From an uncultured virus (IMG/VR IMGVR_UViG_3300028591_000105) (lineage: Duplodnaviria > Heunggongvirae > Uroviricota > Caudoviricetes): DNA of 64,000 nt. Under the pieces are notes generated by a model, which saw nothing but the letters and a program-made list of their open reading frames with translations, did not search any database and was not told where the DNA came from. Made by a program: the position numbers and the translations under genes. Each line of letters begins with the position of its first letter. The stretch's first letter is position 1. Of this stretch, positions 1 through 64,000 are shown one piece after another. The stretch lies in the IMG/VR virus record IMGVR_UViG_3300028591_000105. One strand, 5' to 3'.

Positions 1-129
1 ACTGAGATTTAGCATTAACCTTAATCTATGACAAGTATCAACAAGATAAACATCACAACTTAAAGTACTCACCGCTGCACAAAAACTATTTATATCCTTC
101 ATTGTGTCAAGTCTTATTCTATTTCTCAT
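1..129 (-). CDS. HPr-family (PTS phosphocarrier-like) protein, 5' part; runs off window start
   Basis: MRNRIRLDTMKDINSFCAAVSTLSCDVYLVDTCHRLRVNAKSQ...; VNAKS matches the HPr Ser46 motif; GGAGG RBS upstream. Confidence 0.65.
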   Translation of the reverse strand, partial: MRNRIRLDTMKDINSFCAAVSTLSCDVYLVDTCHRLRLMLNLS

Positions 130-153
130 AATCTTTCCTCCTTAACTTTCCAT

Positions 154-220
154 TATACTTCACGCCGGCTTACCAAAAATTACCATTCTTACCAAAAATT
201 GGTAGGCCGGCAGTAGTATA
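154..220. repeat. Palindromic intergenic element (GCCGGC-armed family)
   Basis: tatacttcacgccggcttacca ... tggtaggccggcagtagtata imperfect inverted arms. Confidence 0.7.
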
Positions 221-228
221 TTTATGCT

Positions 229-477
229 TCAAACTCTAAAAAAGTCAACGTACTTAGTAATTTTACTACCTAGTCCAGTATCCCTCTTTCTTATCTTATG
301 CTTCTTCAAATAAGTTCTATATCTTACTGAACCTAGGTACTGCTTATATCCCCTCTCAAAATCTATTGGACAGTAATCTATATAATCATGAAAAGCATCT
401 ACAATAATCTTCTGAGTATTACCATAACGATATGCTTCTATTTGCTTTGCCTTTTTCTTTTTAATTCTCTTGTTCAT
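229..477 (-). CDS. Hypothetical basic protein
   Basis: 82-aa ORF with AGGAGG RBS, overlaps upstream gene. Confidence 0.7.
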   Translation of the reverse strand: MNKRIKKKKAKQIEAYRYGNTQKIIVDAFHDYIDYCPIDFERGYKQYLGSVRYRTYLKKHKIRKRDTGLGSKITKYVDFFRV

Positions 478-865
478 AAAATCCTCCTTTTTTAATATTC
501 TTTAACGTATATTCAACATAGATAGTTTTTCTATCTATAACCTTATAATTATTCACTACAATAATTTTACTATTTATCATATGTTCAAGTATATATTCTG
601 GATAAAGATAAAGAGCCCCGTCAGGACTATCAATACACATTTCCGTTATAAACTCACAATGTATATAATTTTCATTTCTTCCTTCTTCATAATAAGGTAA
701 AGCAAGAAAGAAAAAATTATTTAATCCTAAAGGAAGAAAATCATCTATGAAACGATTGTTAGGAATTGCTGTTTTATCTTCATAAATTATTTCATAAGTT
801 TCTCTTAATCTATCTATTTCAGCCGATGAAATTCCTTCAAACTGATAATCATTAAATACTTTCAT
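461..865 (-). CDS. Hypothetical protein
   Basis: 134-aa ORF coupled to neighbours (TAATG overlap). Confidence 0.7.
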   Translation of the reverse strand: MKVFNDYQFEGISSAEIDRLRETYEIIYEDKTAIPNNRFIDDFLPLGLNNFFFLALPYYEEGRNENYIHCEFITEMCIDSPDGALYLYPEYILEHMINSKIIVVNNYKVIDRKTIYVEYTLKNIKKGGFYEQEN

Positions 866-1396
866 TAATACACTCCTTCTTCTGTAAAATGGCGCTTAAT
901 GCTGTCTAATGATACTGGTTGATAATTATGCCGCTCGACACACATACAAGCAGAGTTCTTACCCCAAGTTTTGTATAGTGGACTGTTGTGAATATGACCA
1001 TATGCTGAACAATACATTTGATTCATTACAAAAGGAAGCGGCTCATGGGATAGTACAAGATAGTCCATAATAATGATTGGATGGTCATAAACTTCCGCAA
1101 ATCCGCAGTCTCGATACCATTGATTTGACCTAGTATCATGATTGCCTTTTACTAGATATATTTTTCCATTCAGGTGTTCTACTATTTCAGTAACTTGCTC
1201 CTTACTTCCGAAACCAAAGTCGCCAAGATGATATACCTTGTCATCTTTCTTTACAGACTGATTCCAAAGTTGTATTATCTTCTCATTCATGCTATTAACA
1301 TCATTAAAAGGTCGATTACAATAGTCAATTATCTTCTCATGGCAGTTACCAGAAATGGGTATCTGCTATGAACCACGTATTAGATGGTGCTCCCAT
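865..1396 (-). CDS. Calcineurin-like metallophosphoesterase, interrupted by 7 extra nt (with TAA) at 1345-1351
   Basis: Motifs WFIADTHF / CHEKIIDYCNRPF, HLGD, KGNHD, LSHEP, YGHIH; first motif is in a different frame from the rest. Confidence 0.8.
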
Positions 1397-1405
1397 TTCT
1401 ATTCG

Positions 1406-1627
1406 TCACTCCTTTCTATTACCATATTCTCTTATCTTATTAATATCTCCTGCTGCCCTTGATGCGCCGGCGCAAGCTATTTGAGTATAGCGTGATTGCC
1501 ATTCTCCATAGGAGATTGAACCGTTTAGATATTCCCACATTAGCTTATTTATTTTGTCTAAACTCTTATAATGTTCTTTACCTGCTTCTTTAGTTAATTC
1601 TAAAACAAATTCTTGATATTTGTTCAT
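1406..1627 (-). CDS. Hypothetical protein
   Basis: 73-aa ORF, AAAGGAG RBS, sigmaA promoter upstream. Confidence 0.7.
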   Translation of the reverse strand: MNKYQEFVLELTKEAGKEHYKSLDKINKLMWEYLNGSISYGEWQSRYTQIACAGASRAAGDINKIREYGNRKE

Positions 1628-1697
1628 AGTGTTCTCCTTTCTTTATAAAATAATTATACCATAAAACAAATAAAAAGTCAAAAAGAAAAGTCCTAAA

Positions 1698-2093
1698 TCA
1701 ATTAGGACTCACTCGCTTTTCATCTACTATATTAAATTTCTTTTTAAAATCATGATAGTTTAAATCAATACTATCTCCAACTTTTGGCACAGTTTCATCA
1801 ATATTAAATTCAACAGTATATACTAAGTTAGTATTTCTTGCATAATACTCTACTTTATAGTACTGATACTCACCTTCTGAAACATCTACTGTTATACTAT
1901 TTACACTCACTACATCATAATGATAAACTTCAATATTGTTCTTGTAAATATTGAAAGGAACTATTGTGTCAATCATTATCACAGAAATCAATCCAACGAT
2001 GGCATCTGATGGACTTTCTATCAGAAAAATAATTTCAAGTATTGTAGCTGCTAATGCTAATATACCTAAAAACATTACTATTCCTATTGGCAT
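1698..2093 (-). CDS. Hypothetical membrane protein
   Basis: Two hydrophobic N-terminal segments, RBS and promoter upstream. Confidence 0.7.
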   Translation of the reverse strand: MPIGIVMFLGILALAATILEIIFLIESPSDAIVGLISVIMIDTIVPFNIYKNNIEVYHYDVVSVNSITVDVSEGEYQYYKVEYYARNTNLVYTVEFNIDETVPKVGDSIDLNYHDFKKKFNIVDEKRVSPN

Positions 2094-2197
2094 ATTATCT
2101 CTCCTTTCTTTTATAATAATATTATATCATATAACAAAAGAAAAATCAATAGTTCTATTGCTAAAACTATTGATTATCTTAACCTTATGAACCACCT

Positions 2198-3070
2198 TTA
2201 GCTGTTTTCCTTTGTAATAAATTTGTCTTTCAATAATTTAATTATTTCTTTTTTACTTAATGTATAAGGGATTTCCAATAAAGAAATTTTTTCTCTATTA
2301 CAATATTGTCTTTTAATTTCATCATAATGCTGCTATTTTTTAAATCGCTTTTCTCCACCAAAGAAATCTACAGGCTAATAATGTTGAATTCCTTGATATT
2401 CAATACAGGTATTAAAATCAGGTAAATAAAAATCTATATAAAGCATGTTATTATTATCTCCTCTTAATTTATCATTAACATACTAATACTAATATCTTAT
2501 CTAATAGTTTTCTAAAAACTCTTTTATCCACATTTCCCCTTTAGATGTAATGCATCCACAACTAGAAGAAAGCCCCTATCTTAAAGAGGCTCCATCAACA
2601 CTTTTAATAGTGCCGCAATTCAAGCATTTACATTTCCAATATACTTTATGTTTTTTTCTTCGTGTGTTATCTCTTTCAATAACATACCAATTATCAAAAG
2701 TTTTTCCTGTTAAATCAATCAACTACCGCTATGTAGTTAATTCTTTAGCAAGGCAGCCACAACTTTGCTTACTTCCAGATTTTAAAGTATTTGTATTTGA
2801 AGTTGTTATATTACCACAGTCACATTTACATTTCCATATTCTTTGCTACTTTTGAGAAGGAAGTTGACCGATAACTTTTAAACGTCCAAATCTTTTACCG
2901 ATTAAACTTTCTTCTTTTTTCTAAAACCATGGGTAAACATCTTGTATTTCTTTGGTCATAGTAGAATTCCAACTTTTATATCCTATTTTTCTATAAAAGT
3001 CACTTAAACTATCACTATTATTATATATTTCTCTTAGTTCTTCTTCTGAATATTTTTCCCATTTTTTCAT
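2198..3070 (-). CDS. Putative free-standing endonuclease (CxCDCG/SCGC repeats + C-terminal Vsr/DUF559-like domain)
   Basis: With TAG=Gln: LIGKRFGRL, WKCKCDCGN, SCGC, DFYLPDFNTCIEYQGIQHY; paralogue of 34920-35996. Confidence 0.75.
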
Positions 3071-3074
3071 TTAA

Positions 3075-4157
3075 TCACCCTGTACGTTGATTATAACCAT
3101 ATTGATTTGACTTATAGAAGCCAATCCAATACTTCTCTTTCTCTGTCTATTCTTCTTTTGGACAAACTTCTACAATTTCCCAAGTATAATTTTCAAGTCC
3201 ATCTTCAAACATAGCATCATATAGCTAACCTTTAATTCTTTCAATACCACAGCCACGCTTTGCATGGGTACGCCAACGACTTAAAAAGTTAGTCGTCTTA
3301 CCAATATAAACTTTCTAATTATTTATATTAGTAATCTTATAAATACCACCTTTATCCTTATTCTCGCCAAGTACTCTTTTAAATAATTCTTCAAGTCTTG
3401 ATTTATAATATGTTTCATAAATAAGTTTAAGTAGTATCTCTGGCTTTGAAAAAGAAGTAGATAATGCTTTTAACTTACTAATATCCTACTTTTCAATTTC
3501 ACTTACTTTAATTCTATAAAAGTCTGCCTATTCTCTTTTTCTTTCATCTTCCTTAAAGCGAGCAATAATTTCATTTTGTCTAGCTTCATACTTCTCTATC
3601 TCTTCAGTCAATGCCGCCTTTCTCGAATTTATTTGCTCGCTCACGACGAAAAAATCATGAGATAATGCCTCTTTCTTTTCTTTATAGTCTTCACTTAACT
3701 TAGCTAATTCAGTATTAAGCCTATGCTATTCTTCCACTATTTCTTTTTCAAGCATAGCTTGTCTAGCTTGCGCCGCCGAAGCAACTTTTTCGTTGAGTTC
3801 TTTTTCATTCTACTCATATTTCCATTTGAGTTCATTCTCTCTTTTCTTATAACACTGTTCAATTGTTGCTTGCTATTCAGAATAAAATCTATTAAGATTT
3901 AAAACCGAATCTTCTATAGATTCTTTCTATCTATTATATTCTCTTTCAAGCTATTCTTTGCGCTCTTTGTGCCGGCGCTCAATATCTTCATTAAACTCTT
4001 TTTCAACAGCATTTTTCTTTTCGACTAAACCCTATATTGCTTTTGCCTACTCACGTTTAAACTATTGAGTAGGAAGCTTCTTTATACTAAGGCGGTCAAG
4101 TAAGAAAAATATTGCTGCGCCGGCGCAGAGTCCAATGAGAATTGCAATAATTACCAT
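3075..4157 (-). CDS. Membrane-anchored coiled-coil protein with C-terminal GIY-YIG nuclease domain
   Basis: MVIIAILIGLCAGAAIFFLL TM, long charged helical region, GIYKITNINNQKVYIG...GYN; many TAG=Gln. Confidence 0.75.
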
Positions 4158-4807
4158 TTCTCCTCATCTCCAAATTCATACTCTGCGCCGCAGTCACATA
4201 TACATAATCTACAGCAACCTAGTGGACCATTACCAATAAAGAACTTTAACTTATGGCCTTTGATATTACCTCCTTCTTCAAGAATATGAGTATAATACCA
4301 ATTCATAATTTCATTAGCTTTATCCATATCCATAGAACGGTCCTAATATCTACGTGCTTCAGATAAAGACGCTTGTAGCTCTTCTATCTTTTTATTCTTT
4401 TCTTCAAATATATCATCATCAGAGCGTGAGGCTTGCTTAGTAAGTTCTTCTGCTTGCTTTTCTAATGTCTTTTCCATTTCAGCAATATAATTAACAGTTC
4501 TCATTAATCCTTCTTTATTATCTGAAACATCATAGAACTTATTACGCCAAGGATGATAATGAGCATGACTGTAATGCAAATTACGTTTATCTTTCATATA
4601 TTCTGTAGCTTCTTTTAATAATTCCGCGCCATTTTTCTCATATGCTTGGCCGGCAAGGTATTCTTCTGCATAATCCATATAAGTTGTTATAGGGTCTGGC
4701 GAATTACGAAGCGCTTCGTTAAATTCGGGGTCAGCGGCGAGCGCGTCGTTTACTTGCTAAACTGTTGCATCACTCATATCTATTATTTTATCAAGTATAT
4801 CAGCCAT
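4151..4807 (-). CDS. Hypothetical protein (joins ORFs 4343-4678 and 4151-4333)
   Basis: Single frame through two TAGs, coupled to thyX stop. Confidence 0.7.
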
Positions 4808-5588
4808 TGTCTTCCTCCATATTATAAAGTGCTTGAATTAATTCTTCCTCAGATTGTGGGATATGTCCTTGTTTATGACATTTAAGAATAAGTTGATTCA
4901 TAAACTCAAGGTCTTTCTTCGCAGGCATATAACCACAAGAATGAGATTCATCACAGAAACCATAGTGTCTACACTTAGGCTTTAATATATTCTCTTCTTC
5001 TATTAAATATCTCCATTCATCTGAATATTTACTTAGGGCGGCAGCAATGTCAGTCATTAACTGACGGAACTCCCAATACGCACGACTACACATACGTACT
5101 TTTGCCATATCAATAAGCGCTCGTAAGTTAGTGCGGTATACTACTTTAGTACTCATACCAAGAGGGAGCAGCATTGCTGCATCTTCACGTTTTATTTTAT
5201 AATCCTTTTCCAAGCGCTGCGCCGCCGAAGCAATATTTTGCATAGTACCATTGTACAAAGTTGCAGCAGGTGACATTTCACCAAGCGCCGGCGTAATGTA
5301 ATCAAAATCATTGTAGTCAATGTAGCGAGTGGACGCCTGGAGCTTGCTCGGCATACCGGACTAGTGAGTATATAACTCTCGGATGACTCTAGCTGAATAG
5401 CCATCAAGAATTAGAAATACCTATGCATACTCTAATGTCTTGCCATGACCAGAACGAAGGCATTCAAGTCCTCGCTTATAGTTCTTAACAGAATCGGCTG
5501 TCTTTGCTGACCAACACTCGCCAGCAAATTCGCCTGCGAGCTTTAAAGGATTTCTTGTTGTTTCACTATGTACTATTACAGTTCCCAT
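4800..5588 (-). CDS. thyX: Flavin-dependent thymidylate synthase
   Basis: SGHGKTLEY, RELYTH..., QASTRY, NLRAL, RMCSRAYWEFR; two TAG=Gln. Confidence 0.9.
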
Positions 5589-5806
5589 TAGTCGTCTTCA
5601 CCTCTACGAAGTTTTATTCCAGTATTAGTTGGTAAAAAGATACGAAATAGTATCATTAGTCCAAAAAATTGTACTTTACTAAGTGCTGGTAAACCAAAAA
5701 TTGCAACTGCAATCCATTTCCATAAGTATACACCAAGACATACCTCAACAAAGATAAGTAATGCCCAAAATAATATACCAACTATAATAGAAATTGTATT
5801 TTCCAT
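5588..5806 (-). CDS. Small membrane protein
   Basis: Hydrophobic 72-aa ORF with GGAGG RBS. Confidence 0.7.
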   Translation of the reverse strand: MENTISIIVGILFWALLIFVEVCLGVYLWKWIAVAIFGLPALSKVQFFGLMILFRIFLPTNTGIKLRRGEDD

Positions 5807-5807
5807 T

Positions 5808-6368
5808 TTAACCTCCTATTTTCTTTCTTTCTGCTATTATCATTGGCAAATCAGTAGTATTAATTGGTATAAGACTATGATAGCCAAGTGAACAATTAAG
5901 GACTCCATCTTTATATATGGTATCCATTGGATATTTCGACGCCGCCGTAGCGACGATAGTATAATTATCTATTTGTTCAAGGTCATATTTAATTCCACGC
6001 TTTGCCGGCGAGATTAGTACTGTATAGAACTCATTATTAAATGAACCTCGATAAATACCTGGCGCATTCCATACTTGACGAAAGATGCGTTTATAAGTGT
6101 CTTGTGAAAAATGAGTTTGCTCTCTTCCATCTATAATATCACAAGTTTGAGTAGGATTGAGTGGTGCAAGTAGTTGTTTCAATTCTTCTGCCGTTCCAGA
6201 TGTTATATCACCGAAGAAAAGAAAACAATCTTCAGGTGAAGTGCGGGCGGCGAGCATGTTGTTGATTATTGTAGAGTTATAGGTATCTACTGATATACTG
6301 AATTTGTCTGCAGACTTAGGGTTTGAGAAGTTTGGGTCTGCGACAAGAAATGTTTTGGGTTTGGTCAT
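5808..6368 (-). CDS. Degenerate metallophosphoesterase-like protein
   Basis: FLVADPNF, FFGDI and LNCS align with the family, but metal-binding His and GNHD residues are lost. Confidence 0.55.
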   Translation of the reverse strand: MTKPKTFLVADPNFSNPKSADKFSISVDTYNSTIINNMLAARTSPEDCFLFFGDITSGTAEELKQLLAPLNPTQTCDIIDGREQTHFSQDTYKRIFRQVWNAPGIYRGSFNNEFYTVLISPAKRGIKYDLEQIDNYTIVATAASKYPMDTIYKDGVLNCSLGYHSLIPINTTDLPMIIAERKKIGG

Positions 6369-6450
6369 AATATCCCTCCTTTATTTATTATTATTATAGC
6401 ATAGAATAGAGGAAAAGTCAAATAGAAGAAAAGCGCCGTTCATCGGTGCT

Positions 6451-7008
6451 TTAAAATAAACTATTTTCTTCTTGAACTTTTTTCGCCGCAGCCTTCATGT
6501 CCTTAATTAATTGCATATATTCTTTCTTTTGCTCTTCTTCTGTTTTAGTCTATATCGTTTTAGCTTTTTCTAAAAATTTCTTTAATAATTCACTATCATA
6601 AATCTAAATTACTTGCCCAATTTTATTGGCTTCTTGTCTTAAAGTTTCAATACTTATTCTTCTATCTATAGGAGATGAATAAAACTCAAAATGATTCTTC
6701 GGTTTTTCTTCTATATATCCTTTATCAATAAGTTCCTACTTTGCCTTACGATATGTACTTTCTGCTAGTCCATAACTATTCTAAAAATCTTTAGGGCTTA
6801 ATACAAATTCCCAACCATCTTCATTTTCAACTAAGTACAAATATAATTTAAAGGCTGATGGGGTTAAACTCTTCGCCGCCTCTCTTATTTCTTCAATACC
6901 TACATACATAAACTTCATTCCCTCCTGTTTATATTTCGGCTTATTTATTCTTCCAAATTTCTAATTTGGACTACTATTAAAAGTCCTTAAAAAATCATTT
7001 GTATTCAT
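6451..7008 (-). CDS. Winged-helix DNA-binding protein, possible replication initiator/regulator
   Basis: SLTPSAFKLYLYL...GLAESTYRKAKQELIDKGYI wHTH pattern (TAG=Gln); adjacent to iteron-like repeats. Confidence 0.6.
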
Positions 7009-7014
7009 ATAATC

Positions 7015-7113
7015 ACCATTCCCATTGTATTATCCATTCCTTTTTATAAATAAAGTAGGAAGGAGGGTGGGAATGGTTAAACCCTCAGAGTGGCCGACTC
7101 TTTTCTTCCTACT
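7015..7113 (-). ncRNA. Candidate cis-regulatory leader RNA (3-way junction, anti-SD loop)
   Basis: Stems 7054-62/7105-13, 7063-68/7081-86, 7087-91/7097-7101; 7068-77 is a perfect complement of RBS region 7015-24. Confidence 0.55.
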
Positions 7114-7140
7114 ATTTATAAGTGATAAAATTATAGAGAT

Positions 7141-7400
7141 ACTCTAAAAATTTGCGCTAAAAATTTGCGATATTTTTCTGCTTAACTCTATCAATATGGA
7201 ACACTATCTATTTTGATAGAGAGTTCTAAATTTAGCAAGAACTCTATCAATTTATGCTAGTAACTCTCTATTTTTAGAACAATAACTCTCTAAAAATGGA
7301 ACAGTGACTCTCTAAAAATATAATAGAGAAATAAGAATAATAAGAATAAATAAGAATAAAATAAGAATAAAATAAGAATTTGAAAGCTAACGCTTTCAAA
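7141..7400. repeat. Iteron-like 22-bp-phased repeats plus AT-rich tandem repeats; candidate replication origin
   Basis: ACTCT motifs at 7241, 7263, 7285, 7307 (also 7141, 7185); five AATAAGAAT repeats at ~7329-7379; hairpin ttgaaagc-taac-gctttcaa. Confidence 0.55.
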
Positions 7401-7490
7401 AATTTTTTTCTTTAATATTATTATATCACACTTCAAAGTAAAAAGCAAGTTGTTGCAATTATCCTACTCCGTGCCGGCCTACCACTCTCC

Positions 7491-7580
7491 CTACACTTTG
7501 CGCCGCCACCCTAGTAAATTTTCTTAATGTGAAATTTTACTATATCGACTCTAAAAAATTGCTGCGCCGGCGCTAAGTAA
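7491..7580 (+). repeat. Dispersed ~80-bp element
   Basis: tacactttgcgccgccaccctag...aatgtgaaa...gctgcgccggcgctaagta; colinear with 17621-17709. Confidence 0.75.
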
Positions 7581-7621
7581 AAAGAAAAGGACTTATTGTA
7601 AAGTCCTTTTGTTTAGTACTA

Positions 7622-8782
7622 TTAATCTTCTATCTTTGCAAATTTCTTATAGAACTTTCCTAATTCACCAAGTTCATCGAGAGATACTTCTCTAAGTATC
7701 TCAACTTTAGAAGCTCTCAACTTACCATCTGACCTATAAGGAGCGACAAGTTCTGCGTCTTCAGGTACTCTTACTTCAAGTATTGCGCAGTCTGCTGAAG
7801 TAAAGTAATTATCAAGTGCCCATTCAATGGTAGCAACATGGATTCCTTGCCCACAAATTTGTTCAGGGTCAGAATTGTAATCATCAGGAATAGCAAGTTC
7901 TCCAACTCTGTATTCATAGTCCTCATCATAAAATGAATAATATCTATCATCTTTCTTATAAACACACTTATAATAAACTCTATTAGGACTAATATACTTT
8001 CTTGGGTCACGGTACATTCCATTATAATCATTATCAAGATAACAATCTATGGATATTATTTCAGTGCCACCTTCAGAAATTAAAGTTTCTATTTCAAAAG
8101 GAAAATCCATACATATTAAAGACTCTTTATCATAAATGTATAAGCCTTTTGTAGGAAGAGTATGTTTATAAGGATTTAGGAGCCTATCTTTATTAATATT
8201 AATGGCGCATCGCTGGGTTTTTAAAGCCACTCTGTCTGAATAGGGATAAATCCTACAATTGCTTGCTTCAACCGATGATTCATCATATGGATAAATCCAA
8301 TTGCCATCAAAGGTTTTTATTAAAGATTTATCAAATGCCCATATACTTCCCGAATCCTTAGATATAACTATACTATTATTATAAGCCTTTATATGAGGGC
8401 TTTGCATGTTAAGTACATCAAGTTTACTTTCATTATAGCAAAAGACGGTTATAGGCACTTTATTATAGATTGTAAGAGTAACAGCAGCTTTTTTAGTTAA
8501 ATAAATTCTACTTGTATTTATTGACTCATTTATGTCATATACTCCACCAGAAAAACACATTGCATACAAATCAGAATTTTTTAATCTACCATATATCTCC
8601 ACATAGACATTATCAGGTAACTCAGGAAATACCGCAGTAAATTTTTTCCAATTAAAATCTTCTGTCATATAAAAGTATATTTTATAATATCCTTCTTTTT
8701 CACCAAGGCTTTTCGCCACTTCATTTAATTTATCCAATGAATTATAAACAGTTTTAGCACTTTCAAATATCCTAAACTCCAT
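7622..8782 (-). CDS. Phage protein with C-terminal C-x-x-GIH...DGKLRA domain
   Basis: 386-aa TAG-free ORF; YRVGE...ICGQGIH...SDGKLRAS pattern seen in phage repeat-associated proteins. Confidence 0.65.
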   Translation of the reverse strand: MEFRIFESAKTVYNSLDKLNEVAKSLGEKEGYYKIYFYMTEDFNWKKFTAVFPELPDNVYVEIYGRLKNSDLYAMCFSGGVYDINESINTSRIYLTKKAAVTLTIYNKVPITVFCYNESKLDVLNMQSPHIKAYNNSIVISKDSGSIWAFDKSLIKTFDGNWIYPYDESSVEASNCRIYPYSDRVALKTQRCAININKDRLLNPYKHTLPTKGLYIYDKESLICMDFPFEIETLISEGGTEIISIDCYLDNDYNGMYRDPRKYISPNRVYYKCVYKKDDRYYSFYDEDYEYRVGELAIPDDYNSDPEQICGQGIHVATIEWALDNYFTSADCAILEVRVPEDAELVAPYRSDGKLRASKVEILREVSLDELGELGKFYKKFAKIED

Positions 8783-8984
8783 CTGTCTTCCTCCTTTTCA
8801 TAAAAGCAATATACACTTGTTTTCTATTAATAAATCTATTTTCTAACTTCCATCCTTCTTCTATTGCCCTATTAACCTCTCTATCAAAAGCTCCTGGGTA
8901 AGGATTCTCAATTGTCTTATACTCATACATAATCGGCCTATCCTTCCTCGGTCTCTCCATCTCTATTGGCTCATCTATCTCCAT
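8772..8984 (-). CDS. Hypothetical protein
   Basis: 70-aa ORF with GGAGG RBS. Confidence 0.65.
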   Translation of the reverse strand: MEIDEPIEMERPRKDRPIMYEYKTIENPYPGAFDREVNRAIEEGWKLENRFINRKQVYIAFMKRRKTDGV

Positions 8985-9056
8985 TCAATACTTCCTCCTT
9001 TATTTTTTCTATATTCATTATATCATACCTTATAAAAATTTTCAATAAGTCTGTTG

Positions 9057-9130
9057 TGCCGCCCTAGAGTTATTGTGCATTTTCAACAAAAAATCTCACT
9101 AAAATTCTACGCGCCGGCGCAGAGTACTGA
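9057..9130 (+). repeat. Dispersed ~80-bp element
   Basis: gccgccctag...ttgtgcattttcaacaa...gcgccggcgcagagtactga; colinear with 9697-9788. Confidence 0.7.
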
Positions 9131-9231
9131 GTACAACAAATTGACACTTAGTACTACCTAGCTCCTAGCAACTTGACTTTTGCCCTATACTATGTTATAA
9201 TATATATACAAAATAAAAAGGAGGTCACCCT

Positions 9232-9432
9232 ATGAAGTACTTAATAATAATGACAGCTCCCTCCCACCACTTTATGCATGAGCCAGATGATTTCATCCGA
9301 CCATACTTAGTTGAAGCAAGTGATGAAAGGGAGTTTAATGAAAAGGTAGAATATGCAGAAACATTGTTTGTAAAGGAGTACAATGTTCCACGAGTAAGTG
9401 TTTAGCTTTTACTTAAATATAAGGTTAAATAA
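9232..9432 (+). CDS. Hypothetical protein
   Basis: sigmaA-type promoter at ~9173, GGAGG RBS, one TAG=Gln. Confidence 0.6.
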
Positions 9433-9488
9433 TTAGAGATAGGAATATACTTCGCTACATATAATTAGAATTGTAGTGAGGTGAGATT

Positions 9489-9662
9489 ATGGCAACAATA
9501 GAAGATTTTGAATGTCCACTTGCCGTGCCGCACCATGTGGAAGTTACAGGTAGTAGATGGAGTGAAATAAAAGATGATTACATTGCTGGATAGCCAGTAA
9601 CAATAGGTGATAAAACTTATACAAATACCGATGATATTGTAATTTTTATCAAAGATGAATGA
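9489..9662 (+). CDS. Hypothetical protein
   Basis: GAGGTG RBS, one TAG=Gln, followed by terminator at ~9667-9697. Confidence 0.55.
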
Positions 9663-9696
9663 TATTACCCCTGAAGTACTCAGGGGTTTTCTTTTT

Positions 9697-9788
9697 TACA
9701 CTTCGCCGTCCTAGGGTTGTTGTACAATTTCAACAAAAGTTTCAAGTAAAATCTTGCTGCGCCGGCGCTAAGTACTGAAATTGACTAC
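9697..9788 (+). repeat. Dispersed ~80-bp element
   Basis: tacacttcgccgtcctag...ttgtacaatttcaacaa...gctgcgccggcgctaagtactga. Confidence 0.7.
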
Positions 9789-10034
9789 TTAATCATTGAT
9801 TGTAATATAGCACGTTGTACTATCAAATGATGATTTAAACGTGAAATAGTGCTATTTACAAATGTAGAGTAACTCACTAAGTAACGGGCCTAGCTTATCA
9901 AGTGATGTTACAGTAGCAATATAAAGATTATCAATTGTAACTAGTGGTTCTACTTTGAGACTATGGAGTACTTCATCGAAGTAGGTATAAGCAGACTAGT
10001 TATGTGTTGATAAAATTTGAATATGTAACTTCAT
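9789..10034 (-). CDS. Hypothetical protein
   Basis: AAAGGAGG RBS; 81-aa frame open with two TAG=Gln. Confidence 0.55.
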
Positions 10035-10373
10035 CAAATTCCTCCTTTCGCTTTGGATTGATTCAATTATGTAATAAATTGAAGCGAAAGTAAAGTAATT
10101 AAGTTTGTCAATTATAGAAGTTTTATGTCAATAAGTTGGTTGGTAGAGGTAGGGAGAAACAGTTGAATATATGAATAAATTATTAATAAGTTAAAACTTT
10201 TTATTAATAAAAAATTCATATATTTAGTTGCCTATGGTGAGTAATAGTAATTGATTAGTTGACAAAAATTGATAGTAAAAATTAGTAGAATTGTATAAAA
10301 ATTTAGGAAAAGATAGATAGAACTTTTATAGAGAATACTAAAATATTACTTTATAATAAAGGAGGGATGCTAT

Positions 10374-10601
10374 ATGCATACTTATGAAGAATACAATGAA
10401 CCCATTTAGAAGCTAATTAAAATAATGAGAGATGATTATCCTAATGGTATTGAGTTATGTATCAATAAAATTGGAGCAGATTTAAAGAATAATTAGACTA
10501 TACAATGTTACCTAGGAGAAGATTTTATTAAGGAAGAGTGTGGTAATGGAGAGTTGTCTATGGAAGAAATTTAGAAAGGAATGAAAAGTATGGGATATTA
10601 A
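10374..10601 (+). CDS. Hypothetical protein
   Basis: AAGGAGG RBS; three TAG=Gln; ends before bidirectional terminator at ~10616-10639. Confidence 0.55.
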
Positions 10602-10644
10602 ATAGGTAAAATAAAAACTCCCCTAGTAATAGGGGAGTTAAGTA

Positions 10645-10764
10645 TTATTCATCGTAATAACCGATGTCTACTAAATAATCGTAAACATCATCTCTAATTC
10701 TTAAAGGGACATTTTCAAGAGTTTTAAGTCCTTTCATAATTAAATTAGCATATATCTTTACCAT
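10645..10764 (-). CDS. Small XkdX/CD1375-like protein (tail-module associated)
   Basis: MVKIYANLIMKGLKTLENVPLRIRDDV...; coupled to 10770-11039. Confidence 0.65.
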   Translation of the reverse strand: MVKIYANLIMKGLKTLENVPLRIRDDVYDYLVDIGYYDE

Positions 10765-10769
10765 TTAAA

Positions 10770-11039
10770 TCACTCCATTGACTCATAAATGTCACAAAGT
10801 GCCATTTGAGTATCTAAAATATCCTGTTTTAAGCCGGCTATTTCTTCTTCTAATGCGGTCTTATATTCAATTGTATCAGGATTAATTTTTTCATCTGTTT
10901 CCTCATATGTATAAGGACAAGGATTAATATCCACTGGTTCATCATATACTAAGCCAGTTTCAACTTGAAGTAGCTTAAAACCTTCATCAGAATAATGTTT
11001 AACTAAAGTATCATTATTCAAAAATTCTTGTAAAATCAT
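10770..11039 (-). CDS. Tail-module accessory protein (XkdW-like position)
   Basis: C-terminal coiled segment LKQDILDTQMALCDIYE directly upstream of XkdX-like gene. Confidence 0.6.
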   Translation of the reverse strand: MILQEFLNNDTLVKHYSDEGFKLLQVETGLVYDEPVDINPCPYTYEETDEKINPDTIEYKTALEEEIAGLKQDILDTQMALCDIYESME

Positions 11040-11198
11040 AAGATAACCTCCTTTGAAAATTCTATTAAATAATAGAAAATATCTATTTCAGATATAAAGT
11101 AGAAATGTCTTAATATATACTCTAGAAAAAGTAGACTATTTGATTTTTATACTAGTTTATGATATAATTATAATAACAAAATAATAGGAGGAATGTAA

Positions 11199-12179
11199 AT
11201 GAAATTATAGATACTAGTACCTTAGTATAATGAAACTAAAAAAGATATTGAACCTTTATTAGATAGTTTAAAAATTTAGCAAAATATAGATTTCAATGAA
11301 CTTGGAGTCATTATTGTTAATGATGGTTCAAATATATTCTTAGATGAAGAGTGGTTAACATCTTATCCATTTAAAATAGAATATTATAAAGATGAACACA
11401 AGGGAGTTTCTGCTACTCGTAATGCCGCCCTTGATAGAGCAACTGCAGATTATGTAATGTTTTGCGATGCTGATGATATGTTCTATAATGCTTGCGGATT
11501 GTGGATAGTATTTAGAGAAATAAGTATGGGAGGTTTTAATGCTTTAATTTCCGTATTTATTGAAGAAACTCGCAATCCAGAAACAAATGAAGAAATTTAT
11601 GTAAATCATGAAATGGATAGTACTTTTGTTCATGGTAAGGTTTATAGAAGATAGTATTTAATTGATGAAGAGATTAGATTCAATCCTGAATTGACTATTC
11701 ACGAAGATAGCTATTTTAATTTCTTAGCTCAGCACATTTCTTCTGGAGATAATGTAAAAATATGTATGAGTCCTTTTTATCTCTGGAGATGGAGAGATAA
11801 TTCAGTATGTAGACATGATGAAAAGTATATTTTAAAAACATATAATAATATGTTAGATAGTTCTACTGCATTGGTTAAAGAATTATTATCTAGGAAGAAA
11901 AAAGCACTTGCAGAAGAAGTAGTGACTGGTATGATAATGGATGCTTATTTTACTATGAATAAAGATGAGTGGATAAATCAGGAAAATAAGGAATATAGGG
12001 ATAAGACTGAAAAAAGATTTAAGGAATATTATTTAAAGTTTAAGAAATTATTTGATGAAATTGATAAGTAGAAAAAGACTTAGATTATAATGGGAATAAA
12101 GAATAGAATGTATATGGAAGGATTGGTAATGGAAAGTATTACCTTTGATGATTGGATAAAAGAAGTTATGAAGTGGTAA
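11199..12179 (+). CDS. Glycosyltransferase family 2
   Basis: MKLQILVPQYNE, IIVNDGS, GVSATRNAAL, YVMFCDADD, HED; joins ORFs 11457 and 11691 via TAG=Gln. Confidence 0.9.
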
Positions 12180-12185
12180 TAAAAT

Positions 12186-12214
12186 ACCCCTAGAGGAAAC
12201 TCTAGGGGTTTTCT
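12186..12214. terminator. Bidirectional intrinsic terminator between GT2 and LRR operon
   Basis: acccctagag-gaaa-ctctaggggt flanked by A- and T-tracts. Confidence 0.8.
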
Positions 12215-13020
12215 TATGGGATATAAGATGTAATACGGTTTGAATAATAAGTCCAATTAGTTGCTGATTTATAGGCAGATACTAATGATGAGGGGACATA
12301 TATGCTGCCAAATGAGCCTGTATATGTAGATTTTGACATTGGAGTACTAAAGAAAGCATTAGAATTAGATAATGTACAAACAGATGTAGATAAAAGATAT
12401 AATGATATTAATGAAGTACAAGACTAAAAAGCATAATAATCAATAGAAGTACAATTAGGGAAGTTTACTGATGTTAATGAAGTACAACCGTAAAAAGCAC
12501 AGTAACCAATAGCAGTACAATTAGGGAAGTTTACTGATGTTAATGAAGTACATTCCTCAAAAGCATAATTATCAATAGTAGTACAATTAGGAAAACTTAT
12601 TGATGTTAAGGAAGAACAAGATTGAAAAGCATCATCACCAATGGCAGTACAGTTAGGAAAATTTATTGATGTTAATGAACGACAACCTGCAAAAGCATAA
12701 TAACCAATTATATTTTGCTCTCCTGTATAATGTTCAATGGTTTTATTTATAATTGACATAGAATTTTCATCTATAATCTCTTTATCTACATAATAAATCA
12801 TATTCCCTTCTATATCTGTTATTCTTTTTTCTTGCCAATTATTTGCATTCCAACTTCCAGAATTTTTATTAGTACATTGCCATAAGGAGTTATTATAAAT
12901 ACAAAAACTATTTATCTCATAAGTTTTTAAAGTAGAATATTGTTCAGCCAACTATAAGCGAAGAGCTTGGTCAACTAGAGTATAAGATATATTATTAAGT
13001 ATAATTTGCTTTATTGCCAT
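12214..13020 (-). CDS. BspA-type (LRR_5) leucine-rich repeat protein A, 5 repeats
   Basis: 23-aa FPNCTxIxxxAFxxCxSL repeats; C-cap GSIYVPSSLV...NWTYYSNRI. Confidence 0.85.
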
Positions 13021-13899
13021 TTAATCACCTTCATATGCTGTAATACGTTTTGAATAATAAGTCCAATTAGTTGCTATTTTATAAGAATTTACAAGTGATG
13101 AAGGAACATAAATGCTACCGAATGAACCTGTATATGTAGAATTTGACATTGGAGTACTAAAGAAAGCATTAGAGTTAGATAATATGCAAACAGAGGGAGA
13201 TAGAAGATATAATGATGTTAATGAACGACAATTTGAGAAAGCATAACTACCAATAGTAGTACAATTAGGAAAACTTGCTGATGTTAATGAACGACAACCT
13301 GCAAAAGCATCATTACCAATAGTAGTACAATTAGGAAAATTTATTGATGCTAATGAAGCACAATATTGAAAAGCATAGCTACCAATAGCAGTACATTTAG
13401 GAAAATTTATTGATGCTAATGAAGCACAATATTGAAAAGTAGAGTCACCAATAGTAGTACAATTAGGGAAAATTGCTGATGTTAATGGATTACAATATTG
13501 AAAAGTAGAGTCACCAATAATAGTACAATTGGGAAAACTTATTGATGTTAATGAATGACAAGACTAAAAAGCATAGCTACCAATAGCAGTACAATTAGGG
13601 AAAATTACTGATGTTAATGAATCACAATACCAAAAAGCAGAGTCATCAATAGCAGTACAGTTAGGGAAAATTGCTGATGTTAATGAATAACAAAGTGCAA
13701 AAGCAGAATTACCAATAATAGTACAATTAGGAAATTCTATTGATGTTAATGAAGCACAACCTGTAAAAGCACCCTTATTAATACTACTTATAATATCATC
13801 TCTTACTATATTAATATTCCTCTCTACCAAATTATTTTCAATGTCATTATAGTGATAAACTTTATTATTAGAATATAATGCTTGAAACATATCTTTCAT
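13021..13899 (-). CDS. BspA-type LRR protein B, 9 repeats
   Basis: Same repeat and C-cap; frame continues through TAG at 13564. Confidence 0.85.
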
Positions 13900-13903
13900 T
13901 TAA

Positions 13904-14596
13904 TCACCCCTCGTATGCTGTAATACGGTCTGAATAATAAGTCCAATTGGTTGCTGATTTATAGGCAGATACTAATGATGAGGGGACATATATGCTGCCA
14001 AATGAGCCTGTATATGTAGATTTTAATATTGGTGTATTGAAGAACGCATTGGAATAAATTAATGTACAAATAGATGTAGATAAAAGATATAACGATGTTA
14101 ATGAAGTACAATCGTAAAAAGGATAGTAACCAATAGTAGTACAATTAGGAAAACTTACTGATGTTAATTTAGAACAACTACGAAAAGTATAACCATCAAT
14201 ATTGGTACAGTTAGGAAATTCTACTGATGTTAATGAAGAACAATCCTAAAAAGCAGAGTTACGAATAGTAGTACAATTAGGAAAATTTACTGATACTAAT
14301 GAAGTACAACCGTAAAAAGCATAGTCACGAATAGTAGTACAATTAGGAAAATTTACTGATATTAATTTAGAACAACTACGAAAAGCACCATAACTAATAG
14401 TAGCACAGTTAGGAAATTCTACTGATACTAATGAAGAACAATCCTAAAAAGCATAATCTTTTATTTTTTTAATCATATTCTCATCTTCTATTTTAAAAAT
14501 GTTATCATTTAAAAATATTTTTAATAATTGAATTTTTTTATTTCCATAAAAAATATTATTTCTTTTTTCTAAATTTTCATAAAAAAATAATTTCAT
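13904..14596 (-). CDS. BspA-type LRR protein C, 6 repeats
   Basis: MKLFFYEN...DYAFQDC...; GGAGG RBS; missed by ORF track because of TAGs. Confidence 0.85.
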
Positions 14597-14597
14597 T

Positions 14598-15617
14598 TTA
14601 ATTACCTCCTTCATACGTTGTAATACGGTCTGAATAATAAATCCAATTGGTTGCTGTTTTATAAGAATTTACAAGTGATGAAGGAACATATATACTGCCA
14701 AAAGCACCAGTATACATAGATAATGATATTGGAGTATTGGAGAACGCATTGGAATTAGATAATTTACAAACAGAAGTAGATAGAAGATATAATGATGTTA
14801 ATGAAGTACAACTTTGAAAAACAGAATTATAAATAGTAGTACAATTAGGGAAAATTGCTGATGTTAATGAGGTACAACTCTAAAAAGCAGAATTACTAAT
14901 AGTAGCACAGTTAGGAAAATCAACTGATACTAATGAAGTACAACCGTAAAAAGCAAAGCTACCAATAGAAGTACAATTAGGAAAATTTATTGATGTTAAT
15001 TTAGAACAGCTACGAAAAGCAGAGCTACCAATAGTAGTACAATTAGGAAAACTTACTGATACTAATAAAGTACATCTTTCAAAAGCAGAGCTACCAATAG
15101 TAGTACAATTAGGAAAACTTACTGATACTAATGAAGTACATCTCTAAAAAGCAGCATTGCTAATAGTAGCACAGTTAGGAAAACTTACTGATACTAATGA
15201 AGTACAAGCCCAAAAAGCAGAGCTACCAATAGTAGTACAATTAGGAAAACTTACTGATATTAATGAAGTACAATAATAGAAAGCATAATCTCTTATTTGT
15301 TCCGCATCATTTCCTATATAACTCTTACTATAACTAGACTATATCATCCAAATTAAATCATCCCAATCTTCACATTCCATTTCTTTTTCATTTTCTCTTA
15401 CATTCATTAAATCTGCTAAATAAACCCCACTCCACATTGTACTATCCCATGTTCCACTAGTATCTCCAACGCACTAATATAATAACCCATTATTCTATAC
15501 TAAATCTCCTTCCAAATAACTTTTATTTTCATTATATTCTTCCGCAGTTATTGCTCTACCAAAAGCATCTTTAATATCATATGAATGATTATCTACTTTT
15601 ATTCCCTTAATATTCAT
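14598..15617 (-). CDS. BspA-type LRR protein D, 8 repeats, with tail-protein-like N-terminus
   Basis: MNIKGIKVDNHSYDIKD...YLEGDLVQNNGLLYQC then LRRs and C-cap. Confidence 0.85.
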
Positions 15618-15856
15618 ATGTTTTCACCTCTTATTAAATCTGTAATGGTAATTTTATTCCATTTAGCATTATTAAACTGCTCTGGAGTAGATATATCATT
15701 TATACACTCATATAATTCATACTAATAAATACAGAAGTCTCCTTTTTGATAAGTTGCTATTGAACTATAGGGTTCTGCCACCATATCATAAAAACTACTG
15801 TCTATAAAATTAACTATTGCACCATCAGGGAGCGTAATTTTTGAAATATTAGCCAT
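15614..15856 (-). CDS. Small tail-associated protein (YxxGD..YxC..W module)
   Basis: MANISKITLPDG...YQKGDFCIYQYELYEC...W; similar to N-termini of LRR proteins A and D. Confidence 0.65.
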
Positions 15857-15897
15857 TATTTTTTCACCTCTCCTTTATAAAATTTCCATTTAATATA

Positions 15898-15924
15898 AAG
15901 TAAAAATATCTTATCTCTTATCTA
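15898..15924 (-). promoter_or_regulatory. Putative phage late promoter TAGA-N19-ACTT driving LRR operon
   Basis: Same spacing at 7120, 17569, 24832, 36139, 47202 (-) and 47241 (+). Confidence 0.65.
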
Positions 15925-15983
15925 TAAAAAAGAAAAGGGTATTAATTGAATAATACCCTTTCTAAAAAATTATATTTTTACAA

Positions 15984-17057
15984 TTAGATACTAACAGGAG
16001 TAACTGTTTTGGTAACATCAGAAGCAGTGCCCTGAGTAATGCTACCATCTGGAGTATAGTTACCAGAAGCAGTAAGTTCATCCCCAACTTTAATTGCACC
16101 GGTAGGAGTACCAGAAACACTAACAGTACCAAGAGTTTGGGTAAATGTAGGCTGAGATACAGTACCTTCGGGAGTACCAGTAACTTCAATATTAGCAAGT
16201 GTACCTGTAAATGTAGGCTGAGATACAGTACCCTCAGGAGTACCAGTAACACTGACAGAACCACCAGTCTGAGTGAAAGTAGGAGACTCATGAAGTTCAG
16301 CAGTAACACTTGTTATAAAAGTCTTAGTGCCAGTTAAAGAAGGTAATGAGCCTCCATCAAAAGTAAGCGCAGTAAAACTTAGATTCTCATTAGATTCATC
16401 TACAGAAACAGAATATGCTGTTCCATTTAATTGTGCTACAGCTCCAGGATTAAGACCTACTGTTCCAGTAGTAGTGTCATCCACATCAATGGCTGGTTTA
16501 GAAATAGTTCCTGTTACAGTGGCCGTACCAGTAGAATTAAGAGGAGTACCATTAAAAGTAGGTTGAGATACAGTACCCGCAGGAGTAAAAGAACCTGTAG
16601 CTGTTAATTCATCACCAGTAAATGTGGGCTAACTAACAGTACCTTCAACACTAGCATTACCAGTAGAATTCAATGAATTACCAACAAAATCAAAATGTGT
16701 TGAAGTACCTTCCCATGTTGGATTTCCATACTCCTTAACTGTCACGCTACCTTCGTCAACAAAAGCAAAATCTCCTAAGTTTTCAAGAGAAACATCACCA
16801 AATTCTGCCCAAGCGTTACCATTAAAAATGAACTCCTTATCACCTTTAATTACTATATCGCCAGCGACAGCAGTTACATCTTCTCCATCAATTACAATAG
16901 TAGATATAGTAGAACCATTTACAATGTTTGAAGTTGTAACGCCAAGAAACTGAGTAAATTTTGCCATATCGGCAATTTGATCTCTCGCCTCTTTATCCTT
17001 TACCAGATACACATCTGAGCCAAAGGTTAATTGTGAAATATACTTATTTTCAGGCAT
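15984..17057 (-). CDS. Thr/Gly-rich repeat virion/tail fibre-like protein
   Basis: GTVSQPTFTG repeats (66-bp DNA repeat at 16141/16207); one copy has TAG at the Q position. Confidence 0.75.
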
Positions 17058-17085
17058 TAAAAATCATCTCCTTTAAAAAATAAAA

Positions 17086-17517
17086 TTATCTAATGAAATT
17101 TAATGTTTCATCAGATTCATCTATAGAAATTGAAACCTTATTGTTCCAATATTCTTTCTCTTCTTCGGTAACACCACCTGTATTAATAAAATTTAAAGCA
17201 CCAAGTTTTGTTACTCCATCTCCTATTTTTATATTCTAAACAATTTTTCCATTTTGATTATCCTAATAAACATAAATTAATCCAAGGAAACTGGTGTTAT
17301 CTTCTTCTTCTGCCCAATCTGCAGATGTTTTAATCTATATTTTTGCACCTTCTTGTCTTAATTCGTCTACTGTAGTAGAAATATTATTTACTGAATCAGT
17401 AAGAGCAGCAACCTAGGCTTTTATTTCATTAATATCTGATGGTGACATATTGCTTATATAAGATTTTGAAAAATAGTAGGGGTCAATAGTTGTATCTCTT
17501 CCTTGATTTATTAACAT
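17086..17517 (-). CDS. Tail-associated protein with KIGDG motif
   Basis: ...NIKIGDGVTKLGALNF...EEKEYWNNK; KIGDG is typical of tail fibre N-terminal modules. Confidence 0.65.
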
Positions 17518-17620
17518 TGTACCTATCCACCTCCATATAGATTATTTATCCTAATTTATCTATTTATAAAGTAAATAGGATAAAGAACCAATCTAAAAAT
17601 TTTATAATACTCCATATTTA

Positions 17621-17709
17621 TTACACTTCACGCCACCACCCTAGGAAAAATCCTAATGTGAAAAATTGCTATAAGTCCTCTAAAATTTTGATGCGGCGGC
17701 GCTTGGTAC
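17621..17709 (+). repeat. Dispersed ~80-bp element
   Basis: ttacacttcacgccaccaccctaggaaaaatcctaatgtgaaa...gcggcggcgcttggta. Confidence 0.75.
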
Positions 17710-17736
17710 GAAAAAAGACGTAGGATTTCTCCTACG

Positions 17737-18969
17737 TCAAATTTTTCCTTGTAATTCATCAAGATAGCCCGCTGCCTATGCAGTTTTACTACGTTCTATC
17801 TTGTTCAATCTTACTGTAGCAAAATAGGGAGCATATTCCTCAGAATCAGCTAACTTCAGCAATAACTTTAACCCGTTCTTGTCCTTAAACAAACTCGAAT
17901 CAGTCTGTTTAAGATCTCCATCTAGAAAAATACGAGAATTATCTCCGCAACGTGCAATAAGTAGTTTTATATGTTCATCCGTTAAGTTCTATGCCTCATT
18001 AACAATAATAATACTATTATCAAAACTTCTACCTCTTGCATATCCCATCGGTACTATCTCCAACTCCCCATTGTCTTCCATTCTCTGAATTTCATCTATT
18101 CCAACCAAATCCATTAGAGGTCCGATAGATCCAGCTACTTTATCTAGCTTCTCTCCGGGAAGTGCTCCTATATTAATTGTATTAGCAACAAAAGCATTAT
18201 TAGGAATATAAACTATCTTATTAATATTACCTTTTTCAAGCTCCTATAGCGCATAATTATTCAGAAGGTAACTCTTGCCTGTGCCCCACTAGCCGCCGGC
18301 ATAGATAATAGTAATATCAGGATTTTCCAAAGCATCAAATAAACACTGCTACTCTGCATTACCTGCTCTAGGATAAACTTTTCTAATCCATTTATTCCTA
18401 ATTTCTCTTACTTTTATCTCCTACAATTCGCCGCCGCGCCAAACTAAAATATTTAGAATAAGTCCATTATAATCTCTAATAATAAAATACTCATTCTCTT
18501 TCAAATTAAATTGAACTGGCGGCCGGCGTGAAGTAAGAACTTCTTCTAATTCTGCACTATACCCATTTTCATCAAGTTCAATCGTCCAACTCTATACTCC
18601 ACTATAGTCTTCACTGCCGCCATATCCATGTGTTTGAAGTCCGGCGATACGAGCTTTAACTTTCAAATATATATCATTAGTAATTAAAGTACCAGCATAG
18701 GATTTTGTTAGTTCAAGTAGTTTATCATCAACTGGTATCTTCTCTTCTTCCTAGCTATCGTCAAACTATAGTCTCTCAATATTTCTTGAAATAACTATTG
18801 CCGCTCGCCGTGACTAAAAAGCAACTTCAGGATTCTAATTTCTTTTTAATCCATCAAGTTCCTTTAGTACATCAGTAGCAATAATTAAATTATCTTCTTG
18901 CTATAGTATTTGAGGATATGACAACAATATATTCGTGTCAACAATTTTAAATTTACTAATACTTCTCAC
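17737..18969 (-). CDS. phoH: PIN-PhoH (PhoH2-type) protein
   Basis: VDTNIL, KELDGLK (PIN); GQWGTGKS Walker A, GALPG, RGRSF, NEAQNL, GDLKQTD with TAG=Gln. Confidence 0.88.
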
Positions 18970-19000
18970 TCCTTGGTATTAGAAGGAGTTACTACTCTTC

Positions 19001-19975
19001 TTAAACCAATTCTTTTATTTCTGTGATTGCTTTGAACAGAAGTTCTACATCAGACCTGTCTATTTCACTAAACTTAGTAGGCTTACCAAAAATATCTTCT
19101 AGTATCTTTGCCGCCTCTTCAGTCTTATCAACATCAATTAACCTTGCCCAATATGCTTTTGCTTCTTCCATTAGATTATCATAGTCTAGTTTATTATAAA
19201 CATTCTCTTCTTCACTTACTGTGCCGCCGCTATGTTTAACTTCTTCATCAACTGCATCACAAATTGCATTTACAAGGTTCTAATAAGATAGTTCCACATA
19301 AGGCTTTATATATGCAAAACGAGAGCCGGCATAGAAGCGATTATCACCTCTAAAGAACAAGTATCTCTTCTACTTGATTTCACCGTCTTCTTCTACTTCA
19401 ACCTAACGTAAATAAGCAATTGTATCAACAAGTTTATTCACAATCTAAAATGCTCTGTCTGGTAAAGCCAAGTTTATCTAGTTATATTCTTCTCCATTGT
19501 CATTCTTTAATGTTTTCTCTTTAGAATGAGAAATGAAAAATAATCCATAACCAGCAAATGCTAATTCCCTCAATGTAGAGGAAAATTCGTCATCTAGTAA
19601 CTTATAACCGCCGCCATAAGGTATTTCTTTTATTGATTGAATACCGTTCTATTCACAAATATGTCTTTCACATAATTTATACATTTCATCAACGGTATCT
19701 ATTGTTACTACATCTATCTTATCTCTTAATTCTTCTTTATTCCTAATAAGTTGTTTAACAACTTTTTTCCACTCGGACCACTTGATTATGGGCTGCACGA
19801 GCACGTTATTGAGCGCGTTAGTGCCAGGTTCAAACGAGGCAATAAGCACCTTATCCACCTGGCTCGCTAGGGTCGTTTTTCCAACCTTCGCAGCCCCGTA
19901 AATGAGAAAGAACTTACCTCTTAAATCTCTACTAATTCTCTAAGGTTGTAAATTCAATAAATCAATTTCCGCCAT
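19001..19975 (-). CDS. AAA_24/Sak4-like ATPase
   Basis: IYGAAKVGKTT, IDTVD, YGGGY, FISH, AGSRF; next to SSB. Confidence 0.8.
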
Positions 19976-20052
19976 CTAATCTCACTCCTTTTCTTTATGC
20001 TATTTCTCATATCCTAAAAAAAAATAAAGGCGACATTTCTGCCGCCTTTTAC

Positions 20053-20967
20053 TTAGAAGCCCAAATTAGGCTTTTTCTTACTTGCATTTGAAGTACTACC
20101 AGACGACTGATTCTTATTCAAAATCTCCTGCTTGTACTTCTCTCTCTCTTCAAGAGCGAGATTAACAAGGTCAGGGTCATAAGATAGAGATTCTTCAAAC
20201 CCTTCTCCGGCACCCTTCTTAATTAATAGCTCTCTGCTACTAACTGTTCTATGGCGCTTAATTGGATCACCAAATCCCTGCTCTTCTTCCCATTCAATGG
20301 TCTTGAAACTCATCTTAATAATTCCAGCTACACTTACTGTGTCGCCTTCTTCCCAATGATTTTCAATGAATGTCTTAGCATTACTACCAGGAACGTCTTG
20401 AGCAATAAGGTCGATAACATTTGCTCTTCCATTATAGCCAAAAACAATGAAACTTACAATAAGTCTTCCTGTTTCTTCGCCTTCTCTATTTACTTCCTCA
20501 CGCATCTTTCCGATTACACCAGTAAATTCAAAAGTTGCGCTGTCCTCTTCTTCTTTTCTGGCTTTATTAATGAAATTAGAACTAATCTGGAAAGTGGAGG
20601 TTATATCTCCTTTCTTATTAATGTAGATATTTTCCTCTATCTGTGCCGCATTACCACCAACATAAATCCTTGTTGCTTCATTGGGGTCATCTACAATACT
20701 CATTGGCACAAGTTCGGTACGATACTTTACAATACGGTCATAATTAGGATTAATGGTACCATCCTTTTTCTTCTTCATAGAGAACATTTGAACAGGTACA
20801 TCATTTTCAACCATTTCTCCATTTATTTCCTAGTCTACTCTAATAGTAGCACGACCACGGACATATTCACGTCCATCAGCAGTCTTATCCTCTCTAATAT
20901 CTAACTCACTTAAAAGTCCATTAATTGTAAGATTATTTACTGATTCTACTTTCTTAGGGTCTAACAT
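20053..20967 (-). CDS. Single-stranded DNA-binding protein (phage type)
   Basis: OB-fold-like beta-rich sequence, low-complexity tail ending in F; start at 20967 via TAG=Gln. Confidence 0.65.
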
Positions 20968-21061
20968 TCTTAAATTCCTCCGATATACTTAATTCTTTGT
21001 AACATAAAATAAAAAGGTTTATTTAGGAGGGGATAACCCCTCCATTTATTAACCTTTAAAA

Positions 21062-21352
21062 TTACTCCTCGGTCTCGCCAGCAAGCTCAGCATCGAGGTC
21101 GTAATCTGCACCTTCCTGAGTTAGAGCAAACATCTTAACTTCCTTAGACTTGCCCTCTGCATCAGTTACAGTTTCAGTATAACGGGTAGCAAAATTTTTA
21201 TTGCAAAGTCCAGTTACCGATCCAGTTACAGAACCAGACTTTTCAAAGTTAAGGGCCTCTTGCACTTGCTTTGTTGTAAACCCTACGCCTACACCAGCTT
21301 CCTTAAGGAAACGGAATACCTTAATGCTATTCTCAGAACGTTTCTTTGCCAT
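21062..21352 (-). CDS. Small winged-helix DNA-binding protein
   Basis: VFRFLK...TTKQVQEAL...SVTGLCNK...FALTQEG. Confidence 0.6.
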   Translation of the reverse strand: MAKKRSENSIKVFRFLKEAGVGVGFTTKQVQEALNFEKSGSVTGSVTGLCNKNFATRYTETVTDAEGKSKEVKMFALTQEGADYDLDAELAGETEE

Positions 21353-21488
21353 GATAAAATCACTCCTTTAAAATTAAAATAATTTAAAATTTATTAAATA
21401 AAAACATTGAGCGAATGGGTTCTCCATTATAAATGCCCCTTGTTTTATTTACTATAATAATTATACCATACTCCTATCTCAAAGTCAA

Positions 21489-21860
21489 TTAATTAGGTTT
21501 AGTAAGTTTCTTAAATAGGTCTTCCGCTGCAACCTTAGCCTTTGTAATCAACTCTATTTGTTGTGTCCAAGAAGTTGCCAAATAGAAATAAACAAGTGCT
21601 ATATCATTTATTTCAGCAGTGGTAAAATTAAAGTCGTTATTTAGTACCTTTCGTCTAAGTTTTTCATACTTTGTAGTGTCCTTAGCCATACTCAATACAT
21701 AATTCTTCCACTAATCTTCTGCTTCTAAACCAGTTTTAATTTCTCCATGTTCATTAGTATATTCTTTTAATTCATAAAGTCTGTCTAGCAGAGCATTTAG
21801 CCCTGCTATTGTATCAGACTAATGTTCTTTTATAAGTGTTATTTTATCTTCATTATTCAT
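21489..21860 (-). CDS. Hypothetical protein
   Basis: Frame extended upstream through TAGs; overlaps gyrA end. Confidence 0.6.
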
Positions 21861-24800
21861 CCTATTCCTCCCATACGAGGTCTACAACTGTTTCGCCGGT
21901 CTTCAATTCAACTCCTTTTACTCCAAGTGCTGCTCTGCTTAATACTCGTAGGTCGGCAGTAGAAATTTTAACCGTTTTCTTATTTACTATAATAATTATA
22001 TCACAGTCGCTTTCCAAAGTCAAATGCTTAACTATTGTTTCATTTTCTTTAACATCAGATATTTTCTTACCTTTTATACCACGAGAACAAATAGGAAAAT
22101 CATTCATTGAAGATTTTTTAATCGTACCACAATCAGAGATAGTTATTAAATACTCTGCGCCGGCCGGCACTTTCTGAGCATCTATAACGTAATCATTATC
22201 TGCTAGTTTAATACCCTTCACGCCGGCGGCCGCACGACCAATTGGATTGATAGAGGTAGTGTCAAGACGAACACAATTTCCGTTGTGAGTGAGAAGTGAA
22301 ATATTTTCATCATTAAGGAATAGGACTTTAACTACTTCATCATTTTCTTTAAGATTAATTGCCTTAATAGACTTGCCGCGCTTTATCTTGTATTCCTTTG
22401 CATAAGATTTTTTTATCATGCCTTGCTTAGTAATAAAGATTAAGAATCCCTCTGAGGGGCGGCGCTTTATAGTTGTAAGAGCAGTTGGAATCTCTCCAGT
22501 AGAAAATTCAAAGAGTTGTGCGATATTTACCTTTGCATTAAGAGGTAAGTCATCAGTATTCATTTGATACATTTGTCCCTTATTGGAGAATACAAGCAGT
22601 GAACTAAAGTTATCATCACGTAAAGTCTTTACTATTGTTTCATTATTACTAAGTTTTACTTTTGTTCCCTTGGTGCCGCGATGAGTGCGAATTAGAGTTG
22701 TAGATTCAGTGGCGTAGAGATTACCAAGATTTGTATAGTGGATAAGAAGTTCCTTTTTCTCAATTGGCTCTGCATCTTCATCTTCACCCTTAAAATCTAA
22801 ATCCATTAACTTAGTTCTACGACTATCGCCATATTTCTTAATAACCGCTCTCATTCCTGCTTCAATTTCTGCATAAAGTAAATTAGTATCATTAAGAATT
22901 TCATCTATTTTTTCAATAGATGCAATTAACTTCTCTCTTTCATCTTTAAAAGACTGAATTTCAAGATTGATAAGTCTACTAAGAGTCATTTTTAAAATAG
23001 CATCTGCTTGTGGTCCATTAAACTCAAAGCGATTAATTAATTTAACTTTTGCGTCATTCTTATCAGCCGCACTCTTAATTAATGCCACTACTTCATCTAT
23101 ATTGGCAATTGCAACCAGAAGTCCATCAATAACATTAATTCTTGCAAGCATTTTATTTTTATCATACTCATACATTCTTGTCTTACAATCTATCTCATGG
23201 TCAATATGAGCAAGTAAGGCATCTCTCCAACCAAAAACTTTAGGATAAGTTCCGTGGTCAAGCATTACCATATTAATAGTGTAATTGTTCTCAAGACTTG
23301 TAAGTTTATATAACTGTTTAATAATCTTATTAGGATTAATATTCTTTTCAAGAGTAATTTTAAGTTTTGATTTAGTAGTTGAATTATCATTTACCTTTGC
23401 AATACCAATAATCTCTCCATTATTAATTAAATTTTGCAACTGTTCCAAAATAGTATTTACATATACTCCATAAGGAATTTCAGTAAAAGTAATTGAATTG
23501 TCGTCTGCATTATAATCTGCAGTACTTCTAAGCCTTATTGAGCCGCCTTGTCCAGTTTTTAAAATTTCCTTAACTCTAGAAGCATTAAGAATTGTGCTTC
23601 CAGTGCAAAAGTCAGGAGCGCAATATATTTCATCAAAAGAAACTTCTCTATTCCAAAGGAGTTTAATCATAGCTTCATTTACTTCAGCTAAATTAAATTG
23701 AGGAATAGAGCAAGCCAATGCTGTCGCTATCGAATTTATCCATTATTTCTAATGGCTCTGACTATCTTTTAATCACATAAAGTGACGACACCATTTCGAG
23801 TAACGTATCAATAGTTACCCTACGTCTCCGCTCCGAGACTAGTCGATACAGGTTCTCCAGTTATTTTTGAAATACGTCTTTTTGGATAAGAAGTCCTTAT
23901 AGGATATCTCTCTCCTTCTATTCGATGACGTTTTCCAGTGTTGATGTCTGAAATTGTATCTCTACTACATGAAAATAATTTAGCAATATAAACTGTAGAA
24001 AATTCTCCTTCTTTTAACAAAGAAATAATTTCTATCAATTCATCAGGAGTAATCTTATGTTTATTACTTTTTCTTATAGGATAGCTTAACATAGGATTAT
24101 AGTGCGCTTTTCCCTAATTAATCCTATGACATTCTGATAAAGAAACACCAGAAATTTTACTAATAGAAGAAATAGGTTGCTCTGTTTCTTTTAACATTTT
24201 AATAATTTCTTCATATTTATCTTGTGTAATACTAACAGGATTAGTAAAACCAGTTTTACATTTATTTTCTTTGCGAATAGGATAATTTATATTAGGATTG
24301 TAATAAGTTTTTCCAAGATTAATTTTAGAAATAGTATCTTCATGGCAATTAAATCTTTGACTTATTTCAATATTAGTGTATCCTTGCTCTAATAGCTATC
24401 TTATTTCAATTATTGTGTCATTAGAAAATTTGGCAAAAGGATTTTTTTCTGACAACAAATCCATCCCGCCTTCAGTTAAATTATATCCCTTATCTTTCTA
24501 ATTTGAAGAAAAATATTTTATCCAATATCGCTCTTTTTCAGAAAGTATTTGATAATCTTCATCAAATATTTCTTCTAAAATTTCAAATTCTACTTCGCTT
24601 ATTGAATTATAATATTTTTTTAAAGCATTATATAAAACAGACTATCTATTATCAGTATAATGTTCTTTAATTCTTCGTTTTATATCATTTGATAAGCCAA
24701 TATAACTTTTTCCATTAGGAAAAATTATTCTATAAATACCTATAACTTTCTAATTTAAATCATTAATTTTCATGTGGACATCAACCTCCTAGAGTTTCCC

Positions 24801-25453
24801 ACGGGATTATCTTTTATTTTCTTCAATTATAAAGTATTTTTTTAATTTTAAAAATCTAATAAATTGAGGAAAACAGTCAGACTTCCCCGTTAGCTAAGAG
24901 ATTGCTCTTAACCCCGTTGATGAAACGGAAAAGTGTTACACAGGCATAGTTACATACCTAACGAACCATTACATATATTATAATATCCAAGCGACGGCAC
25001 AACAGAAGGAAATTGTTCTGTATTATCATAGTTATCAAACCATTTATCTATACAGTGCTTGTCTACTCCATCATAAAGTAAACAGCCTAATTCCCCTAGA
25101 CGCATTTCAGTATAACGTGCCGCACTAGCTTTACCATTAGAAATAGTGCCGTACTGTCCATCAAAATCTTCAAGTTTATAGCGCATATTATAATCCTTTG
25201 CCATACGGACAAGGAGGTCATAACACGCCGCATCACCATGAACATAAAAATGGTCCATCGCGGCAGAAACGGACTTGACTGACTTTTTAAAAGGCTTCTT
25301 ATAAGTTATTTTTTCTAATAGCTGAGCATACATACATTGTCTCGCCGCCGGCTTTAATCCATCTCTAGCATCTATCAATGCTCTATCGAGTATAGTCATT
25401 GCAGCATATGTAGAAAAACTTTCATTTACTACACTTAAAATATCTATATCCAT
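21853..25453 (-). CDS. gyrA: DNA gyrase/topoisomerase IIA subunit A, spliced (exons 25453-24956 and 23730-21853)
   Basis: DGLKP, HGD, AARYTE, NGSLG|IATALACSIP joined across intron; beta-pinwheel CTD. Confidence 0.92.
23731..24955 (-). mobile_element. Group I intron in gyrA
   Basis: Exon ends GGU; P1 UAGGU|AU pairs with AUGCCUG (U-G at site); GACUA...AAGAUAGUC P7; terminal G; removal restores frame. Confidence 0.88.
23808..24773 (-). CDS. Intron-encoded GIY-YIG homing endonuclease with repeated HTH modules
   Basis: GIYRIIFPNGKSYIG, GYNLT, repeated ISxINxGK...YPIR units; TAG=Gln. Confidence 0.85.
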
Positions 25454-25465
25454 TATCTTCCTCCT

Positions 25466-27331
25466 TTACATTGACCCATACTCTGAAAAATTTATTTTTG
25501 AAAAAACAAATTCCTTTCTTGGTTCTATCTTAGGCCCCATTAACTTACACAGTTGTTCTACTCCTTCTGGAGAATAAATTATTTTATCAAGTCGCTGGTC
25601 ACCAACAGTAGAAAACATAGAAAATTTAAGGTCATGTTCATTTAACTGTCCAAGTCCCTTAATTCTTTTAATATTCCCTTTTAATTTGTTACGTTTAGCA
25701 TCAAATTCTTCATTTGTATAGTAACAACTTATCGGTTTACCAGACTTATCTTGTTCAATAAATAGTGGAGAACGAAGCCAATATAGTCTATTTTCTTTCA
25801 AAAACTGTGGACATAAACGATGCAGATTCGCCATAATGAGGAGCGCGATATGATAGCCATCGTCGTCCGCATCCACGCATATGGCAATTTTACCATAGCG
25901 AAGTTTATTTGGATTATAGTTATGCGGGTCAATACCTAATGCATAGAGTAAAAGCTCTATCTCATTGTTTTCGTAATAAGCCTTTTCATCATCTTCTTTA
26001 AGACCATTTTTCATCTTACCACGAATACGCATAATGCCGTATTTTTTTGAATCACGACCCACTGCAACTGCATTACCTGCCGAGTCACCTTCCACGATGC
26101 AAAGAATCGAATCCTGGCCTAGTTCCTCCGCATCAGTGAGCTTATCTATGAAAGCAATCTTTTGCTTTCTAAGTTCATTCATTTTCTTTTGTTGGTTTAA
26201 AACTGCTTCACGAGCTTTATCTGCTGCTTTTTCAGCCTTTGCGAACTTATTCATCATTTCAATAATAGTATTGAAACTAGGAGTATTAGCAAATTCTTCC
26301 AGCCCTTCTCTAAATGCTTGGCTAGCAAGTGTACGAAGACTGGGGTTATTTATTTTTGATTTAGTCTGATTAGCAAATGAAGGATTCGCAACCTTACAAT
26401 TAATTGCAAGAATCAAGCCCTTGCGGATAAGGTCAGGATTAAAGTCCTTATCTGCTAAACGTTTTATGGAAGTGGTAATCGTAGTCTTAGCGCCAGTAAC
26501 AGGTGAGCCGCCTTCTGGACAGTAGAGACCATTAACAAACACATACTCTTCATAGCTGCCGCCCGTCCACATAAAAGCGATTTCAAGTTCATCTGTTCCG
26601 TCAGACTTTGAAACAATTATTGGCGCCGGCATAAGTGGTTCTTTAACCTTATCTGTAATAAAATCTGCAATACCATTTTCAGAATAAAATTCTTGTCTCT
26701 TATTATTAACAAGGTCTTTTACTATAAAATGTATTCCTTTATTCAAATAAGAAATGTTTTTTATTTCACTACAAATTCTATCATAAGAAAAATTTTCTTC
26801 CATATTTTGAAAAACTTCCTTATCTGGCATAAACTCAACAGTTGTGCCAGTCTCTTCATTTGCAGATAAAGGCCTCTCTTTATAATCTTTAAGATTACCC
26901 TTTTCAAATATCGCAGTTGCTGCCTTACCATCTCGGCGTGACTGAACAGTAAATGAAGTGGAGCTCATACATACGGCAGTACCTCCAATACCATTCAATC
27001 CCGAACTATTCTTGTACGCACCCTTATCAAATTTTCCACCAGTGTGGCTCTCCGTGTATATGGCCACCAGTATATTTCTTCCATCTTTAATACCGAAAGG
27101 AACTCCTCTACCCCAATCTCGAACATAGATTAAATTATTCTCTCCAAGACCAATTTCTATTTTATTACCATAACCAGCAAGCGCTTCATCGGTAGAATTG
27201 TTTATAATTTCCTTGAGAGATTGGTAGATACCTTCAGTGTCATCGCTACCGAGGTACATTTGTATACGAGAGCGCATTGCTTCTCGTATTTCAAGATGCT
27301 GTATATTATCAACACCATAATTATTATTCAA
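25466..27331 (-). CDS. gyrB: DNA gyrase/topoisomerase IIA subunit B
   Basis: EIINNSTDE, DWGRGVP, HTGGKF, VEGDSA, DADDDG, KGLG. Confidence 0.95.
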   Translation of the reverse strand: MNNNYGVDNIQHLEIREAMRSRIQMYLGSDDTEGIYQSLKEIINNSTDEALAGYGNKIEIGLGENNLIYVRDWGRGVPFGIKDGRNILVAIYTESHTGGKFDKGAYKNSSGLNGIGGTAVCMSSTSFTVQSRRDGKAATAIFEKGNLKDYKERPLSANEETGTTVEFMPDKEVFQNMEENFSYDRICSEIKNISYLNKGIHFIVKDLVNNKRQEFYSENGIADFITDKVKEPLMPAPIIVSKSDGTDELEIAFMWTGGSYEEYVFVNGLYCPEGGSPVTGAKTTITTSIKRLADKDFNPDLIRKGLILAINCKVANPSFANQTKSKINNPSLRTLASQAFREGLEEFANTPSFNTIIEMMNKFAKAEKAADKAREAVLNQQKKMNELRKQKIAFIDKLTDAEELGQDSILCIVEGDSAGNAVAVGRDSKKYGIMRIRGKMKNGLKEDDEKAYYENNEIELLLYALGIDPHNYNPNKLRYGKIAICVDADDDGYHIALLIMANLHRLCPQFLKENRLYWLRSPLFIEQDKSGKPISCYYTNEEFDAKRNKLKGNIKRIKGLGQLNEHDLKFSMFSTVGDQRLDKIIYSPEGVEQLCKLMGPKIEPRKEFVFSKINFSEYGSM

Positions 27332-27360
27332 TTAAATCCCTCCTTTTTATTCTCTTTATT

Positions 27361-27389
27361 ATTATATCATATTTTTCATAAAAAGTCAA
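27361..27389 (-). promoter_or_regulatory. sigmaA-type promoter with extended -10 (representative)
   Basis: TTGACT-17-TATAAT with TG; similar sites near 1653, 6393, 21460, 33141, 39086 (-) and 39140, 50392, 53243, 60688 (+). Confidence 0.8.
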
Positions 27390-27433
27390 TAAATAAAATC
27401 TCCTCTTGATATTACTATCAAGAGGAATGTATA

Positions 27434-27838
27434 TTAAAAATTCAATTCATCAGGCGGTAAATAATAAACTCTCATGCCAGCATGTATATTTATATTGTAC
27501 ATATCAAATCCTTCTTTAAAAGTATAGTATTTTTTATTCCATAAGAACAAATCGCTATCAGATAAATCGCCGCGCTCTTCACAAAGTTTTTCCCAATCAT
27601 TGACTTCTTCAAAATATTCCCATTTTGTCTCTTCCAATGAAATAGTAGGCATACAGCTATATGTAGAATTATTATTTAAATTACTACAAATATTTACAAA
27701 AGTAGTAAACTCTTCATAATTTAAAAATGCAAGTCCTCTTGTTGTAGCATCACAGCCACTATTACTTATAAAAAATAGCTTTCTTCTATCTTTATCTTCA
27801 TTATTCCATGAATTTTTAATTGCTTCTATATCAGTCAC
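27434..27838 (-). CDS. Hypothetical protein
   Basis: 134-aa ORF with RBS. Confidence 0.65.
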   Translation of the reverse strand: MTDIEAIKNSWNNEDKDRRKLFFISNSGCDATTRGLAFLNYEEFTTFVNICSNLNNNSTYSCMPTISLEETKWEYFEEVNDWEKLCEERGDLSDSDLFLWNKKYYTFKEGFDMYNINIHAGMRVYYLPPDELNF

Positions 27839-28184
27839 TAATATCTTCCTCCGTTATCCAATTTGAATTACAAGTAACCTCAGGATTTGGAGGATAAATA
27901 TCTCCTACAGTTATTTTATATTCATTAGGCATAGTGGGGAATATAGAAGGAGAGACAATTTTGTCTGGACATATAGCTTCATCCCATTTTAATGCAAAAT
28001 CAAAATTTTCTTTAGACATTTCTTTTACTACCGTGTTGTTACAAGTGGTATTAGGACACTCACAAATATATACACCATGTAAATATTCGCATTTTGATAT
28101 ATCTTCACTCCATGCCGCGTTACATGTAGGACAAATAAAGTATTTGTCTCTTTCAATCAATTTTCCTTTTCTGTATATTTTCAT
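27831..28184 (-). CDS. Zn-ribbon hypothetical protein
   Basis: CPTC...CECP...C motifs; GGAGG RBS. Confidence 0.65.
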   Translation of the reverse strand: MKIYRKGKLIERDKYFICPTCNAAWSEDISKCEYLHGVYICECPNTTCNNTVVKEMSKENFDFALKWDEAICPDKIVSPSIFPTMPNEYKITVGDIYPPNPEVTCNSNWITEEDISD

Positions 28185-28463
28185 ATAATTCCTCCTTTAT
28201 TGATTTTTATTATATCATAGTTTATAGTAAAAATCAATAAATCACTCAAAAACATTCTTCTCCTAGTGCTCTTCATTTAACCAACGCTAAATACATTCTT
28301 CACAATTATCAACTTCTGCCGTTGATTTACTACAACAATATGGCGGGTCCTACTTTAAATCATCTAAAACACAAACTCCTCCTTCGTTCATTTCGCACAA
28401 CATATCATAAAGGCTCATATTTAATAAATATTCTCTATTTTTCACGCCGCCTCCCTCCCTTTA

Positions 28464-29390
28464 TCAGCAGAGATTTTTTAGATATTCAACAACAGAACTA
28501 ACTGCAATTGCTCCATCCGCTGCAGCAGTAACTGCTTGTCGAACATTTTTAACTCTTACGTCACCTGCTCCAAATAGGCCGGCAACCGTCATAGATTGTA
28601 ATGTATTTGGCCAGCACCAAAGACCTCCATTTTGGTCAAGCTCTTCAATTTTCTTTAATGGAGCAGTATTAGGCACCATTCCAATGGCTACAAATATTCC
28701 ATCTACATGAGGTCCATAATGTGTATATAATTTTGAATTTGGCTTTTCTTTATATATCCCAAAAAGTCCATGAGATGCTTTAAGAATTGCTGCAACTGGG
28801 AAATTATATTCAATATGAATATTATCAATATTCTTAACTCTCTCAAACGTTGAAGCGGCAGCAGTAACATTTTCATCGCACATTACTATTATGACTTGCT
28901 TGCAAATCTTTGATAAATATTCTGCCTCTGTAAAAGCGACATCGCCGCCACCAATAACAGCAACAGTTTTATCTTTATAAAGAGCTCCATCACATACTGC
29001 GCAATAGTGGATTGGAATTCCTTCTTCAATTTCACAATTTAATTTTCTATGTGAGGCGCCAAGCGCATAGATTACTGAACATGCTATATCTACTTTTCCA
29101 TCTTCATAATATATTGAAAAGTTTCCATCTGATAATTTAAGAATTTGTGTAACTGCATGCTCTTCTATTTGAATATCATTGTTTATAAGCTATTCATGAA
29201 GTTTCATAGCTAAATCCATTCCAGATAAAGGCGCGGTGCAAGGAAAATTTTCAACACAAACTGCATTTGCGATTTGTCCAAAGTCGTATTCATCACGACC
29301 AACTATTTTAAAATCAAGATTAGCTCGTTTAGCATAAAGCGCGGCAGTCATACCTGCCATACCATTACCAAGAATTATTAGGTCTTTCAT
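28464..29390 (-). CDS. trxB: Thioredoxin reductase
   Basis: ILGNGMAGMTAA, YCAVCDG, VIGGGD, GAGDV; joined through TAG at 29190. Confidence 0.9.
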
Positions 29391-29423
29391 TCAATATCCT
29401 CCAATTTTTTATAAATTAATTCT

Positions 29424-29795
29424 TTAATCGTCCCAATCACTGGGGATTCCCATGGGGTGGTCATCATAGATTACTTCATTTGCCCAATCTTTATTTTCTA
29501 ATTTTTCTAAAATTTCTGATTCTTCAAATTTAGAACAAAGCCTTAACAATTCTGGACTGATAATCGCTTGAAGTTCTATAAAATTTTGACCTTCCCACCA
29601 GTCAATCCACCATAGAAGGTCATTAAAGCCAAAAATCCCACATACTTGAATTTCAAAATCTTGATTACTCATTTCTTCTTCTGTATAGCCATACCTTAAA
29701 CTTACATAGGCTTCATCAAGTTTATTTTGTAGCATATAGGAACGTATATAATCATAAAAATCAGAAGAAGATGTAAACTTTTTTGTTTCTCTCAT
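29424..29795 (-). CDS. Hypothetical protein
   Basis: 123-aa ORF with GGAGG RBS. Confidence 0.65.
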   Translation of the reverse strand: MRETKKFTSSSDFYDYIRSYMLQNKLDEAYVSLRYGYTEEEMSNQDFEIQVCGIFGFNDLLWWIDWWEGQNFIELQAIISPELLRLCSKFEESEILEKLENKDWANEVIYDDHPMGIPSDWDD

Positions 29796-30172
29796 TCAAT
29801 ATCCTCCAATACATAGTCATCATAATAATAAAAACCATAAGAGGGTATAGAACACAACATAGGCAAGATTGTGCTATGTATGTAATTCAACCTATAATGG
29901 TCACTACATATAATTAAATTGGCTCTCTATCCTATAAAACTGTCTCCTTCATCTACTATTTGTACATCAATGCTTGCATAACCTCTTATAAAAGAAGCGA
30001 CATAATTACTCTCTGTTGGTTTTACTCCTGTTAATTCTTTAAATAAATCAATAAATATTACTGCCTCCATAAGATTTGGACAGATTATTTTTACTCTATA
30101 TACGTTAGTATTATAATTAAAATTATAAACAATATCTTGAATTATATCATCATCTAATCTCAAAAAATTCAT
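29792..30172 (-). CDS. Hypothetical protein
   Basis: Reads through TAG at 29927 to an ATGA overlap with next gene. Confidence 0.6.
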
Positions 30173-30684
30173 TATTCAATATCCTCCAATCTTTCCGCAT
30201 ATTGATTTGGACTAGCCAATGTTACTCTAAGAACTTCATCGTAATGTGACTCTTGGTCTGGTATAAATCTACCATATTTAATAATTATCTACATGCCAGC
30301 TTTTACAAAAATTTTATATGCAGCTACCTTATCTTCTATCTCTTGTTTTGTATATCCAGTATAAATCACAACTGTTGGTAAGGATTTATTATAGATTGTT
30401 GCGCCGGCGCAAAGTAAACTTAATAATTCCGTTAAATCGCCATAAGAGTCAAAGGGTTCTAAGCCGCCGCATATTACTGCTGAAGTTATAGGATTTGAAT
30501 AATATCTATCTATAATTTCTGTTATACCAATCTCAATATTTGGCGAATTCGCCAAGTCTGAATTTTGACAAACTTGGCGACCGCACTCTTTATCACATTT
30601 AAATGTACAACAAGGAAAGCCTATAAACATTGCTGGTTCTTTGTAGTTTACTAAATCACATTCATTTATATCTTTAACTATCAT
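30172..30684 (-). CDS. nrdG: Anaerobic RNR activating protein (radical SAM)
   Basis: CTFKC...CQN, GGLEP, YTGY, KYGRF...LASPNQ. Confidence 0.85.
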
Positions 30685-30958
30685 TTCGGGCCTCCCAATA
30701 TTTACAGATATCATCTTTTTTAAAGCAAATAATTCCATTTGTTATTAATCCGCTTTTATCAGTAGATTCAGGGAAATGTTTTAAAGCAACCCATCCTAAA
30801 GCAAATTCTCCCTTCTGATAAAAGTCAAATATATAATCTTCATTATTTAATATTTCTTTATATTCTGTTGCTTGATAAATTTTACTACATCCTATATACT
30901 CTTTATTTTCAGCTCTTCTTGCATATTTACAATTTAAACATTTTGCTTCTTTTTCCAT
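30674..30958 (-). CDS. Cys-containing hypothetical protein
   Basis: 94-aa ORF between nrdD and nrdG. Confidence 0.6.
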   Translation of the reverse strand: MEKEAKCLNCKYARRAENKEYIGCSKIYQATEYKEILNNEDYIFDFYQKGEFALGWVALKHFPESTDKSGLITNGIICFKKDDICKYWEARNDS

Positions 30959-30968
30959 AATCCCTCAC

Positions 30969-32906
30969 TTAAACATTAACTGTCTCCCATTTTCTTAACT
31001 TATACTCTGCCTTACGCTCCTTACTCCATGTGTTAATCGGGGTCATGAAGCCGACTACACGGGTATATTCGGTAAATATGGGCTTCCCACATATACTACA
31101 TGTAGTTCCGTAGAATGAATGATTCTCCTCACAAGCTTGAATCTTAGTATTAAAAGCGAAATAAGTTACGCCAGCATCTGCAATATACTCTACCATTTTG
31201 CGAGCCTTCTCATAGGAATCAAATGGAGCGTCGATATTACAATGAAGTATGCTACCTCCATTGCAGAAGCTATCAAACAATGCTTGTACTCTTACTCTTT
31301 CAGTAAGAGTTGTCTTAATACCAAGTGGCATAAACTGATTTCCATAAAGAGGTAAATCATATATGTCTGCATCGGGATAGAAAAATTTATCTTTACGCAT
31401 TAACTTGGCCGCTGCGTTTTCACCAGGAATCTACTCTTTATTAATCATGTAATCTATTCCCATTTCAGACCTGAACTCTTCTATTTCTTCATCTATAACT
31501 TCAAAAATTCTTTTACCGAAAGCGTCTCCTTCTGGAGTATAATAATGATTTCCGAATTGGTCTACTGTTACAAAGTTAAACTTCTTTAAAGTTTCGTAAA
31601 CGCCAATAAAGCCGACAGTCGAATAACATGATTCAAAATCTATCATGCCATAAGAGAAATTAGGTAAAAGTCCTTTTTCAACATTCCTCTTAATTATATG
31701 GCGTACTACATGAAGTGCTCTTAAACAGCATTTAGTTCTTGCTCTTAACTCTTCAATATATTCCTCTGTTGAATTAGTATCCAAAGCTAAGCGAGCAAGA
31801 TTAATTGTGTTAACCTTAATCGAGCCTACCTTCAGTGCAGTACCACCTATTGAATTGAAGTACCCAAGGTCTTCAATGTTGCTCTTTAACCTACAACAAT
31901 TGGAGAGACTAGTGACATTATCATCAATAAAGAGATTAGAATCAGACCAAACCATATTCTGCTTAATAAAATATTCTGCTGCATCTTCATCTAAAAACTT
32001 GCCATTTTTACGAATTAAAGACATAGAATTTATTGGAAAGGTATATGCATTCTCTTTCATAATTGCAATTCTAGTCTTTAAATAGAGTTTTTGAAACTCC
32101 ATAATTCCTTCTATATCATCAACCATAAAACTTCCATCAGGAAACTCTGCACCGCCGAAGAGTGCCATTAAGTATTCTCTATCAAAAACCGATGTATTCG
32201 TAAATGCTGACTATTGCCCATCCCTTACGCAAGGTTGGTTTAATGCATAAATAAATCTCTGAATGTTCTGAACTGCATATGTCTCTTCATTCCTTGAAAC
32301 TAATACTCCAAGATAGTTATTCTCAACATCTTTCTTCCAGAAGTAGTACATATAAGGAATAAGATTGGGTAAACCAACTGCGCCCGAAGTTCTGTTACTA
32401 CAGAAGCTAACGTATTCCTTTACAAAGTCAACAAAAGTTGTTAAATGCTTTGGTGGTTTTGCATTAAAATTATCTCCTAAAAAGTAAAGTCCTTTTTCAG
32501 CTAAATCTTTTAAATCATATGCAAAACAGTAGCTCTTAAATGTGGAAGTATCTGCATCATGCATATACAACTCTCCCATATAGTCTCTTCTAAGCCATTC
32601 ATTCGCCGCCTGAAAGCCAAACATTTTTTGATAATCATGGTAGATTTTATGGAAAGCCAATAGTTTTCTGTGCGGCTTGGGCATTTCTGAAAGTAATGTA
32701 ACAATATCTTTACGCCTTACATTACTATTACCATCTATTGATGAATCTGCAACTGTTGGTTCATCTATAAAATTCTAAATAAAGTCTGTATATGAAAGCT
32801 ATTCATCTGCAAAACCATTAAGTTGAGCAAGGTCAGTTCCAAATTCATTGGATAGTTTATTAAACTGTGTAATAAAATTCTTTGAAGTCTTTACATTAAT
32901 TATCAT
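30969..32906 (-). CDS. nrdD: Class III anaerobic ribonucleotide reductase
   Basis: YMHD, YCF, RDGQQSAFTN, NCCRL, EQIPGE, TRVVGF glycyl-radical loop; three ORFs joined by TAG=Gln. Confidence 0.92.
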
Positions 32907-33109
32907 TTGCACTCACCTATCCACTTCACTGCTTTCGCAAACTCCATAAGTTTACCATTTACTTCTAATACTGGTAATTGATCTATTCCAAGTTGTTCCA
33001 TTTTGTTTGTATCATTACAAACTTTATAATTAAGTCCTGCTTTATTTAGTTTTGCAATTACTACATTACACTTTGGACAACCTGTAGAATAAAGCACAAT
33101 ATTATCCAT
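32903..33109 (-). CDS. NrdH/glutaredoxin-like protein
   Basis: LYSTGCPKC, LPVLEVNG. Confidence 0.85.
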   Translation of the reverse strand: MDNIVLYSTGCPKCNVVIAKLNKAGLNYKVCNDTNKMEQLGIDQLPVLEVNGKLMEFAKAVKWIGECK

Positions 33110-33279
33110 GTTATCATTCCTCCTTTTTATTCTTAAATTAATTATACCATAAAATAATTAAATAGTCAATTAATTTTGAGAATATTCAATAATAATGTAA
33201 TTTTAACTTGATTTCACTCAAATAAAATTATTTTCTTAAAATAAAACGCCGACCAGTTATGCCGGTCGGCGTAGAGTAC

Positions 33280-33717
33280 TTATATAATTTCTTCCCAAGT
33301 TTCCATTTCTTTCATAATAGTCTTAACATAACTATTACCTTTTTTCTTCCTATATCTTTCATAAAGATACATAACATTTTCTTTTTCATAATGAGGAATA
33401 CGTTTATCTTCTTTATACTTATAATAAATATGAGTTATAGTATTTCTAAGGATAGCTAAATCAGTCTAATCATTATCTGCTATTTTTTCATCTATCTAAC
33501 CAATATGTTCATTAGTTTCATCTATCTTCTAATCAACCTTTTCTATTTGCTCTTTTAAATCGCTATTTGCCGCCTTAGACTCTTCACGAATCATATTGCG
33601 GAAGGCTTTTAAAGGGCGTTTAGTTATTATAGTAAAAAATGTAATTAAAGTAATAACTATTCCTACAACAGAACCAATAGTTTCAAAGGTTGATAAAAAT
33701 GTTAAGGCACATATCAT
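33280..33717 (-). CDS. Single-TM coiled-coil protein, holin-like family
   Basis: N-terminal TM, then LRNTITHIYYKY...YERY...GNSYV; TAG=Gln. Confidence 0.6.
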
Positions 33718-34115
33718 TTTCTCACCCCTTTGTTAATCAAATTAATATTATGATTTGGGTCTTTTACCCTCATTGTATTATCATAAAATAAAGTCTAAAG
33801 AGTGAGATTATCAAGTTTCCAATATGGAACACGAATTAATGGGATACCATGCTTTAAACAAAACTTATTTTTCTTAATGTCATGTTCTTTCTGCCGGCGG
33901 AAGTGAGCCTTAGTTTTATGAAAAAAAGGGGTATATTGGAAGTGTTGAGCCCCATCTACCTCAATAAGACAACTAAGTCTTCCATTTTTATAGCAAGCGA
34001 AATCATATCTTAAATTACCTCTACTTCCCTTTAATCCAATAAATTCAACTTCTGTCTAATATGCTATGCCGGCCTATGATAAAATTTTAGCTACTTTCTA
34101 CTCTCCTTTAGACAT
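33714..34115 (-). CDS. Vsr/DUF559-like endonuclease
   Basis: MSKGEQ, RYDF, LIEVDGAQHF, HDIKKN, LIRVPYW. Confidence 0.75.
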
Positions 34116-34123
34116 TTTCTACA

Positions 34124-34927
34124 TTACTAATCATCACGACGTTTTGGTGGTTTTGGCGGCGGACATGGTGCTGGCGCGGGGATAAACCAAGGATAATATC
34201 CAATTATCTATGGAGGACAATTATGGGCTTCTTTTACGGGAGCATCTTCTTTATGATAAGTAGCTATATGTCTATATCTGTCATCATCTTCACAAACATT
34301 GTAGTTAGTAAATTGATTAGAATTTCTAATACCTTCTCTTTTTTTAGGAGAAAACTATTTGCATCTTAACTAACAATAGAAATTAGTTGTATTTATAATG
34401 TCTTTTTCTTTTAATTCCTTTTCCCATTCTATTCTCTCCTTTCTCCACTCTGCAAGAGGAGTCTAAAGTGATTCAATCGACTCTTCTTCCATTTCAAATG
34501 GTATTCCATAAAGTAATTCTCTTCCCATGTCTGAAGTATACTTATCAAAAGATTCGTCATATTTAAAAATAAATAAAACATAATACTCATCAACTTTAAG
34601 AAGAAGCTTTATCGTGTTTTTAGAAGAAAATCTTGCGTTTAAAAAATTTGCTTCTGTAGCGTCTTTATTAAGTGGTTTAACTACATAAGTTGTAGGAAAT
34701 ATAGTTATGTCCTAAAACTCAAAACCAGTGAATCCCGTATCACAAAATAAAATCTCTCTATCTAAGTTAGGCGCACCTAAAATATTCTAAATTAATGTTA
34801 CCGTTTTTCTATAATCAGATTGTATTGAACATACTTCTCTCTTATCACATTTTAAACACTATATTTCTATTTGTGTATGCTTAGGGTCTTCCTTTATATA
34901 GATGGGATTTAAATATAATTCATGCAT
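34124..34927 (-). CDS. Hypothetical Cys-containing protein with Pro-rich tail
   Basis: Start, end and coupling to neighbours fit a TAG=Gln frame; ends PAPAPCPPPKPPKRR. Confidence 0.6.
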
Positions 34928-35996
34928 TTATATAACCTCCTATCTTATCTAATATATAATTAGAATCTATTTTATTTTTATCTTTATAGCAGATTTCAAT
35001 TAAAGGAATATTATTCTTATGACAATATTCTCTTTTCTTATTATCATAAATTTGCTATTGTATATATCCTTCTTCACCACCCCAAAAGTCCACTGGTTCA
35101 TAATGCTATCTCCCCTAATATTCTATTAAACATTTTAATGTATCATTTTCAAAAATAGCAAAATCAAAGCGTAAAACCTTATTTGTTCCAATTAAATCAG
35201 GAAAACTATATTCTTGTTCATATTTAATGTTCATTTTTTTAAAAAGTTCCTATAAAAATACAGTTGATTTTGTAGTATTTTTGCAGCCACAGCTTGAATT
35301 TTCTTTTATACTCTAAGCTGTTCTGTAGCAGATATTTCCACAACTGCATTGACACTTATAAACAATATTGCGGAATTTTCTTTCTTCTGTCTCTTCAATT
35401 ATTGTAAGTTCACCAATTTTATCTCCTTTCTAAAACTTTTTATTATTACTTGCTTTAATTTTCTATAAACATCCGCAACTTTTAGTATTTCCACTAATTA
35501 ATTTATTTGTCTATACATAAGTTATATTGCCACAGTCGCATATGCATTTAAGTTTAGGTATCCCATCAATATATTTTATTTCTGGCGAAACTGTTAAAAG
35601 CCCAAATTTTTCTCCTACAATACTCTCTCCTCCTTTTCTTTTACCCAAACCACTCCTTGAATGTTCTTTGGCTAAGCAACCACAACTTTTTGTGTTGCCA
35701 CTTTTTAAATTTTCTGTTGATACATTATATTTTATATTGCCGCAGTCACATTTACAAAGCCAGCGACGTGATTGATTTATACTTCCTTCATATTCAATAA
35801 CAACAAGTCTTCCAAATCTTTGTCCTATCAAATTATAGTCTCGTTCTTTAAAATCACACCAAGAGTATTTTTTCTTTATATCTCTTGTAATACTTCTATT
35901 TGAATATCCAATTTTATTGGCAAATTCAGTTGCAGTTTTTGACGAATAAAAAATTTCTTTAAGTTCTTCTTCTGAGAAACGTTCCCATCTTTTCAT
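34920..35996 (-). CDS. Putative free-standing endonuclease (CxCDCG/SCGC repeats + Vsr-like domain)
   Basis: Three Cys modules, then LRFDFAIF...LIEYQGRQHY; paralogue of 2198-3070. Confidence 0.75.
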
Positions 35997-36004
35997 TATA
36001 AATT

Positions 36005-36099
36005 CACCTCACTTGAATTTCCCTCACTTTTAATTAATAAATATTAAATGGGGCGGCGTGAGGTGCCATCGGGTTAATTACTCCCTACCCCATTTAATA
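36005..36099 (-). ncRNA. Candidate cis-regulatory leader RNA (3-way junction, anti-SD loop)
   Basis: 12-bp outer stem 36042-53/36088-99, two inner hairpins; 36058-65 is a perfect complement of SD 36005-12. Confidence 0.55.
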
Positions 36100-36187
36100 A
36101 AGTCAAAATAAAAAGAGGACTCTTTAGTCCTCTATAATAAGTGAAATATTTATTCTATTTATCTAGCTTTTTAGTACGCAGCTTTGA

Positions 36188-36270
36188 TTACACTTTACGC
36201 CGCCACCCATATCTAGTATAAATAATTAAACTCATACTAGATTTGGTAGGTGCGCCGGCGTGAAGTGTAG
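36188..36270. repeat. Palindromic dispersed element
   Basis: tacactttacgccgccacc...atctagtat...atactagat...ggtgcgccggcgtgaagtgta. Confidence 0.7.
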
Positions 36271-36272
36271 TA

Positions 36273-37409
36273 TTAAGACTTATCAATCTGACTCCAATCA
36301 CAATCTTCTGGTCTTTTATCGGGTCTTTCTCTTACTATTTTACCATGACGTAGAGAATAACATCCTCCGATCTTCTCTATCTCCATAGCCGTTAATTCAT
36401 ATACCTTACCTTTCCAATTCTCATTATCTTGAACAATTCCTTTTCTAAAGGAATCATCAATACCAGAAATATAACCAATATGAATAGGCACGCCGTCTTT
36501 CATTACTGAAAAACTTACCGCCGCGGCATAGCCTAAAGCAAAAAGTCTTGTTACTGGAATGATTGGAGCTCCGGCGGTGTAGAGTGCATACTGATTCGTA
36601 GTATACATTTCACCTGTCTTTTCATTATACCAATAGTTCCACTCTTCAAGAGGAGTTTTTCCACTATATTCTTTAGTTGGAGTATTCCAATCTCCGTCAA
36701 GAAAAGCATCTATAGTGTCTTGTAGTTCTTTCTTCATTTTTACAGTGGCTCTTGCCTTACGCTTTTTTGGTTCATAGGGATAATCCTTGCGAGTTATTAC
36801 TAATCCTTCGCCGCCAGCTTGCATGATTTCACCATATAGATTCCAAAGTTCTTCTCCGTCCTTGTAGACTGCTACTTCACTGTAATCAGTAGAAAGAACA
36901 TCAACCAATTCATAATACAAATAATGATTAACTCTGGTGTCAATTGGTTCATTCATAATATTCTTGCCCTTATAAGCAAGAACATCAAATATATAGAAAT
37001 GCAAGTAGCCATTCTTTTTCTGTCTTTCTAAGCACTTATCCTTTAGACAATTTAATACAGATGTCACCTTACGGCTACCTTCGTTGCCTGGCAAGTAAAC
37101 TTCTCCTATGAGGACAGTTTCATTGGGAACATCAGCAAGTGCCTTGCATATCTGAGGTATCCATTCTGCCTTATCTACCCAGCCACCATTTGTACTTTCA
37201 GTTCTACTACGGAGATGAAAATTACCGTCTTTATCCTTAATTAACATTCCCCAAAATCCATCCATTTTTCTTGCTCCTATGTATTGACCACTACAAGCAA
37301 GAGTCTTACATTCTGCTTTTCTTACTGAGGGTGCAGTGGAAGAAGGGTGGCTCCAGTAGCGCATGGGTTCTAGGCTCCAAAAATCATAATTATCAATAAT
37401 AATTTCCAT
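36273..37409 (-). CDS. ATP-dependent DNA ligase
   Basis: RKMDG motif I, IGEV, IFDVL, EGLV, KMK, SLRHG...RPDK. Confidence 0.9.
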   Translation of the reverse strand: MEIIIDNYDFWSLEPMRYWSHPSSTAPSVRKAECKTLACSGQYIGARKMDGFWGMLIKDKDGNFHLRSRTESTNGGWVDKAEWIPQICKALADVPNETVLIGEVYLPGNEGSRKVTSVLNCLKDKCLERQKKNGYLHFYIFDVLAYKGKNIMNEPIDTRVNHYLYYELVDVLSTDYSEVAVYKDGEELWNLYGEIMQAGGEGLVITRKDYPYEPKKRKARATVKMKKELQDTIDAFLDGDWNTPTKEYSGKTPLEEWNYWYNEKTGEMYTTNQYALYTAGAPIIPVTRLFALGYAAAVSFSVMKDGVPIHIGYISGIDDSFRKGIVQDNENWKGKVYELTAMEIEKIGGCYSLRHGKIVRERPDKRPEDCDWSQIDKS

Positions 37410-37496
37410 AAGAAATCCTCCTATTTTAAAATGTATTTAATACTTTTTATAATAATATTATATCACTATTTATAAGAAAAATCAAAGAATTTCTTA

Positions 37497-38006
37497 TTAT
37501 ATTCTGCCATTCCTCACTAAATTCCAAAATACTTCAGCACTATCTTTTAAATCATCAAGTGTGCCTGTATTATCAACTACAAAGTCATAGGTAATATCCA
37601 TAACGCCATCGTCTGCAATATTACCATAAGTTCTATTCAATTTTCTATCAACTAAAATTACAGTAGTATCGAATGTTTCTCTCAGCCATTCAATATCTTC
37701 CCCTTCTCTTGCATCTATAAAAATTAAAGAATCACCTGCTTCTTCTGCAGCATTAATCTCTGCTTCTACATTAATTCGAGGCGAATTATTCCAAGATTCA
37801 AGAGCAAGTTTTAAATCAGAAAGAAATTTTCTATCTACATCTGTCTTGCCGCCGTCCCAACCAAGTAATTTAGCACATTCTTTAACATAAGTTACCATTG
37901 AGTAAATGCTAACGGTCTTATTATCCTTTGCTGCAAAGTCTACTACATATTGCTCAAATGTAGATTTTCCACTGCCGCCTTGTCCATTCATTACAATTAC
38001 TTTCAT
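37497..38006 (-). CDS. P-loop nucleotide kinase (dNMP kinase-like)
   Basis: NGQGGSGKST, GWDG.K, RKFLSDLK, IDARE, DNTGT. Confidence 0.75.
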   Translation of the reverse strand: MKVIVMNGQGGSGKSTFEQYVVDFAAKDNKTVSIYSMVTYVKECAKLLGWDGGKTDVDRKFLSDLKLALESWNNSPRINVEAEINAAEEAGDSLIFIDAREGEDIEWLRETFDTTVILVDRKLNRTYGNIADDGVMDITYDFVVDNTGTLDDLKDSAEVFWNLVRNGRI

Positions 38007-38009
38007 GTA

Positions 38010-38936
38010 TTACCCCCCCAATTTTGCAATAAAGTCCCCTTTCTTATTCGTAGGCCAGTCACCTATAAAACGATACTCTGCGCCGGCTCGCGATAAATCT
38101 ATTGGTACATCATAGAAATTGCAATTCATATAATTTTTGCTTGGTCGATTTGAATAATGTTTAACTGCAATTTGATAGTTAATATCATTTAATATCGGTA
38201 CACTTTCTGAATTATAAAAGTAGAATACAATATTATCACTTTGTTCAACTTCTTGTAGTACTTTTATATTTTTTGCTACAGTTTCTTCACTATCTCCTTC
38301 TTCAACCCATACTAAATCTATGTTCGGAATCTTTTCTGTAATATAAGTTTCCACATTAGGAATAAAGTAAATTAAAGGACTCCCTATCCAATTCTAAAAT
38401 GCTTGTACTTTTGCATTATCTTTATAGAAATCCTTATCAATTACTTTTTCAAACTCATAGAACTTTTGTAGTTCAAACATCTCTGCCGGCGTCAATGTTG
38501 CAATAGGGCTATAACAGCCTTTAAAATCATTAGACGTATATTCTAAATTTAATACCTTATAAATAGGATTGTAATGAGAAAAAAGCACTATATTATCTTG
38601 ATTTTTTGCTTTTTTAAATTTTTGTTTTGAAAAAACACGTTGAGATTTCAAAACATATTTTTTGGTCTTTTTTGGTTTTCCATAAAGAACGAAATGGAAG
38701 TCAGTAATTTCACTAAGACCACGTAAAATGCGATAGCCAATAAGAGAATAAAGGTCATCGGAGTATTCATAAATGAAGGTGTGAGTTTTAAATAATGTGC
38801 CATATGTTTTAAGCATCTAGTTCATAATCCTAGAAATTTGCATGTTTGCTTCGGCGGCGCAGGTTAATTCTGTGGCAGTTGGATAATCGAGGTTAAGAAA
38901 GAAATGGGCTAACTTATGTTTGGTGCTAAAGTTCAT
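38010..38936 (-). CDS. Hypothetical protein with weak NAD-synthetase-like segment
   Basis: Joins ORFs 38394-38816 and 38010-38354 via TAG=Gln; SPIATLTPAEMFEL resembles NadE PIxxLxKxEV. Confidence 0.55.
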
Positions 38937-39203
38937 AAAATTCCTCCTTTGTGTCGTAGTTTTAAAAAATAAAATACAGCGAAGCTGTATTGCAATTTTT
39001 TAAAACGAAATAGTGTATATTTAAAGTGTAATTTATTATACTTTAAAATAAGTAAGTACAATAATCAATTATCTACTCTATAATAATTATAGTATAAAAT
39101 AAGAAGAAAGTCAATTATTTTGGTAGTTAGCTAAATAGATTGACTTTTTATTTTAGATGTGGTATAATGATTATATAAATATATAGTGAGGTGATAGTTA
39201 AAT

Positions 39204-42200
39204 ATGACTTTTGATTAGTTAATTAGTAAATTACTTGATGAAACTACAGTTAGTAATTTTAATAGTATAACATTACATGAATTAAATGAATAGTCACCTG
39301 AGTTCTGGAAAAATTTACTTAATTATTTAAAGAACGAAGAAACAAAACTTGGACATAATTATATAAGAACTGAGGATTTACTTGAAAATAATAGTGATTC
39401 AAGTTCTATTTTTGGTAGAATAAATGAATTAGCAGATTTGAATGATAGTGCAATTACTAATTATATAAATAGTATAAAAAATAAACTTGCAGATAATACA
39501 ACAGGAGTAACTTCTGGTAAGGATTATTTTTGGAATGAATCTGTAAGTAGTCTACTTTCTTATGTTCTTTTAAATTTTGATAATTCTATAGGAGATAGAG
39601 AAATTGTATCTAATATAAAAGTATCTGATATTAAAAATGCAAATGCAGGTAACTCTTTTAATGGGGAAAACTGGGTTCAACCTTGGAAAAATATAGATGG
39701 AAATACTTATAGTGATGTAAGAAGTACTGATAAAATAGAATCTGTTTTAAATAATTCTACTGATTTACAATTTACTAGAACCGCAGGTGTTGATAAATGG
39801 CTACGCCTTATTATGCCTAAGTACACTAGAGCAGTAGAAGTTGAAGATTTAAATCGTAACTTTTGGGTAATTGCCTAGGTTATTACTGCTATCAGTGCAT
39901 ACTTATTTGATGATGATAACCCTATTTTTAATACTTTAGAAAGAATTACTAAGGAGCTTATATAGCTATGGGAAAATACATTATATCTGTGGCTAGCTAT
40001 TGCCTTAATTTCTCAAAGACCTTACTATACAAAGCTACATAGTGAAATTGTAGTAGTTAATTCTAAAGATTTCTATGGTGATGTAAGATATGATAATTTT
40101 GAATAGGGGCTTGCTAGTTTATCTCTTAGTGAAATTTGGACTTATAAACTTAGTTATTTAAAAGATACCTATCCAGAATGCAATCTATGTATTGTACCGA
40201 AAATTCGTTTGAGTAATTATGAACATAATTATTATAGCGCAGAAAAATATCCTGGAGCTATACTTTATAATCGTAATACTGATACAGTTGAATATAGAAA
40301 TTTTAGTGATAGTATAATTTCATGTGAAACATATATAGACAATATAACATCAATAGTTGATACGACAGAAGGATATAAATATATTTGGCCGGCGTCAGAC
40401 GCAAATGGTTATCCTGATTTTGGGGCTAGCAGGTATCATGCCTTTATTAGAACTTTTGGTACAATTAATGCTTCTTTCGATGAAGATAATAATAAAATTA
40501 AATTTGATAGTTTTTAGATAATTCTTTATGATGGAGGATATAATGTAATAGAGGGTTCAAACTATCGAATTAATACTATTACTTGGACTAAAAATTCTTA
40601 TGATTCTATATATACAACAAAAAGTGAAAATATTAATACAGATCCACATCCATTAAGAAATAATGAGACAGGAACAGGAAGTTATGGCAGGGGATATTAC
40701 TTAGGCGATGTAATGAGCTATGCTGCTGTTTCACTTGAACTAGGTGAAGTAGATACAAAAAGTATTAACATGGCACCAATTGGTGGCCCACATTGGTACT
40801 TATCAGAAGAAGAAAAATCTGATGATGAATACCTTAAACAAAATCCTTATCTTCATGGAGGTAGATGGGATTTAGTTACAAATAACGGAACCATTGATTA
40901 TTATAACGATATGGTTAATAATTTAGTAACTGCAAATATGAATATTTTAGAAAAATATATTGCTAGATATGAAGAAGAAAATACAAGCATAAAACTTTTT
41001 GTTGCTGCACGTTATTGCGATTTATATTTGGATGATGAACTTATTGATAAGTTTAAAAGTAATTATTGGCATACTGATGAAGATAACTATTTAAAAACAA
41101 CAATAAATGATATTGATTTTTAGGATTTATATGGACGTCGACTAGGAACGTATTATTATCTTAAAGATGGAATTGCAGAATCTTCCAATTCTAGTAATTA
41201 TGATGGCTCATATTTTGAAATGAGAAAATTAAATGGCAGCTTTATAACAGATAATGTTTAGAGACATTTATTTCCTGAATATAAAACTAATTTTGGTTAT
41301 GACGCTATTGCATCCATTGTAAATGGTTATCTTATAGATTCGACTACTAATTTACCTAAATATGATAATAATAATAAATTACAAAGATTAGATAGCGTTA
41401 CAAGTCCTAATTATCTTGCAGCTAATGCAGAATATTACGCCGAGTAGAGTGGAAGCGGACTTACCAAAATGAACGGTAGTAATGGAGTAAATCTTACTTA
41501 TAAGATTCCAAATTCTGGAACTGGAGCAATAGGTTATTATTATAGTCATATGATGTTAAGATACAATAATTACCGTCAAACTAACTATCGGGGTGCGATT
41601 TTAACTATTCCTGATAATAAGAAACAAAAGCTCTATAAGTATCCTAGATTCCATCATTTATATAATTTTATTCCTCTAAGAAAAGAATTTTCACAAAGAT
41701 ATTTACCTAACTGTCTGAATGATGATGATTTATGTGCACGTAGTCGTGCATATGATATAGGAGAAGGAAGTCTAGATTATGGTAGAAAACGCTTTGAATA
41801 GAATTATATATATACTTTCGTAAAAAATGGCGAAAAAATGGGTAAAGATAATTGGTTTATTCTCTATGTGCAAGTTTGTGGTACATTTAGAGCATTTGAT
41901 AAATATTACTCTTTATAGACTATAGATTCAGATGAAGAATCAACTTTCCTTTATACTCTATCTTATAATTAGAGTGGTTTCAATAATTTATCAAATCTTA
42001 ATAATCAAAGTGATATTTTAGATAGAGACGATTTTACAAATCCTCAGAATTATATAGATTCAATAGGTTCAACAGAAGAAGATAGAACTATTCCCAATAG
42101 TGTTGGAAGCACAACTCCGCTAAAAACTTACTATGCTTTATAGACTTTAAAAGCCCAATATATGTTAGACACTTCTAATTATAATGAATTAAATAAAAAG

Positions 42201-43010
42201 ATTGGTAACAATTATGTCTATGATGATCATATGCATATCCATAGAGATGGTTTTAGTAATGTCTCTTTATGTGGATATACTGACAAGTATCCAAATCCTA
42301 CGACCGTTATCCCTTGGGCGGATGTAAAAACTTGTTAGGCTCTTGCTGCTTTTATTCAAAAAATAGTAGATGATGAATTAGAAGTTAATAACTGGCCTAC
42401 AAGTATTTCATTAGATGATTATAATAATGCAAAAAATAGTGTATATAGAAGTATATCAAAAGCATCTGATTGGTTAATAAAAAATATTATAGATGTACAA
42501 AGTAATTCAGAAGTTTATGGAAAAATAAATTCAGATAAAGAAAAAAAGATTTTAACTTGCATTATAAATAAACCTGGAGACATATCTGGTTCAACAGTAC
42601 AACGTCTACTTGGCGCATTATTATGGAAAGGACATAACTTAGGAATAACAGGAGTCACTGATAGCGATAAGAGTATTATTATTGCTAATGTTCACTTATA
42701 TGAAAGAATGAAGCCTACAGTAACACAAGTTCGTTCTCATATCTTTACAGCAGATGGCAAATATGCTCGTTACGAAAAAGACTGTATAAATGATTATGGT
42801 GAATTAAGAGGATATTGGAAAGAGCAATGTCCATTAGCTGATACCAAAGCAATATGGGCAAAGTACGCCAATGCTATTGAAGAAGCAACTGAAAGTTTTA
42901 ATCCTACATTTGTACGTTATGATAATAAAAATTATTTTTATGACTTTTATCATGACCCACATTAGGGAAGACCAGATTTAGCCATTCCAAATAATACTGT
43001 AGTAGGGTGA
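39204..43010 (+). CDS. Large (~1268 aa) putative virion protein, paralogue 1
   Basis: Five ORF-track fragments share one frame, each ending at TAG; ends TGA 43008-10. Confidence 0.8.
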
Positions 43011-43015
43011 TAAAT

Positions 43016-45979
43016 ATGGGATATAGTAATATAGAAAATTTAATACATGCCTTAGTAAATGATTATACTATTCCGCATATAGAAATAGAATCAGATTTAA
43101 CAGATAATCTTGATGAAGTTTATCATAACTCTTCTGCCGCCGCAAGCAAGAAAAATTTCTGGCTAAATTTTTTAGAATATCTTCATAACGAAAATATGCC
43201 CCTTAAATAGAGCGACTTAGATAATACTAAGTCGCTTGGGGAATTTGTTAATAATTTTTCAGATTTGGATTTGACAAAAGATACTACCGAGGAAATTTAT
43301 ACTTATATTAAAGAATTATTAACTAATAAAAATCAACTTTCTGAAAATGACAATAATCTTTTTTGGAATTTTTCAGTTAATAGATTAATTTATAATGTTA
43401 TAGATACTTATAAAAAATATAACGATAATGTGTCATTAAAAGAGGATGGAGTTATTACTTGGAATAATCAAGAATTTGATATTAAAAATATAACTCATGC
43501 AGATGCTGGCAATGCTTTTGATTTTAATTTTGAAATCAATAATATTGAAAGTGAATTAGTTGTTCCTTGGTAGAATTAGGAAAAACAAACTTTTTATTCT
43601 ATTATGAAAGATGAGTTTTGTGTTCCTATAAATAATGAGCATAAACTTCAATTTACTCGAATTAAAGATAAAAGTCATACTGAATGGATAAGACTATTAA
43701 TGCCACAAAATAATCGAAGAGTTGAAATAATTGATTTAAATAGAAACTTTTGGGTTATTAGTATGGTATTAAGTGAAATTTGTATGTATTTATTTGGTGA
43801 TGATTCTCCTTTTATTAAGCTATTTAAATAGATTATTGATGAAATTATGCAATTGTGGGAAAATGTGTTATATTTATGGATTGCATTAGCAATGTATTGT
43901 AATACTGCATCATCTAATATTCATATTGAATTTTGCCCTGTGCCACCAAGCGAATATGTGCATGACAGATAGTATGATTATACAAATGATGAATCTGATA
44001 TTAACACTATAGAGGAAAGACTTCAATATTTAATAGATAAATATCCTAAACGAATATTAGTAGTAATTCCTTATGTTAGAAAGTATTTTTTAAGTGGAAG
44101 TACTCATCGAGAAGTAGTTTTCCCTTATCTATTATGGCATTTTCCTTTTGCAGAAGATTATAGTTCTGCAAGATTACAAGTATTAAAAACCACTACTTCT
44201 AATATTCCATTAGCTATCTAGTCCTGGGAAGACTCTAGTTCTACTACAGGAGTAGGAATTAGAGATTATTTATCTGGATACCGCATAGCAGGAAATGAAA
44301 TTTATGTTCCCGGCGGTTCTCTTGATGATATTCCTAATTCATATGACCATAGTATTTATAAATATAATGCTATTGCAAGAATTGTTCCTAATGTTTCTTT
44401 TGGAATAGAAGGATAGAACTTAAAAGTAAAGAATTTTACTTTAGAAGTTTATGATATGGTAAGATAGTCTGTTAATAATTCAAGTGGATTTAGAATAGTT
44501 AATGTGACAACATCGAATTAGGTTCTTAATAATAGAACCTTAACTTTAAACTGTACTTATTCAAATAAGCCTAGTTCTATTGATAAGTCTTATGAAGCCT
44601 TATATAAGCCATTCTATATAGGAGAATGTTTAACTACTTATGCCAAAAATAAGAAAATTACATATGGCATATTAGCTAATGAAATAGCATTAAAGCCATT
44701 TGCTGTAGATGAATTAAAAGAAATTCCTGGAATTGGAAACGTAAGAAAAAATGATGAAGCTATTTTAAAATAGTATGCTTTAGAAAATGGAACTACAATA
44801 CCTGACTCAAATGGAAAATTATATTTCAAACTATATACTGGCCGGCATATATCTGGTATACACTATGGTGGAGACAGCGGTGACGGATAGTATAATTGGT
44901 ATGAATTAGATAATACTGGTAAAACCACACCTGTAATAAAAAAACTTTATACTGATAAAGCTACACATGTCCAAGTAATATATAAAGAATCGTATGATGC
45001 AATGCCAAGTAGTGTAAAAGCAAATTTTGAATTAGGTAATCATACAATTGGAAAAATAGGATTGTGCGCTTCTCTTTATAATCCTTTTGCAAGAAAAGAA
45101 ATACTTACATATCCAAAATACTATTATCAAACAGAACATGGAGGTATGGCTTTTCCAATTTCTCTTACTGAATATTGTGGAGAAAAATATAATACTTCAG
45201 GTATTAGTTATTATGAAAATAAAGTTTGGAGCTTTTGGAATCGTTCAGATTTCTTTCTTTATCGAAAGATAGGAGAAGATGAGTATTCAAAAGATAATTG
45301 GTTTATAAGATATGTTTAGGTAAGTGGAGCATATGTGCTACCATATAATGAAAGTTTAGATACTTTTACATGGTCAGATAGTGATGAAACAGTAATTTAG
45401 GAGGATTTTTAGACAGAGTAGTGTTTTAGATACCTATGTAGAGAGGACTCAAATTTAGTTGCACAAAATCAAGTAATAGATTATGATGGCATAATAAAAT
45501 CAGCAAAAATTGATTTTAAGAAAGACAAAAACTTTAATTTTAATATTGGTGATAAGAGACAAAGATTAAATTCTATTAACTAGGATATAGAAAAAAATTC
45601 TTCAATAAATATAACTTATTATCCAATGGTTTATAAAGTTTCTATACATTTATTTGGACCTAATAATTAGTATGAAACTGCTACGTACCGTAGAAGAGAA
45701 AGACTTATTAAAGGATTAACTACAAATGAGTAGTTTAGATTTATAGGTACTGGAGATAGTATAAATGACTGGACATTAGGAGAAGAAACAACTTCTGGTT
45801 TTGGCGCTCTCAGAAAGAAACTTTCTGAATAGTACGTTCTTCAATTAGAAGGTGAACAAACTCAATATGGAACACGATACATGCCTGATTTTGAAGCATC
45901 AAAGCGTAATGGTATTGTACATACTTCTAAAAATGGTTAGACATCAAGTATTGAATCAATGGATACACTTCCATTCTAA
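43016..45979 (+). CDS. Large (~987 aa) putative virion protein, paralogue 2
   Basis: Shares LQFTR, WxRLxMP, DLNRNFWVI, QLWENxLYLW, KDNWFI motifs with 39204-43010. Confidence 0.8.
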
Positions 45980-45983
45980 AAAT

Positions 45984-46012
45984 AAAAGCCCCTTTATTAA
46001 GGGGCTTCTTTT
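45984..46012. terminator. Bidirectional intrinsic terminator
   Basis: aagcccctt-tatt-aaggggctt with flanking A/T tracts between convergent genes. Confidence 0.8.
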
Positions 46013-46284
46013 TATTTTATACTGTTATCAATATCACATATTAAAGTATATTGTGGACTTGGTACTGTTACTATAATTGTCTCTCCATCTAAAGTATAAG
46101 TACAAACTTGTGTTTCATTGGGTTCATGAGTTATAGTGTAATTATATGTAGTATATACCCTATAATCTTTATCCTAATTGACTTCAATTTTATCTACAAT
46201 CCAGCAATCTTTACCTTCCTCTCGTAATTTTTCTGATAAGAGATACGAAACAAAAGGAACTACTGCATTCTTTATAATTACCAT
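46012..46284 (-). CDS. Hypothetical protein
   Basis: 90-aa frame with one TAG=Gln. Confidence 0.55.
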
Positions 46285-46289
46285 TAGTA

Positions 46290-47168
46290 TCAAACTTCCT
46301 ACTATACATAAGTTCCGTTTTCATACTTATATATTCCATTAGTAGGTATATCTACATATAACTTATTTTCTTCGGGTACAATAGGATTTGAATAAGTTCC
46401 ATTTGCATAAGATATGTAAAAAGTTCCATTATTGTAGTATCCTGGTTCAGCGCCGGCAGCAATTTTTGCATAAGCATTTGAAGAGATATGAGTACGAATT
46501 TCTGTTAGACCTTGATAATATTGTTTTTCTAATTCTGTCATATTAAAAACTGCTGCTCTATTGGCTACAGTAGTACCAACTAAAAATTCAACATCTATAG
46601 TCTCATTATTCCTTTCATCATTAAAATTAATTCTACTTCCTTGTTTATCAAAAGCTAACAAAACAGTTCTTGTTGTTATACTATTGTTATTTATACTGTC
46701 AAAAATATATACAATACCTATATTTTGTGGTTTTTTACTTAGTAATACTGAAACAATATTAGCATTATACGAAGTAGCAACTATATTTCCTTCACTATAG
46801 ACATATTCTATTGGACCACTGCCATAATCCTCACGTACTTGAAAATATATATTAGTATTATCTACGCTATAAAAGTCCCAATAACAATAGCGATGCTAAT
46901 TATCAATATAAAGGTCTTCAGGTTTAACTCTTTCTAAAAAACTCTATATAGACTCCTAAGAATTTAAATCCACCTAAAAAACTTTATACCCACCTGCAAT
47001 AAAATCTCCGCCAAGGTTTCCATATATATTCTAACTTCCAGCATGAAGTTCAATCTTCTCCATATTTTCTCTATTCACAATAAAATCCATATTCTCACTT
47101 GCATACAAATTTGCTTTCTCAATCAAATTTCCACTATAATCATTGCCCTTATACATAATCGAGTTCAT
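46290..47168 (-). CDS. Putative tail-associated protein
   Basis: GGAGGT RBS, TAGA-N19-ACTT upstream; C-terminal KLYVDIPTNGIYKY..GTYVQ motif typical of tail modules. Confidence 0.65.
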
Positions 47169-47307
47169 TTGACCACCTCCAATATTTTACTGTCTATTTT
47201 AAAGTAATCAATTTATCTCCTATCTCTAACTTCTTTCTTTTAGACATAACCTTTCTCTTTTCTACTTTATAATGAAGAGCCAAATAAAATAAAATGAGGT
47301 GAATAAT

Positions 47308-48993
47308 ATGGCAAAATACGCAAACTTTGATGCTTTCAAAAAAGCATATCTTGGAAAAGCAGTAGACTATGACAACACTGCAGGAGTTCAGTGTGTAGAC
47401 CTTGTTGACCAGTATCTCAAAGATTGTTTTGATATTACTGGTATTTGGGTAACTGGCGCAAGAGACCTCTATAATAAATTCAACTCCTATACTGCTTTAA
47501 CTAAAAAGTTCAAAAGAATTGCAAATACTCGTGACCTTGTCATCAAAAAGGGTGATATAATCGTATGGGGCGGTGGCTCCTGGGGTCATACTGGTATTGG
47601 TACTGGTAATGGTAATATCGACTGGTTCGAATCTCTTGAAGAAAATACTCTTGGAAGACATGAACCAACTCAATTAGTAAAACACTACTTTAATGGTACT
47701 GGCGGCAATGATGGTTGCAATCCAGTTCTTGGTGTTCTTCGTCCTATTACTGAATCTAAGAAAGAAGATACAAAGAAAGAAGATTCTAAGAAAGAAGATT
47801 TTAAGAAAAAGGAAACTTCTACTAAAACTAAAACCATTACAAAAATGGTTATTGACATCTCTGAGTTTCAGCCTTCTATTAACTATGCTAAACTTGCCTC
47901 TGAAGTTGATGGTGTAATTGTCCGCATTGGATACCGTGGTTATGGTAGTGCTGGTACATTAGTAAAGGATAATAAGTTTGATACTCATATGAATGGTATC
48001 AAGAAACATAAAATCCCCTATGGATTCTACTTCTTCTCTCAGGCAAAGAATGAAGCAGAAGGAAAGGCAGAAGCTGATTATGCTTATAAAATTATTAAAG
48101 ATTATGACCCTACCTATCCAGTATATTTTGATAGTGAAGGTTCTACAGAGCCAAATGGAAATGGTAGAGCAGATAAGATAAGTAAATCTGACCGCACTGC
48201 CGCCGCCCTAAGGTTCTGTAAAGAAATAGTAAAGAAAGGTCTTACTGCCGGCGTTTATGCATCCACTAGTTGGTACAACAATAAACTTGATGTATCTAAA
48301 CTTCAAAAATATTCTATTTGGGTAGCTGACTATGGTATAAATAATGGTAGAGCCAATACTAAGCCTTCTATTACTGGAATGAATGCATGGCAGTTTACTT
48401 CTAAGTATAAACTAAGTGCTATTTCTACAGGAGTAGATATGAGTTATTTCTATGAAACTATTCCAAGTGGAGGACTTCATCCTATTGACCCTACGCCTAA
48501 GAAAGAAATTAAGTATACAACTTACTACGCAAATGATAAGACTGGCGTAAACTATCGCAAAACTCCTAATGGTATTCTTGTTGGTACTTATAAATATGGT
48601 GCTGCAGTAACAGTAGTTAATGGAAGTGCAACTGCTAAGGCAGGATACACCTGGCTTAAAACAAAGAGTGGATATTGGGTAGCTAAAGAACTTCTTAGTA
48701 AGACTAAGCCCTCTACTGTATCTATTGCTAAATATACTAAAGGTAAATCCTATACCCTTCAAGTAGATTTAAAAGTACGCACTGGTGCAGGTACCTCTTA
48801 TGCTCAAAAGAATAGAAAAGACCTTTCTGCTTCTGATAAGAAAAATAGTTATAATCAGACAAAAGCAGTTTTAAAGAAGGGGACAAAAATTACTGCGACT
48901 GAAGTTAAAGCTATTGATAGCAAAAATGTATGGATTAAATGTTCTGCTGGATGGCTTAATGCTATCAATAATGGAACTATTTACATAAAGTAA
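47308..48993 (+). CDS. Modular endolysin: CHAP + GH25 muramidase + SH3-like domains
   Basis: QCVDL...WGHTG (CHAP); IDISEFQ, YFFS, FDSE, WVADY, WQFTS, VDM (GH25); two SH3b-like C-terminal units. Confidence 0.92.
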   Translation: MAKYANFDAFKKAYLGKAVDYDNTAGVQCVDLVDQYLKDCFDITGIWVTGARDLYNKFNSYTALTKKFKRIANTRDLVIKKGDIIVWGGGSWGHTGIGTGNGNIDWFESLEENTLGRHEPTQLVKHYFNGTGGNDGCNPVLGVLRPITESKKEDTKKEDSKKEDFKKKETSTKTKTITKMVIDISEFQPSINYAKLASEVDGVIVRIGYRGYGSAGTLVKDNKFDTHMNGIKKHKIPYGFYFFSQAKNEAEGKAEADYAYKIIKDYDPTYPVYFDSEGSTEPNGNGRADKISKSDRTAAALRFCKEIVKKGLTAGVYASTSWYNNKLDVSKLQKYSIWVADYGINNGRANTKPSITGMNAWQFTSKYKLSAISTGVDMSYFYETIPSGGLHPIDPTPKKEIKYTTYYANDKTGVNYRKTPNGILVGTYKYGAAVTVVNGSATAKAGYTWLKTKSGYWVAKELLSKTKPSTVSIAKYTKGKSYTLQVDLKVRTGAGTSYAQKNRKDLSASDKKNSYNQTKAVLKKGTKITATEVKAIDSKNVWIKCSAGWLNAINNGTIYIK

Positions 48994-48994
48994 G

Positions 48995-49822
48995 ATGCCC
49001 TTAACTCCAATAAGAAAAGAGTTTCTTAATTTACCTATTAAACAATATATTATTACAGCGCCGTCATCTTAGGCGGCGCCGTTTAATATATTTATTTATT
49101 AGCTTCCAGATTTACCTTAGTAGTTTAATACAAGTTTGGCTGAATACTATGTGAGATGTTAGAAATTTAATAGATTAAAATAGTTCAAAGCAAATTACTA
49201 TGTGGATAACTTATCCATATGGGAAACTTCGCCGCCCTAGGGTAAAATAGTAAGGGTTGCTATTTGTGGTACAAAGGAAAGAACTTATAAGAAAACAGTT
49301 AAATTGATTACTAATTTAGCTCAGTATTTGACTATACCTCAAGAGTAGATAAAATTAAGATTTTCTAATGAGAACTTTTCTTTATTACTAAGCGCCGCGA
49401 TGGAAAAAATTAGACTCCCACATAAGGAAATTTCACATTAGGATTTTTTCCAAGAGCCGGCGGCGTACGACAAGGAAGTACAACTAACTTATAAAATGTA
49501 GGTAGATAATAATTGGACAGAAACTTCTATAGGTAAACCCTTACATGGTCTTAAATTTTCTATCACTCAAGGCAAATTTTTATTCCGAATATGGTCTGGC
49601 GGCACTTGGTATCCTTGGACAGACTCAAAAGTCGAAAATCTTTCATCTATTGAAGGTTTCCAATTTGAATTACAAGATTTGCCTAATTACAACTTATTCT
49701 TTAGAGTTCATTTTCTAAATGAAAACTGGACAAAATGGAAAGACAAATATATCTCTATACCTTATCAAAAAACTATTGATAGTATAGAGCTTAAATTAAA
49801 AAGGAGGGATAATGATGATTGA
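48995..49822 (+). CDS. TAG-rich lysis-cassette protein: degenerate amidase-like N-terminus + ChW-like Trp repeats
   Basis: 275-aa frame with 10 TAG; ANYYVDNLSIWE; WYPW, FRVH...WTKW, IEGFQ/IDSIEL; coupled to both neighbours. Confidence 0.65.
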
Positions 49823-50150
49823 AAGTATTCTAGGTTTATCAATAGGGTCAACATTAGCAGACTTAGGTGCTCTTGCGGCACTTACTACAATAATTACAGA
49901 AGTACTTAAAAAGATTCTTCCTGATAGTATTCCCACAAAACTTGTTGCAATAATTACTGCTATTATCCTTAGTGTTGTTGCAGCCATACTACTTTATGGT
50001 TTCTTATTTAAAACTATTATAATTGGTTTAGTAATGGGATTTGTAGTAGCCTTCGTTGCAATGAATGGCTTTGACTCACTTAGTGAGATTTGGAATAGAT
50101 TTACAGTTGGCTCCATTTCAGAAGAAGAAGAAAAAGAAGGAGAAGGATGA
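49812..50150 (+). CDS. Holin
   Basis: Three TM helices, acidic C-tail, downstream of endolysin. Confidence 0.75.
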   Translation: MMIESILGLSIGSTLADLGALAALTTIITEVLKKILPDSIPTKLVAIITAIILSVVAAILLYGFLFKTIIIGLVMGFVVAFVAMNGFDSLSEIWNRFTVGSISEEEEKEGEG

Positions 50151-50380
50151 TGGCAAGTACACTAGAACTAACAGAAGCAATGTGGGATGAGAACTCTAGT
50201 GAACTCTATAAAAATTGTAAACCTATTACATTAACTATTACAGCCAATAATCTCTCTACTTCTGAAACTCTATATGTTCATAAGTGTGAAGAAATAGAAC
50301 ATCATAAAAAGATAAGTAGAGACGAATATAATAACTTAGAACAAATAGATAACAATACAATTTATTTTATACCAGATTAA
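50147..50380 (+). CDS. Small protein with EYNNL...NTIYFI tail-like motif
   Basis: 77-aa ORF overlapping holin stop. Confidence 0.55.
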   Translation: MMASTLELTEAMWDENSSELYKNCKPITLTITANNLSTSETLYVHKCEEIEHHKKISRDEYNNLEQIDNNTIYFIPD

Positions 50381-50452
50381 GAAGTCAATCCTTGACTTCT
50401 TTTCTCTTTTATGATATAATATTTATATATCATAAATATGGAGGTACCAGTT

Positions 50453-51559
50453 ATGGATTTAGATATAAGACAAAGAAAAGTAGTTGAAAGTGAAGATGCA
50501 CACATACTATGCCTAGCTTCAGCAGGCGCAGGCAAAACTCGTGTGCTCACTGAACGAGTTAGATACTTGATAAAAGAACGTTAGGTAGACCCAATGAAAA
50601 TTGTAGCAATCACATTTACTAACCTAGCAAGTGAAGAAATGAGAAAGCGTCTGGCAGATGTAGCTCAAGGTGTATGGATAGGTACTATTCATTCCTATGC
50701 AAATTATTTATGTATTAAAAATGGATTGGATACTCAACAATATATAGATAATTTTGAGTACGATAAAATATTAGAAAAAGCGCTCACCTTACACCGGCGC
50801 AGTAGTTTCGATGAAATAGACTATCTTTTAGTTGATGAATGTCAAGATTTGTCTAAATTAGAAGTCCAATTTTTATCTCGACTTCCAGTAAAGAACGATT
50901 TCTATGTAGGAGATGAAAGACAAGCCATCTATGGTTTTAAAGGTTGCTCTGATGAGTTTTTACGAGAACTTACAAATAATCCAGATTATACCAAATATTT
51001 TCTTACAATGAACTATCGTAATGCACCTAATATAATCTCCAAAGCAAATAGCTATCTTTATTCTTATGATGCTATTAGCCCTGCTCCACAAGCCGTAAAA
51101 ACAAAAAATGGATATGTGGATGAATGTTCATTTGGAGAAGCTCTTGAAGATTTAATTGATTCAGGCAATTGGGGTTTATGGTTTATTCTTGCACGAACAA
51201 ATGTTGAGATAGATGCAATCATGGATATACTTGAATCAAATGAAATTCCTTGTGTTACATTTAAAAAAGGAGACCTTAATGAAATGGAACTAGAAGAACT
51301 TCTTGCTGAAAATCGAGTAAAAGTTCTTACTATTCATAGTGCTAAGGGTCTTGAATGTAAACGAGCAATTATGTGCGGAGCAAGAACTTATAACGAAGAA
51401 GAACGAAAAATCGCTTATGTTGGTGCTACTAGACCAGAAAATACTTTATACATATGTCCTTCTGTACGACATCGAAAAAAGAAAGAAGGACCCATGTCTC
51501 GCCGGACGGCGGCTGGAGATACTTTTGGTAAAACATCCCAAAAGATGGTTACGTTTTGA
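50453..51559 (+). CDS. UvrD/PcrA-like SF1 helicase (compact)
   Basis: ASAGAGKT, TFTN, VDECQD, GDERQAIYGF, NYR, TIHSAKGLE, YVGATR. Confidence 0.9.
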
Positions 51560-52047
51560 AAAATTATATACTTTGTGATAACGATGATACTCATATTGAA
51601 ATTGCAGGCTGGTTTCATGAATTGGCTAAAGAGTTAGGAGTAAAGCAATTTACAATTAGTCGAACTGATTGTGAACCTATTTTATATGAAGTTCTTAGTA
51701 CAATGGAAAAGAAAGGTATTATTTTAAAAAATATTGTTATGGCTCCAAATGTGCCTATTATTGAATATTAGAAATATTTAGCTTTAAATGAACCTTATGA
51801 TTTTTTTAATGAACCAGTTTGTTTAATTTCCACATATGAAAATATAGTAAAAAATAAACAAGAAATTATAACAGGTATAGAAGAATTTTCTACCAAAGAA
51901 ATTTAGTTTTATTGTGATATATTTCCTGAACCTATTTATTAGGTTGCAGGCTATATAGTAGCCATAATGAAAGATAAAGATGCCATTTTTCTTTTTGGCT
52001 ACGAAAATAATAAAAAGGAGGAAGATAGTAATGAAGAATACTATTAA
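51556..52047 (+). CDS. Hypothetical protein
   Basis: Extends through TAGs to overlap next start. Confidence 0.6.
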
Positions 52048-52924
52048 AATTGTAGCAACTGCTTTAGTATCGTTAATGATTCTAAGCAGTTGTGGTAAGG
52101 AGGTTGAGAAAAGTCCGATTTCGGACTTCTCCAGTACAACTGCATTAACGACAGTTAATGCAGACAGTCAAAATGACACAGAAGAAATTGTAACTACAAC
52201 AATATCTCCTATCCAAAAGGTAGATAAGGTAAAAGATGCGGTAACAAAAACTTCTTCTTTACCTGACCAAATTATTCCTGAAATTACAACTATTACTACT
52301 ACTGTTACTTACAAAGAATATGATGTACCAGATTACATCAAACCAGATAATAAAGAAATTGTCGATGATAATAGTAATAAAGACTATTATCGCTATATGT
52401 ACAAGCCAGATACTCACTATGTACATCGTGCAACCTGTCATTGGATAGATGATACATGTTATGAAATTACGAGTACTGAAGGCTTAGAGGTAAGACTTTG
52501 CTCAGAATGCAATCCGGATATTACGGTTGAAAAAGAATATAAAGAAAAGAAAAAGACTACCACTACTCAACCTGCCGCAACCCCTGGTGATACTTATGCT
52601 GATGCTTGGCCTGAAGATCAAAGATTAAGCCCTTATAATGGAACTATTGAAGGCCCAAGTGGAAAGGAGACATATTATAACTTAGATATGTCTGGGGTTA
52701 TTAGTATTATGCGAGGTATGGGATTTGATGAGGAAAATTATCCTTATTGGGTACGAGATGATGGCTGTAAAATGCTAGGAGATTATATTATGTGCGCCGC
52801 CAGTCTCGATATTCACCCGAGGGGAACTACTGTTCTTTCTTCTCTAGGTATGTGTTTAGTATGTGACACTGGTGGTTTTGCATACTCTAACCCATATCAG
52901 TTAGATATTGCAGTGACGTGGTAA
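52031..52924 (+). CDS. Lipoprotein with C-terminal 3D-like (peptidoglycan-related) domain
   Basis: Lipobox LSSC; Thr-rich linker; HRATC...CSEC metal motif; CDTGGF...LDIAV. Confidence 0.7.
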   Translation: MKNTIKIVATALVSLMILSSCGKEVEKSPISDFSSTTALTTVNADSQNDTEEIVTTTISPIQKVDKVKDAVTKTSSLPDQIIPEITTITTTVTYKEYDVPDYIKPDNKEIVDDNSNKDYYRYMYKPDTHYVHRATCHWIDDTCYEITSTEGLEVRLCSECNPDITVEKEYKEKKKTTTTQPAATPGDTYADAWPEDQRLSPYNGTIEGPSGKETYYNLDMSGVISIMRGMGFDEENYPYWVRDDGCKMLGDYIMCAASLDIHPRGTTVLSSLGMCLVCDTGGFAYSNPYQLDIAVTW

Positions 52925-52952
52925 CGTAGCTAACTAATGCAGAGGTGATCTA

Positions 52953-53195
52953 ATGTATACTTTTAATTATTAGCTAAAGAATAATTTAACAGGTAGATAG
53001 GCATCATTATTTAACTGGCAATTAAATGAGCTACCTTTTCCAATTCATGTTAAAAAAGATGATACTCATATTCTTAATGCTAAGTCATTAATAGGAATTT
53101 TGAGTGGAAATTTTCTTGCTAAAACAATTATAACTTTCATAGTTGCCTCAGAAGATTAGGCAATTGAATTAAAACAAAAAATTCAAGACTTTTAA
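52953..53195 (+). CDS. HPr-like protein lacking His15
   Basis: NLTGRQASLF (cf. GLHxRPA), LNAKSLIGIL (Ser46 motif); three TAG=Gln. Confidence 0.7.
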
Positions 53196-53308
53196 AAGTA
53201 ATAGCGAATTAGAATTTGTTTTCTAGTTCGCTATTTTATTATTTGACTTTAGTTCTATTCTATGATATAATAATTTTAGAAATAAAAATGAAAGGTGGTT
53301 GATGTGAA

Positions 53309-54004
53309 ATGGCAAGACTTTCTGATTCAACTATTCAGCAAATTCCAAAACTTTATGCGGAATTAGGAACCTATAAAGCAGTGGCAGAATAGTTAAAAAT
53401 TAGTCCTACTACTGTAAGTAAATATATGAAAAAATTTAAAGGAAATATACCCAGTGCCGGCCAAACAAACATTACAAAAGAGTTGGAGCAAGAAATTAAT
53501 GATTACTTTGCTTTTTCATTGAATTTAAGTGAAACAGCAAGAAAATTTAATATTAGTCCAACAACTGTTAAAAGACATTTAACAGATGAAAATTTAGTTG
53601 CTGCGGCGGCGTAGAGTGAGGACAAAGATAATTTAGTAGTATATATTGAAAAATTATTTAATTAGCCAATAAGTAAATGGAATATTATTCAAATTTCAAA
53701 ATTTAAAAATAATGGAATGAACTATAAGGCACAATTGTTAACTTTAAAATATTGGTTTGAAGTACTTGGCAATACTACTGAAAAATCCAATAATAGTATT
53801 GGAATTATTCCATATTAGATAGACAATGCACGTACTTATTATATGAATAAAGTTCGTCAGCATAAATTAAACGAAGAAAAACTTAAAAAACAAAAATCAA
53901 ATGAGCACATTATAATTACTCATACACCAGGAGATTACTTTGTGCCGCCAAACCATGAGAAAAATCTAATAAATCTTGATGATTTGAGGGATATAAATGA
54001 TTGA
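53309..54004 (+). CDS. Tandem HTH protein upstream of helicase
   Basis: YKAVAEQLKISPTTVSKY and LSETARKFNISPTTVKRH. Confidence 0.7.
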
Positions 54005-55718
54005 AATTCCACGTCAGACAATACTTCAATTATTAGGAAGTTTAATGAAAGAACCAGATTTATTTGTTCAAACAGATAAATATAAACTCAGTCCAAAAGA
54101 TTTTACTCGATTATTAGATAGATATGTCTTTTCCACTATTTATAATCTTTACTCAAATGGTGCTAAACAAATTCATATTATTGATATAGATACTCAAATT
54201 CAAACAAATCCTGCAGCAAAGGCTACTTATGAACAAGAAAATGGATTACGTTTTATACAAGATTGTGAAGAGTTTAGTGACCCATAGAATTTTGATTATT
54301 ATTATAATCAATTTCGTAAAATAAATTTATTACGAAGCCTATAGAAACAAGGAACAGATATTAGCTAGTTTTATAGCGATAATCCTTTAGATAAAGATTA
54401 TCTTCAAATAAATTAGAAATTTGAAACATTAACTTGTAAAGACATATTGGAATCTTTAAAAGGAGACATTGCTACCCTTGAAAATGAATATGCTGTAGAT
54501 ACAACTATAGAAGAAATGAATGCATTTCAAGGTATTAGAGAGTTGATAGAAACCCTTAAAATCAAACCTGAAACAGGCTCACCTATGCAAGGTGATTATT
54601 TTAATACAGTTTCCCGAGGTGCTAGATTAGGAAAACTATATCTAAGATCTGCATCGTCTGGAGTTGGTAAAACCCGCACAATGGTTGGGGATAGTTGTAA
54701 AATGGCTTTTCCTATTAGGTATGATAGAAAGCAAGGTAAATGGGTAAGCACAGGCTCTTGTGAACGAGTTGTTTACATTGCAACAGAGCAAGACGTTGCG
54801 GAAATTCAAACTATGATATTAGCTTATTTAACAGATATTAATGAAGAAGCATTTTTGTATGGTAGATTTGATTTAGTTGATATGCAACTTATTACAAAAG
54901 CAATTGATATTATGGAAAGATTTCAAAATAATCTTTGGTTAGTTAGAGTGTCTGACCCTAGCGCCGGCGTAGTAAAAAATGTAATCAGAAAATATCATAA
55001 ACAAAAACAAGTTAATTATGTTTTTTATGATTATATCTTTAGCTCTCCAGCGATGCTAGCTGAATACCGTGATTTGGGGTTAAGAGAGGATGTGGTACTC
55101 AGACTCTTCATCACGGAGTTGAAGAACCTCGCCGTTGAATTGAATATCTTTATACTTACATCTACACAAACAAGTAATGATGATGGCGGCGGTGGATTTA
55201 AAGATTATCATAATGTACGTGGCTCAAAAGCATTAGTAGATTTGTGTGACTTAGCTTGTATTATGTCACGCCCCACATCGGAAGAAATTGAGGCGCTTAG
55301 AACCGAAAATCCCGACTTAAATTACTCTCCTAATATTGTAATAGATGTCTATAAAAATAGAAGAGGAAGATGGACTCAAATACGAATTTGGGGTTGTAAT
55401 GATTTAGGTACTTGTAGACGAGAAGAAGTTTTCGTTACAGATATAAAAAATGTTCCAATCGAAGATTTTACCTTAATAGATTTTCATATAGATAATGCTA
55501 ATATAAATCTAAATGAGCTTGAAGAATATTATAATGATGGAGTAATACCATCTCAAAATCAAGAGCTATTAGTAGATACTTTTGTAGAAATAGTTCATGA
55601 TAGTCAACAAGCACATGCGGAAAGAGAAGATGATTTTTTCATTACAGATGCTTTTGATAATCAAATTGATACTTATAAAAGAGCAAAGAAAAGGAGTTTA
55701 AGTAGTTACTTTGATTGA
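53997..55718 (+). CDS. dnaB: Replicative DnaB-like helicase
   Basis: SASSGVGKT, YDYI, LKNLAVELN, STQ, KNRRG; joined via TAG=Gln. Confidence 0.85.
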
Positions 55719-56775
55719 TAAGGATAAATTAGTTCAAAGTTTAACATCTGAGGATATCATTGAAATAGCTAAAGACCTAGGTTGTGATGACTATGTAGAA
55801 AAAGAAAGAGAGCTTATTTTTCCTACTTTTTGTCATCACGCCAATGCCGCAGATGGTTCACATAAACTTTATTACTATAAAAAAGACCATAGATTCTGTT
55901 GCTATACTTGTTGCGGCACTTTTGACATAATCGGTTTGTTGTGCCGGCGCTATGAAACTCTTGGTATAGAATATGACTTCTATAAAGATGTTTTGCTTAA
56001 ACTATCGGAAAAGGCGAATATTAGCGTAATAAAGACAATGCCGTCCTTTATCGATCCTTATGAAAACATTGGTGATAGATATAAACCAAAAGTAGTAGAT
56101 ATTGTAATGCCACCTTTAGACCCTGCTATTCTTAATTCATTTATTTTTTATCCTACACCAGAATGGTTAAATGATGGAATAGGAAAAGAAGCAATGAAAC
56201 TTTACGGTATAAAATATTCAATTAATGAAAATAAAATTATTATACCTCATTATAATAATAAAGGCGATTTAGTTGGTATTCGTGGAAGGGCATTAAATAA
56301 AGAAGAATAGGACAATAAATACATGCCGATTAGTATTAATGGAAATATCTATAGCCATCCATTGGGATATAATCTTTATGGATTGAATATGGTATCAGGT
56401 AATATTAAACGTTTAGGTATGGCAATTATAGTTGAAGCAGAAAAATCCGTACTCTAGTATGATACTATGTTTGGTCATCATGATAATATTTGTGTAGCAA
56501 CTTGCGGCAGTTCATTACATGATTATCAAATTAATCTATTACTTCATGCCGGCGCAAGGAAAATTCTTCTTGCTTATGATAAAGAAGGTCAGACGCCAGA
56601 AGAGGCAGAAAAGTATTATAAAAAATTAAATCATATTTGCAGTGCGTATAAAAATAAAGTTCAAATAGGTTATATTCAAGATATGGAGAATTTACTTGAT
56701 TTAAAAGATTCTCCGACAGATAAAGGAAAAGAAGTATTCTTAAAATTATATTGGAAAAATACAATTTGGATATAA
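55711..56775 (+). CDS. dnaG: DNA primase (Zn finger + TOPRIM)
   Basis: CHH...CYTCC, IIIPH...GIRGR, LYGL, VEAEKS, AYDKE, KDSP. Confidence 0.85.
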
Positions 56776-56787
56776 GGAGGAACAATA

Positions 56788-59669
56788 TTGCAAGTTAAGC
56801 AAAGAACAACAAAAAATATTACAAGTAATTTTTTAATGGAATTACTTAAAGACAGAGGAATATTACCATAGTCAGAAGGAGACAAATAGAAATTCCTTCA
56901 TCCATTACATAGTAATGAACATTCTCCAGAGTTATTAGACCATATGGAAGAAGCATGGAATATGCTGAAAAAACATCTCATGCGCGGGAGCAAGATATAT
57001 CTTGTAGTTGACCCAGACGTTGATGGATACACTAGTTCCAGTCTGGTTTATCTCTATCTAACGGATGTACTTGCAAAACAAGGATATGAATTTAAAATAG
57101 AATATCATATACCAGAAGGCAAAGAACATGGATTATAGACTCTAATGCCTATTCTTACAGCAGATAAAATTGCAGACCTTATTATATGTCCTGATAGCAG
57201 TTCTAACGATTATGAAGAACATTAGATTCTATCTGAAATGGGATATGATATACTAGTACTGGATTAATTGAAGAATGATGGTTCAGTTTAAATCTCTCTA
57301 ATTGACGGGGACTCCCTTAGGGCTTTAACTACTAAACGATAATAGCAATATTATTGTGGCAATGCGGAAAGGCAAAGGTATAGTAAAAAAGTTAAAGATT
57401 GGGTAATCCGCAGCGAAGAATCTTCCATATTTTACAAGGAAGAATCACGTTCAGAGACTATATGGGAGACAGTGGAAGCACTGAAGAGATAGTCCAATCT
57501 CTTCATATAATTTAAACATGGAGGATTGATACAATGGATAAAATTAACGCAAGAAAAATTGAGGAAATGTATTCATTAAGACGACCAATAAAATGGATCC
57601 AACAAGAAACGGGAATGTCTAAAAGTACTATTGAAAAATATTTAAAAGACAATAATTTATGGACTGGACATAAATATATGCTAAAATATTTTGATGAATT
57701 TTTCTTTGACAGTATTGACACCGAAGAAAAAGCATATTGGTTAGGATTTATATATGCAGACGGATATTTAGCAAAGCCTTCAACTATAGGTATAGAATTA
57801 AAAGCAACAGATAAGGAACATTTAGAAAAATATCGGAAATCTCTTAAAGCAGAACATGAAGTTAAAGTATATCATAAAAATAGTACTTTTGGTCCACAAG
57901 ATAACTGTAGAATTGCTTTTGCTTCTAAACATATGTTTAATATATTACTAAATTATTTCGGTTCTCATAAAAAAACCTTTGAGGGGCATTTCCCAATAAT
58001 TGAAGATGAAAAATTAATTCCTCATTTAATTAGAGGCTTCTTTGATGGAGATGGTAGTTTATCTGGTTTACCACAAGAAGAAGAACATCTTTTTAGACCA
58101 TCTCTAAGTTTTATAGGTACAAAAGAGACATTAAAATATATTGAAAAAATCAGTGGTTTTGATTGGTCTTGGTCCCAAAGACATCCTGAAAAAAATACCA
58201 ACAATTATTAGATTAATTGTGGTCGCGTTAATGATTGTATTACTTTTTTAAATTATATGTATAAAGACGCAACTATTTTCTTAGATAGAAAATATGAAAG
58301 ATATTTATTTTTATTAGAAAATAGGCAACGTCTTTCAGCGAAAGCAAGAGTATAAAAGCACCATGAAGCAGAAAGATATAGTGACCATGCTGTTGTAATT
58401 AATAATCAGTTATCTAAGAATTATCCTAATAAAGCACTTAGTGGTGTTGGAGTTGTATATAAATTCTTAGAACATATTGATTATGAAACTCAAAAAGAAA
58501 ATCTTAAAGAAGAAGAAGGATTTATAGAACCTTACTCATATAACTATTTAGACTTAGTTGCTCTCGGAGAGATAAGCGACGTCATGGATATGACAACTCT
58601 AGAGAACCGTTGGATAGTTAGTGCCGGCCTAAGTAATATTAACAATAAATTTTTCCAGACCTTAATAGATAAATAGTCATTCTTTTTAAAACTTGATGAA
58701 AAGCCGCTTGACCAAATAGGAGTTGCTTTTTATATAACACCATTAATCAACGCGCTTATACGAGTAGGTTCACCTTTAGAAAAAGAACGTTTATTCTAGG
58801 CATTTATTACACCAAATGTAAAAGTTCCTTCTACAAAGCGCGGCGAAAAAGGAATGGAAGAAACTATTGCAACACAAGCCGCAAGAAATTGTGTTAATGC
58901 TAAAAATCGCTAGACAAGAGAGCGCGATAAAGCGGCGGAATTATTGGATATACAAATTCTTAATAATGATTTAGACTCAAATAAAATACTTATACTCGAT
59001 GCCGGCGACCTGGATGTTTCTAATAATCTGACAGGATTGTGCGCAATGGGTGTGGCGGCGAAGTATAAGAAACCAGTATTACTAGGAAGAGTAACACCAG
59101 ATGGGAAAGAAATGAAGGGGTCTATTCGGAACAAAGATGGCTCTCCACTTAAAGACTTAAAATAGTTCCTAACAGATTCAGGGCTAATGTCATACGTCGA
59201 GGGGCACGCTAATGCAGCCGGTTGGGGTTGTCCTGTATCAAATATAAGCAAACTAATTGAATATGCAAATCGAGAACTCGCAGATGTAGATTTTAATGAA
59301 GGCTCATATGATGTTGATTTTATTTGCAACTCAAAAGATAGCTATATTAATGATTTGATATTTGATTTAGATAAAGGTACCCAATTCTGGGGTTAGTCCA
59401 ATCCAGAACCTATTATTGCAATTCCTAATATTTCTTTGCCGGCCGCTGCAATAAGTATAATTGGAAATAATAAAGATACAATAAGATTTGAGCTTAATGG
59501 AATAACTTATGTTAAGTTTAAATGTAAAGACCTAATAGAATCATTACCTTCTAAAGGTGAAGTTTATATTAGTATTGTAGGAAGAGGAAACATTAATAGA
59601 TGGGCCGGCAAAGAAAAACCACAAATATTAATTGATGATATTGAAATAAAAAGTTTGGAGGGATTCTGA
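56788..59669 (+). CDS. recJ: RecJ-like DHH exonuclease, spliced (exons 56788-57264 and 58359-59669)
   Basis: DPDVDG, HGL, LVLD|HHE across intron, LSGVGV, ALGEISD, GSIR, GHANAAG. Confidence 0.9.
57265..58358 (+). mobile_element. Group I intron in recJ
   Basis: P AAUUGACGGG, Q AAUCCGCAGC, R GUUCAGAGACUA, S AAGAGAUAGUCC; 5' exon ends U; intron ends G. Confidence 0.92.
57534..58355 (+). CDS. Intron-encoded double-motif LAGLIDADG homing endonuclease
   Basis: AYWLGFIYADG and IRGFFDGDG; reads through TAG at 58209 to LDRKY. Confidence 0.88.
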
Positions 59670-60157
59670 TGAAAGTTGTACCAAGATATTAGTCAGATGA
59701 TGGTTTAAGAGAATTTGATACATAGGAAGAATGTTATGAATATGAATTAAATTGTAATGTAGAACAAGATGAAGAAGCAATATTAAATAATCTAATTTTT
59801 TTCAAAGGAGAAGAACGAGATTGGAATATATTTAGTAAAATTGAAAGTAAATAGCTGATTGGAGCATCTGCTAGTGGCTTAGATTCTTTAATCTTTCACT
59901 TTTTAAATGATTCTTATTTATATATTAGAACTAAAGAAGTATTTGCTTGGGCAAAAAGACAAAAGAATAAAAGTACTATTGCAGAATTAATATATGCTTT
60001 TGGAGAAGAAATTCAGAGCGATACAGAAGCAACAGATGAAATATATTTTAAAATAAATGATGTCTGGAAAAGCGGCACTCAAATTTATAATGAATTGTAG
60101 CAAAGAACAGTAGAATTAAATACACTATATAACAATATGTCATTAAACTTTATTTAA
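59669..60157 (+). CDS. Hypothetical protein
   Basis: TGATG-coupled to recJ; open with TAG=Gln. Confidence 0.6.
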
Positions 60158-60171
60158 AGGAGGAATTTACT

Positions 60172-60357
60172 ATGGGAGAAATTTTAAAGAGAACAGAAGA
60201 GTGGAGAGTTAATGATGAAGCAGAAGCTAAAGCATTAATTGAGCAGGCTAAGAAAAAAGAACTCGATGATGGATATGAATTAGTTTCATACTAGTCAACA
60301 CATAAAGTAAAGAAAGATGATGACTTTTATATAGTAAAACTAGTTAAACAGTGGTAA
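60172..60357 (+). CDS. Hypothetical protein
   Basis: AGGAGG RBS; one TAG=Gln. Confidence 0.6.
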
Positions 60358-60358
60358 T

Positions 60359-60673
60359 ATGAAATATATAATTAAATCTCGTGGTTATGGAAAGACATTT
60401 GACATTGTGCGATTAGCTTTATCAAATAATGGAATTATAATTGTTTCTAATTGGGGTGCTAAATATTATATCAAATGTCATTTCTATAAAAGATACAAAA
60501 TTTCATTTAATGAGATAGATGTTCTTACAGTAGAAGAATATTTAAAAAATTATTTTCAAGAAGAATATAAAAATCGTCCTATATATGTTGATGAAGCAGA
60601 TAAATGTTTTACAATTTTATTTGAAAACCTATTTAAGGCAGAATTAAACACAATTGCATTAACACTTAGCTAA
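60359..60673 (+). CDS. Small P-loop-like protein
   Basis: RGYGKT and IYVDE motifs in 104 aa. Confidence 0.6.
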   Translation: MKYIIKSRGYGKTFDIVRLALSNNGIIIVSNWGAKYYIKCHFYKRYKISFNEIDVLTVEEYLKNYFQEEYKNRPIYVDEADKCFTILFENLFKAELNTIALTLS

Positions 60674-60770
60674 AGTCAAGAGAAATCTTGACTTTTTCTT
60701 TGTTTTATGATATAATAATTATAGTAAAAGAAATTTTTACTATAATTAATTAATTATAAGGAGGGATTTT

Positions 60771-63700
60771 ATGGACTTATCTAAGATTGCCAAGATGGAT
60801 GACCACGCCCATTCCGAATACAGCAACGAGCGTTTAATCGACAGTATTAACTACATACCGGACATGATGAAGGTAGCCTATTCACTTGGTTATGCAGGTA
60901 TTACACTGACAGACCATGAAACACTTAGCGGCCATGTAGAGTGGCTATAGACTGAAAAGAAGTTAAAAGAAAAAGGAGAAATACCTCAAGACTTTAAATG
61001 CGGTCTTGGTAATGAGATTTATCTTGTAGATGATAGACATAATATAGAACGTTATTGGCATTATATTCTAATTGCCAAGAATAACCAAGGACATCGAGCA
61101 TTAAGAGAACTCAGTTCAATTGCTTGGTACAATGGATTTTCAAGTCGCGGTATGATGCGAGTGCCAACTGAGAAGCGAGAGCTTGAAGAGATAGTAGCTA
61201 AGTACCCAAATTCATTGATAGCTACTAATGCCTGCATAGGCGGGTTTATCGGAGGACGCGTACTAGCCCTCGTAAAAGCAGAAGCGGATAACAATGAAGA
61301 AGAAATATATAGGTTAAAGATTGATATTAATGATTTTATTAACTGGAATAAAAAGCTATTCGGCAATGATTTTTATTTTGAAATAGCCGCCGGTCAATCA
61401 AAAGACCAAATAGCTTTTAATAAAAGGGTAAAATCAATTGCAGATTCCTATGGACTAAAAATGATAATAGGTTCAGACGCTCATTATCTTACAGCAGATT
61501 ACCGAGCTGCTCATAAGGGATACCTTAACTCCAAAGAAGGAGATAGGGAAGTAGATGAATTTTATTATGATGCACACTTTATGACGAATGAGGAAGCCTA
61601 TAGTAATTTAAAGCTCGCTAATTATACAGAAGAAGAATTTATTCAAATGTGTAATAACTCAATGGAAATTTATGATAAAATTGAAGGATATAATCTTGAA
61701 CATAAGCCTATTATTCCTGAAGTTGAAGTAATGGATTATCCTAAAGCAAACATAGATTTTCAAAAAACAAAAGACTATCCTACTCTTGCTAAATTATTAA
61801 TTAGTAATAATATTCAAGAAAGATATTGGGTAAATCAATGTTTAGATGAATTAAAAACTCGAGATTTATTTATCCCCAAATACTTAGAAAGACTGGAAAC
61901 AGAAGCTAGAGTAATAGATATCATAGGAGAAAAACTTGAAGATTGTCTCTTTAAATACTTCAATACTTTTCAACATTATATTAACCTCTTTTGGGAATGT
62001 GGTTCAATAGTAGGTCCTGGAAGAGGTAGCTCTGTATGTTTCTTATCTAATTATCTTTTAGGAATAACTTAGCTTGACCCGATAGAATGGGAGCTTCCCT
62101 ATTGGAGATTCTTGAATGAAGAACGTGTTGAGCTACCCGATATTGATATAGACCTAGCTCCATCAAAAAGACCTGAAATATTTAAACGTATTAGAGAAGA
62201 GCGTGGTGAATTAAATGTGCTTCAAGTATGTACTTTTGGCACAGAAGGTACAAGAAGTGCAATTGCTGCTGCCGGCAGAGGTTATCGAAGTGAAAAGTAT
62301 CCAGATGGATTAGAGGTAGAAATAACTCAATATTTATCGAGTTTAGTACCAATGGAACGTGGCTTTCTTTGGTCAATAGATGAAGTTATTAATGGTAATG
62401 TCGAAAAAGATCGTAAACCTGTACAAGCCTTTATAGATGAAGTTTCTAAATATCCTGGTTTATTAGAGCTGATTCAATCTATTGAAGGACTTATTTGCCG
62501 CCGAGGCATTCACGCGAGTGGAGTAATACTTTATAATAATAGTCCTTTTGAAACCAATGCTATCATGCGCAGTCCTGATGGCACTCTCACAACATAGTTC
62601 GATCTTCATCAGTCTGAGTGGGCTGGCGACGTAAAATATGACTATTTAGTTACTGAAATATGTGATAAGCTAACCTCTTGTATTGAGCTGCTCCAGCGCG
62701 AGGGATTAATAGATCCGAATAAAAAACTGAGAGAGGTTTATAATGAATATCTTCATCCGGCAGTATTGAATTTGGACGATAGTAAATTATGGGACGCATT
62801 GGCTGAAGGCTCTGTCCTTGATGTATTCCAGTTCAGTACGGGAGTCGGATTGGCAACGGCAAAGCAAGTTAAACCTCGTAATCCTACTGAATTAACTTCC
62901 GCAAATGCTCTAATGCGTCTTATGGGAGAAAAAGGGAAGGAGCGGCCGCTTGATAGATATTGCCGTATTAAGCAAGATATAAATAGATGGTACGATGAAG
63001 TAAGAGCAATAGGTTTAAGTGAAGAAGAAATAAAAGTTCTTGAACCTTATTATGTACCTAATTACGGAGTGCCGGCTAGCCAAGAAGACCTTATGATGGT
63101 TTGTCTTGACCCAAAACTAGCTCATTTTACACTTAAAGAGGCCAATGCCGCGAGAAAAACCGTGGCTAAAAAACATATGGGCGAAATACCTGCATTACAC
63201 GATAAGTTTGTTAATCAATGTCCAAATACTAGACTTGGTGAGTACGTATGGGAAACTACCATGGGACCTTAGATGGGTTATGCATTTGCTCGACCTCACG
63301 CCCTTGCATACAGCTTCGTAGGTATCCAAACTCTCTATCTTGCCACCAACTTTCCACCCATCTTCTGGAATTGTGCTTGCTTAATAGTAAGCGCCGGCGG
63401 AACAGATTTGCTTAATATGGATTTTGATGATGAAGAGACTGATGAAAAGAAAAAGAATAAAAATGTCGATTATGGTAAAATTAGTAAAGCAATAGGAGAA
63501 TCAAAAGAAAAGGGAATTAAAATTGCTCCACCAAATATAAATCATTCTGACTTAATATTTAAACCAGACCTTTATAATAATCAAATCTTATATGGACTTA
63601 AAGGGATATCTCGTATAGGAACAGATTTAGTTTATGAAATATTTAAACATCGTCCATATACATCTATTTCTGACTTTTGCAAAAAGGTAAAAGTTAATAA

Positions 63701-64000
63701 ACTTCAAGCAACTTATCTTATAAAATCTGGTGCTTTTGACGATTTATACGGCGGTGACAGAGAAAAAGTGATGAAAGAGTACTTATCTTCTGTCGCTGAC
63801 CAGAAAAAGCGCATTACTCTTCAAAATATGAATATGCTTATAGAAAAAGATTTACTTCCTGAAAATTTAGACTTGGAAAAAAGAATATTTAATTTTAACA
63901 AGTATCTCAAAAAATTTAAGAAAGATAAGTACTACATTCTTGATGATGTGTCTTATAATTTCTTTACTAAAAACTTTAATGAAGATTACCTTGAAGATAT
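60771..64000 (+). CDS. dnaE: DNA polymerase III alpha (family C), runs off window end
   Basis: HAHSEYS, LTDHE (PHP); GPGRGS, LGITQLDP, PDIDID, HASGV, KYDYL, QMGYAF; TAG=Gln at conserved Q sites. Confidence 0.95.

Follow-up and report, generated by a model that had tools for sequence, protein, structure and literature searches.

The hexamer GCCGGC is present in roughly 30-fold (33-fold) excess in the 64-kb stretch of phage DNA analyzed here (the window), and this excess acts at the DNA level, not at translation. A biased substitution process combined with lineage-specific palindrome filtering, similar to cyanobacterial HIPs, is a plausible though still tentative explanation. Short G/C-only islands, 7-13 nt long and composed of GCC, GGC and GCG triplets, would then form a vocabulary shared by the whole family, with GCCGGC as the favorite word of the window's lineage. 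The individual copies would not be conserved functional sites; they would be gained and lost rapidly at near-random positions.

Exact counting gave 44 copies of GCCGGC, the first at position 164 and the last at 63393, or about one per 1.4-1.45 kb. The original prediction had given about 44, together with a GC content of about 30% (31.9% measured) and about one expected copy, in agreement with Markov models of order 0 (1.04) and order 1 (1.34); orders 2 and 3 gave 2.22 and 15.1. In the Markov check that it had proposed, no other of the 4096 hexamers reached the z-score of GCCGGC, whether the model was of order 1 or 3. The near-variants CGCCGC and GCGGCG occurred 26 and 16 times, and 44 of the 60 CCGG tetramers in the window lay within GCCGGC. 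Among AT-rich control phages, GCCGGC occurred twice in T4 (168.9 kb), never in phage K (148.3 kb) and once in an SPbeta-like phage (127.7 kb). The source phage is AT-rich and comes from ruminant guts. PHROG matches in the window (DNA polymerase III alpha, DnaB-like helicase, primase, topoisomerase II, NrdD, endolysin and homing endonucleases) agreed with the predicted phage identity.

The copies fell in both coding and intergenic DNA, as had been anticipated, and in all three frames of our crude ORF calls: frames 0, 1 and 2 held 23, 5 and 10 copies, respectively, and 6 were intergenic. Their spacing was random (coefficient of variation 0.98 vs 0.96 under the null). The sites are listed below, each a GCCGGC unless given as the 10-mer GCGCCGGCGC.

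164-169, intergenic; on the minus strand then GTGAAGTATAAT
206-211, intergenic
1464-1473, 10-mer, Cys-Ala-Gly-Ala in ORF 1406-1627 (minus)
3971-3976, frame 1 (Arg-Arg-His), ORF 3075-4157 (minus)
4117-4126, 10-mer, conserved flanks; terminator-like hairpin 23 nt past the stop of ORF 4151-4807 (minus); Cys-Ala-Gly-Ala also readable
4649-4654, Ala-Gly
5287-5292, frame 2 (Pro-Ala), thymidylate-synthase-like gene
6004-6009, Pro-Ala
7473-7478, Ala-Gly, doubtful ORF 7191-7496 (minus)
7564-7573, 10-mer, intergenic; on the minus strand, just downstream of a strong terminator-like hairpin, 7610-7585
9111-9120, 10-mer, intergenic, between diverging promoter-like sites 9045-9017 (minus) and 9173-9201 (plus)
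9759-9768, 10-mer, intergenic, after terminator-like 9667-9687 (plus) and 13 nt before promoter-like 9781-9808 (plus)
10833-10838, Ala-Gly, the final copy ahead of a 7.5-kb gap (10839-18294) without GCCGGC that holds LRR paralogues and fiber-like genes
18295-18300, Ala-Gly, PhoH-like gene
18522-18527, frame 1 (Arg-Arg-Pro), PhoH-like gene; left flank as in the extended element (see below)
19325-19330, Ala-Gly, Sak4-like gene
22159-22168, two overlapping copies, GCCGGCCGGC, Pro-Ala-Gly, topoisomerase II gene
22222-22227, Ala-Gly within a 13-nt G/C-only run, topoisomerase II gene
25347-25352, Pro-Ala
26625-26630, Pro-Ala, topoisomerase II large subunit
28578-28583, Ala-Gly, pyridine-nucleotide disulfide oxidoreductase gene
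30401-30410, 10-mer, Cys-Ala-Gly-Ala, ORF 30172-30738 (minus), conserved flanks
33893-33898, frame 1 (Arg-Arg-Gln)
34068-34073, Ala-Gly
36254-36259, in GCGCCGGCG, intergenic, 14 nt past the ligase gene stop (minus strand), with the flank consensus
38082-38087, Ala-Gly
38485-38490, Pro-Ala
40388-40393, Pro-Ala, 1268-aa ORF
44841-44846, frame 1 (Gly-Arg-His), 990-aa ORF
46452-46457, Ala-Gly
48247-48252, Ala-Gly, endolysin
49456-49461, Pro-Ala
53456-53461, Ala-Gly, HTH protein
54963-54968, Ala-Gly, DnaB-like helicase (relatives Ala-Ser, Ser-Ser, Ser-Ser)
55943-55948, frame 1 (Cys-Arg-Arg), primase (relatives Lys-Arg-Arg, Lys-Arg-Arg, Glu-Arg-Arg)
56548-56553, Ala-Gly, primase; the sole aligned site that is GCCGGC in both G001 and G002
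58623-58628, Ala-Gly, RecJ-like gene (relatives Tyr-Gly)
59001-59006, Ala-Gly, RecJ-like gene (relatives Ala-Asp)
59438-59443, Pro-Ala, RecJ-like gene; GCCGGC in G001 too
59604-59609, Ala-Gly, RecJ-like gene (relatives Gly-Gly)
62271-62276, Ala-Gly, DNA polymerase III alpha
63071-63076, Pro-Ala, DNA polymerase III alpha
63393-63398, Ala-Gly, DNA polymerase III alpha

Five of the predicted 10-mer positions (1464, 4117, 7564, 9111 and 30401) were exact, while the one given as 9769 was off by 10. About eight GCCGGC copies, a minority of the 44, are part of a separate, longer conserved palindromic element with the consensus TACTYWGCGCCGGCGCAGCAA (minus strand). Three of these roughly eight elements lay at the boundaries of small transcription units, amid terminator-like and promoter-like sites, where the element is probably a hairpin or operator; three of the six 10-mer copies lay within ORFs.

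Synonymous shuffling was evidence for an effect on DNA. With the amino-acid sequence and the per-gene codon pools held fixed, 300 shuffles gave 3.9±1.8 copies (maximum 10), compared with 37 observed in coding DNA. The original prediction had named Ala-Gly dipeptides and codon usage as the control under which the excess might vanish, and the excess survived it. A preference in translation for certain Ala-Gly codons or codon pairs would explain the 23 in-frame GCC-GGC copies and the favored same-codon pairs GGC-GGC and GCG-GCG. However, the 15 copies in other frames draw on the rarest codons for Pro and Arg, accounting for 10 of the window's 49 CCG and 5 of its 14 CGG, and 6 copies are intergenic. 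The effect was also lacking in the phage's own accessory genes and in those for homing endonucleases: G or C filled the free position in 1/12 cases in four homing-endonuclease genes, and in 35/133 in accessory genes vs 138/306 in core genes (p = 2e-4), with GCCGGC densities of 0.37 per kb in accessory and 0.81 in core genes. It varied, moreover, among relatives with equal overall codon bias. A codon preference is thus barely tenable and close to refuted.

The first layer of the proposed process is borne out by the data. Throughout the family of large TAG-recoded phages, a substitution bias that depends on context puts G or C at a free position between G/C-rich neighbors, and this turns neighboring codons for Ala, Gly, Pro and Arg, as well as intergenic DNA, all-G/C. 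G/C-only runs of at least 7 nt were in 2.3-5.2-fold excess across the family (observed/expected 94/18 in the window, 249/91 in G001, 158/43 in G002, 157/46 in G006 and 143/39 in G005), and 17 of 21 related loci had an excess of at least 2.3-fold. T4 (51/74), Staphylococcus phage K (11/14) and the SPbeta-like phage (10/12) showed no excess of such runs. Judged by eye, twelve of the window's 94 runs were intergenic and used the same words. The original prediction had overlooked this wider vocabulary around GCCGGC. All-G/C spellings made up 35% of Ala-Ala, 33% of Ala-Gly, 31% of Gly-Gly and 4% of Gly-Ala pairs in the window. GC3 was 0.33-0.43 between G/C dinucleotides vs 0.11-0.24 elsewhere in all four genomes examined. 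Between G002 and G006, unpolarized W-to-S differences affected 12.5% of fourfold sites between G/C neighbors vs 5.9% of other W sites, and S sites differed at 30-36% in any context. GCCGGC is the only all-G/C spelling free of GGG and CCC both for Ala-Gly and for Pro-Ala read as G|CCG|GCx.

The second layer, shown as a pattern with an inferred cause, is a filter or drive that acts on palindromic cores and differs between lineages, each of which retains only some G/C palindromes. The favored word varied among relatives, being GCCGGC, GCCGCGGC or GGCGGCAC. As to the prediction's question whether relatives share the motif, some did, such as the GCCGGC-rich G001, while others favored other words or, like L003, L004, L006, L007 and L016, held 0-1 copies each. 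The palindromes used tracked the tolerated tetramer cores. G001 tolerated CCGG (2.4x), not GGCC (0.1x) or CGCG (0.2x), and used GCCGGC (117) and GCCCGGGC (30). G005 tolerated GCGC and CGCG, and its words were GGCGCC (20), CCGCGG (16) and GCCGCGGC (12). Across related loci, GCCGGC and CCGCGG were nearly exclusive. The window lineage retains GCCGGC alone, with CCGG lacking G...C flanks being removed: observed/expected CCGG with 0, 1 and 2 such flanks was 0.22, 0.99 and 32.8 in the window, 0.15, 0.71 and 14.4 in G002, and 0.59, 0.84 and 4.5 in G005.

Such a graded series might also be produced by a methylation-linked repair ratchet, as proposed by Elhai for cyanobacterial HIPs, or by very-short-patch repair. 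A cytosine methylase would mark CCGG-type sites, methyl-directed nicking or T:G repair would favor mutations toward G-mC flanks, and NCCGGN would drift to GCCGGC. The density near one copy per kb and the differences in word between lineages fit this, as do the alternate HIPs rCCGGy/GCCGGC, GCsGC and GGCGCC (Elhai 2015, PMC4390886), which are the words enriched here. Nevertheless, the ratchet is unlikely. Elhai's proposal is a hypothesis itself, and the T-variants GCTGGC/GCCAGC showed no depletion in the window (12 vs 8.3) and just a mild one in G001 (17 vs 30.8). Searches of five records of relatives for each family yielded no PF00145 (C5 methyltransferase; three records at least 97% complete), no PF03852 (Vsr; four at least 97% complete) above the cut-off and no PF00730 (HhH-glycosylase), and no methylase family matched the window's own ORFs. 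The methylation-maintained motif offered in the original prediction thus found no enzyme in these records. Since neither a cytosine methylase nor Vsr is encoded by the complete relatives, host restriction-modification or methylation-linked repair may be what drives the second layer. In the case of the ratchet, host enzymes could act during the infection cycle only. A host enzyme restricting CCGG would cut GCCGGC too, so the filter would need flank-dependent protection.

Alternatively, GCCGGC might function as a recognition site throughout the genome, with weak selection acting on its copy number. Its reader might be a phage or host protein (for example in mismatch-repair strand discrimination, replication, packaging or compaction), or the site might be a self-mark that keeps a nuclease off phage DNA. 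The hexamer does behave as a unit. In Ala-Gly pairs, C at the third position went together with C at the sixth (odds ratio 13, p = 1e-5), with no such coupling in Gly-Ala (odds ratio about 1), a contrast that also speaks for the second layer, and CCG-GCN was preceded by G in 9/9 cases. GCCGGC was also the most used all-G/C codon pair (21/67 Ala-Gly in the window, 57/192 in G001), slightly above GGCGGC, and a GCCGGC-specific positive force is therefore possible. Copy density was the same in the window and G001, about 1 per 1.4 kb. At no fewer than seven aligned sites the window amino acid was derived relative to mutually agreeing relatives (Tyr-Gly to Ala-Gly and Lys-Arg-Arg to Cys-Arg-Arg, for example), which suggests a strong push. 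Fourfold positions were kept slightly more often inside GCCGGC (58/76, 76%) than at other G/C third positions (1365/2035, 67%; Fisher p = 0.105). In the G002 lineage, which uses the asymmetric GGCGGCAC, the 7-mer core GCGGCAC had 95 copies vs about 2 expected, and positions inside it were kept at 84% (n = 118). Given this higher retention, weak selection is possible. However, sites were kept in only 26/47 cases between G002 and G006, which are 93% identical (49% for G/C-only hexamers, 70% for all hexamers), and only 2/21 aligned window sites were GCCGGC in G001. These comparisons, and the random spacing, are not the picture of protein-binding sites under purifying selection, and the binding site for a packaging, nucleoid or recombination protein offered in the prediction was not supported. 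Ala-Gly was all-G/C no more often than Ala-Ala or Gly-Gly, and many relatives do without the word. A recognition site is consequently rather unlikely; the rapid gain and loss of sites is easier to reconcile with a biased process acting on DNA than with functional sites that stay fixed.

Chi sites are G/C-rich and strongly over-represented in AT-rich Firmicutes, and a Chi-like site might protect against host AddAB or RecBCD nuclease. Chi is likewise a short G/C-rich word over-represented in lambdoid phage genomes (PMC3784561, PMC12315714), and GCGGCAC, the word of G002, is asymmetric and shows a strand bias of 65:30. Unlike the asymmetric, orientation-dependent Chi, however, GCCGGC is palindromic and many G/C words are enriched together, and the orientation of GCGGCAC tracked gene direction, not genome halves. 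A Chi-like role is very unlikely.

Phage genomes usually avoid restriction sites and palindromes. The window conformed to this in that most 6-mer palindromes were strongly depleted (observed/expected AAGCTT 3/36, CTTAAG 1/28, AGATCT 2/28, TGATCA 1/21), as were W-flanked CCGG, GGCC and CGCG, whereas GCCGGC departed from it. The predicted HIP1-like signal stood as to its statistics, and not as to the mechanisms offered. Compared with cyanobacterial HIPs, of which HIP1 is GCGATCGC (PMC4390886), the present case differs in that the genome is that of a phage, not a cell, with no cognate methylase found in its complete relatives. The phage word also sits in a broader excess of G/C-only runs with fast site turnover, and in one lineage its role is taken by the asymmetric GGCGGCAC. 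In common with those HIPs, GCCGGC is a short palindrome bounded by G/C, in more than 10-fold excess, with roughly one copy in each kb, found in coding and non-coding DNA and variable between lineages, and the same three alternate words recur in this phage family.

GCCGGC occurred exactly 44 times in the window, between positions 164 and 63393, confirming the original prediction of a highly iterated word with about 44 copies. At the G+C content of 31.9%, the expected number was 1.04 under an order 0 model, and 1.34, 2.22 and 15.1 under orders 1, 2 and 3, respectively. GCCGGC ranked first by z-score among the 4096 hexamers under both order 1 and order 3, and 44 of the 60 CCGG tetramers in the window lay within it. 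The longer 10-mer GCGCCGGCGC was present six times; five of the predicted positions were correct (1464, 4117, 7564, 9111 and 30401), while the copy placed at 9769 is in fact at 9759. Other six-base palindromes were mostly depleted, including AAGCTT (3 observed, 36 expected), CTTAAG (1 and 28), AGATCT (2 and 28) and TGATCA (1 and 21). Short palindromes are expected to be removed from phage genomes. This phage follows the rule for almost all of them but has multiplied a single one about 30-fold. A general trait of AT-rich phages was rejected as the explanation, because the AT-rich controls T4, Staphylococcus phage K and an SPbeta-like phage (128-169 kb each) contained 2, 0 and 1 copies, respectively, and showed no excess of G/C-only runs of at least 7 nt (observed/expected 51/74, 11/14 and 10/12).

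Based on crude ORF calls in which TAG was read as Gln, 38 copies were coding, spread across three frames, and 6 were intergenic, with a mean spacing of 1470 bp. The coding copies comprised 23 in the frame GCC-GGC (Ala-Gly), 10 in xxG-CCG-GCx (Pro-Ala) and 5 in xGC-CGG-Cxx (Arg). GCC accounted for 125 of 1016 Ala codons in the window and GGC for 202 of 1086 for Gly; of the 72 Ala-Gly pairs, 23 were written GCCGGC, compared with about 1.6 expected, and 10 of 49 CCG and 5 of 14 CGG codons lay inside the word. The original prediction was to fall if the excess vanished after control for codon usage and Ala-Gly dipeptides. It did not: shuffling synonymous codons within genes (n=300) left 3.9±1.8 copies (maximum 10), compared with 37 observed. 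In Ala-Gly pairs, C at position 3 was coupled with C at position 6 (odds ratio 13, p = 1e-5), and G preceded CCG-GCN in 9 of 9 cases. No coupling of the two C positions was seen in Gly-Ala (GGC-GCC), and protein-level clustering of Gly, Ala, Arg and Pro was 0.99 of expectation, indicating no general dipeptide effect. A codon-pair or translational cause was rejected because copies occur in several frames and between genes, and on account of the mobile genes. A 6-bp insertion as the source of the sites was likewise rejected, since no more than 1-2 of some 20 sites fell in alignment gaps in each relative. The GCCGGC excess acts at the DNA level and is not a matter of codon usage.

Under table 11, long frames (stop to stop, at least 150 aa) covered 41% of the window, and reading through TAG raised this to 81%. 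TAG codons of the window stood opposite Gln of a standard-code relative in 27 of 97 cases, against a background of 3%. These alignments and frames indicate that TAG encodes an amino acid throughout the window; no tRNA gene, and hence no suppressor tRNA, was found within it. The PHROG and Pfam matches showed a section of a large phage genome devoted to replication and nucleotide metabolism, with genes for DNA polymerase III alpha, a DnaB-like helicase, primase, a RecJ-like nuclease, a split topoisomerase II and NrdD. There were also genes for ligase, PhoH, Sak4, an endolysin, four leucine-rich-repeat (LRR) paralogues and several HNH and GIY-YIG homing endonucleases. The following arrangements were observed along the window:

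11199-12179, on the strand opposite to its neighbours: family-2 glycosyltransferase gene, adjoining the LRR block
12214-15617: four tandem BspA-type LRR paralogues, 57-60% identical, with neither GCCGGC nor a G/C-only run of at least 7 nt, within a 7.5-kb motif-free gap
24950-25453 and 21853-23718: ORFs of the split topoisomerase II small-subunit gene, separated by a GIY-YIG homing-endonuclease gene (23808-24773)
39204-45979: two neighbouring ORFs of very large size (1268 and 990 aa) with no PHROG or Pfam match, their N-terminal parts alike by eye
56788-59669: RecJ-like gene that looks interrupted, with a DHH N-terminal ORF (56788-57267), an endonuclease gene (57534-58355, phrog_4645) and a RecJ-like C-terminal part (58584-59669, matching profile positions 216-560)

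The window or part of it was present in 7 public sequencing runs, all ruminant-gut or metagenome, with 99% of the sampled words in one run, a possible source of the window, and 7-12% in the others. Runs with the window or near relatives came from sheep, bovine and goat gut metagenomes. Among GenBank phages, the polymerase gene matched only SPbeta-like phages of Staphylococcus, over 92 bp. The RecJ-like protein found no close relative in metagenome contigs, the matches being 3 loci at 35-64% identity. A host search in genome contigs, using the endolysin and an alignment of the four LRR paralogues, returned no relative by either query.

The polymerase led to 18 related IMG/VR loci at 63-74% amino-acid identity, two of which (L002 and L011) are one phage. 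Whole contigs of relatives were also compared: G001 (179.8 kb, with terminal repeats), G002 (154.8 kb) and G006 (163.5 kb, 93% identical to G002), all TAG-recoded, and G005 (167.2 kb), which uses the standard code. G/C-only runs of at least 7 nt were in excess in every one, with observed/expected values of 249/91, 158/43, 157/46 and 143/39, respectively, and 94/18 in the window. The excess was at least 2.3-fold in 17 of 21 related loci, the four lower ones being two short and the two most distant loci. Runs of 3-5 nt were slightly depleted. The long runs lay in intergenic DNA and at junctions of two or three codons for Ala, Gly, Pro or Arg, and were made up of a few words, namely GCCGCC/GGCGGC, CGCCGC/GCGGCG and GCCGGC. 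GC3 between G/C dinucleotides was 0.33-0.43, compared with 0.11-0.24 elsewhere, in 4 of 4 genomes. In the window, the fraction of pairs written entirely in G and C was 35% for Ala-Ala, 33% for Ala-Gly, 31% for Gly-Gly and 4% for Gly-Ala. Because the Ala-Ala and Gly-Gly fractions are close to that of Ala-Gly, for which GCCGGC is the sole all-G/C spelling without GGG, the word in frame 0 is about as frequent as predicted. The GCCGGC excess belongs to a wider surplus of G/C-only islands seen across the family. These islands may best be explained by a context-dependent substitution bias, for which polymerase bias, repair bias and biased gene conversion are candidate origins. The question shifts from what binds GCCGGC to what writes, and what filters, G/C islands.

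At the level of whole words, the excess differs between lineages. GCCGCC-type words were 10-25-fold enriched in every relative. GCCGGC ranged from 0-1 copies in loci L003, L004, L006, L007 and L016 to 20 in 23 kb in L002; over whole genomes, the observed/expected values were 117/6.6 in G001, 49/3.4 in G002, 42/3.6 in G006 and 13/2.9 in G005. The asymmetric GCGGCAC, often as GGCGGCAC, reached 95 copies in G002, in sense, antisense and intergenic DNA, and 81 in G006, where about 2 were expected, and 12-20 in other genomes. GCCGCGGC occurred 18 times in G002 and 17 times in G006. G005 favoured GGCGCC (20), CCGCGG (16) and GCCGCGGC (12), and across the related loci GCCGGC and CCGCGG were nearly exclusive of each other. 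The palindromes in use track the tetramer cores tolerated by each lineage: G001 tolerated CCGG (2.4x) and not GGCC (0.1x) or CGCG (0.2x), and G005 tolerated GCGC (1.6x) and CGCG (1.4x) and not GGCC (0.4x). Among tetramers flanked by A or T, the palindromic ones were depleted and the non-palindromic ones were not. Relative to expectation, CCGG with 0, 1 and 2 of the G...C flanks stood at 0.22, 0.99 and 32.8 in the window, 0.15, 0.71 and 14.4 in G002, and 0.59, 0.84 and 4.5 in G005. Such lineage differences could reflect a filter or drive linked to restriction-modification in the host, for instance through protection of CCGG that depends on its flanks. Separately, crude ORF calls in phage K contained 3 Ala-Ala pairs where 75 were expected, with GGCC at 0 (88 expected) and CGCG at 0 (14 expected), a clear case in which the avoidance of certain words shapes the proteins.

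The two close relatives G002 and G006 (82% aligned, 93.1% identical) allowed site turnover to be followed. GCCGGC was kept at 26 of 47 sites, compared with 49% for G/C-only hexamers and 70% for all hexamers, and the changes were mostly transitions. Contigs from 4 public runs also differed from the window at many positions, mostly by transitions. Fourfold sites within GCCGGC were identical in 58 of 76 cases, while other G/C third positions ranged from 64-70% (1365 of 2035, or 67%, overall; p = 0.105), and 84% of fourfold positions in GCGGCAC were kept. Fourfold A/T sites were identical in 85% of cases between G/C neighbours and in 92% of others. From these figures, differences between A/T and G/C are about twice as frequent at A/T sites in G/C context, and the high rate of difference usual for G/C sites does not depend on context. 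G001 orthologues, at about 49% amino-acid identity, could be aligned at 21 sites of the window; GCCGGC was present there at 2 of these and the same amino acids at 4. At 7 or more sites the relatives agreed and the window differed, although alignment is uncertain at this identity. A conserved set of protein-binding sites, operator- or stoperator-like, was rejected because retention at orthologous positions (26/47, 58/76 and 2/21) was not clearly above background. The excess is upheld by turnover, not by conservation of single sites.

Placement followed gene class. The density of GCCGGC was 0.81 per kb in core genes and 0.37 in accessory genes, and G or C stood at the free position in 138 of 306 core cases compared with 35 of 133 accessory cases (p = 2e-4). 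The proportion was 1 of 12 in the four homing-endonuclease genes, and the LRR genes had none. Spacing in the window was not regular (coefficient of variation 0.98, null 0.96), so random placement fits; between 0 and 155 kb in G001 the coefficient of variation was 0.85, with a marginal p = 0.045.

Eight GCCGGC copies shared flanks; aligned on the minus strand, they gave the consensus TACTYWGCGCCGGCGCAGCAA with a T-rich stretch after it. Three copies (7564, 9111 and 9759) were intergenic, beside terminator-like hairpins or promoter-like matches, as in a possible early-gene junction element; the promoter scan as a whole was not above shuffles (65 matches, 55±7 in shuffles). The small ORFs over the intergenic 10-mers look spurious, so these elements were treated as non-coding. 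The 10-mers at 1464, 4117 and 30401 encoded Cys-Ala-Gly-Ala within ORFs. An analogue was found in G001, in which 30 GCCCGGGC palindromes were confined to the region 155.5-175 kb. They were spaced at about 0.5-0.7 kb, lay for the most part in intergenic DNA, and were followed by TTGTGCAA and a TATAAT-like sequence. GCCGGC was almost absent from this region, which, from its sequence, looks like an early-gene array of terminator/promoter junctions.

Enzyme searches covered the records of five relatives and the 91 ORFs of the window. The cytosine methyltransferase profile PF00145 had no match in the five records, 3 of which are at least 97% complete. Vsr (PF03852) had none above the cut-off and HhH-GPD none in the same five, and a PF01555 profile search gave none above the cut-off. 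No methylase family matched among the window ORFs in PHROG or Pfam. A Dam-type adenine methylase (PF02086) was matched in G001 and a further relative, G007, only, and such an enzyme is irrelevant as a cause because the word contains no adenine. Enrichment through very short patch repair of the Dcm/Vsr type is marked by a Vsr endonuclease gene and by depletion of the variants derived from T:G mismatches. Here, no Vsr passed the cut-off, and GCTGGC/GCCAGC numbered 12 in the window against 8.3 expected. A Chi-like hotspot would be asymmetric and oriented with respect to DNA ends or replication, which does not fit GCCGGC, a palindrome. The asymmetric GCGGCAC in G002 followed gene direction, with no flip between genome halves. 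The GCCGGC finding is not assigned to any enzyme-defined system. It is conceivable, though we consider it improbable, that the phage family or its hosts run a word-writing system, in which cytosines in G-C contexts would be marked and a mark-directed repair enzyme or nuclease would convert near-misses to G...C-flanked words (GCCGGC, GCCGCGGC, GGCGGCAC), the word being set by the enzyme of each lineage. The islands would then serve as a heritable self-label and would, in addition, shield restriction cores such as CCGG embedded in them. If true, this would be a HIP-generating mechanism in viruses, testable in a small genome.

None of the papers found in our literature search described iterated G/C palindromes in phages. 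By analogy, the closest described phenomenon is that of the cyanobacterial HIPs and their alternate words. The passages of Elhai (2015; PMC4390886) that deal with these give GCCGGC, GCsGC and GGCGCC as the alternate words, and propose for HIPs a ratchet of methyl-directed repair, a model that is hypothetical. The phage cases are tied to the still unexplained cyanobacterial words because the same three alternate words appear. The HIP1-like reading in the original prediction held for the gross excess and the dispersal; the mechanisms offered with it, methylation and protein-binding sites, were not supported by the enzyme searches in relatives and window ORFs or by the site comparisons. As with HIPs, a short palindrome lies far above the expectation from composition (44 against 1.3 at order 1, at the top of 4096 hexamers), and it is spread over coding and non-coding DNA at about one per kb (mean spacing 1470 bp). 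The two differ in that the cognate cytosine methylase of Elhai's model was not found in the five relatives' records or among the window ORFs. A ratchet should leave one-off variants that deviate mainly at outer positions. The CCGG flank series of 0.22, 0.99 and 32.8 fits this, but would equally be expected if G/C runs were extended cooperatively. A phage genome of 150-180 kb, with 93%-identical relatives in public ruminant-gut data, offers a small system in which drive and selection of HIP-like words can be set against each other.

Follow-up and report, generated by a model that had tools for sequence, protein, structure and literature searches.

The locus considered here raises the questions of what an RNA leader folded as a three-way junction, with a loop complementary to the ribosome site, does upstream of a gene for a putative DNA-binding protein, and whether it belongs to a known class of RNA. 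The DNA analysed, a stretch of 64,000 nucleotides referred to below as the window, is phage-like and reads TAG as a sense codon: with TAG=Q it contains 134 ORFs of at least 70 aa, among them one of 1268 aa (15 TAG codons) and one of 990 aa (20 TAG codons), whereas translation table 11 gives 88 ORFs which are much shorter. Up to about 38.9 kb the genes lie on the minus strand and further on they lie on the plus strand, and a tRNA scan of the window returned 0 tRNA genes. The original prediction had described, after a TAGA-N19-ACTT motif, a 9-bp stem enclosing two hairpins, of which the second presents a loop complementary to the region before the start codon, and had read it as a translational switch (protein- or ligand-responsive) of no named family, attached to a winged-helix gene.

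Folds and targets of the two leaders

All the structural features of this description are present at the first locus (site 1, minus strand, 7113-7054; Table 1). The TAGA-N19-ACTT motif stands before it, the 9-bp stem P1 surrounds the hairpins P2 and P3, and the P3 loop region carries an anti-ribosome-site sequence which is the perfect 10-nt complement of a target (T2) before AUG 7008. If a 2-nt bulge is allowed, P1 can grow to 16 pairs (7120-7105 with 7062-7047). T2 overlaps a Shine-Dalgarno-like GGUGA (7017-7013) located 6 nt before the AUG, and its duplex with the loop amounts to -17.3 kcal/mol. Absent from the earlier description was a second, upstream target (T1, GGAAUGGAUAA), whose duplex with the same loop amounts to -11.3 kcal/mol; together, these are the strongest P3-loop complements seen in the analysis.

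The same topology was said to recur at a second locus, with structure rather than sequence common to the two copies, and both statements proved right (site 2, also on the minus strand, before AUG 35996). The plan of site 2 runs P1, UAG, P2, a shortened J2/3 (GAU), P3, P1' and a U-rich tail, and the complements of its P3 loop word extend over 6-7 nt in T1 and 8 nt in T2. The TAGA-N19-ACTT motif is found here as well, upstream of a terminator-like hairpin and without direct contact with the junction; the related form TAGA-N18-20-ACTTAT occurs 7 times in the window for 1.8 expected.

Table 1. Features of the two leaders and of their surroundings, with positions in the window.
Feature	Position	Strand	Basis or remark
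TAGA-N19-ACTT, site 1	7146-7118		
Site 1 P1 5' arm AGUAGGAAG	7105..7113, extendable to 7120	-	minimum-energy folds, inverted repeat
Site 1 P2 AGAGU-CGGCC-ACUCU	7087..7101	-	folds; loop palindrome GGCC, 4 nt
Site 1 P3 GAGGGU-UUAACCAUUCCC-ACCCUC	7063..7086	-	minimum-energy folds
Site 1 anti-ribosome-site sequence ACCAUUCCCA in P3	7077-7068	-	
Site 1 P1 3' arm CUUCCUACU	7054..7062	-	minimum-energy folds
Site 1 U-rich stretch UUUAUUUAU after P1 3' arm	7053-7045	-	
Site 1 proximal target T1 GGAAUGGAUAA	7030..7040	-	10/11 pairs with P3 loop
Site 1 distal target T2 UGGGAAUGGU	7015..7024	-	10/10 pairs with P3 loop
ORF P0001, 185 aa, 5 in-frame TAG	6451..7008	-	winged-helix, replication-initiator-like
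Iteron-like repeats, 22-bp spacing	7183-7309	.	repeat search, upstream of site 1
Four AATAAGAATA repeats	7330-7369	.	repeat search, upstream of site 1
TAGA-N19-ACTT, site 2	36165-36137		
Terminator-like hairpin with U run	36114..36133	-	adjoins site 2, upstream side
Site 2 three-way junction	36043..36098	-	minimum-energy fold; models R1, R2
Site 2 P1	36098-36087 with 36054-36043	-	
Site 2 P2 GGG-AGUAAUUAA-CCC	36085-36071	-	
Site 2 P3 GGC-ACCUCAC-GCC	36067-36055	-	
Site 2 P3 loop word CACCUCAC	36065-36058	-	
Site 2 proximal target T1 GUGAGGG	36021..36027	-	duplex -11.0 kcal/mol
Site 2 distal target T2 GUGAGGUG	36005..36012	-	Shine-Dalgarno region; duplex -15.0 kcal/mol
ORF P0002, 358 aa, 8 in-frame TAG, homing endonuclease	34920..35996	-	PHROGs

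Folded alone, both cores adopt the three-way junction as their minimum-energy structure, at -22.6 kcal/mol for site 1 (z -3.6, equalled by 2 of 200 shuffles) and -20.3 kcal/mol for site 2 (z -2.9, 0 of 200). With the flanks included, the z-scores of the whole leaders are weak (-1.0 and -1.8, respectively), and in the minimum-energy fold of the full site 2 leader the loop sequence lies on the ribosome site and the junction is not formed. When the segments -22..-1 of 133 ORF starts were compared with their upstream leaders, the 10-nt complement of site 1 was the second-longest and that of site 2 reached 8 nt, the other complements of at least 8 nt all being A/T-rich. A junction plus a complement of at least 8 nt ending at most 25 nt from the AUG arose in 0 of 3000 dinucleotide shuffles of site 1 and in 1 of 3000 of site 2. 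The leader structures at both sites are real and non-random. A relaxed scan at the ORF starts of the window gave no third copy, with complements of at least 8 nt at sites 1 and 2 only. A generic structure descriptor matched 16 times in the window; its matches at 16605+ and 43995+, which have 9-nt complements and lie inside genes, were taken as chance.

A leader family upstream of homing-endonuclease genes

Loci were collected by searching IMG/VR with two 14-mers of the P2 loop, which gave at least 237 loci. Many of these are chance matches (the 14-mer alone is worth about 18 bits), and only full-length matches were used; the seeding also biases the P2 loop and the sample of members. Alignments of the leaders were model-based, MAFFT having placed the 3' halves out of register. 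A first covariance model (R1), built on three loci from other phages, recovered site 2 with 29.6 bits (E 1.2e-5 in 348 kb), and a second model (R2) recovered it with 32.1 bits (E 1.8e-6). In the same 348 kb, R1 also matched two further leaders, L012 (29.9 bits) and L041 (46.9 bits), of which the latter is independent of the R1 seed because it was retrieved through protein homology only. Site 1 behaved differently: with filters off and in 161 nt, R1 gave 3.3 bits (E 0.76, minus strand) and aligned P1 alone, and R2 gave no match to site 1 in the window at E<=0.01. By these models, site 2 is a true member of a leader family of homing endonucleases. Site 1 fails the family model, so the two copies of the window are not equal members; site 1 shares the architecture of the family but not its junction nucleotides: it has AAA where the family has UAG, and J2/3 (GAnAAG) is absent.

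The plan of the family comprises P1 (7-11 bp), UAG, P2, YGAnAAG, P3, whose loop varies, P1', a U-rich tract, T1 and T2. In many loci found through the 14-mers the P2 loop reads (G)AGUAAUUAA, and T2 lies on a Shine-Dalgarno element or on the AUG; in some members, such as L234, it lies on the AUG itself. The regions upstream of 80 HNH homologues include two leaders clearly homologous to site 2, L012 and L041, in which the P2 loop is conserved while P1 and the loop/target words covary; several others, L023 and L066 among them, have plain hairpins over the Shine-Dalgarno element. The junction without consensus nucleotides seen at site 1 has a counterpart in another leader from these regions, L058.

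Covariation was assessed on 33 aligned members, and the counts come from an alignment fitted to the model. Of the cells, 96.9% pair, compared to 68.2% after shuffling and 40-58% when the partner is slid, and changes on both sides are seen in 14 of the 16 pairs. The covariation of the helices is of the RNA kind, G-U pairs included. Amid this covariation, strong conservation marks the UAG and GAnAAG junction nucleotides as well as the G-C pairs that close the P2 loop. The relation between loop and target was analysed in 30 distinct members: the best complement of P3 in the member's own 80 downstream nucleotides measures 6.87 nt on average, against 5.04 nt in the downstreams of other members (870 cross pairs), and a second target of at least 6 nt exists in 24 of the 30 members against 49 of the 870 cross pairs. 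The targets follow the loop from locus to locus, as in CACCUCAC/GUGAGGUG at site 2, UUAGUCCU/AGGACUAA in L012 and GGUUCC/GGAACC in L041.

These data also bear on a reading at the DNA level, by which the repeats of site 1 (CCATTCC once and GGAATGG twice) would be operators for a protein, or chance matches. The arms are indeed exact DNA repeats and the downstream gene codes for a putative DNA-binding protein; yet the repeated word changes at each locus (GGAATGG, GTGAGG, TATGGG and AGGACTA, among others) and always fits the P3 loop of that locus, the helices covary as RNA does, G-U pairs included, and the plan is nearly missing from the shuffles (0/3000 and 1/3000), which together make this reading very improbable.

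The genes which follow the leaders tie the family to homing endonucleases and not to winged helices as such. Fifteen of 25 downstream ORFs match endonuclease PHROGs of several unrelated kinds, one matches a family of unknown function alone and nine have no match, most of the 25 being N-terminal fragments of 41-67 aa; among the loci collected by DNA pattern only, the endonuclease share is 13 of 23. Several genomes hold more than one R2 copy (3, 5, 4, 3, 2, 2 and 2 per genome, the five being in one 80-kb phage), and R2 found none in four large contigs that had been reached through chance 14-mer matches. A literature search found no published account of this leader.

The catalogue search proposed at the outset gave 0 matches to Rfam families at gathering thresholds over the entire window. 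A catalogued look-alike exists nevertheless, and in this respect the idea of an unnamed family has to be amended. The int-alpA RNA (Rfam RF02996, typed 'Gene; sRNA', gathering threshold 35.8 bits) has the consensus 8-bp P1, UAG, P2, CGAAAAG, a P3 loop AaaCCuUua, CU, P1', U7 and AgGG, which is the same overall plan as that of the leader family. It differs by its P2 loop, short in the int-alpA consensus and of 9-10 nt in the family, and by gene context: its name presumably points to integrase and alpA genes, whereas the family heads homing endonucleases. This candidate structured RNA reportedly comes from a 2017 survey of 224 motifs by Weinberg and collaborators, and we know of no functional test of it. 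The name int-alpA is absent from the main text of that survey (PMC5737381). What stands of the original claim is that the int-alpA model does not capture the present sequences: it gave no match at E<=10 to site 1 (6980-7140), to site 2 (35960-36130) or to L002, a leader described below, matched one of 16 loci at E<=1, the leader L205, with 31.9 bits, under its threshold, and found 0 of the leaders in four phage genomes holding 15 R2 matches. Judged from plan and model scores, the leader family is an uncatalogued relative of int-alpA; since the Rfam model misses it, current annotation is blind to this family.

The downstream genes and the 179-kb relative

The gene behind site 2 is a homing-endonuclease gene, P0002, which matches phrog_374 (2.5e-43), phrog_559 (9.1e-36) and phrog_9084 (2.9e-28). 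For the gene behind site 1, P0001, the winged helix of the original prediction is weakly upheld by an HTH_36 match of 23.7 bits, below the Pfam cut-off of 25, while its PHROG matches name a replication-initiation protein (phrog_270, 2.5e-9; phrog_428, 1.2e-6). Pfam detected no nuclease domain in it. P0001 begins with 15 codons followed by a TAG (codon 16); AUG 7008 is the putative start, and alternative AUGs are found at 6918/6909, after AGGAGG.

GenBank phages gave no match to either leader region (blastn, distant setting), and in IMG/VR a single related phage was found, 179 kb in length. In this relative, the orthologue of P0001 (59% identity over 172 aa, alignment from residue 14) combines in one frame a GIY-YIG domain (Pfam, 43.1 bits) and HTH_36, the two parts being joined through a TAG which matches codon 16 of P0001. 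The codons just 5' of the common MKFMY differ synonymously between both phages, an argument for their translation and for a start at AUG 7008. The P0002 homologue, an HNH gene with 41% identity, has its own leader in the relative (L002), with P1 AUAGAAGGA, UAG, P2, GACAAG, a P3 loop GCCCAUAA and the target UAUGGG in duplicate, its second copy lying at the Shine-Dalgarno element GGGAGG; its letters differ from those of site 2, and R1 with filters off scores it at 30.0 bits. Two GIY-YIG genes of the same phage also have family leaders (39.9 and 30.7 bits), and the start context of one of them is identical to that of site 1, GAUUAUAUGAAU.

By domain content and alignment, P0001 resembles the DNA-binding half of a gene for a GIY-YIG nuclease, and the simplest history would be that site 1 is the leader of a nuclease cassette which now sits on the DNA-binding remainder of such a gene. 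Searches for relatives of site 1 itself were made via P0001: IMG/VR gave one locus, with coding sequence in the place of the leader; the metagenome search gave 6 loci, none usable, the best ending at residue 49 and the others being 33-41% matches over about 40-55 residues; and the genome search gave one weak locus, also not usable.

The surroundings of site 1 suggest another role, limited to this site. Loop-to-RBS pseudoknots control some plasmid rep genes, such as repZ of IncI-alpha plasmids, and by analogy the structure could belong to a module of origin and initiator in which it would set the dosage of the initiator. The PHROG matches of P0001 go in this direction, as do the four iteron-like and four AATAAGAATA repeats located 70-360 nt upstream, the latter A/T-rich, which over 7183..7369 resemble a replication origin, and a stretch of 15 codons closing with TAG starts at the masked AUG. 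Set against them are the recurrence of this architecture on a homing-endonuclease gene at a distance of 29 kb and the presence of related leaders on such genes in many phages, the GIY-YIG N-terminus of the orthologue, which fits an origin in a nuclease cassette better, and the several paralogues of the winged-helix type of P0001 in the 179-kb relative. We consider such replication control improbable.

Probable masking of the ribosome site and the palindromic P2 loop

Both elements are probably cis-acting 5' leaders of the type found on phage homing-endonuclease cassettes, and throttling of translation by masking of the ribosome site is their most likely function. P1 closes the three-way junction and the P3 loop is complementary to two tandem downstream sites: the distal one, T2, lies on the Shine-Dalgarno region or the AUG, and T1 is its proximal look-alike. 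With the P3 loop on T2, a pseudoknot would form, the ribosome-binding site would be hidden and little protein made; with the loop on T1, acting as a decoy, the ribosome site would stay free, so the balance between T1 and T2 may set the level or the timing of expression. At both sites of the window the T2 duplex is stronger than the T1 duplex, so the ribosome site is expected to be masked at equilibrium; T1, transcribed first, may leave it open for a brief time. In the family as a whole, T1 frequently equals or exceeds T2 in length, which indicates that T2 dominance is not general and that the balance differs by locus. As to the switch proposed originally, translational control remains the best reading, and the analysis found nothing pointing to a ligand or protein as trigger.

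Homing endonucleases are toxic when over-made, and to our knowledge their restraint in phages other than T4 has been little studied. The leader is small, modular and present in several copies, and it is rewired for each gene through one loop and two targets, which would make it a natural, portable translation throttle. By analogy, its nearest studied functional case is the sequestering of ribosome sites in phages T4 and Aeh1. In Edgell et al. 2010 (PMC2988022), the ribosome sites of the T4-type genes I-TevI, I-TevII, I-TevIII, segB and mobE are described as sequestered in RNA hairpins, and those of the Aeh1 homing-endonuclease genes as likewise sequestered by RNA structure. The logic is the same, the ribosome site of a selfish nuclease being hidden and translation kept low or delayed. 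The T4-type elements are simple stem-loops containing the ribosome site and are relieved by an internal late promoter giving shorter transcripts. In the leader family, by comparison, the masking word belongs to one of the hairpin loops of a three-way junction and would pair as a pseudoknot; its target is duplicated, the junctions are conserved and the second loop is palindromic. The sequences of the two kinds of element are unrelated.

Simple masking does not account for the conserved nucleotides of the junctions or for the P2 loop. These might form a pocket which, in the manner of a riboswitch or in response to a protein, chooses between T1 and T2, and the high conservation of UAG, GAnAAG and the G-C pairs closing P2, superfluous for simple masking, is what such a pocket would explain. 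It accords poorly with several results: Rfam yields no matching riboswitch family, the architecture persists in site 1 and L058 although those nucleotides are missing there, and the P2 loop is free to vary while staying palindromic, a pattern more in keeping with pairing between RNAs than with a pocket of fixed form. Moreover, the nucleases encoded behind the family leaders have unrelated folds, and the phages infect both hosts that use Shine-Dalgarno elements and hosts that do not, so that no ligand common to all suggests itself. Selection of a target by a pocket of this sort therefore has a low probability in our view.

The palindromes of the P2 loops are new here, no mention of them having been found in the literature search. 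A Watson-Crick palindrome of 6 nt is present in 11 of 12 distinct P2 loops, for 1.1 expected and a maximum of 6-7 in 20,000 simulations; the one exception has CAUG. Seven different palindromes are used (UAAUUA, which is that of site 2, UUGCAA, UAGCUA, UGAUCA, UCAUGA, AGUACU and GCUAGC), UAGCUA (TAGCTA) recurs in L354, whose P2 stem-loop is the thirteenth distinct one, and in L058, which lacks the consensus, and copies inside one genome have different P2 palindromes. The hexamer and the P2 stem do not share a symmetry axis, so the hexamer does not simply arise from a longer hairpin; as it is unable to pair inside its own loop, its natural reading is a loop-loop kissing between two leaders. This suggests, from the loop sequences, that leaders pair with each other through a P2 kissing loop. 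The HIV-1 dimerisation initiation site is such a kissing loop, in which purines flank a palindrome of 6 nt, and the P2 loops of the family resemble it: they are mostly of 8-11 nt with a self-complementary core of 6 nt, and the flanks of the core are usually purines (AG-UAAUUA-A, AA-UUGCAA-A). The HIV-1 site belongs to a packaged genome, while in the present case the site lies in an mRNA leader of a bacterial virus and dimerisation is predicted from sequence. Site 1 departs from the HIV-1 site further, having GGCC alone in a 5-nt loop.

A second regular feature is the U-rich tract after P1', with at least 6 U per 8 nt within 14 nt in 25 of 30 members, compared to 1 of 30 for a control stretch at +45..+59; sites 1 and 2 both count 6 of 8. 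Both features would be accounted for if P1 and the U tract formed an intrinsic terminator after a promoter, releasing a short leader RNA of about 60-75 nt, while T1 and T2 are present on the transcripts that read through. Acting as a sense small RNA, the short leader would dock on the leader of these transcripts through the P2 kissing dimer, and the two P3 loops of the pair would then jointly occupy T1 and T2 and turn translation off. The typing of int-alpA as 'Gene; sRNA' in Rfam and its U7 run after P1' agree with this scheme, as do the palindromes in 11 of the 12 distinct P2 loops and in L354 and L058, the use of different palindromes on copies within one genome, the two targets per loop, which fit a 2:2 stoichiometry, and the -10-like or Bacteroidetes-type promoter motifs seen by eye 5-8 nt before P1 in many members. 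On the other hand, the outer pairs of P1 are A-U rich, neither site of the window was flagged in a consensus terminator scan, six A/U-rich kissing pairs are weak under nearest-neighbour rules, and site 1 has a palindrome of only 4 nt in its P2 loop. We regard attenuation with a sense small RNA as a possibility to be kept in mind, though an unlikely one; it would extend the masking of the ribosome site, our preferred explanation, and does not exclude it.

In a broader form, the leaders would act in pairs, with kissing P2 loops and two P3 loops placed jointly on T1 and T2, the partners being either a terminated short leader and a read-through mRNA or two mRNAs. We consider this pairing quite unlikely as it stands, but it would provide a concrete reason for the second hairpin and the duplicated target, and would amount to a sense-sense shut-off sensing concentration. 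It would also be private to each cassette, since each copy in a genome has its own palindrome and its own loop/target word. Were it true, site 1 would be a full-strength module on a gene without nuclease domain, beside origin-like repeats, that is, the throttle of a selfish gene captured by a DNA-binding or replication gene of the phage. Site 1 keeps the working parts minus the conserved junction nucleotides and in this way points to the parts which are likely to be essential.

A minor observation concerns TATAAATA, which we take to be the T4 late-promoter word and retain as a lead. Its use with ACTTATAAATAG as an argument for promoters was dropped, the counts of 29 for 21 expected and 37 for 28.6 expected giving no clear enrichment. 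At site 1 the word overlaps the 5' arm of the extended P1 (7120-7113), with the masking sequence downstream of it, and it is found likewise at the 5' arm of the extended P1 in L002.

Repeats and a candidate promoter word near the leader-controlled genes

The gene for the winged-helix, replication-initiator-like protein P0001 (6451-7008, minus strand) is adjoined by an array of repeats, which includes four iteron-like copies spaced at 22 bp and whose arrangement looks like that of a replication origin (see table). The word TAGA-N18-20-ACTTAT was counted seven times in the window against 1.8 copies expected, three of the seven being intergenic and lying upstream of minus-strand genes, and it is a candidate promoter word.

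Coordinates of repeats and recurring words in the window and in the related 179-kb IMG/VR phage
Feature	Copies	Coordinates	Strand
Iteron-like repeats, 22-bp spacing (TAACTCTMT...GGAACA)	4	within 7183-7369	
CTAAAAATTTGCG repeats	2	7144-7169	
AATAAGAATA repeats	4	within 7183-7369	
TAGA-N18-20-ACTTAT		7146-7118, 36165-36137, 39075-39048	(-)
G+C-rich inverted repeats		36270-36190, 17700-17620, 9130-9060, 9780-9720, 7575-7495, 220-150	(-)
G+C-rich inverted repeat, related phage		L002:1180-1260	
GSCGSCG, example copies		36253-36260, 17694-17701, 9112-9119, 7565-7572, 163-169	

G+C-rich elements

Intergenic regions also present long-range inverted repeats rich in G+C, in which GCGCCGGCGC-like words are followed about 50 nt further by GGYGGCGGCGTGAAGTGTAAT-like words. 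One of them stands upstream of the nuclease cassette (in the window, that of the homing endonuclease P0002) in the window phage and in its relative alike. Such an element may act as a promoter specific to the phage, or else form a structured RNA. Over the whole A/T-rich window, the heptamer GSCGSCG occurs 89 times, compared with 1.3 expected, as variants made entirely of G and C (GCCGGCG, GGCGGCG and GCCGCCG); copies are placed within genes, often as Ala/Gly codons, and also between them, and one (36052-36058) is contained in the 3' part of the three-way junction heading P0002.

TAG codons and the GIY-YIG domain of the relative

Most long genes of the window read TAG as sense, and the leader-controlled genes have five (P0001) and eight (P0002) in-frame TAG codons; a tRNA scan of the 64-kb window found no suppressor tRNA. 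At L001:1216-2025 of the relative, a GIY-YIG domain and the P0001 orthologue share one frame with a TAG as sole separator, and this TAG is kept in both phages. With TAG read as glutamine (Q), this frame could yield a fusion protein; were TAG to act as a stop early in infection, two separate products could result.

tRNA genes and sequences upstream of nuclease homologues

The two leader-bearing GIY-YIG cassettes of the relative adjoin genes for tRNA-Leu(UAA) and tRNA-Glu(UUC) (L325:1566-1782), and sequence resembling a tRNA 3' end is found upstream of the HNH homologues at two loci (L032 and L034). Two further conserved, structured-looking sequences recur about 100 nt upstream of other such homologues (L003, L005 and L007; L006 and L008-L011), namely ...GGCUAACGGGRAAARCUAA... 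and ...AUCGGUUAAAGGC...GUYAAGACCGAGGAAAGA..., which may be other leader types or parts of introns.

Follow-up and report, generated by a model that had tools for sequence, protein, structure and literature searches.

The window, a 64-kb stretch of DNA from a large phage of the ruminant gut, carries four adjacent minus-strand genes (A to D) that encode leucine-rich repeat (LRR) proteins of the BspA/TpLRR type. We consider it probable that these are binding proteins diversified by ordinary duplication, gene conversion and selection rather than by programmed immune-like shuffling, a judgement that applies to the whole account, including the putative adhesin role. The array had been recognised in the initial annotation. 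It spans exactly 12214-15617 and was confirmed from the open reading frames (ORFs) obtained when TAG is read as glutamine.

The four genes are open only under that reading, with 10 in-frame TAG codons in total. Six of the 10 lie at position 13 of the repeat unit, where glutamine is the commonest residue (11 of 28 units), and a non-recoded relative has AFQxC at the site equivalent to an in-frame TAG. TAG is read as glutamine in this phage. Two other codes were tried and set aside: table 11 breaks the frames at 'AF*SC', and reading TGA as tryptophan does not improve them. Each gene has its own Shine-Dalgarno site, the ribosome-binding site (RBS) being encoded in the 'YEG' tail of the preceding gene. 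Gene C likely starts in fact at the ATG of position 14596; the GGAGG found 8 nt before this codon lies inside the last codons of gene D.

Table 1 Coordinates of the array and of neighbouring features in the window.
Feature	Position	Strand	Description
GT2 (family-2 glycosyltransferase)	11199-12179	+	convergent with array; PF00535, E 3.7e-15
Bidirectional terminator-like hairpin	12186-12209	.	10 pairs; between the ends of gene A and the convergent GT2 gene
Gene A	12214-13020	-	268 aa; N-domain about 98 aa (like D, ORF80); LRR_5 E 3.3e-47
Gene A, C-cap	12229-12396	-	
Gene A, LRR units	12399-12708	-	5 units
Gene B	13021-13899	-	292 aa; short N-terminus of 33 aa; LRR_5 E 5.8e-46
Gene B, C-cap	13039-13206	-	
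Gene B, LRR units	13209-13784	-	9 units; TRF: 8.5 copies of 66 bp
Gene C	13904-14614	-	236 aa counted from first ATG; short N-terminus of 44 aa; LRR_5 E 8.1e-42
Gene C, C-cap	13919-14086	-	
Gene C, LRR units	14090-14457	-	6 units
Gene D	14598-15617	-	339 aa with TAG as Q, 5 in-frame TAG; N-domain about 100 aa; LRR_5 E 7.7e-42
Gene D, C-cap	14619-14786	-	
Gene D, LRR units	14789-15290	-	8 units
ORF80	15614-15856	-	first gene of the proposed transcription unit; strong RBS
TAGA-N19-ACTT	15898-15924	-	candidate phage promoter (putative) just upstream of ORF80
Terminator-like hairpin and T-run	15933-15962	-	ends upstream fibre-like gene; divides it from ORF80-D-C-B-A
ORF357	15984-17057	-	fibre-like; GTVSQPTFTG-type repeats; 66-bp repeat at 16104-16283
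ORF143	17086-17517	-	small upstream ORF; coiled segment; 'KIGDGVTKL' motif
Sak4-like annealing protein	19001-19975		from PHROGs search

All four proteins match LRR_5 (PF13306) at 142.6-160 bits against a cut-off of 27.7, and their family and fold are those of a BspA/TpLRR-type LRR solenoid. The repeat period had been given as 69 bp (23 aa); Tandem repeat analysis (TRF) corrects this to 66 bp, or 22 aa. The 28 units have the consensus FPNCTxIGxxAFxxCxSLTSVx, and the previously reported counts of 5, 9, 6 and 8 are reached as 4, 8, 5 and 7 FPNC-type units plus one degenerate leading unit per gene. Variation does fall at the x positions as proposed: unit positions 6, 8, 9, 10, 13, 14, 16 and 22 are hypervariable (entropy 2.1-2.7 bits), and I7, F12, C15, L18 and S20 are invariant in 28/28 units. 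The common C-cap is likewise real, a 56-aa segment present in all four genes at 80-90% DNA identity. Genes A and D also have the N-terminal domain that ORF80 encodes alone, and the N-termini of B and C are short. By eye, A-D show neither a signal peptide nor a wall anchor, and their N-termini do not look hydrophobic. A CBM_5_12 match in gene D (Pfam, E 2e-4) was weak and under the cut-off.

An AlphaFold2 (AF2) model of gene D has pLDDT >90 for residues ~100-339 (LRR and cap), and the N-terminal domain is poorly modelled (pLDDT 38-60). The top Foldseek matches were 4fs7, 4gt6 and 4fdw, followed by TpLRR 6mlx (rmsd 2.7 A over 173 columns, 31% identity). The four proteins are paralogous solenoids of 22-residue turns, each closed by the common C-terminal cap. 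Of the eight hypervariable positions, six are placed by the predicted structure outside the turn's main beta-strand. Sequence family, fold and the 'IGxxAFxxCxxL' core are shared with bacterial BspA/TpLRR proteins, solved examples of which are Bacteroides ovatus BACOVA_04585 (4fs7), a Faecalibacterium prausnitzii cell-surface protein (4gt6), Treponema pallidum TpLRR (6mlx) and pneumococcal PcpA (4cp6). The TpLRR consensus repeat, with its L..L.LP...I...AF..C core, has 23 residues, one more than that of A-D. Unlike the bacterial proteins, A-D are phage-encoded, use TAG as glutamine and form a four-gene tandem array with a common cap. Metagenomes contain >6,500 LRR homologues at E of 1e-10 or below.

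The caps bear a trace of recombination. Their mosaic structure, noted from the start, consists of identical runs of 75 nt between A and C, 34 nt between B and D and 32 nt between A and B. Over 21 informative sites there are only 4 partition switches (permutation p=7e-5), and run-length tests are significant for A/C (p<5e-5), B/D (p=0.0025) and A/B (p=0.007). This significant mosaic shows that the paralogues have undergone gene conversion with one another, which bears out that element of the original proposal. The repeat units tell a different story from the one proposed, in which intact modules were shuffled among genes. No identical pair exists among the 28 units (378 pairs); the best match is 59/66 nt (89%), reached both within genes (B5-B6, D1-D3) and between genes (C2-D5), and no recent event is therefore visible here. 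On average, units of one gene are 74.2% identical and units of different genes 72.4%. The short DNA cassettes said to recur across genes are indeed found (at 12677/13289, 12479/14301/14935 and 12419/13559), but their identity is only at the level of the framework: exact in-register runs of at least 16 nt occur in 106 of the 378 unit pairs, and the 16-22 nt strings are therefore a product of the conserved framework. Tested for recombination within units, neither the window (p=0.70) nor the related phage L078 (p=0.96) gave a significant result; only a second relative, L077, did so.

Framework codons are uniform in the window. Of 24 units, all 24 encode L18 with TTA, a codon of 39% usage in 14 other genes, and 23 encode S20 with TCA (19% in those genes); ATT encodes I7 in 24/24 and CCT encodes P2 in 23/24. 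Other phages have fixed other codons: L077 uses CCA at P2 in 50/50 units and CTT at L18 in 49/50, L078 uses the same two in 42/42 and 42/42, and L014 uses ATA at I7 in 21/22. All 24/24 units of the window have their nearest unit in their own genome, as do 47/50, 40/42, 22/22 and 25/25 units elsewhere. Units of L077 match their own genome at a mean of 90.5% versus 83.1% for L078, the flanks of the two loci being 91-93% identical, and unit pairs of at least 95% identity number six in L077 and three in L078. Since the codons are uniform inside a phage and different between phages, the repeat framework undergoes concerted evolution inside the genome. Amino-acid diversity is focused on about eight positions per repeat: in the variable codons, positions 1+2 have a nucleotide diversity of 0.51, versus 0.105 at third positions of the framework codons, and the same pattern was seen in 5/5 arrays examined.

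No close relative of the source phage was found, so all locus comparisons were made in more distant lineages. A GT2 homologue with an LRR ORF within 300 nt was present in 63 of 80 related contigs, and LRR-GT2 linkage thus extends across a large phage clade. Six pairs of close phages have a collinear LRR gene with unchanged repeat number; in L077 and L078 the motif counts differ in all four orthologous LRR genes (21/13, 17/10, 14/22 and 4/10). The three orthologue pairs measured had dN/dS of 0.54, 0.17 and 0.11. Restricted to the variable positions, the ratio was 0.94 for L030/L040 and 0.05 for L020/L026, and the L045/L046 units were unchanged. Positive selection is not seen as a general trend among the orthologues, L030/L040 being the only pair close to 1.

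The initial annotation had inferred a repertoire generated in the manner of the lamprey variable lymphocyte receptors (VLRs). The locus gives no sign of this: it has four complete genes, each with its own RBS, no donor cassettes in the 64 kb and no intact module copying. Nucleotide profiles of the unit and cap (nhmmer) matched 28 and 4 sites, respectively, all inside A-D and none elsewhere in the window. The proposed independence of reverse transcriptase (RT) does agree with the data: RT was absent among 8 + 36 window ORFs searched with Pfam and 18 further large ORFs searched with PHROGs, and the records of five relatives, three of them complete to 96% or more, contained no RVT_1. Nor was an AID/APOBEC-like deaminase or an invertase found among the ORFs scanned in the 64-kb window (Pfam, PHROGs).

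A dedicated, high-frequency and RT-independent diversifier would be a recombinational counterpart of diversity-generating retroelements (DGRs), with a logic like that of lamprey VLRs or of fungal NLR repeat shuffling. Recombination of 66-bp modules and caps, perhaps driven by Sak4, would keep making new LRR surfaces in the population. The cap mosaic, the genome-specific homogenisation of framework codons and the nearby Sak4-like gene are all consistent with such a system, as are the repeat-number differences in the four L077/L078 orthologues, despite flanks of 91-93% identity, and the unit pairs of at least 95% identity in those two phages, which are signs of recent duplication or conversion. 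However, unit pairs of the window never exceed 89% identity, donor cassettes are lacking in the 64 kb, each gene has its own RBS, the LRR genes of the six close pairs are collinear, orthologue dN/dS is at most 0.54, and the scanned window ORFs include no deaminase, invertase or RT. We regard a dedicated diversifier as very improbable. A broader proposal, that large recoded gut phages maintain a self-renewing bank of LRR heads in which Sak4 catalyses homeologous recombination of 66-bp modules and caps, so that arrays grow, shrink and are re-sorted rapidly enough to give many receptor specificities per population, with the adjoining GT2 acting on the same host glycan, is scarcely less doubtful.

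Diversification by a DGR was also considered. DGRs combine an RT with a template repeat and adenine-directed mutagenesis. This candidate was rejected on three counts: no RT among the scanned window ORFs or in the records of five relatives, no template or extra repeat copy in the 64 kb, and invariant framework adenines (ATT 24/24, TTA 24/24, TCA 23/24). DGR-type mutagenesis of the variable positions, together with metagenome misassembly across the repeats, makes up an artefactual reading of the array that we find hardly credible. The array is rich in repeats and is fragmented in the k=31 contigs of the four runs that cover it, in the best-covering run into pieces of 350-520 bp. Against misassembly, no exact repeat of the array is longer than 75 nt, below the usual read length of about 150 nt, and none of the four frames is broken, all folding into a regular solenoid. 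Contigs of run X1 span the A/B, B/C and C/D junctions with 0 differences (12669-13106, 13458-13979 and 14332-14686); X1 is possibly the source sample, and its bridging is therefore not independent support. The DGR form is opposed by the lack of RT in the scanned window ORFs and in the five relatives' records, and by the invariant framework adenines.

On present evidence, then, ordinary duplication, conversion and selection account best for the array. Whole genes and 66-bp units would have been duplicated in tandem by unequal homologous recombination, possibly aided by the phage's Sak4-type annealing protein. Conversion would homogenise the framework, and selection for differing binding specificities would drive or keep the x positions apart. 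The genes may be expressed as one late-type transcription unit running from the candidate promoter through ORF80, D, C, B and A to the terminator. The TAGA-N19-ACTT motif that had been described as a promoter is present at the site given in Table 1; the window contains 11 matches versus 5.2 expected, a count attained by one shuffle in 100. The minus strand has 10 of the 11, and another copy at 17569-17595 precedes ORF143.

ORF80 encodes, as a separate protein, the N-terminal domain found in A and D (36% identity to that of A), and its product weakly matches phrog_972, 'tail fiber protein proximal subunit' (E 0.001). The N-terminal motif 'I..I.L....Y.I.D' is common to ORF357, A, D and ORF80. 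Upstream, ORF357 matched no Pfam or PHROG family and ORF143 matched none at E<0.001 (Pfam, PHROGs), the 'KIGDGVTKL' motif of the latter being one that we take to resemble tail-fibre N-termini. These three ORFs, which look fibre-like, fit the earlier placement of the array in a tail module; the wider neighbours do not, since they are PhoH, Sak4, topoisomerase II and GT2 among replication and nucleotide-metabolism genes.

A-D likely act as virion adhesins or receptor-binding proteins, a role that remains putative. Counted in its favour were the structure of the relatives' proteins, in which the LRR and the same cap form the C-terminal end of chains of 570-2100 aa, the neighbour in L002 that matches tail-fibre/minor-tail PHROGs (phrog_14726, E 5e-7; phrog_1446, E 2e-7) and the weak ORF80 match. 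Also listed for the adhesin or fibre context were the Sak4-like gene and the single GT2 locus at which 23 of the 25 LRR_5 matches of three near-complete relatives are found. A-D themselves matched no tail, baseplate or fibre family, only PHROGs 35892 and 18805, both of unknown function.

The proteins might instead not be virion parts. Produced inside the infected cell, or set free when it lyses, they might bind a target different from the phage receptor, such as a host protein (takeover or anti-defence) or gut surfaces such as mucus, plant fibre or protists. Such a role would suit an array placed among replication and nucleotide-metabolism genes, the lack of a structural family match and the absence of an anchor-like N-domain from B and C. 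An annotated Lachnospiraceae phage, moreover, has its LRR homologue among helicase and methyltransferase genes, and phage LRR_5 proteins therefore need not be structural. Set against these points, the same LRR and cap terminate very long fibre-like proteins in relatives, L002 has neighbours with tail-fibre PHROG matches, the ORFs directly upstream share an N-terminal motif with A and D, and the L077 locus, which is flanked by holin and RNA-repair genes, has the late-gene context of a holin neighbour. We judge a non-virion role unlikely.

Several observations were counted against the favoured account of ordinary diversification of adhesins: A-D match no structural family, and no close relative was available for comparison; B and C lack the N-terminal domain, which would be the obvious virion anchor; the neighbours of the array and the Lachnospiraceae phage context are those of replication and related functions; and there are the orthologue dN/dS values, the non-significant within-unit recombination tests and the poorly modelled N-domain. 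As adhesins A-D would most likely be virion-fibre tips or accessory heads that recognise variants of a host cell-surface structure, and the array would widen or hedge host range over evolutionary time rather than serve as a programmed switch in one infection.

Several known systems resemble the array in part. Like the array, lamprey and hagfish VLRs are built on an LRR scaffold in which the framework is fixed, the x positions are hypervariable and the C-cap is conserved, and they diversify by RT-free, conversion-like copying. VLRs are assembled somatically from an incomplete gene and hundreds of flanking donor cassettes with AID/APOBEC-like deaminases. In contrast, the phage has four complete genes, no extra cassettes in 64 kb, no deaminase among the scanned ORFs and no intact module copying, and six of the eight hypervariable positions of its LRRs are predicted to lie off the main beta-strand. 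Multi-fibre host-recognition loci occur in phi92, CBA120 and phAPEC8-like phages. They likewise hold side-by-side paralogous binding proteins with shared N-terminal motifs, swappable C-terminal heads and recombination-derived variety. Here, however, BspA-type LRRs take the place of beta-helix spikes or knobs as heads, two of the four genes lack an N-terminal domain, the virion location of A-D is putative, and the locus lies among replication genes and is tied to GT2.

DGR-diversified receptor-binding proteins, such as Mtd of Bordetella phage BPP-1, are also phage binding proteins with diversity on few codons. The usual target folds are C-type lectin or Ig-like, unlike the LRR fold of A-D. 'Tentaclins' are described as DGR-diversified phage receptor-binding proteins (PMC10743442). 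Closest in evolutionary logic are the fungal NLR sensor repeats (WD40/ANK/TPR, HET-E/D type), which show concerted evolution, shuffling within and between genes and positive selection on exposed residues (PMC10197012); the common elements are a homogenised framework, paralogue exchange, few hypervariable positions and repeat-number variation. Compared with the fungal repeats, the phage has another fold in another organism, units of 72-89% DNA identity and orthologues often under purifying selection. In Trichomonas vaginalis, the work on TvBspA describes a lineage-specific expansion of TpLRR/BspA-like genes with repeat-segment variation between paralogues and isolates, and links one subfamily to C. 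difficile phages via a glycine-rich domain, not the LRR (PMC2843621). TvBspA differs from A-D in being eukaryotic, with hundreds of dispersed genes, many of them with transmembrane domains. Our literature search found no paper on BspA-type LRR proteins as phage host-recognition parts.

Gut bacteria and protists have abundant BspA-type LRR proteins, few of whose ligands are known. The ORFs of A-D are invisible under the standard code, and annotation pipelines blind to TAG recoding miss the whole family. If A-D are receptor-binding heads, they offer a modular scaffold of 22-residue turns with about eight specificity positions each, from which the host range of uncultured phages of the rumen and gut could be read, and eventually predicted. 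The clade would then also be a natural test of homogenisation versus diversification in repeat proteins that evolve without a dedicated mutator.

Read with the standard code, the region holding the 66-bp repeat array gave only broken frames stopping at 'AF*SC'. Reading TAG as glutamine gave four back-to-back minus-strand LRR genes, A to D, at exactly the coordinates proposed in the initial annotation (12214-15617), and a TGA to tryptophan reading did not help the frames. Of the ten in-frame TAGs of A-D, six are at repeat position 13, at which Gln is more frequent than any other residue (11 of 28 units), and AFQxC occupies the matching repeat place in a non-recoded relative. The reassignment fits the whole window, with many long family-matching ORFs containing in-frame TAGs (e.g. 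17737-18969 and 39204-45979). PhoH has 12 of them, one giant ORF 15 and a second, of 990 aa, 20. By eye, the N-terminal halves of these two adjacent giant ORFs resemble each other; neither ORF matches any Pfam or PHROG family. No tRNA, suppressor tRNAs included, was found within the 64-kb window. Phages using code 15 are already known (PMC9523058, PMC11210395).

Coordinates and properties of the features discussed in the text
Feature	Coordinates	Strand	Remark
Gene A	12214-13020	-	268 aa under TAG=Q
Gene B	13021-13899	-	292 aa under TAG=Q
Gene C	13904-14614	-	236 aa under TAG=Q
Gene D	14598-15617	-	339 aa under TAG=Q
GT2 glycosyltransferase gene	11199-12179	+	
Bidirectional terminator-like hairpin	12186-12209		common to array end and convergent GT2 gene
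ORF80	15614-15856	-	
TAGA-N19-ACTT motif	15924-15898	-	next after hairpin
Terminator-like hairpin	15962-15933	-	ends upstream fibre-like gene
ORF357	15984-17057	-	
Topoisomerase II A-type remainder	21853-23718		621 aa
GIY-YIG homing-endonuclease gene	23808-24773		between topoisomerase II pieces (region 21853-25453)
Topoisomerase II A-type N-terminal piece	24950-25453		167 aa, DNA_topoisoIV
HNH and GIY-YIG endonuclease genes	2198-4157, 34920-35996		
Giant ORF	39204-43010		1268 aa
Giant ORF	43007-45979		990 aa
RecJ-like DHH N-domain ORF	56788-57267		region 56788-59669
LAGLIDADG-type ORF	57534-58355		between RecJ-like pieces
RecJ OB-domain ORF	58584-59669		
Fibre-like N-terminus, CotH-kinase-like region and C-terminal LRR_5 array/cap	L069:2146-7842, L073:2402-7903, L023:864-7193, L015:4543-7776		1100-2100 aa
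One LRR gene facing three on opposite strand	L077:9981-15882, L078:9966-15785		TAG-recoded

A-D are members of the BspA/TpLRR family. Pfam LRR_5 ('BspA type leucine rich repeat') matched all four proteins (E 3e-47 to 8e-42), and their PHROGs matches were to families of unknown function only. Homologues at E<=1e-10 number more than 6,500 in the protein collection, nearly all metagenomic, with a top identity of 62%; the names EpCAM_N and Herpes_gI carried by some were dismissed as spurious, being low-complexity or cysteine-pattern matches below cut-off. Tandem Repeats Finder gave a period of 66 bp (4.6, 8.5, 5.5 and 7.2 copies), so the unit is 22 aa and not the 69 bp and 23 aa first put forward, whereas the repeat counts of 5, 9, 6 and 8 held once each gene's degenerate first unit was included. 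The AlphaFold2 model of protein D, for which 41 sequences were aligned, has pLDDT >90 over all residues from about 100 to the C-terminus and a strand pattern that is strictly 22-residue periodic. Its best structural matches were the structural-genomics LRR_5 proteins 4fs7, 4gt6 and 4fdw, together with TpLRR 6mlx (rmsd 2.7 A over 173 columns, 31% identity) and PcpA. The N-terminal 100 residues were poorly modelled, and their pLDDT of 38-60 is too low for the fold to be named; a CBM_5_12 assignment was set aside as below the Pfam cut-off.

The described fixed framework with variable positions was recovered across the 28 units. I7, F12, C15, L18 and S20 did not vary, and variation centred on eight positions (6, 8, 9, 10, 13, 14, 16 and 22). 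In each turn of the D model, strands are formed by unit positions 20-22 (three residues) and 6-7 (two residues). Most of the hypervariable positions, six of eight (8, 9, 10, 13, 14 and 16), lie between them, in what LRR nomenclature calls the 'variable segment' (HCS/VS terms; PMC2946307, PMC5976695). The strand-face positions S20, P2 and N3 are conserved. In VLRs diversity lies on the concave sheet, and in this respect the phage array differs from them. The three DNA strings quoted as shared cassettes were found at their places in the array, but exact in-register runs of at least 16 nt occur in 106 of the 378 unit pairs, so such strings are expected from the conserved framework. No two units are identical (the top pair, 59/66 nt, is reached both within and between genes), and mean unit identity is 74.2% within genes vs 72.4% between genes; the modules are not exchanged in intact form and their shuffling was overstated, although the observation as a whole, its period apart, was largely right.

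Exchange between the genes is seen in the 56-aa C-terminal cap common to all four, whose reported mosaic structure proved real. A and C share an identical run of 75 nt, inside which B and D share 34 nt, and A and B share 32 nt just upstream (run-length tests, p<5e-5, p=0.0025 and p=0.007, respectively). Twelve of the 21 parsimony-informative sites support AC|BD, seven AB|CD and two AD|BC, and they are clustered along the sequence with only four switches (permutation p=7e-5). The paralogues have therefore exchanged sequence by gene conversion or recombination. Within units, a PHI-like test was significant in only one array, that of the related locus L077 (p<0.0002; window p=0.70, related locus L078 p=0.96).

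The framework codons of the window are more uniform than codon bias accounts for: all 24 units have TTA at L18, vs 39% TTA among the Leu codons of 14 other window genes, and S20 is TCA in 23 of 24 units vs 19%, with I7 as ATT in 24/24 and P2 as CCT in 23/24. Relatives fix other codons (L077, P2 CCA 50/50 and L18 CTT 49/50; L078, CCA 42/42 and CTT 42/42; L014, I7 ATA 21/22 and S20 TCT 20/22; L023, L18 CTC 23/25). Note that units in relatives were chosen by a regular expression on framework amino acids, which leaves synonymous codons unbiased and omits degenerate units. The nearest unit lay in the same genome for 24/24 window units and for 47/50, 40/42, 22/22 and 25/25 units in four relatives. 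The flanks of L077 and L078 are 91-93% identical, but an L077 unit is on average 90.5% identical to units of its own genome and 83.1% to those of L078, and the four orthologous LRR genes of the pair carry 21/13, 17/10, 14/22 and 4/10 repeat motifs. Together, the uniform genome-specific codons, the own-genome nearest units and the L077/L078 contrast amount to concerted evolution, in which unit duplication, loss and conversion outpace flank divergence. In the eight variable codons, nucleotide diversity at positions 1+2 was 0.51, vs 0.105 at framework third positions, which bears out the claimed focusing of diversity on few positions and suggests that selection either drives these positions apart or keeps them apart. 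The same pattern of variable over framework diversity holds in five of five arrays examined.

A programmed repertoire of the VLR type, as the initial annotation had it, is wrong or unproven. Unit and cap profiles gave 28 and 4 matches in the 64 kb, all inside the four genes, and hence no extra cassettes; no reverse transcriptase, deaminase or invertase was found among the window ORFs scanned, and RVT_1 was found in none of five relatives' records (three at least 96% complete). Given that no RT turned up in these ORFs and records and that framework adenines are invariant in the array, a DGR origin of the variable positions was rejected; on RT-independent recombination the initial annotation was right. 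In six close contig pairs the LRR gene is collinear with unchanged repeat number, a difference in repeat number being seen in L077/L078. LRR vs rest-of-locus identities in the six pairs were 99.65/98.58, 87.3/96.7, 89.9/89.3, 97.2/98.7, 99.9/97.2 and 99.75/99.97%, so that the LRR gene is the more divergent part in three pairs, the less divergent in two and level with the rest in one. Orthologue dN/dS was as follows: L030/L040 gave 0.54 (variable positions 0.94, framework 0.26, neighbouring GT2 0.03), L045/L046 gave 0.17 with the scored units unchanged, and L020/L026 gave 0.11 with variable positions at 0.05. A specificity, once fixed, is usually conserved, and the array turns over in episodes that depend on the lineage. 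Even the most alike units of the window do not pass 89% identity, and no recent event can therefore be seen there.

After the TAGA-N19-ACTT motif come a strong RBS and an 80-codon ORF (ORF80), then D, C, B and A without spacers. The Shine-Dalgarno of each next gene is encoded in the last codons ('YEG..') of D, C and B, and the most likely start of gene C is 14596. With its own Shine-Dalgarno, each of the four genes is set up for translation and none resembles a silent cassette. The motif had been called a promoter. It is present where described, and it occurs 11 times in the window vs 5.2 expected (11 was reached in 1 of 100 shuffles), ten times on the minus strand, at sites including 6642, 7120, 15898, 17569, 36139, 39054 and 47202, with two copies just upstream of ORF80 and ORF143; its status is that of a candidate, possibly phage-specific, promoter only. 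A sigma-70 promoter scan of the window was uninformative (35 sites vs 42.3 expected). The repeats of A and D follow a ~100-aa N-terminal domain, which ORF80 encodes alone (identity to the A domain: ORF80 36%, D 30%, start of ORF357 22%), and those of B and C follow only 33-44 residues. ORF357, which matches no known Pfam or PHROG family, has its own 66-bp/22-aa repeat of GTVSQPTFTG type (2.7 copies, 16104-16283).

Among the products of the window, which comes from a large phage, are a Pol III alpha-like polymerase, topoisomerase II, NrdD, ligase, helicases, PhoH, a Sak4-like annealing protein, an endolysin and several homing endonucleases. A GIY-YIG gene seems to split the A-type subunit of topoisomerase II, as would an intron or the insertion of a free-standing endonuclease. 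A RecJ-like gene looks interrupted, with a LAGLIDADG-type ORF between its pieces, and more HNH and GIY-YIG genes lie elsewhere.

Related loci were collected through the GT2 homologue, as the best 80 of 146 IMG/VR relatives (59-69% identity, duplicate contigs and near-identical pairs included). An LRR ORF is present in 73 of these best 80 loci, two or more in 27, and in 63 no more than 300 nt separate one from the GT2 gene. GT2 is a constant neighbour of the LRR genes (loci L005-L084), and its putative product might modify a receptor glycan or the LRR proteins themselves. In L077 and L078 one LRR gene faces three on the opposite strand, a layout that could in principle allow inversion between repeats.

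In relatives the LRR and cap often form the C-terminal end of proteins of 570-2100 aa, with a CotH-like region in 4 of 12 scanned (Pfam E 7e-6 to 8e-5, near the cut-off). A neighbour at L002 matches tail-fibre and minor-tail PHROGs (E 5e-7 and 2e-7), 23 of 25 LRR_5 matches across three near-complete relatives fall at the GT2-LRR locus, and in L077 the locus adjoins a holin. These long LRR-ended proteins, tail matches, single locus and holin favour virion adhesins or fibre heads. Against a virion role weigh the lack of any match of A-D to a structural family (Pfam, PHROGs), the replication genes that are the wider neighbours of the array, an annotated Lachnospiraceae phage with its LRR homologue among helicases and a methyltransferase, and a crAss-like phage with its homologue between a 2178-aa hypothetical protein and hypothetical genes preceding an endolysin-terminase block. 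On balance, a role of A-D as virion adhesins would have an even to somewhat better than even chance.

A megablast search with 9000-21000 matched none of 50,697 phage records, and PhoH-anchored scans of IMG/VR and metagenome contigs found relatives at <=48% identity only. Distant matches (~32% identity) in named Lachnospiraceae and Ruminococcus phages are only a hint of the host. The sheep-gut run X1 contains 0.93 of the sampled window words and is probably the source, and three other runs (X2-X4) contain 0.08-0.11. In k=31 contigs from the runs the array appeared in pieces of 350-520 bp, whose joints have sides of 20-45 nt or LRR-like letters and may come from other LRR genes. Misassembly of the array or its mosaics was considered and rejected.

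A literature search turned up no paper describing arrays of BspA-type LRRs in the fibre loci of phages. The Trichomonas TvBspA paper makes its phage link through another domain only, not the LRR (PMC2843621), and the authors of the SPLASH preprint took its LRR_5 signal for a probably incidental link to a MITE-like element. In its working the phage array is unlike VLRs and DGRs. Among concertedly evolving repeat sensors, fungal NLR repeat domains are the closest in logic (PMC10197012), and by analogy the array would work as such sensors do.
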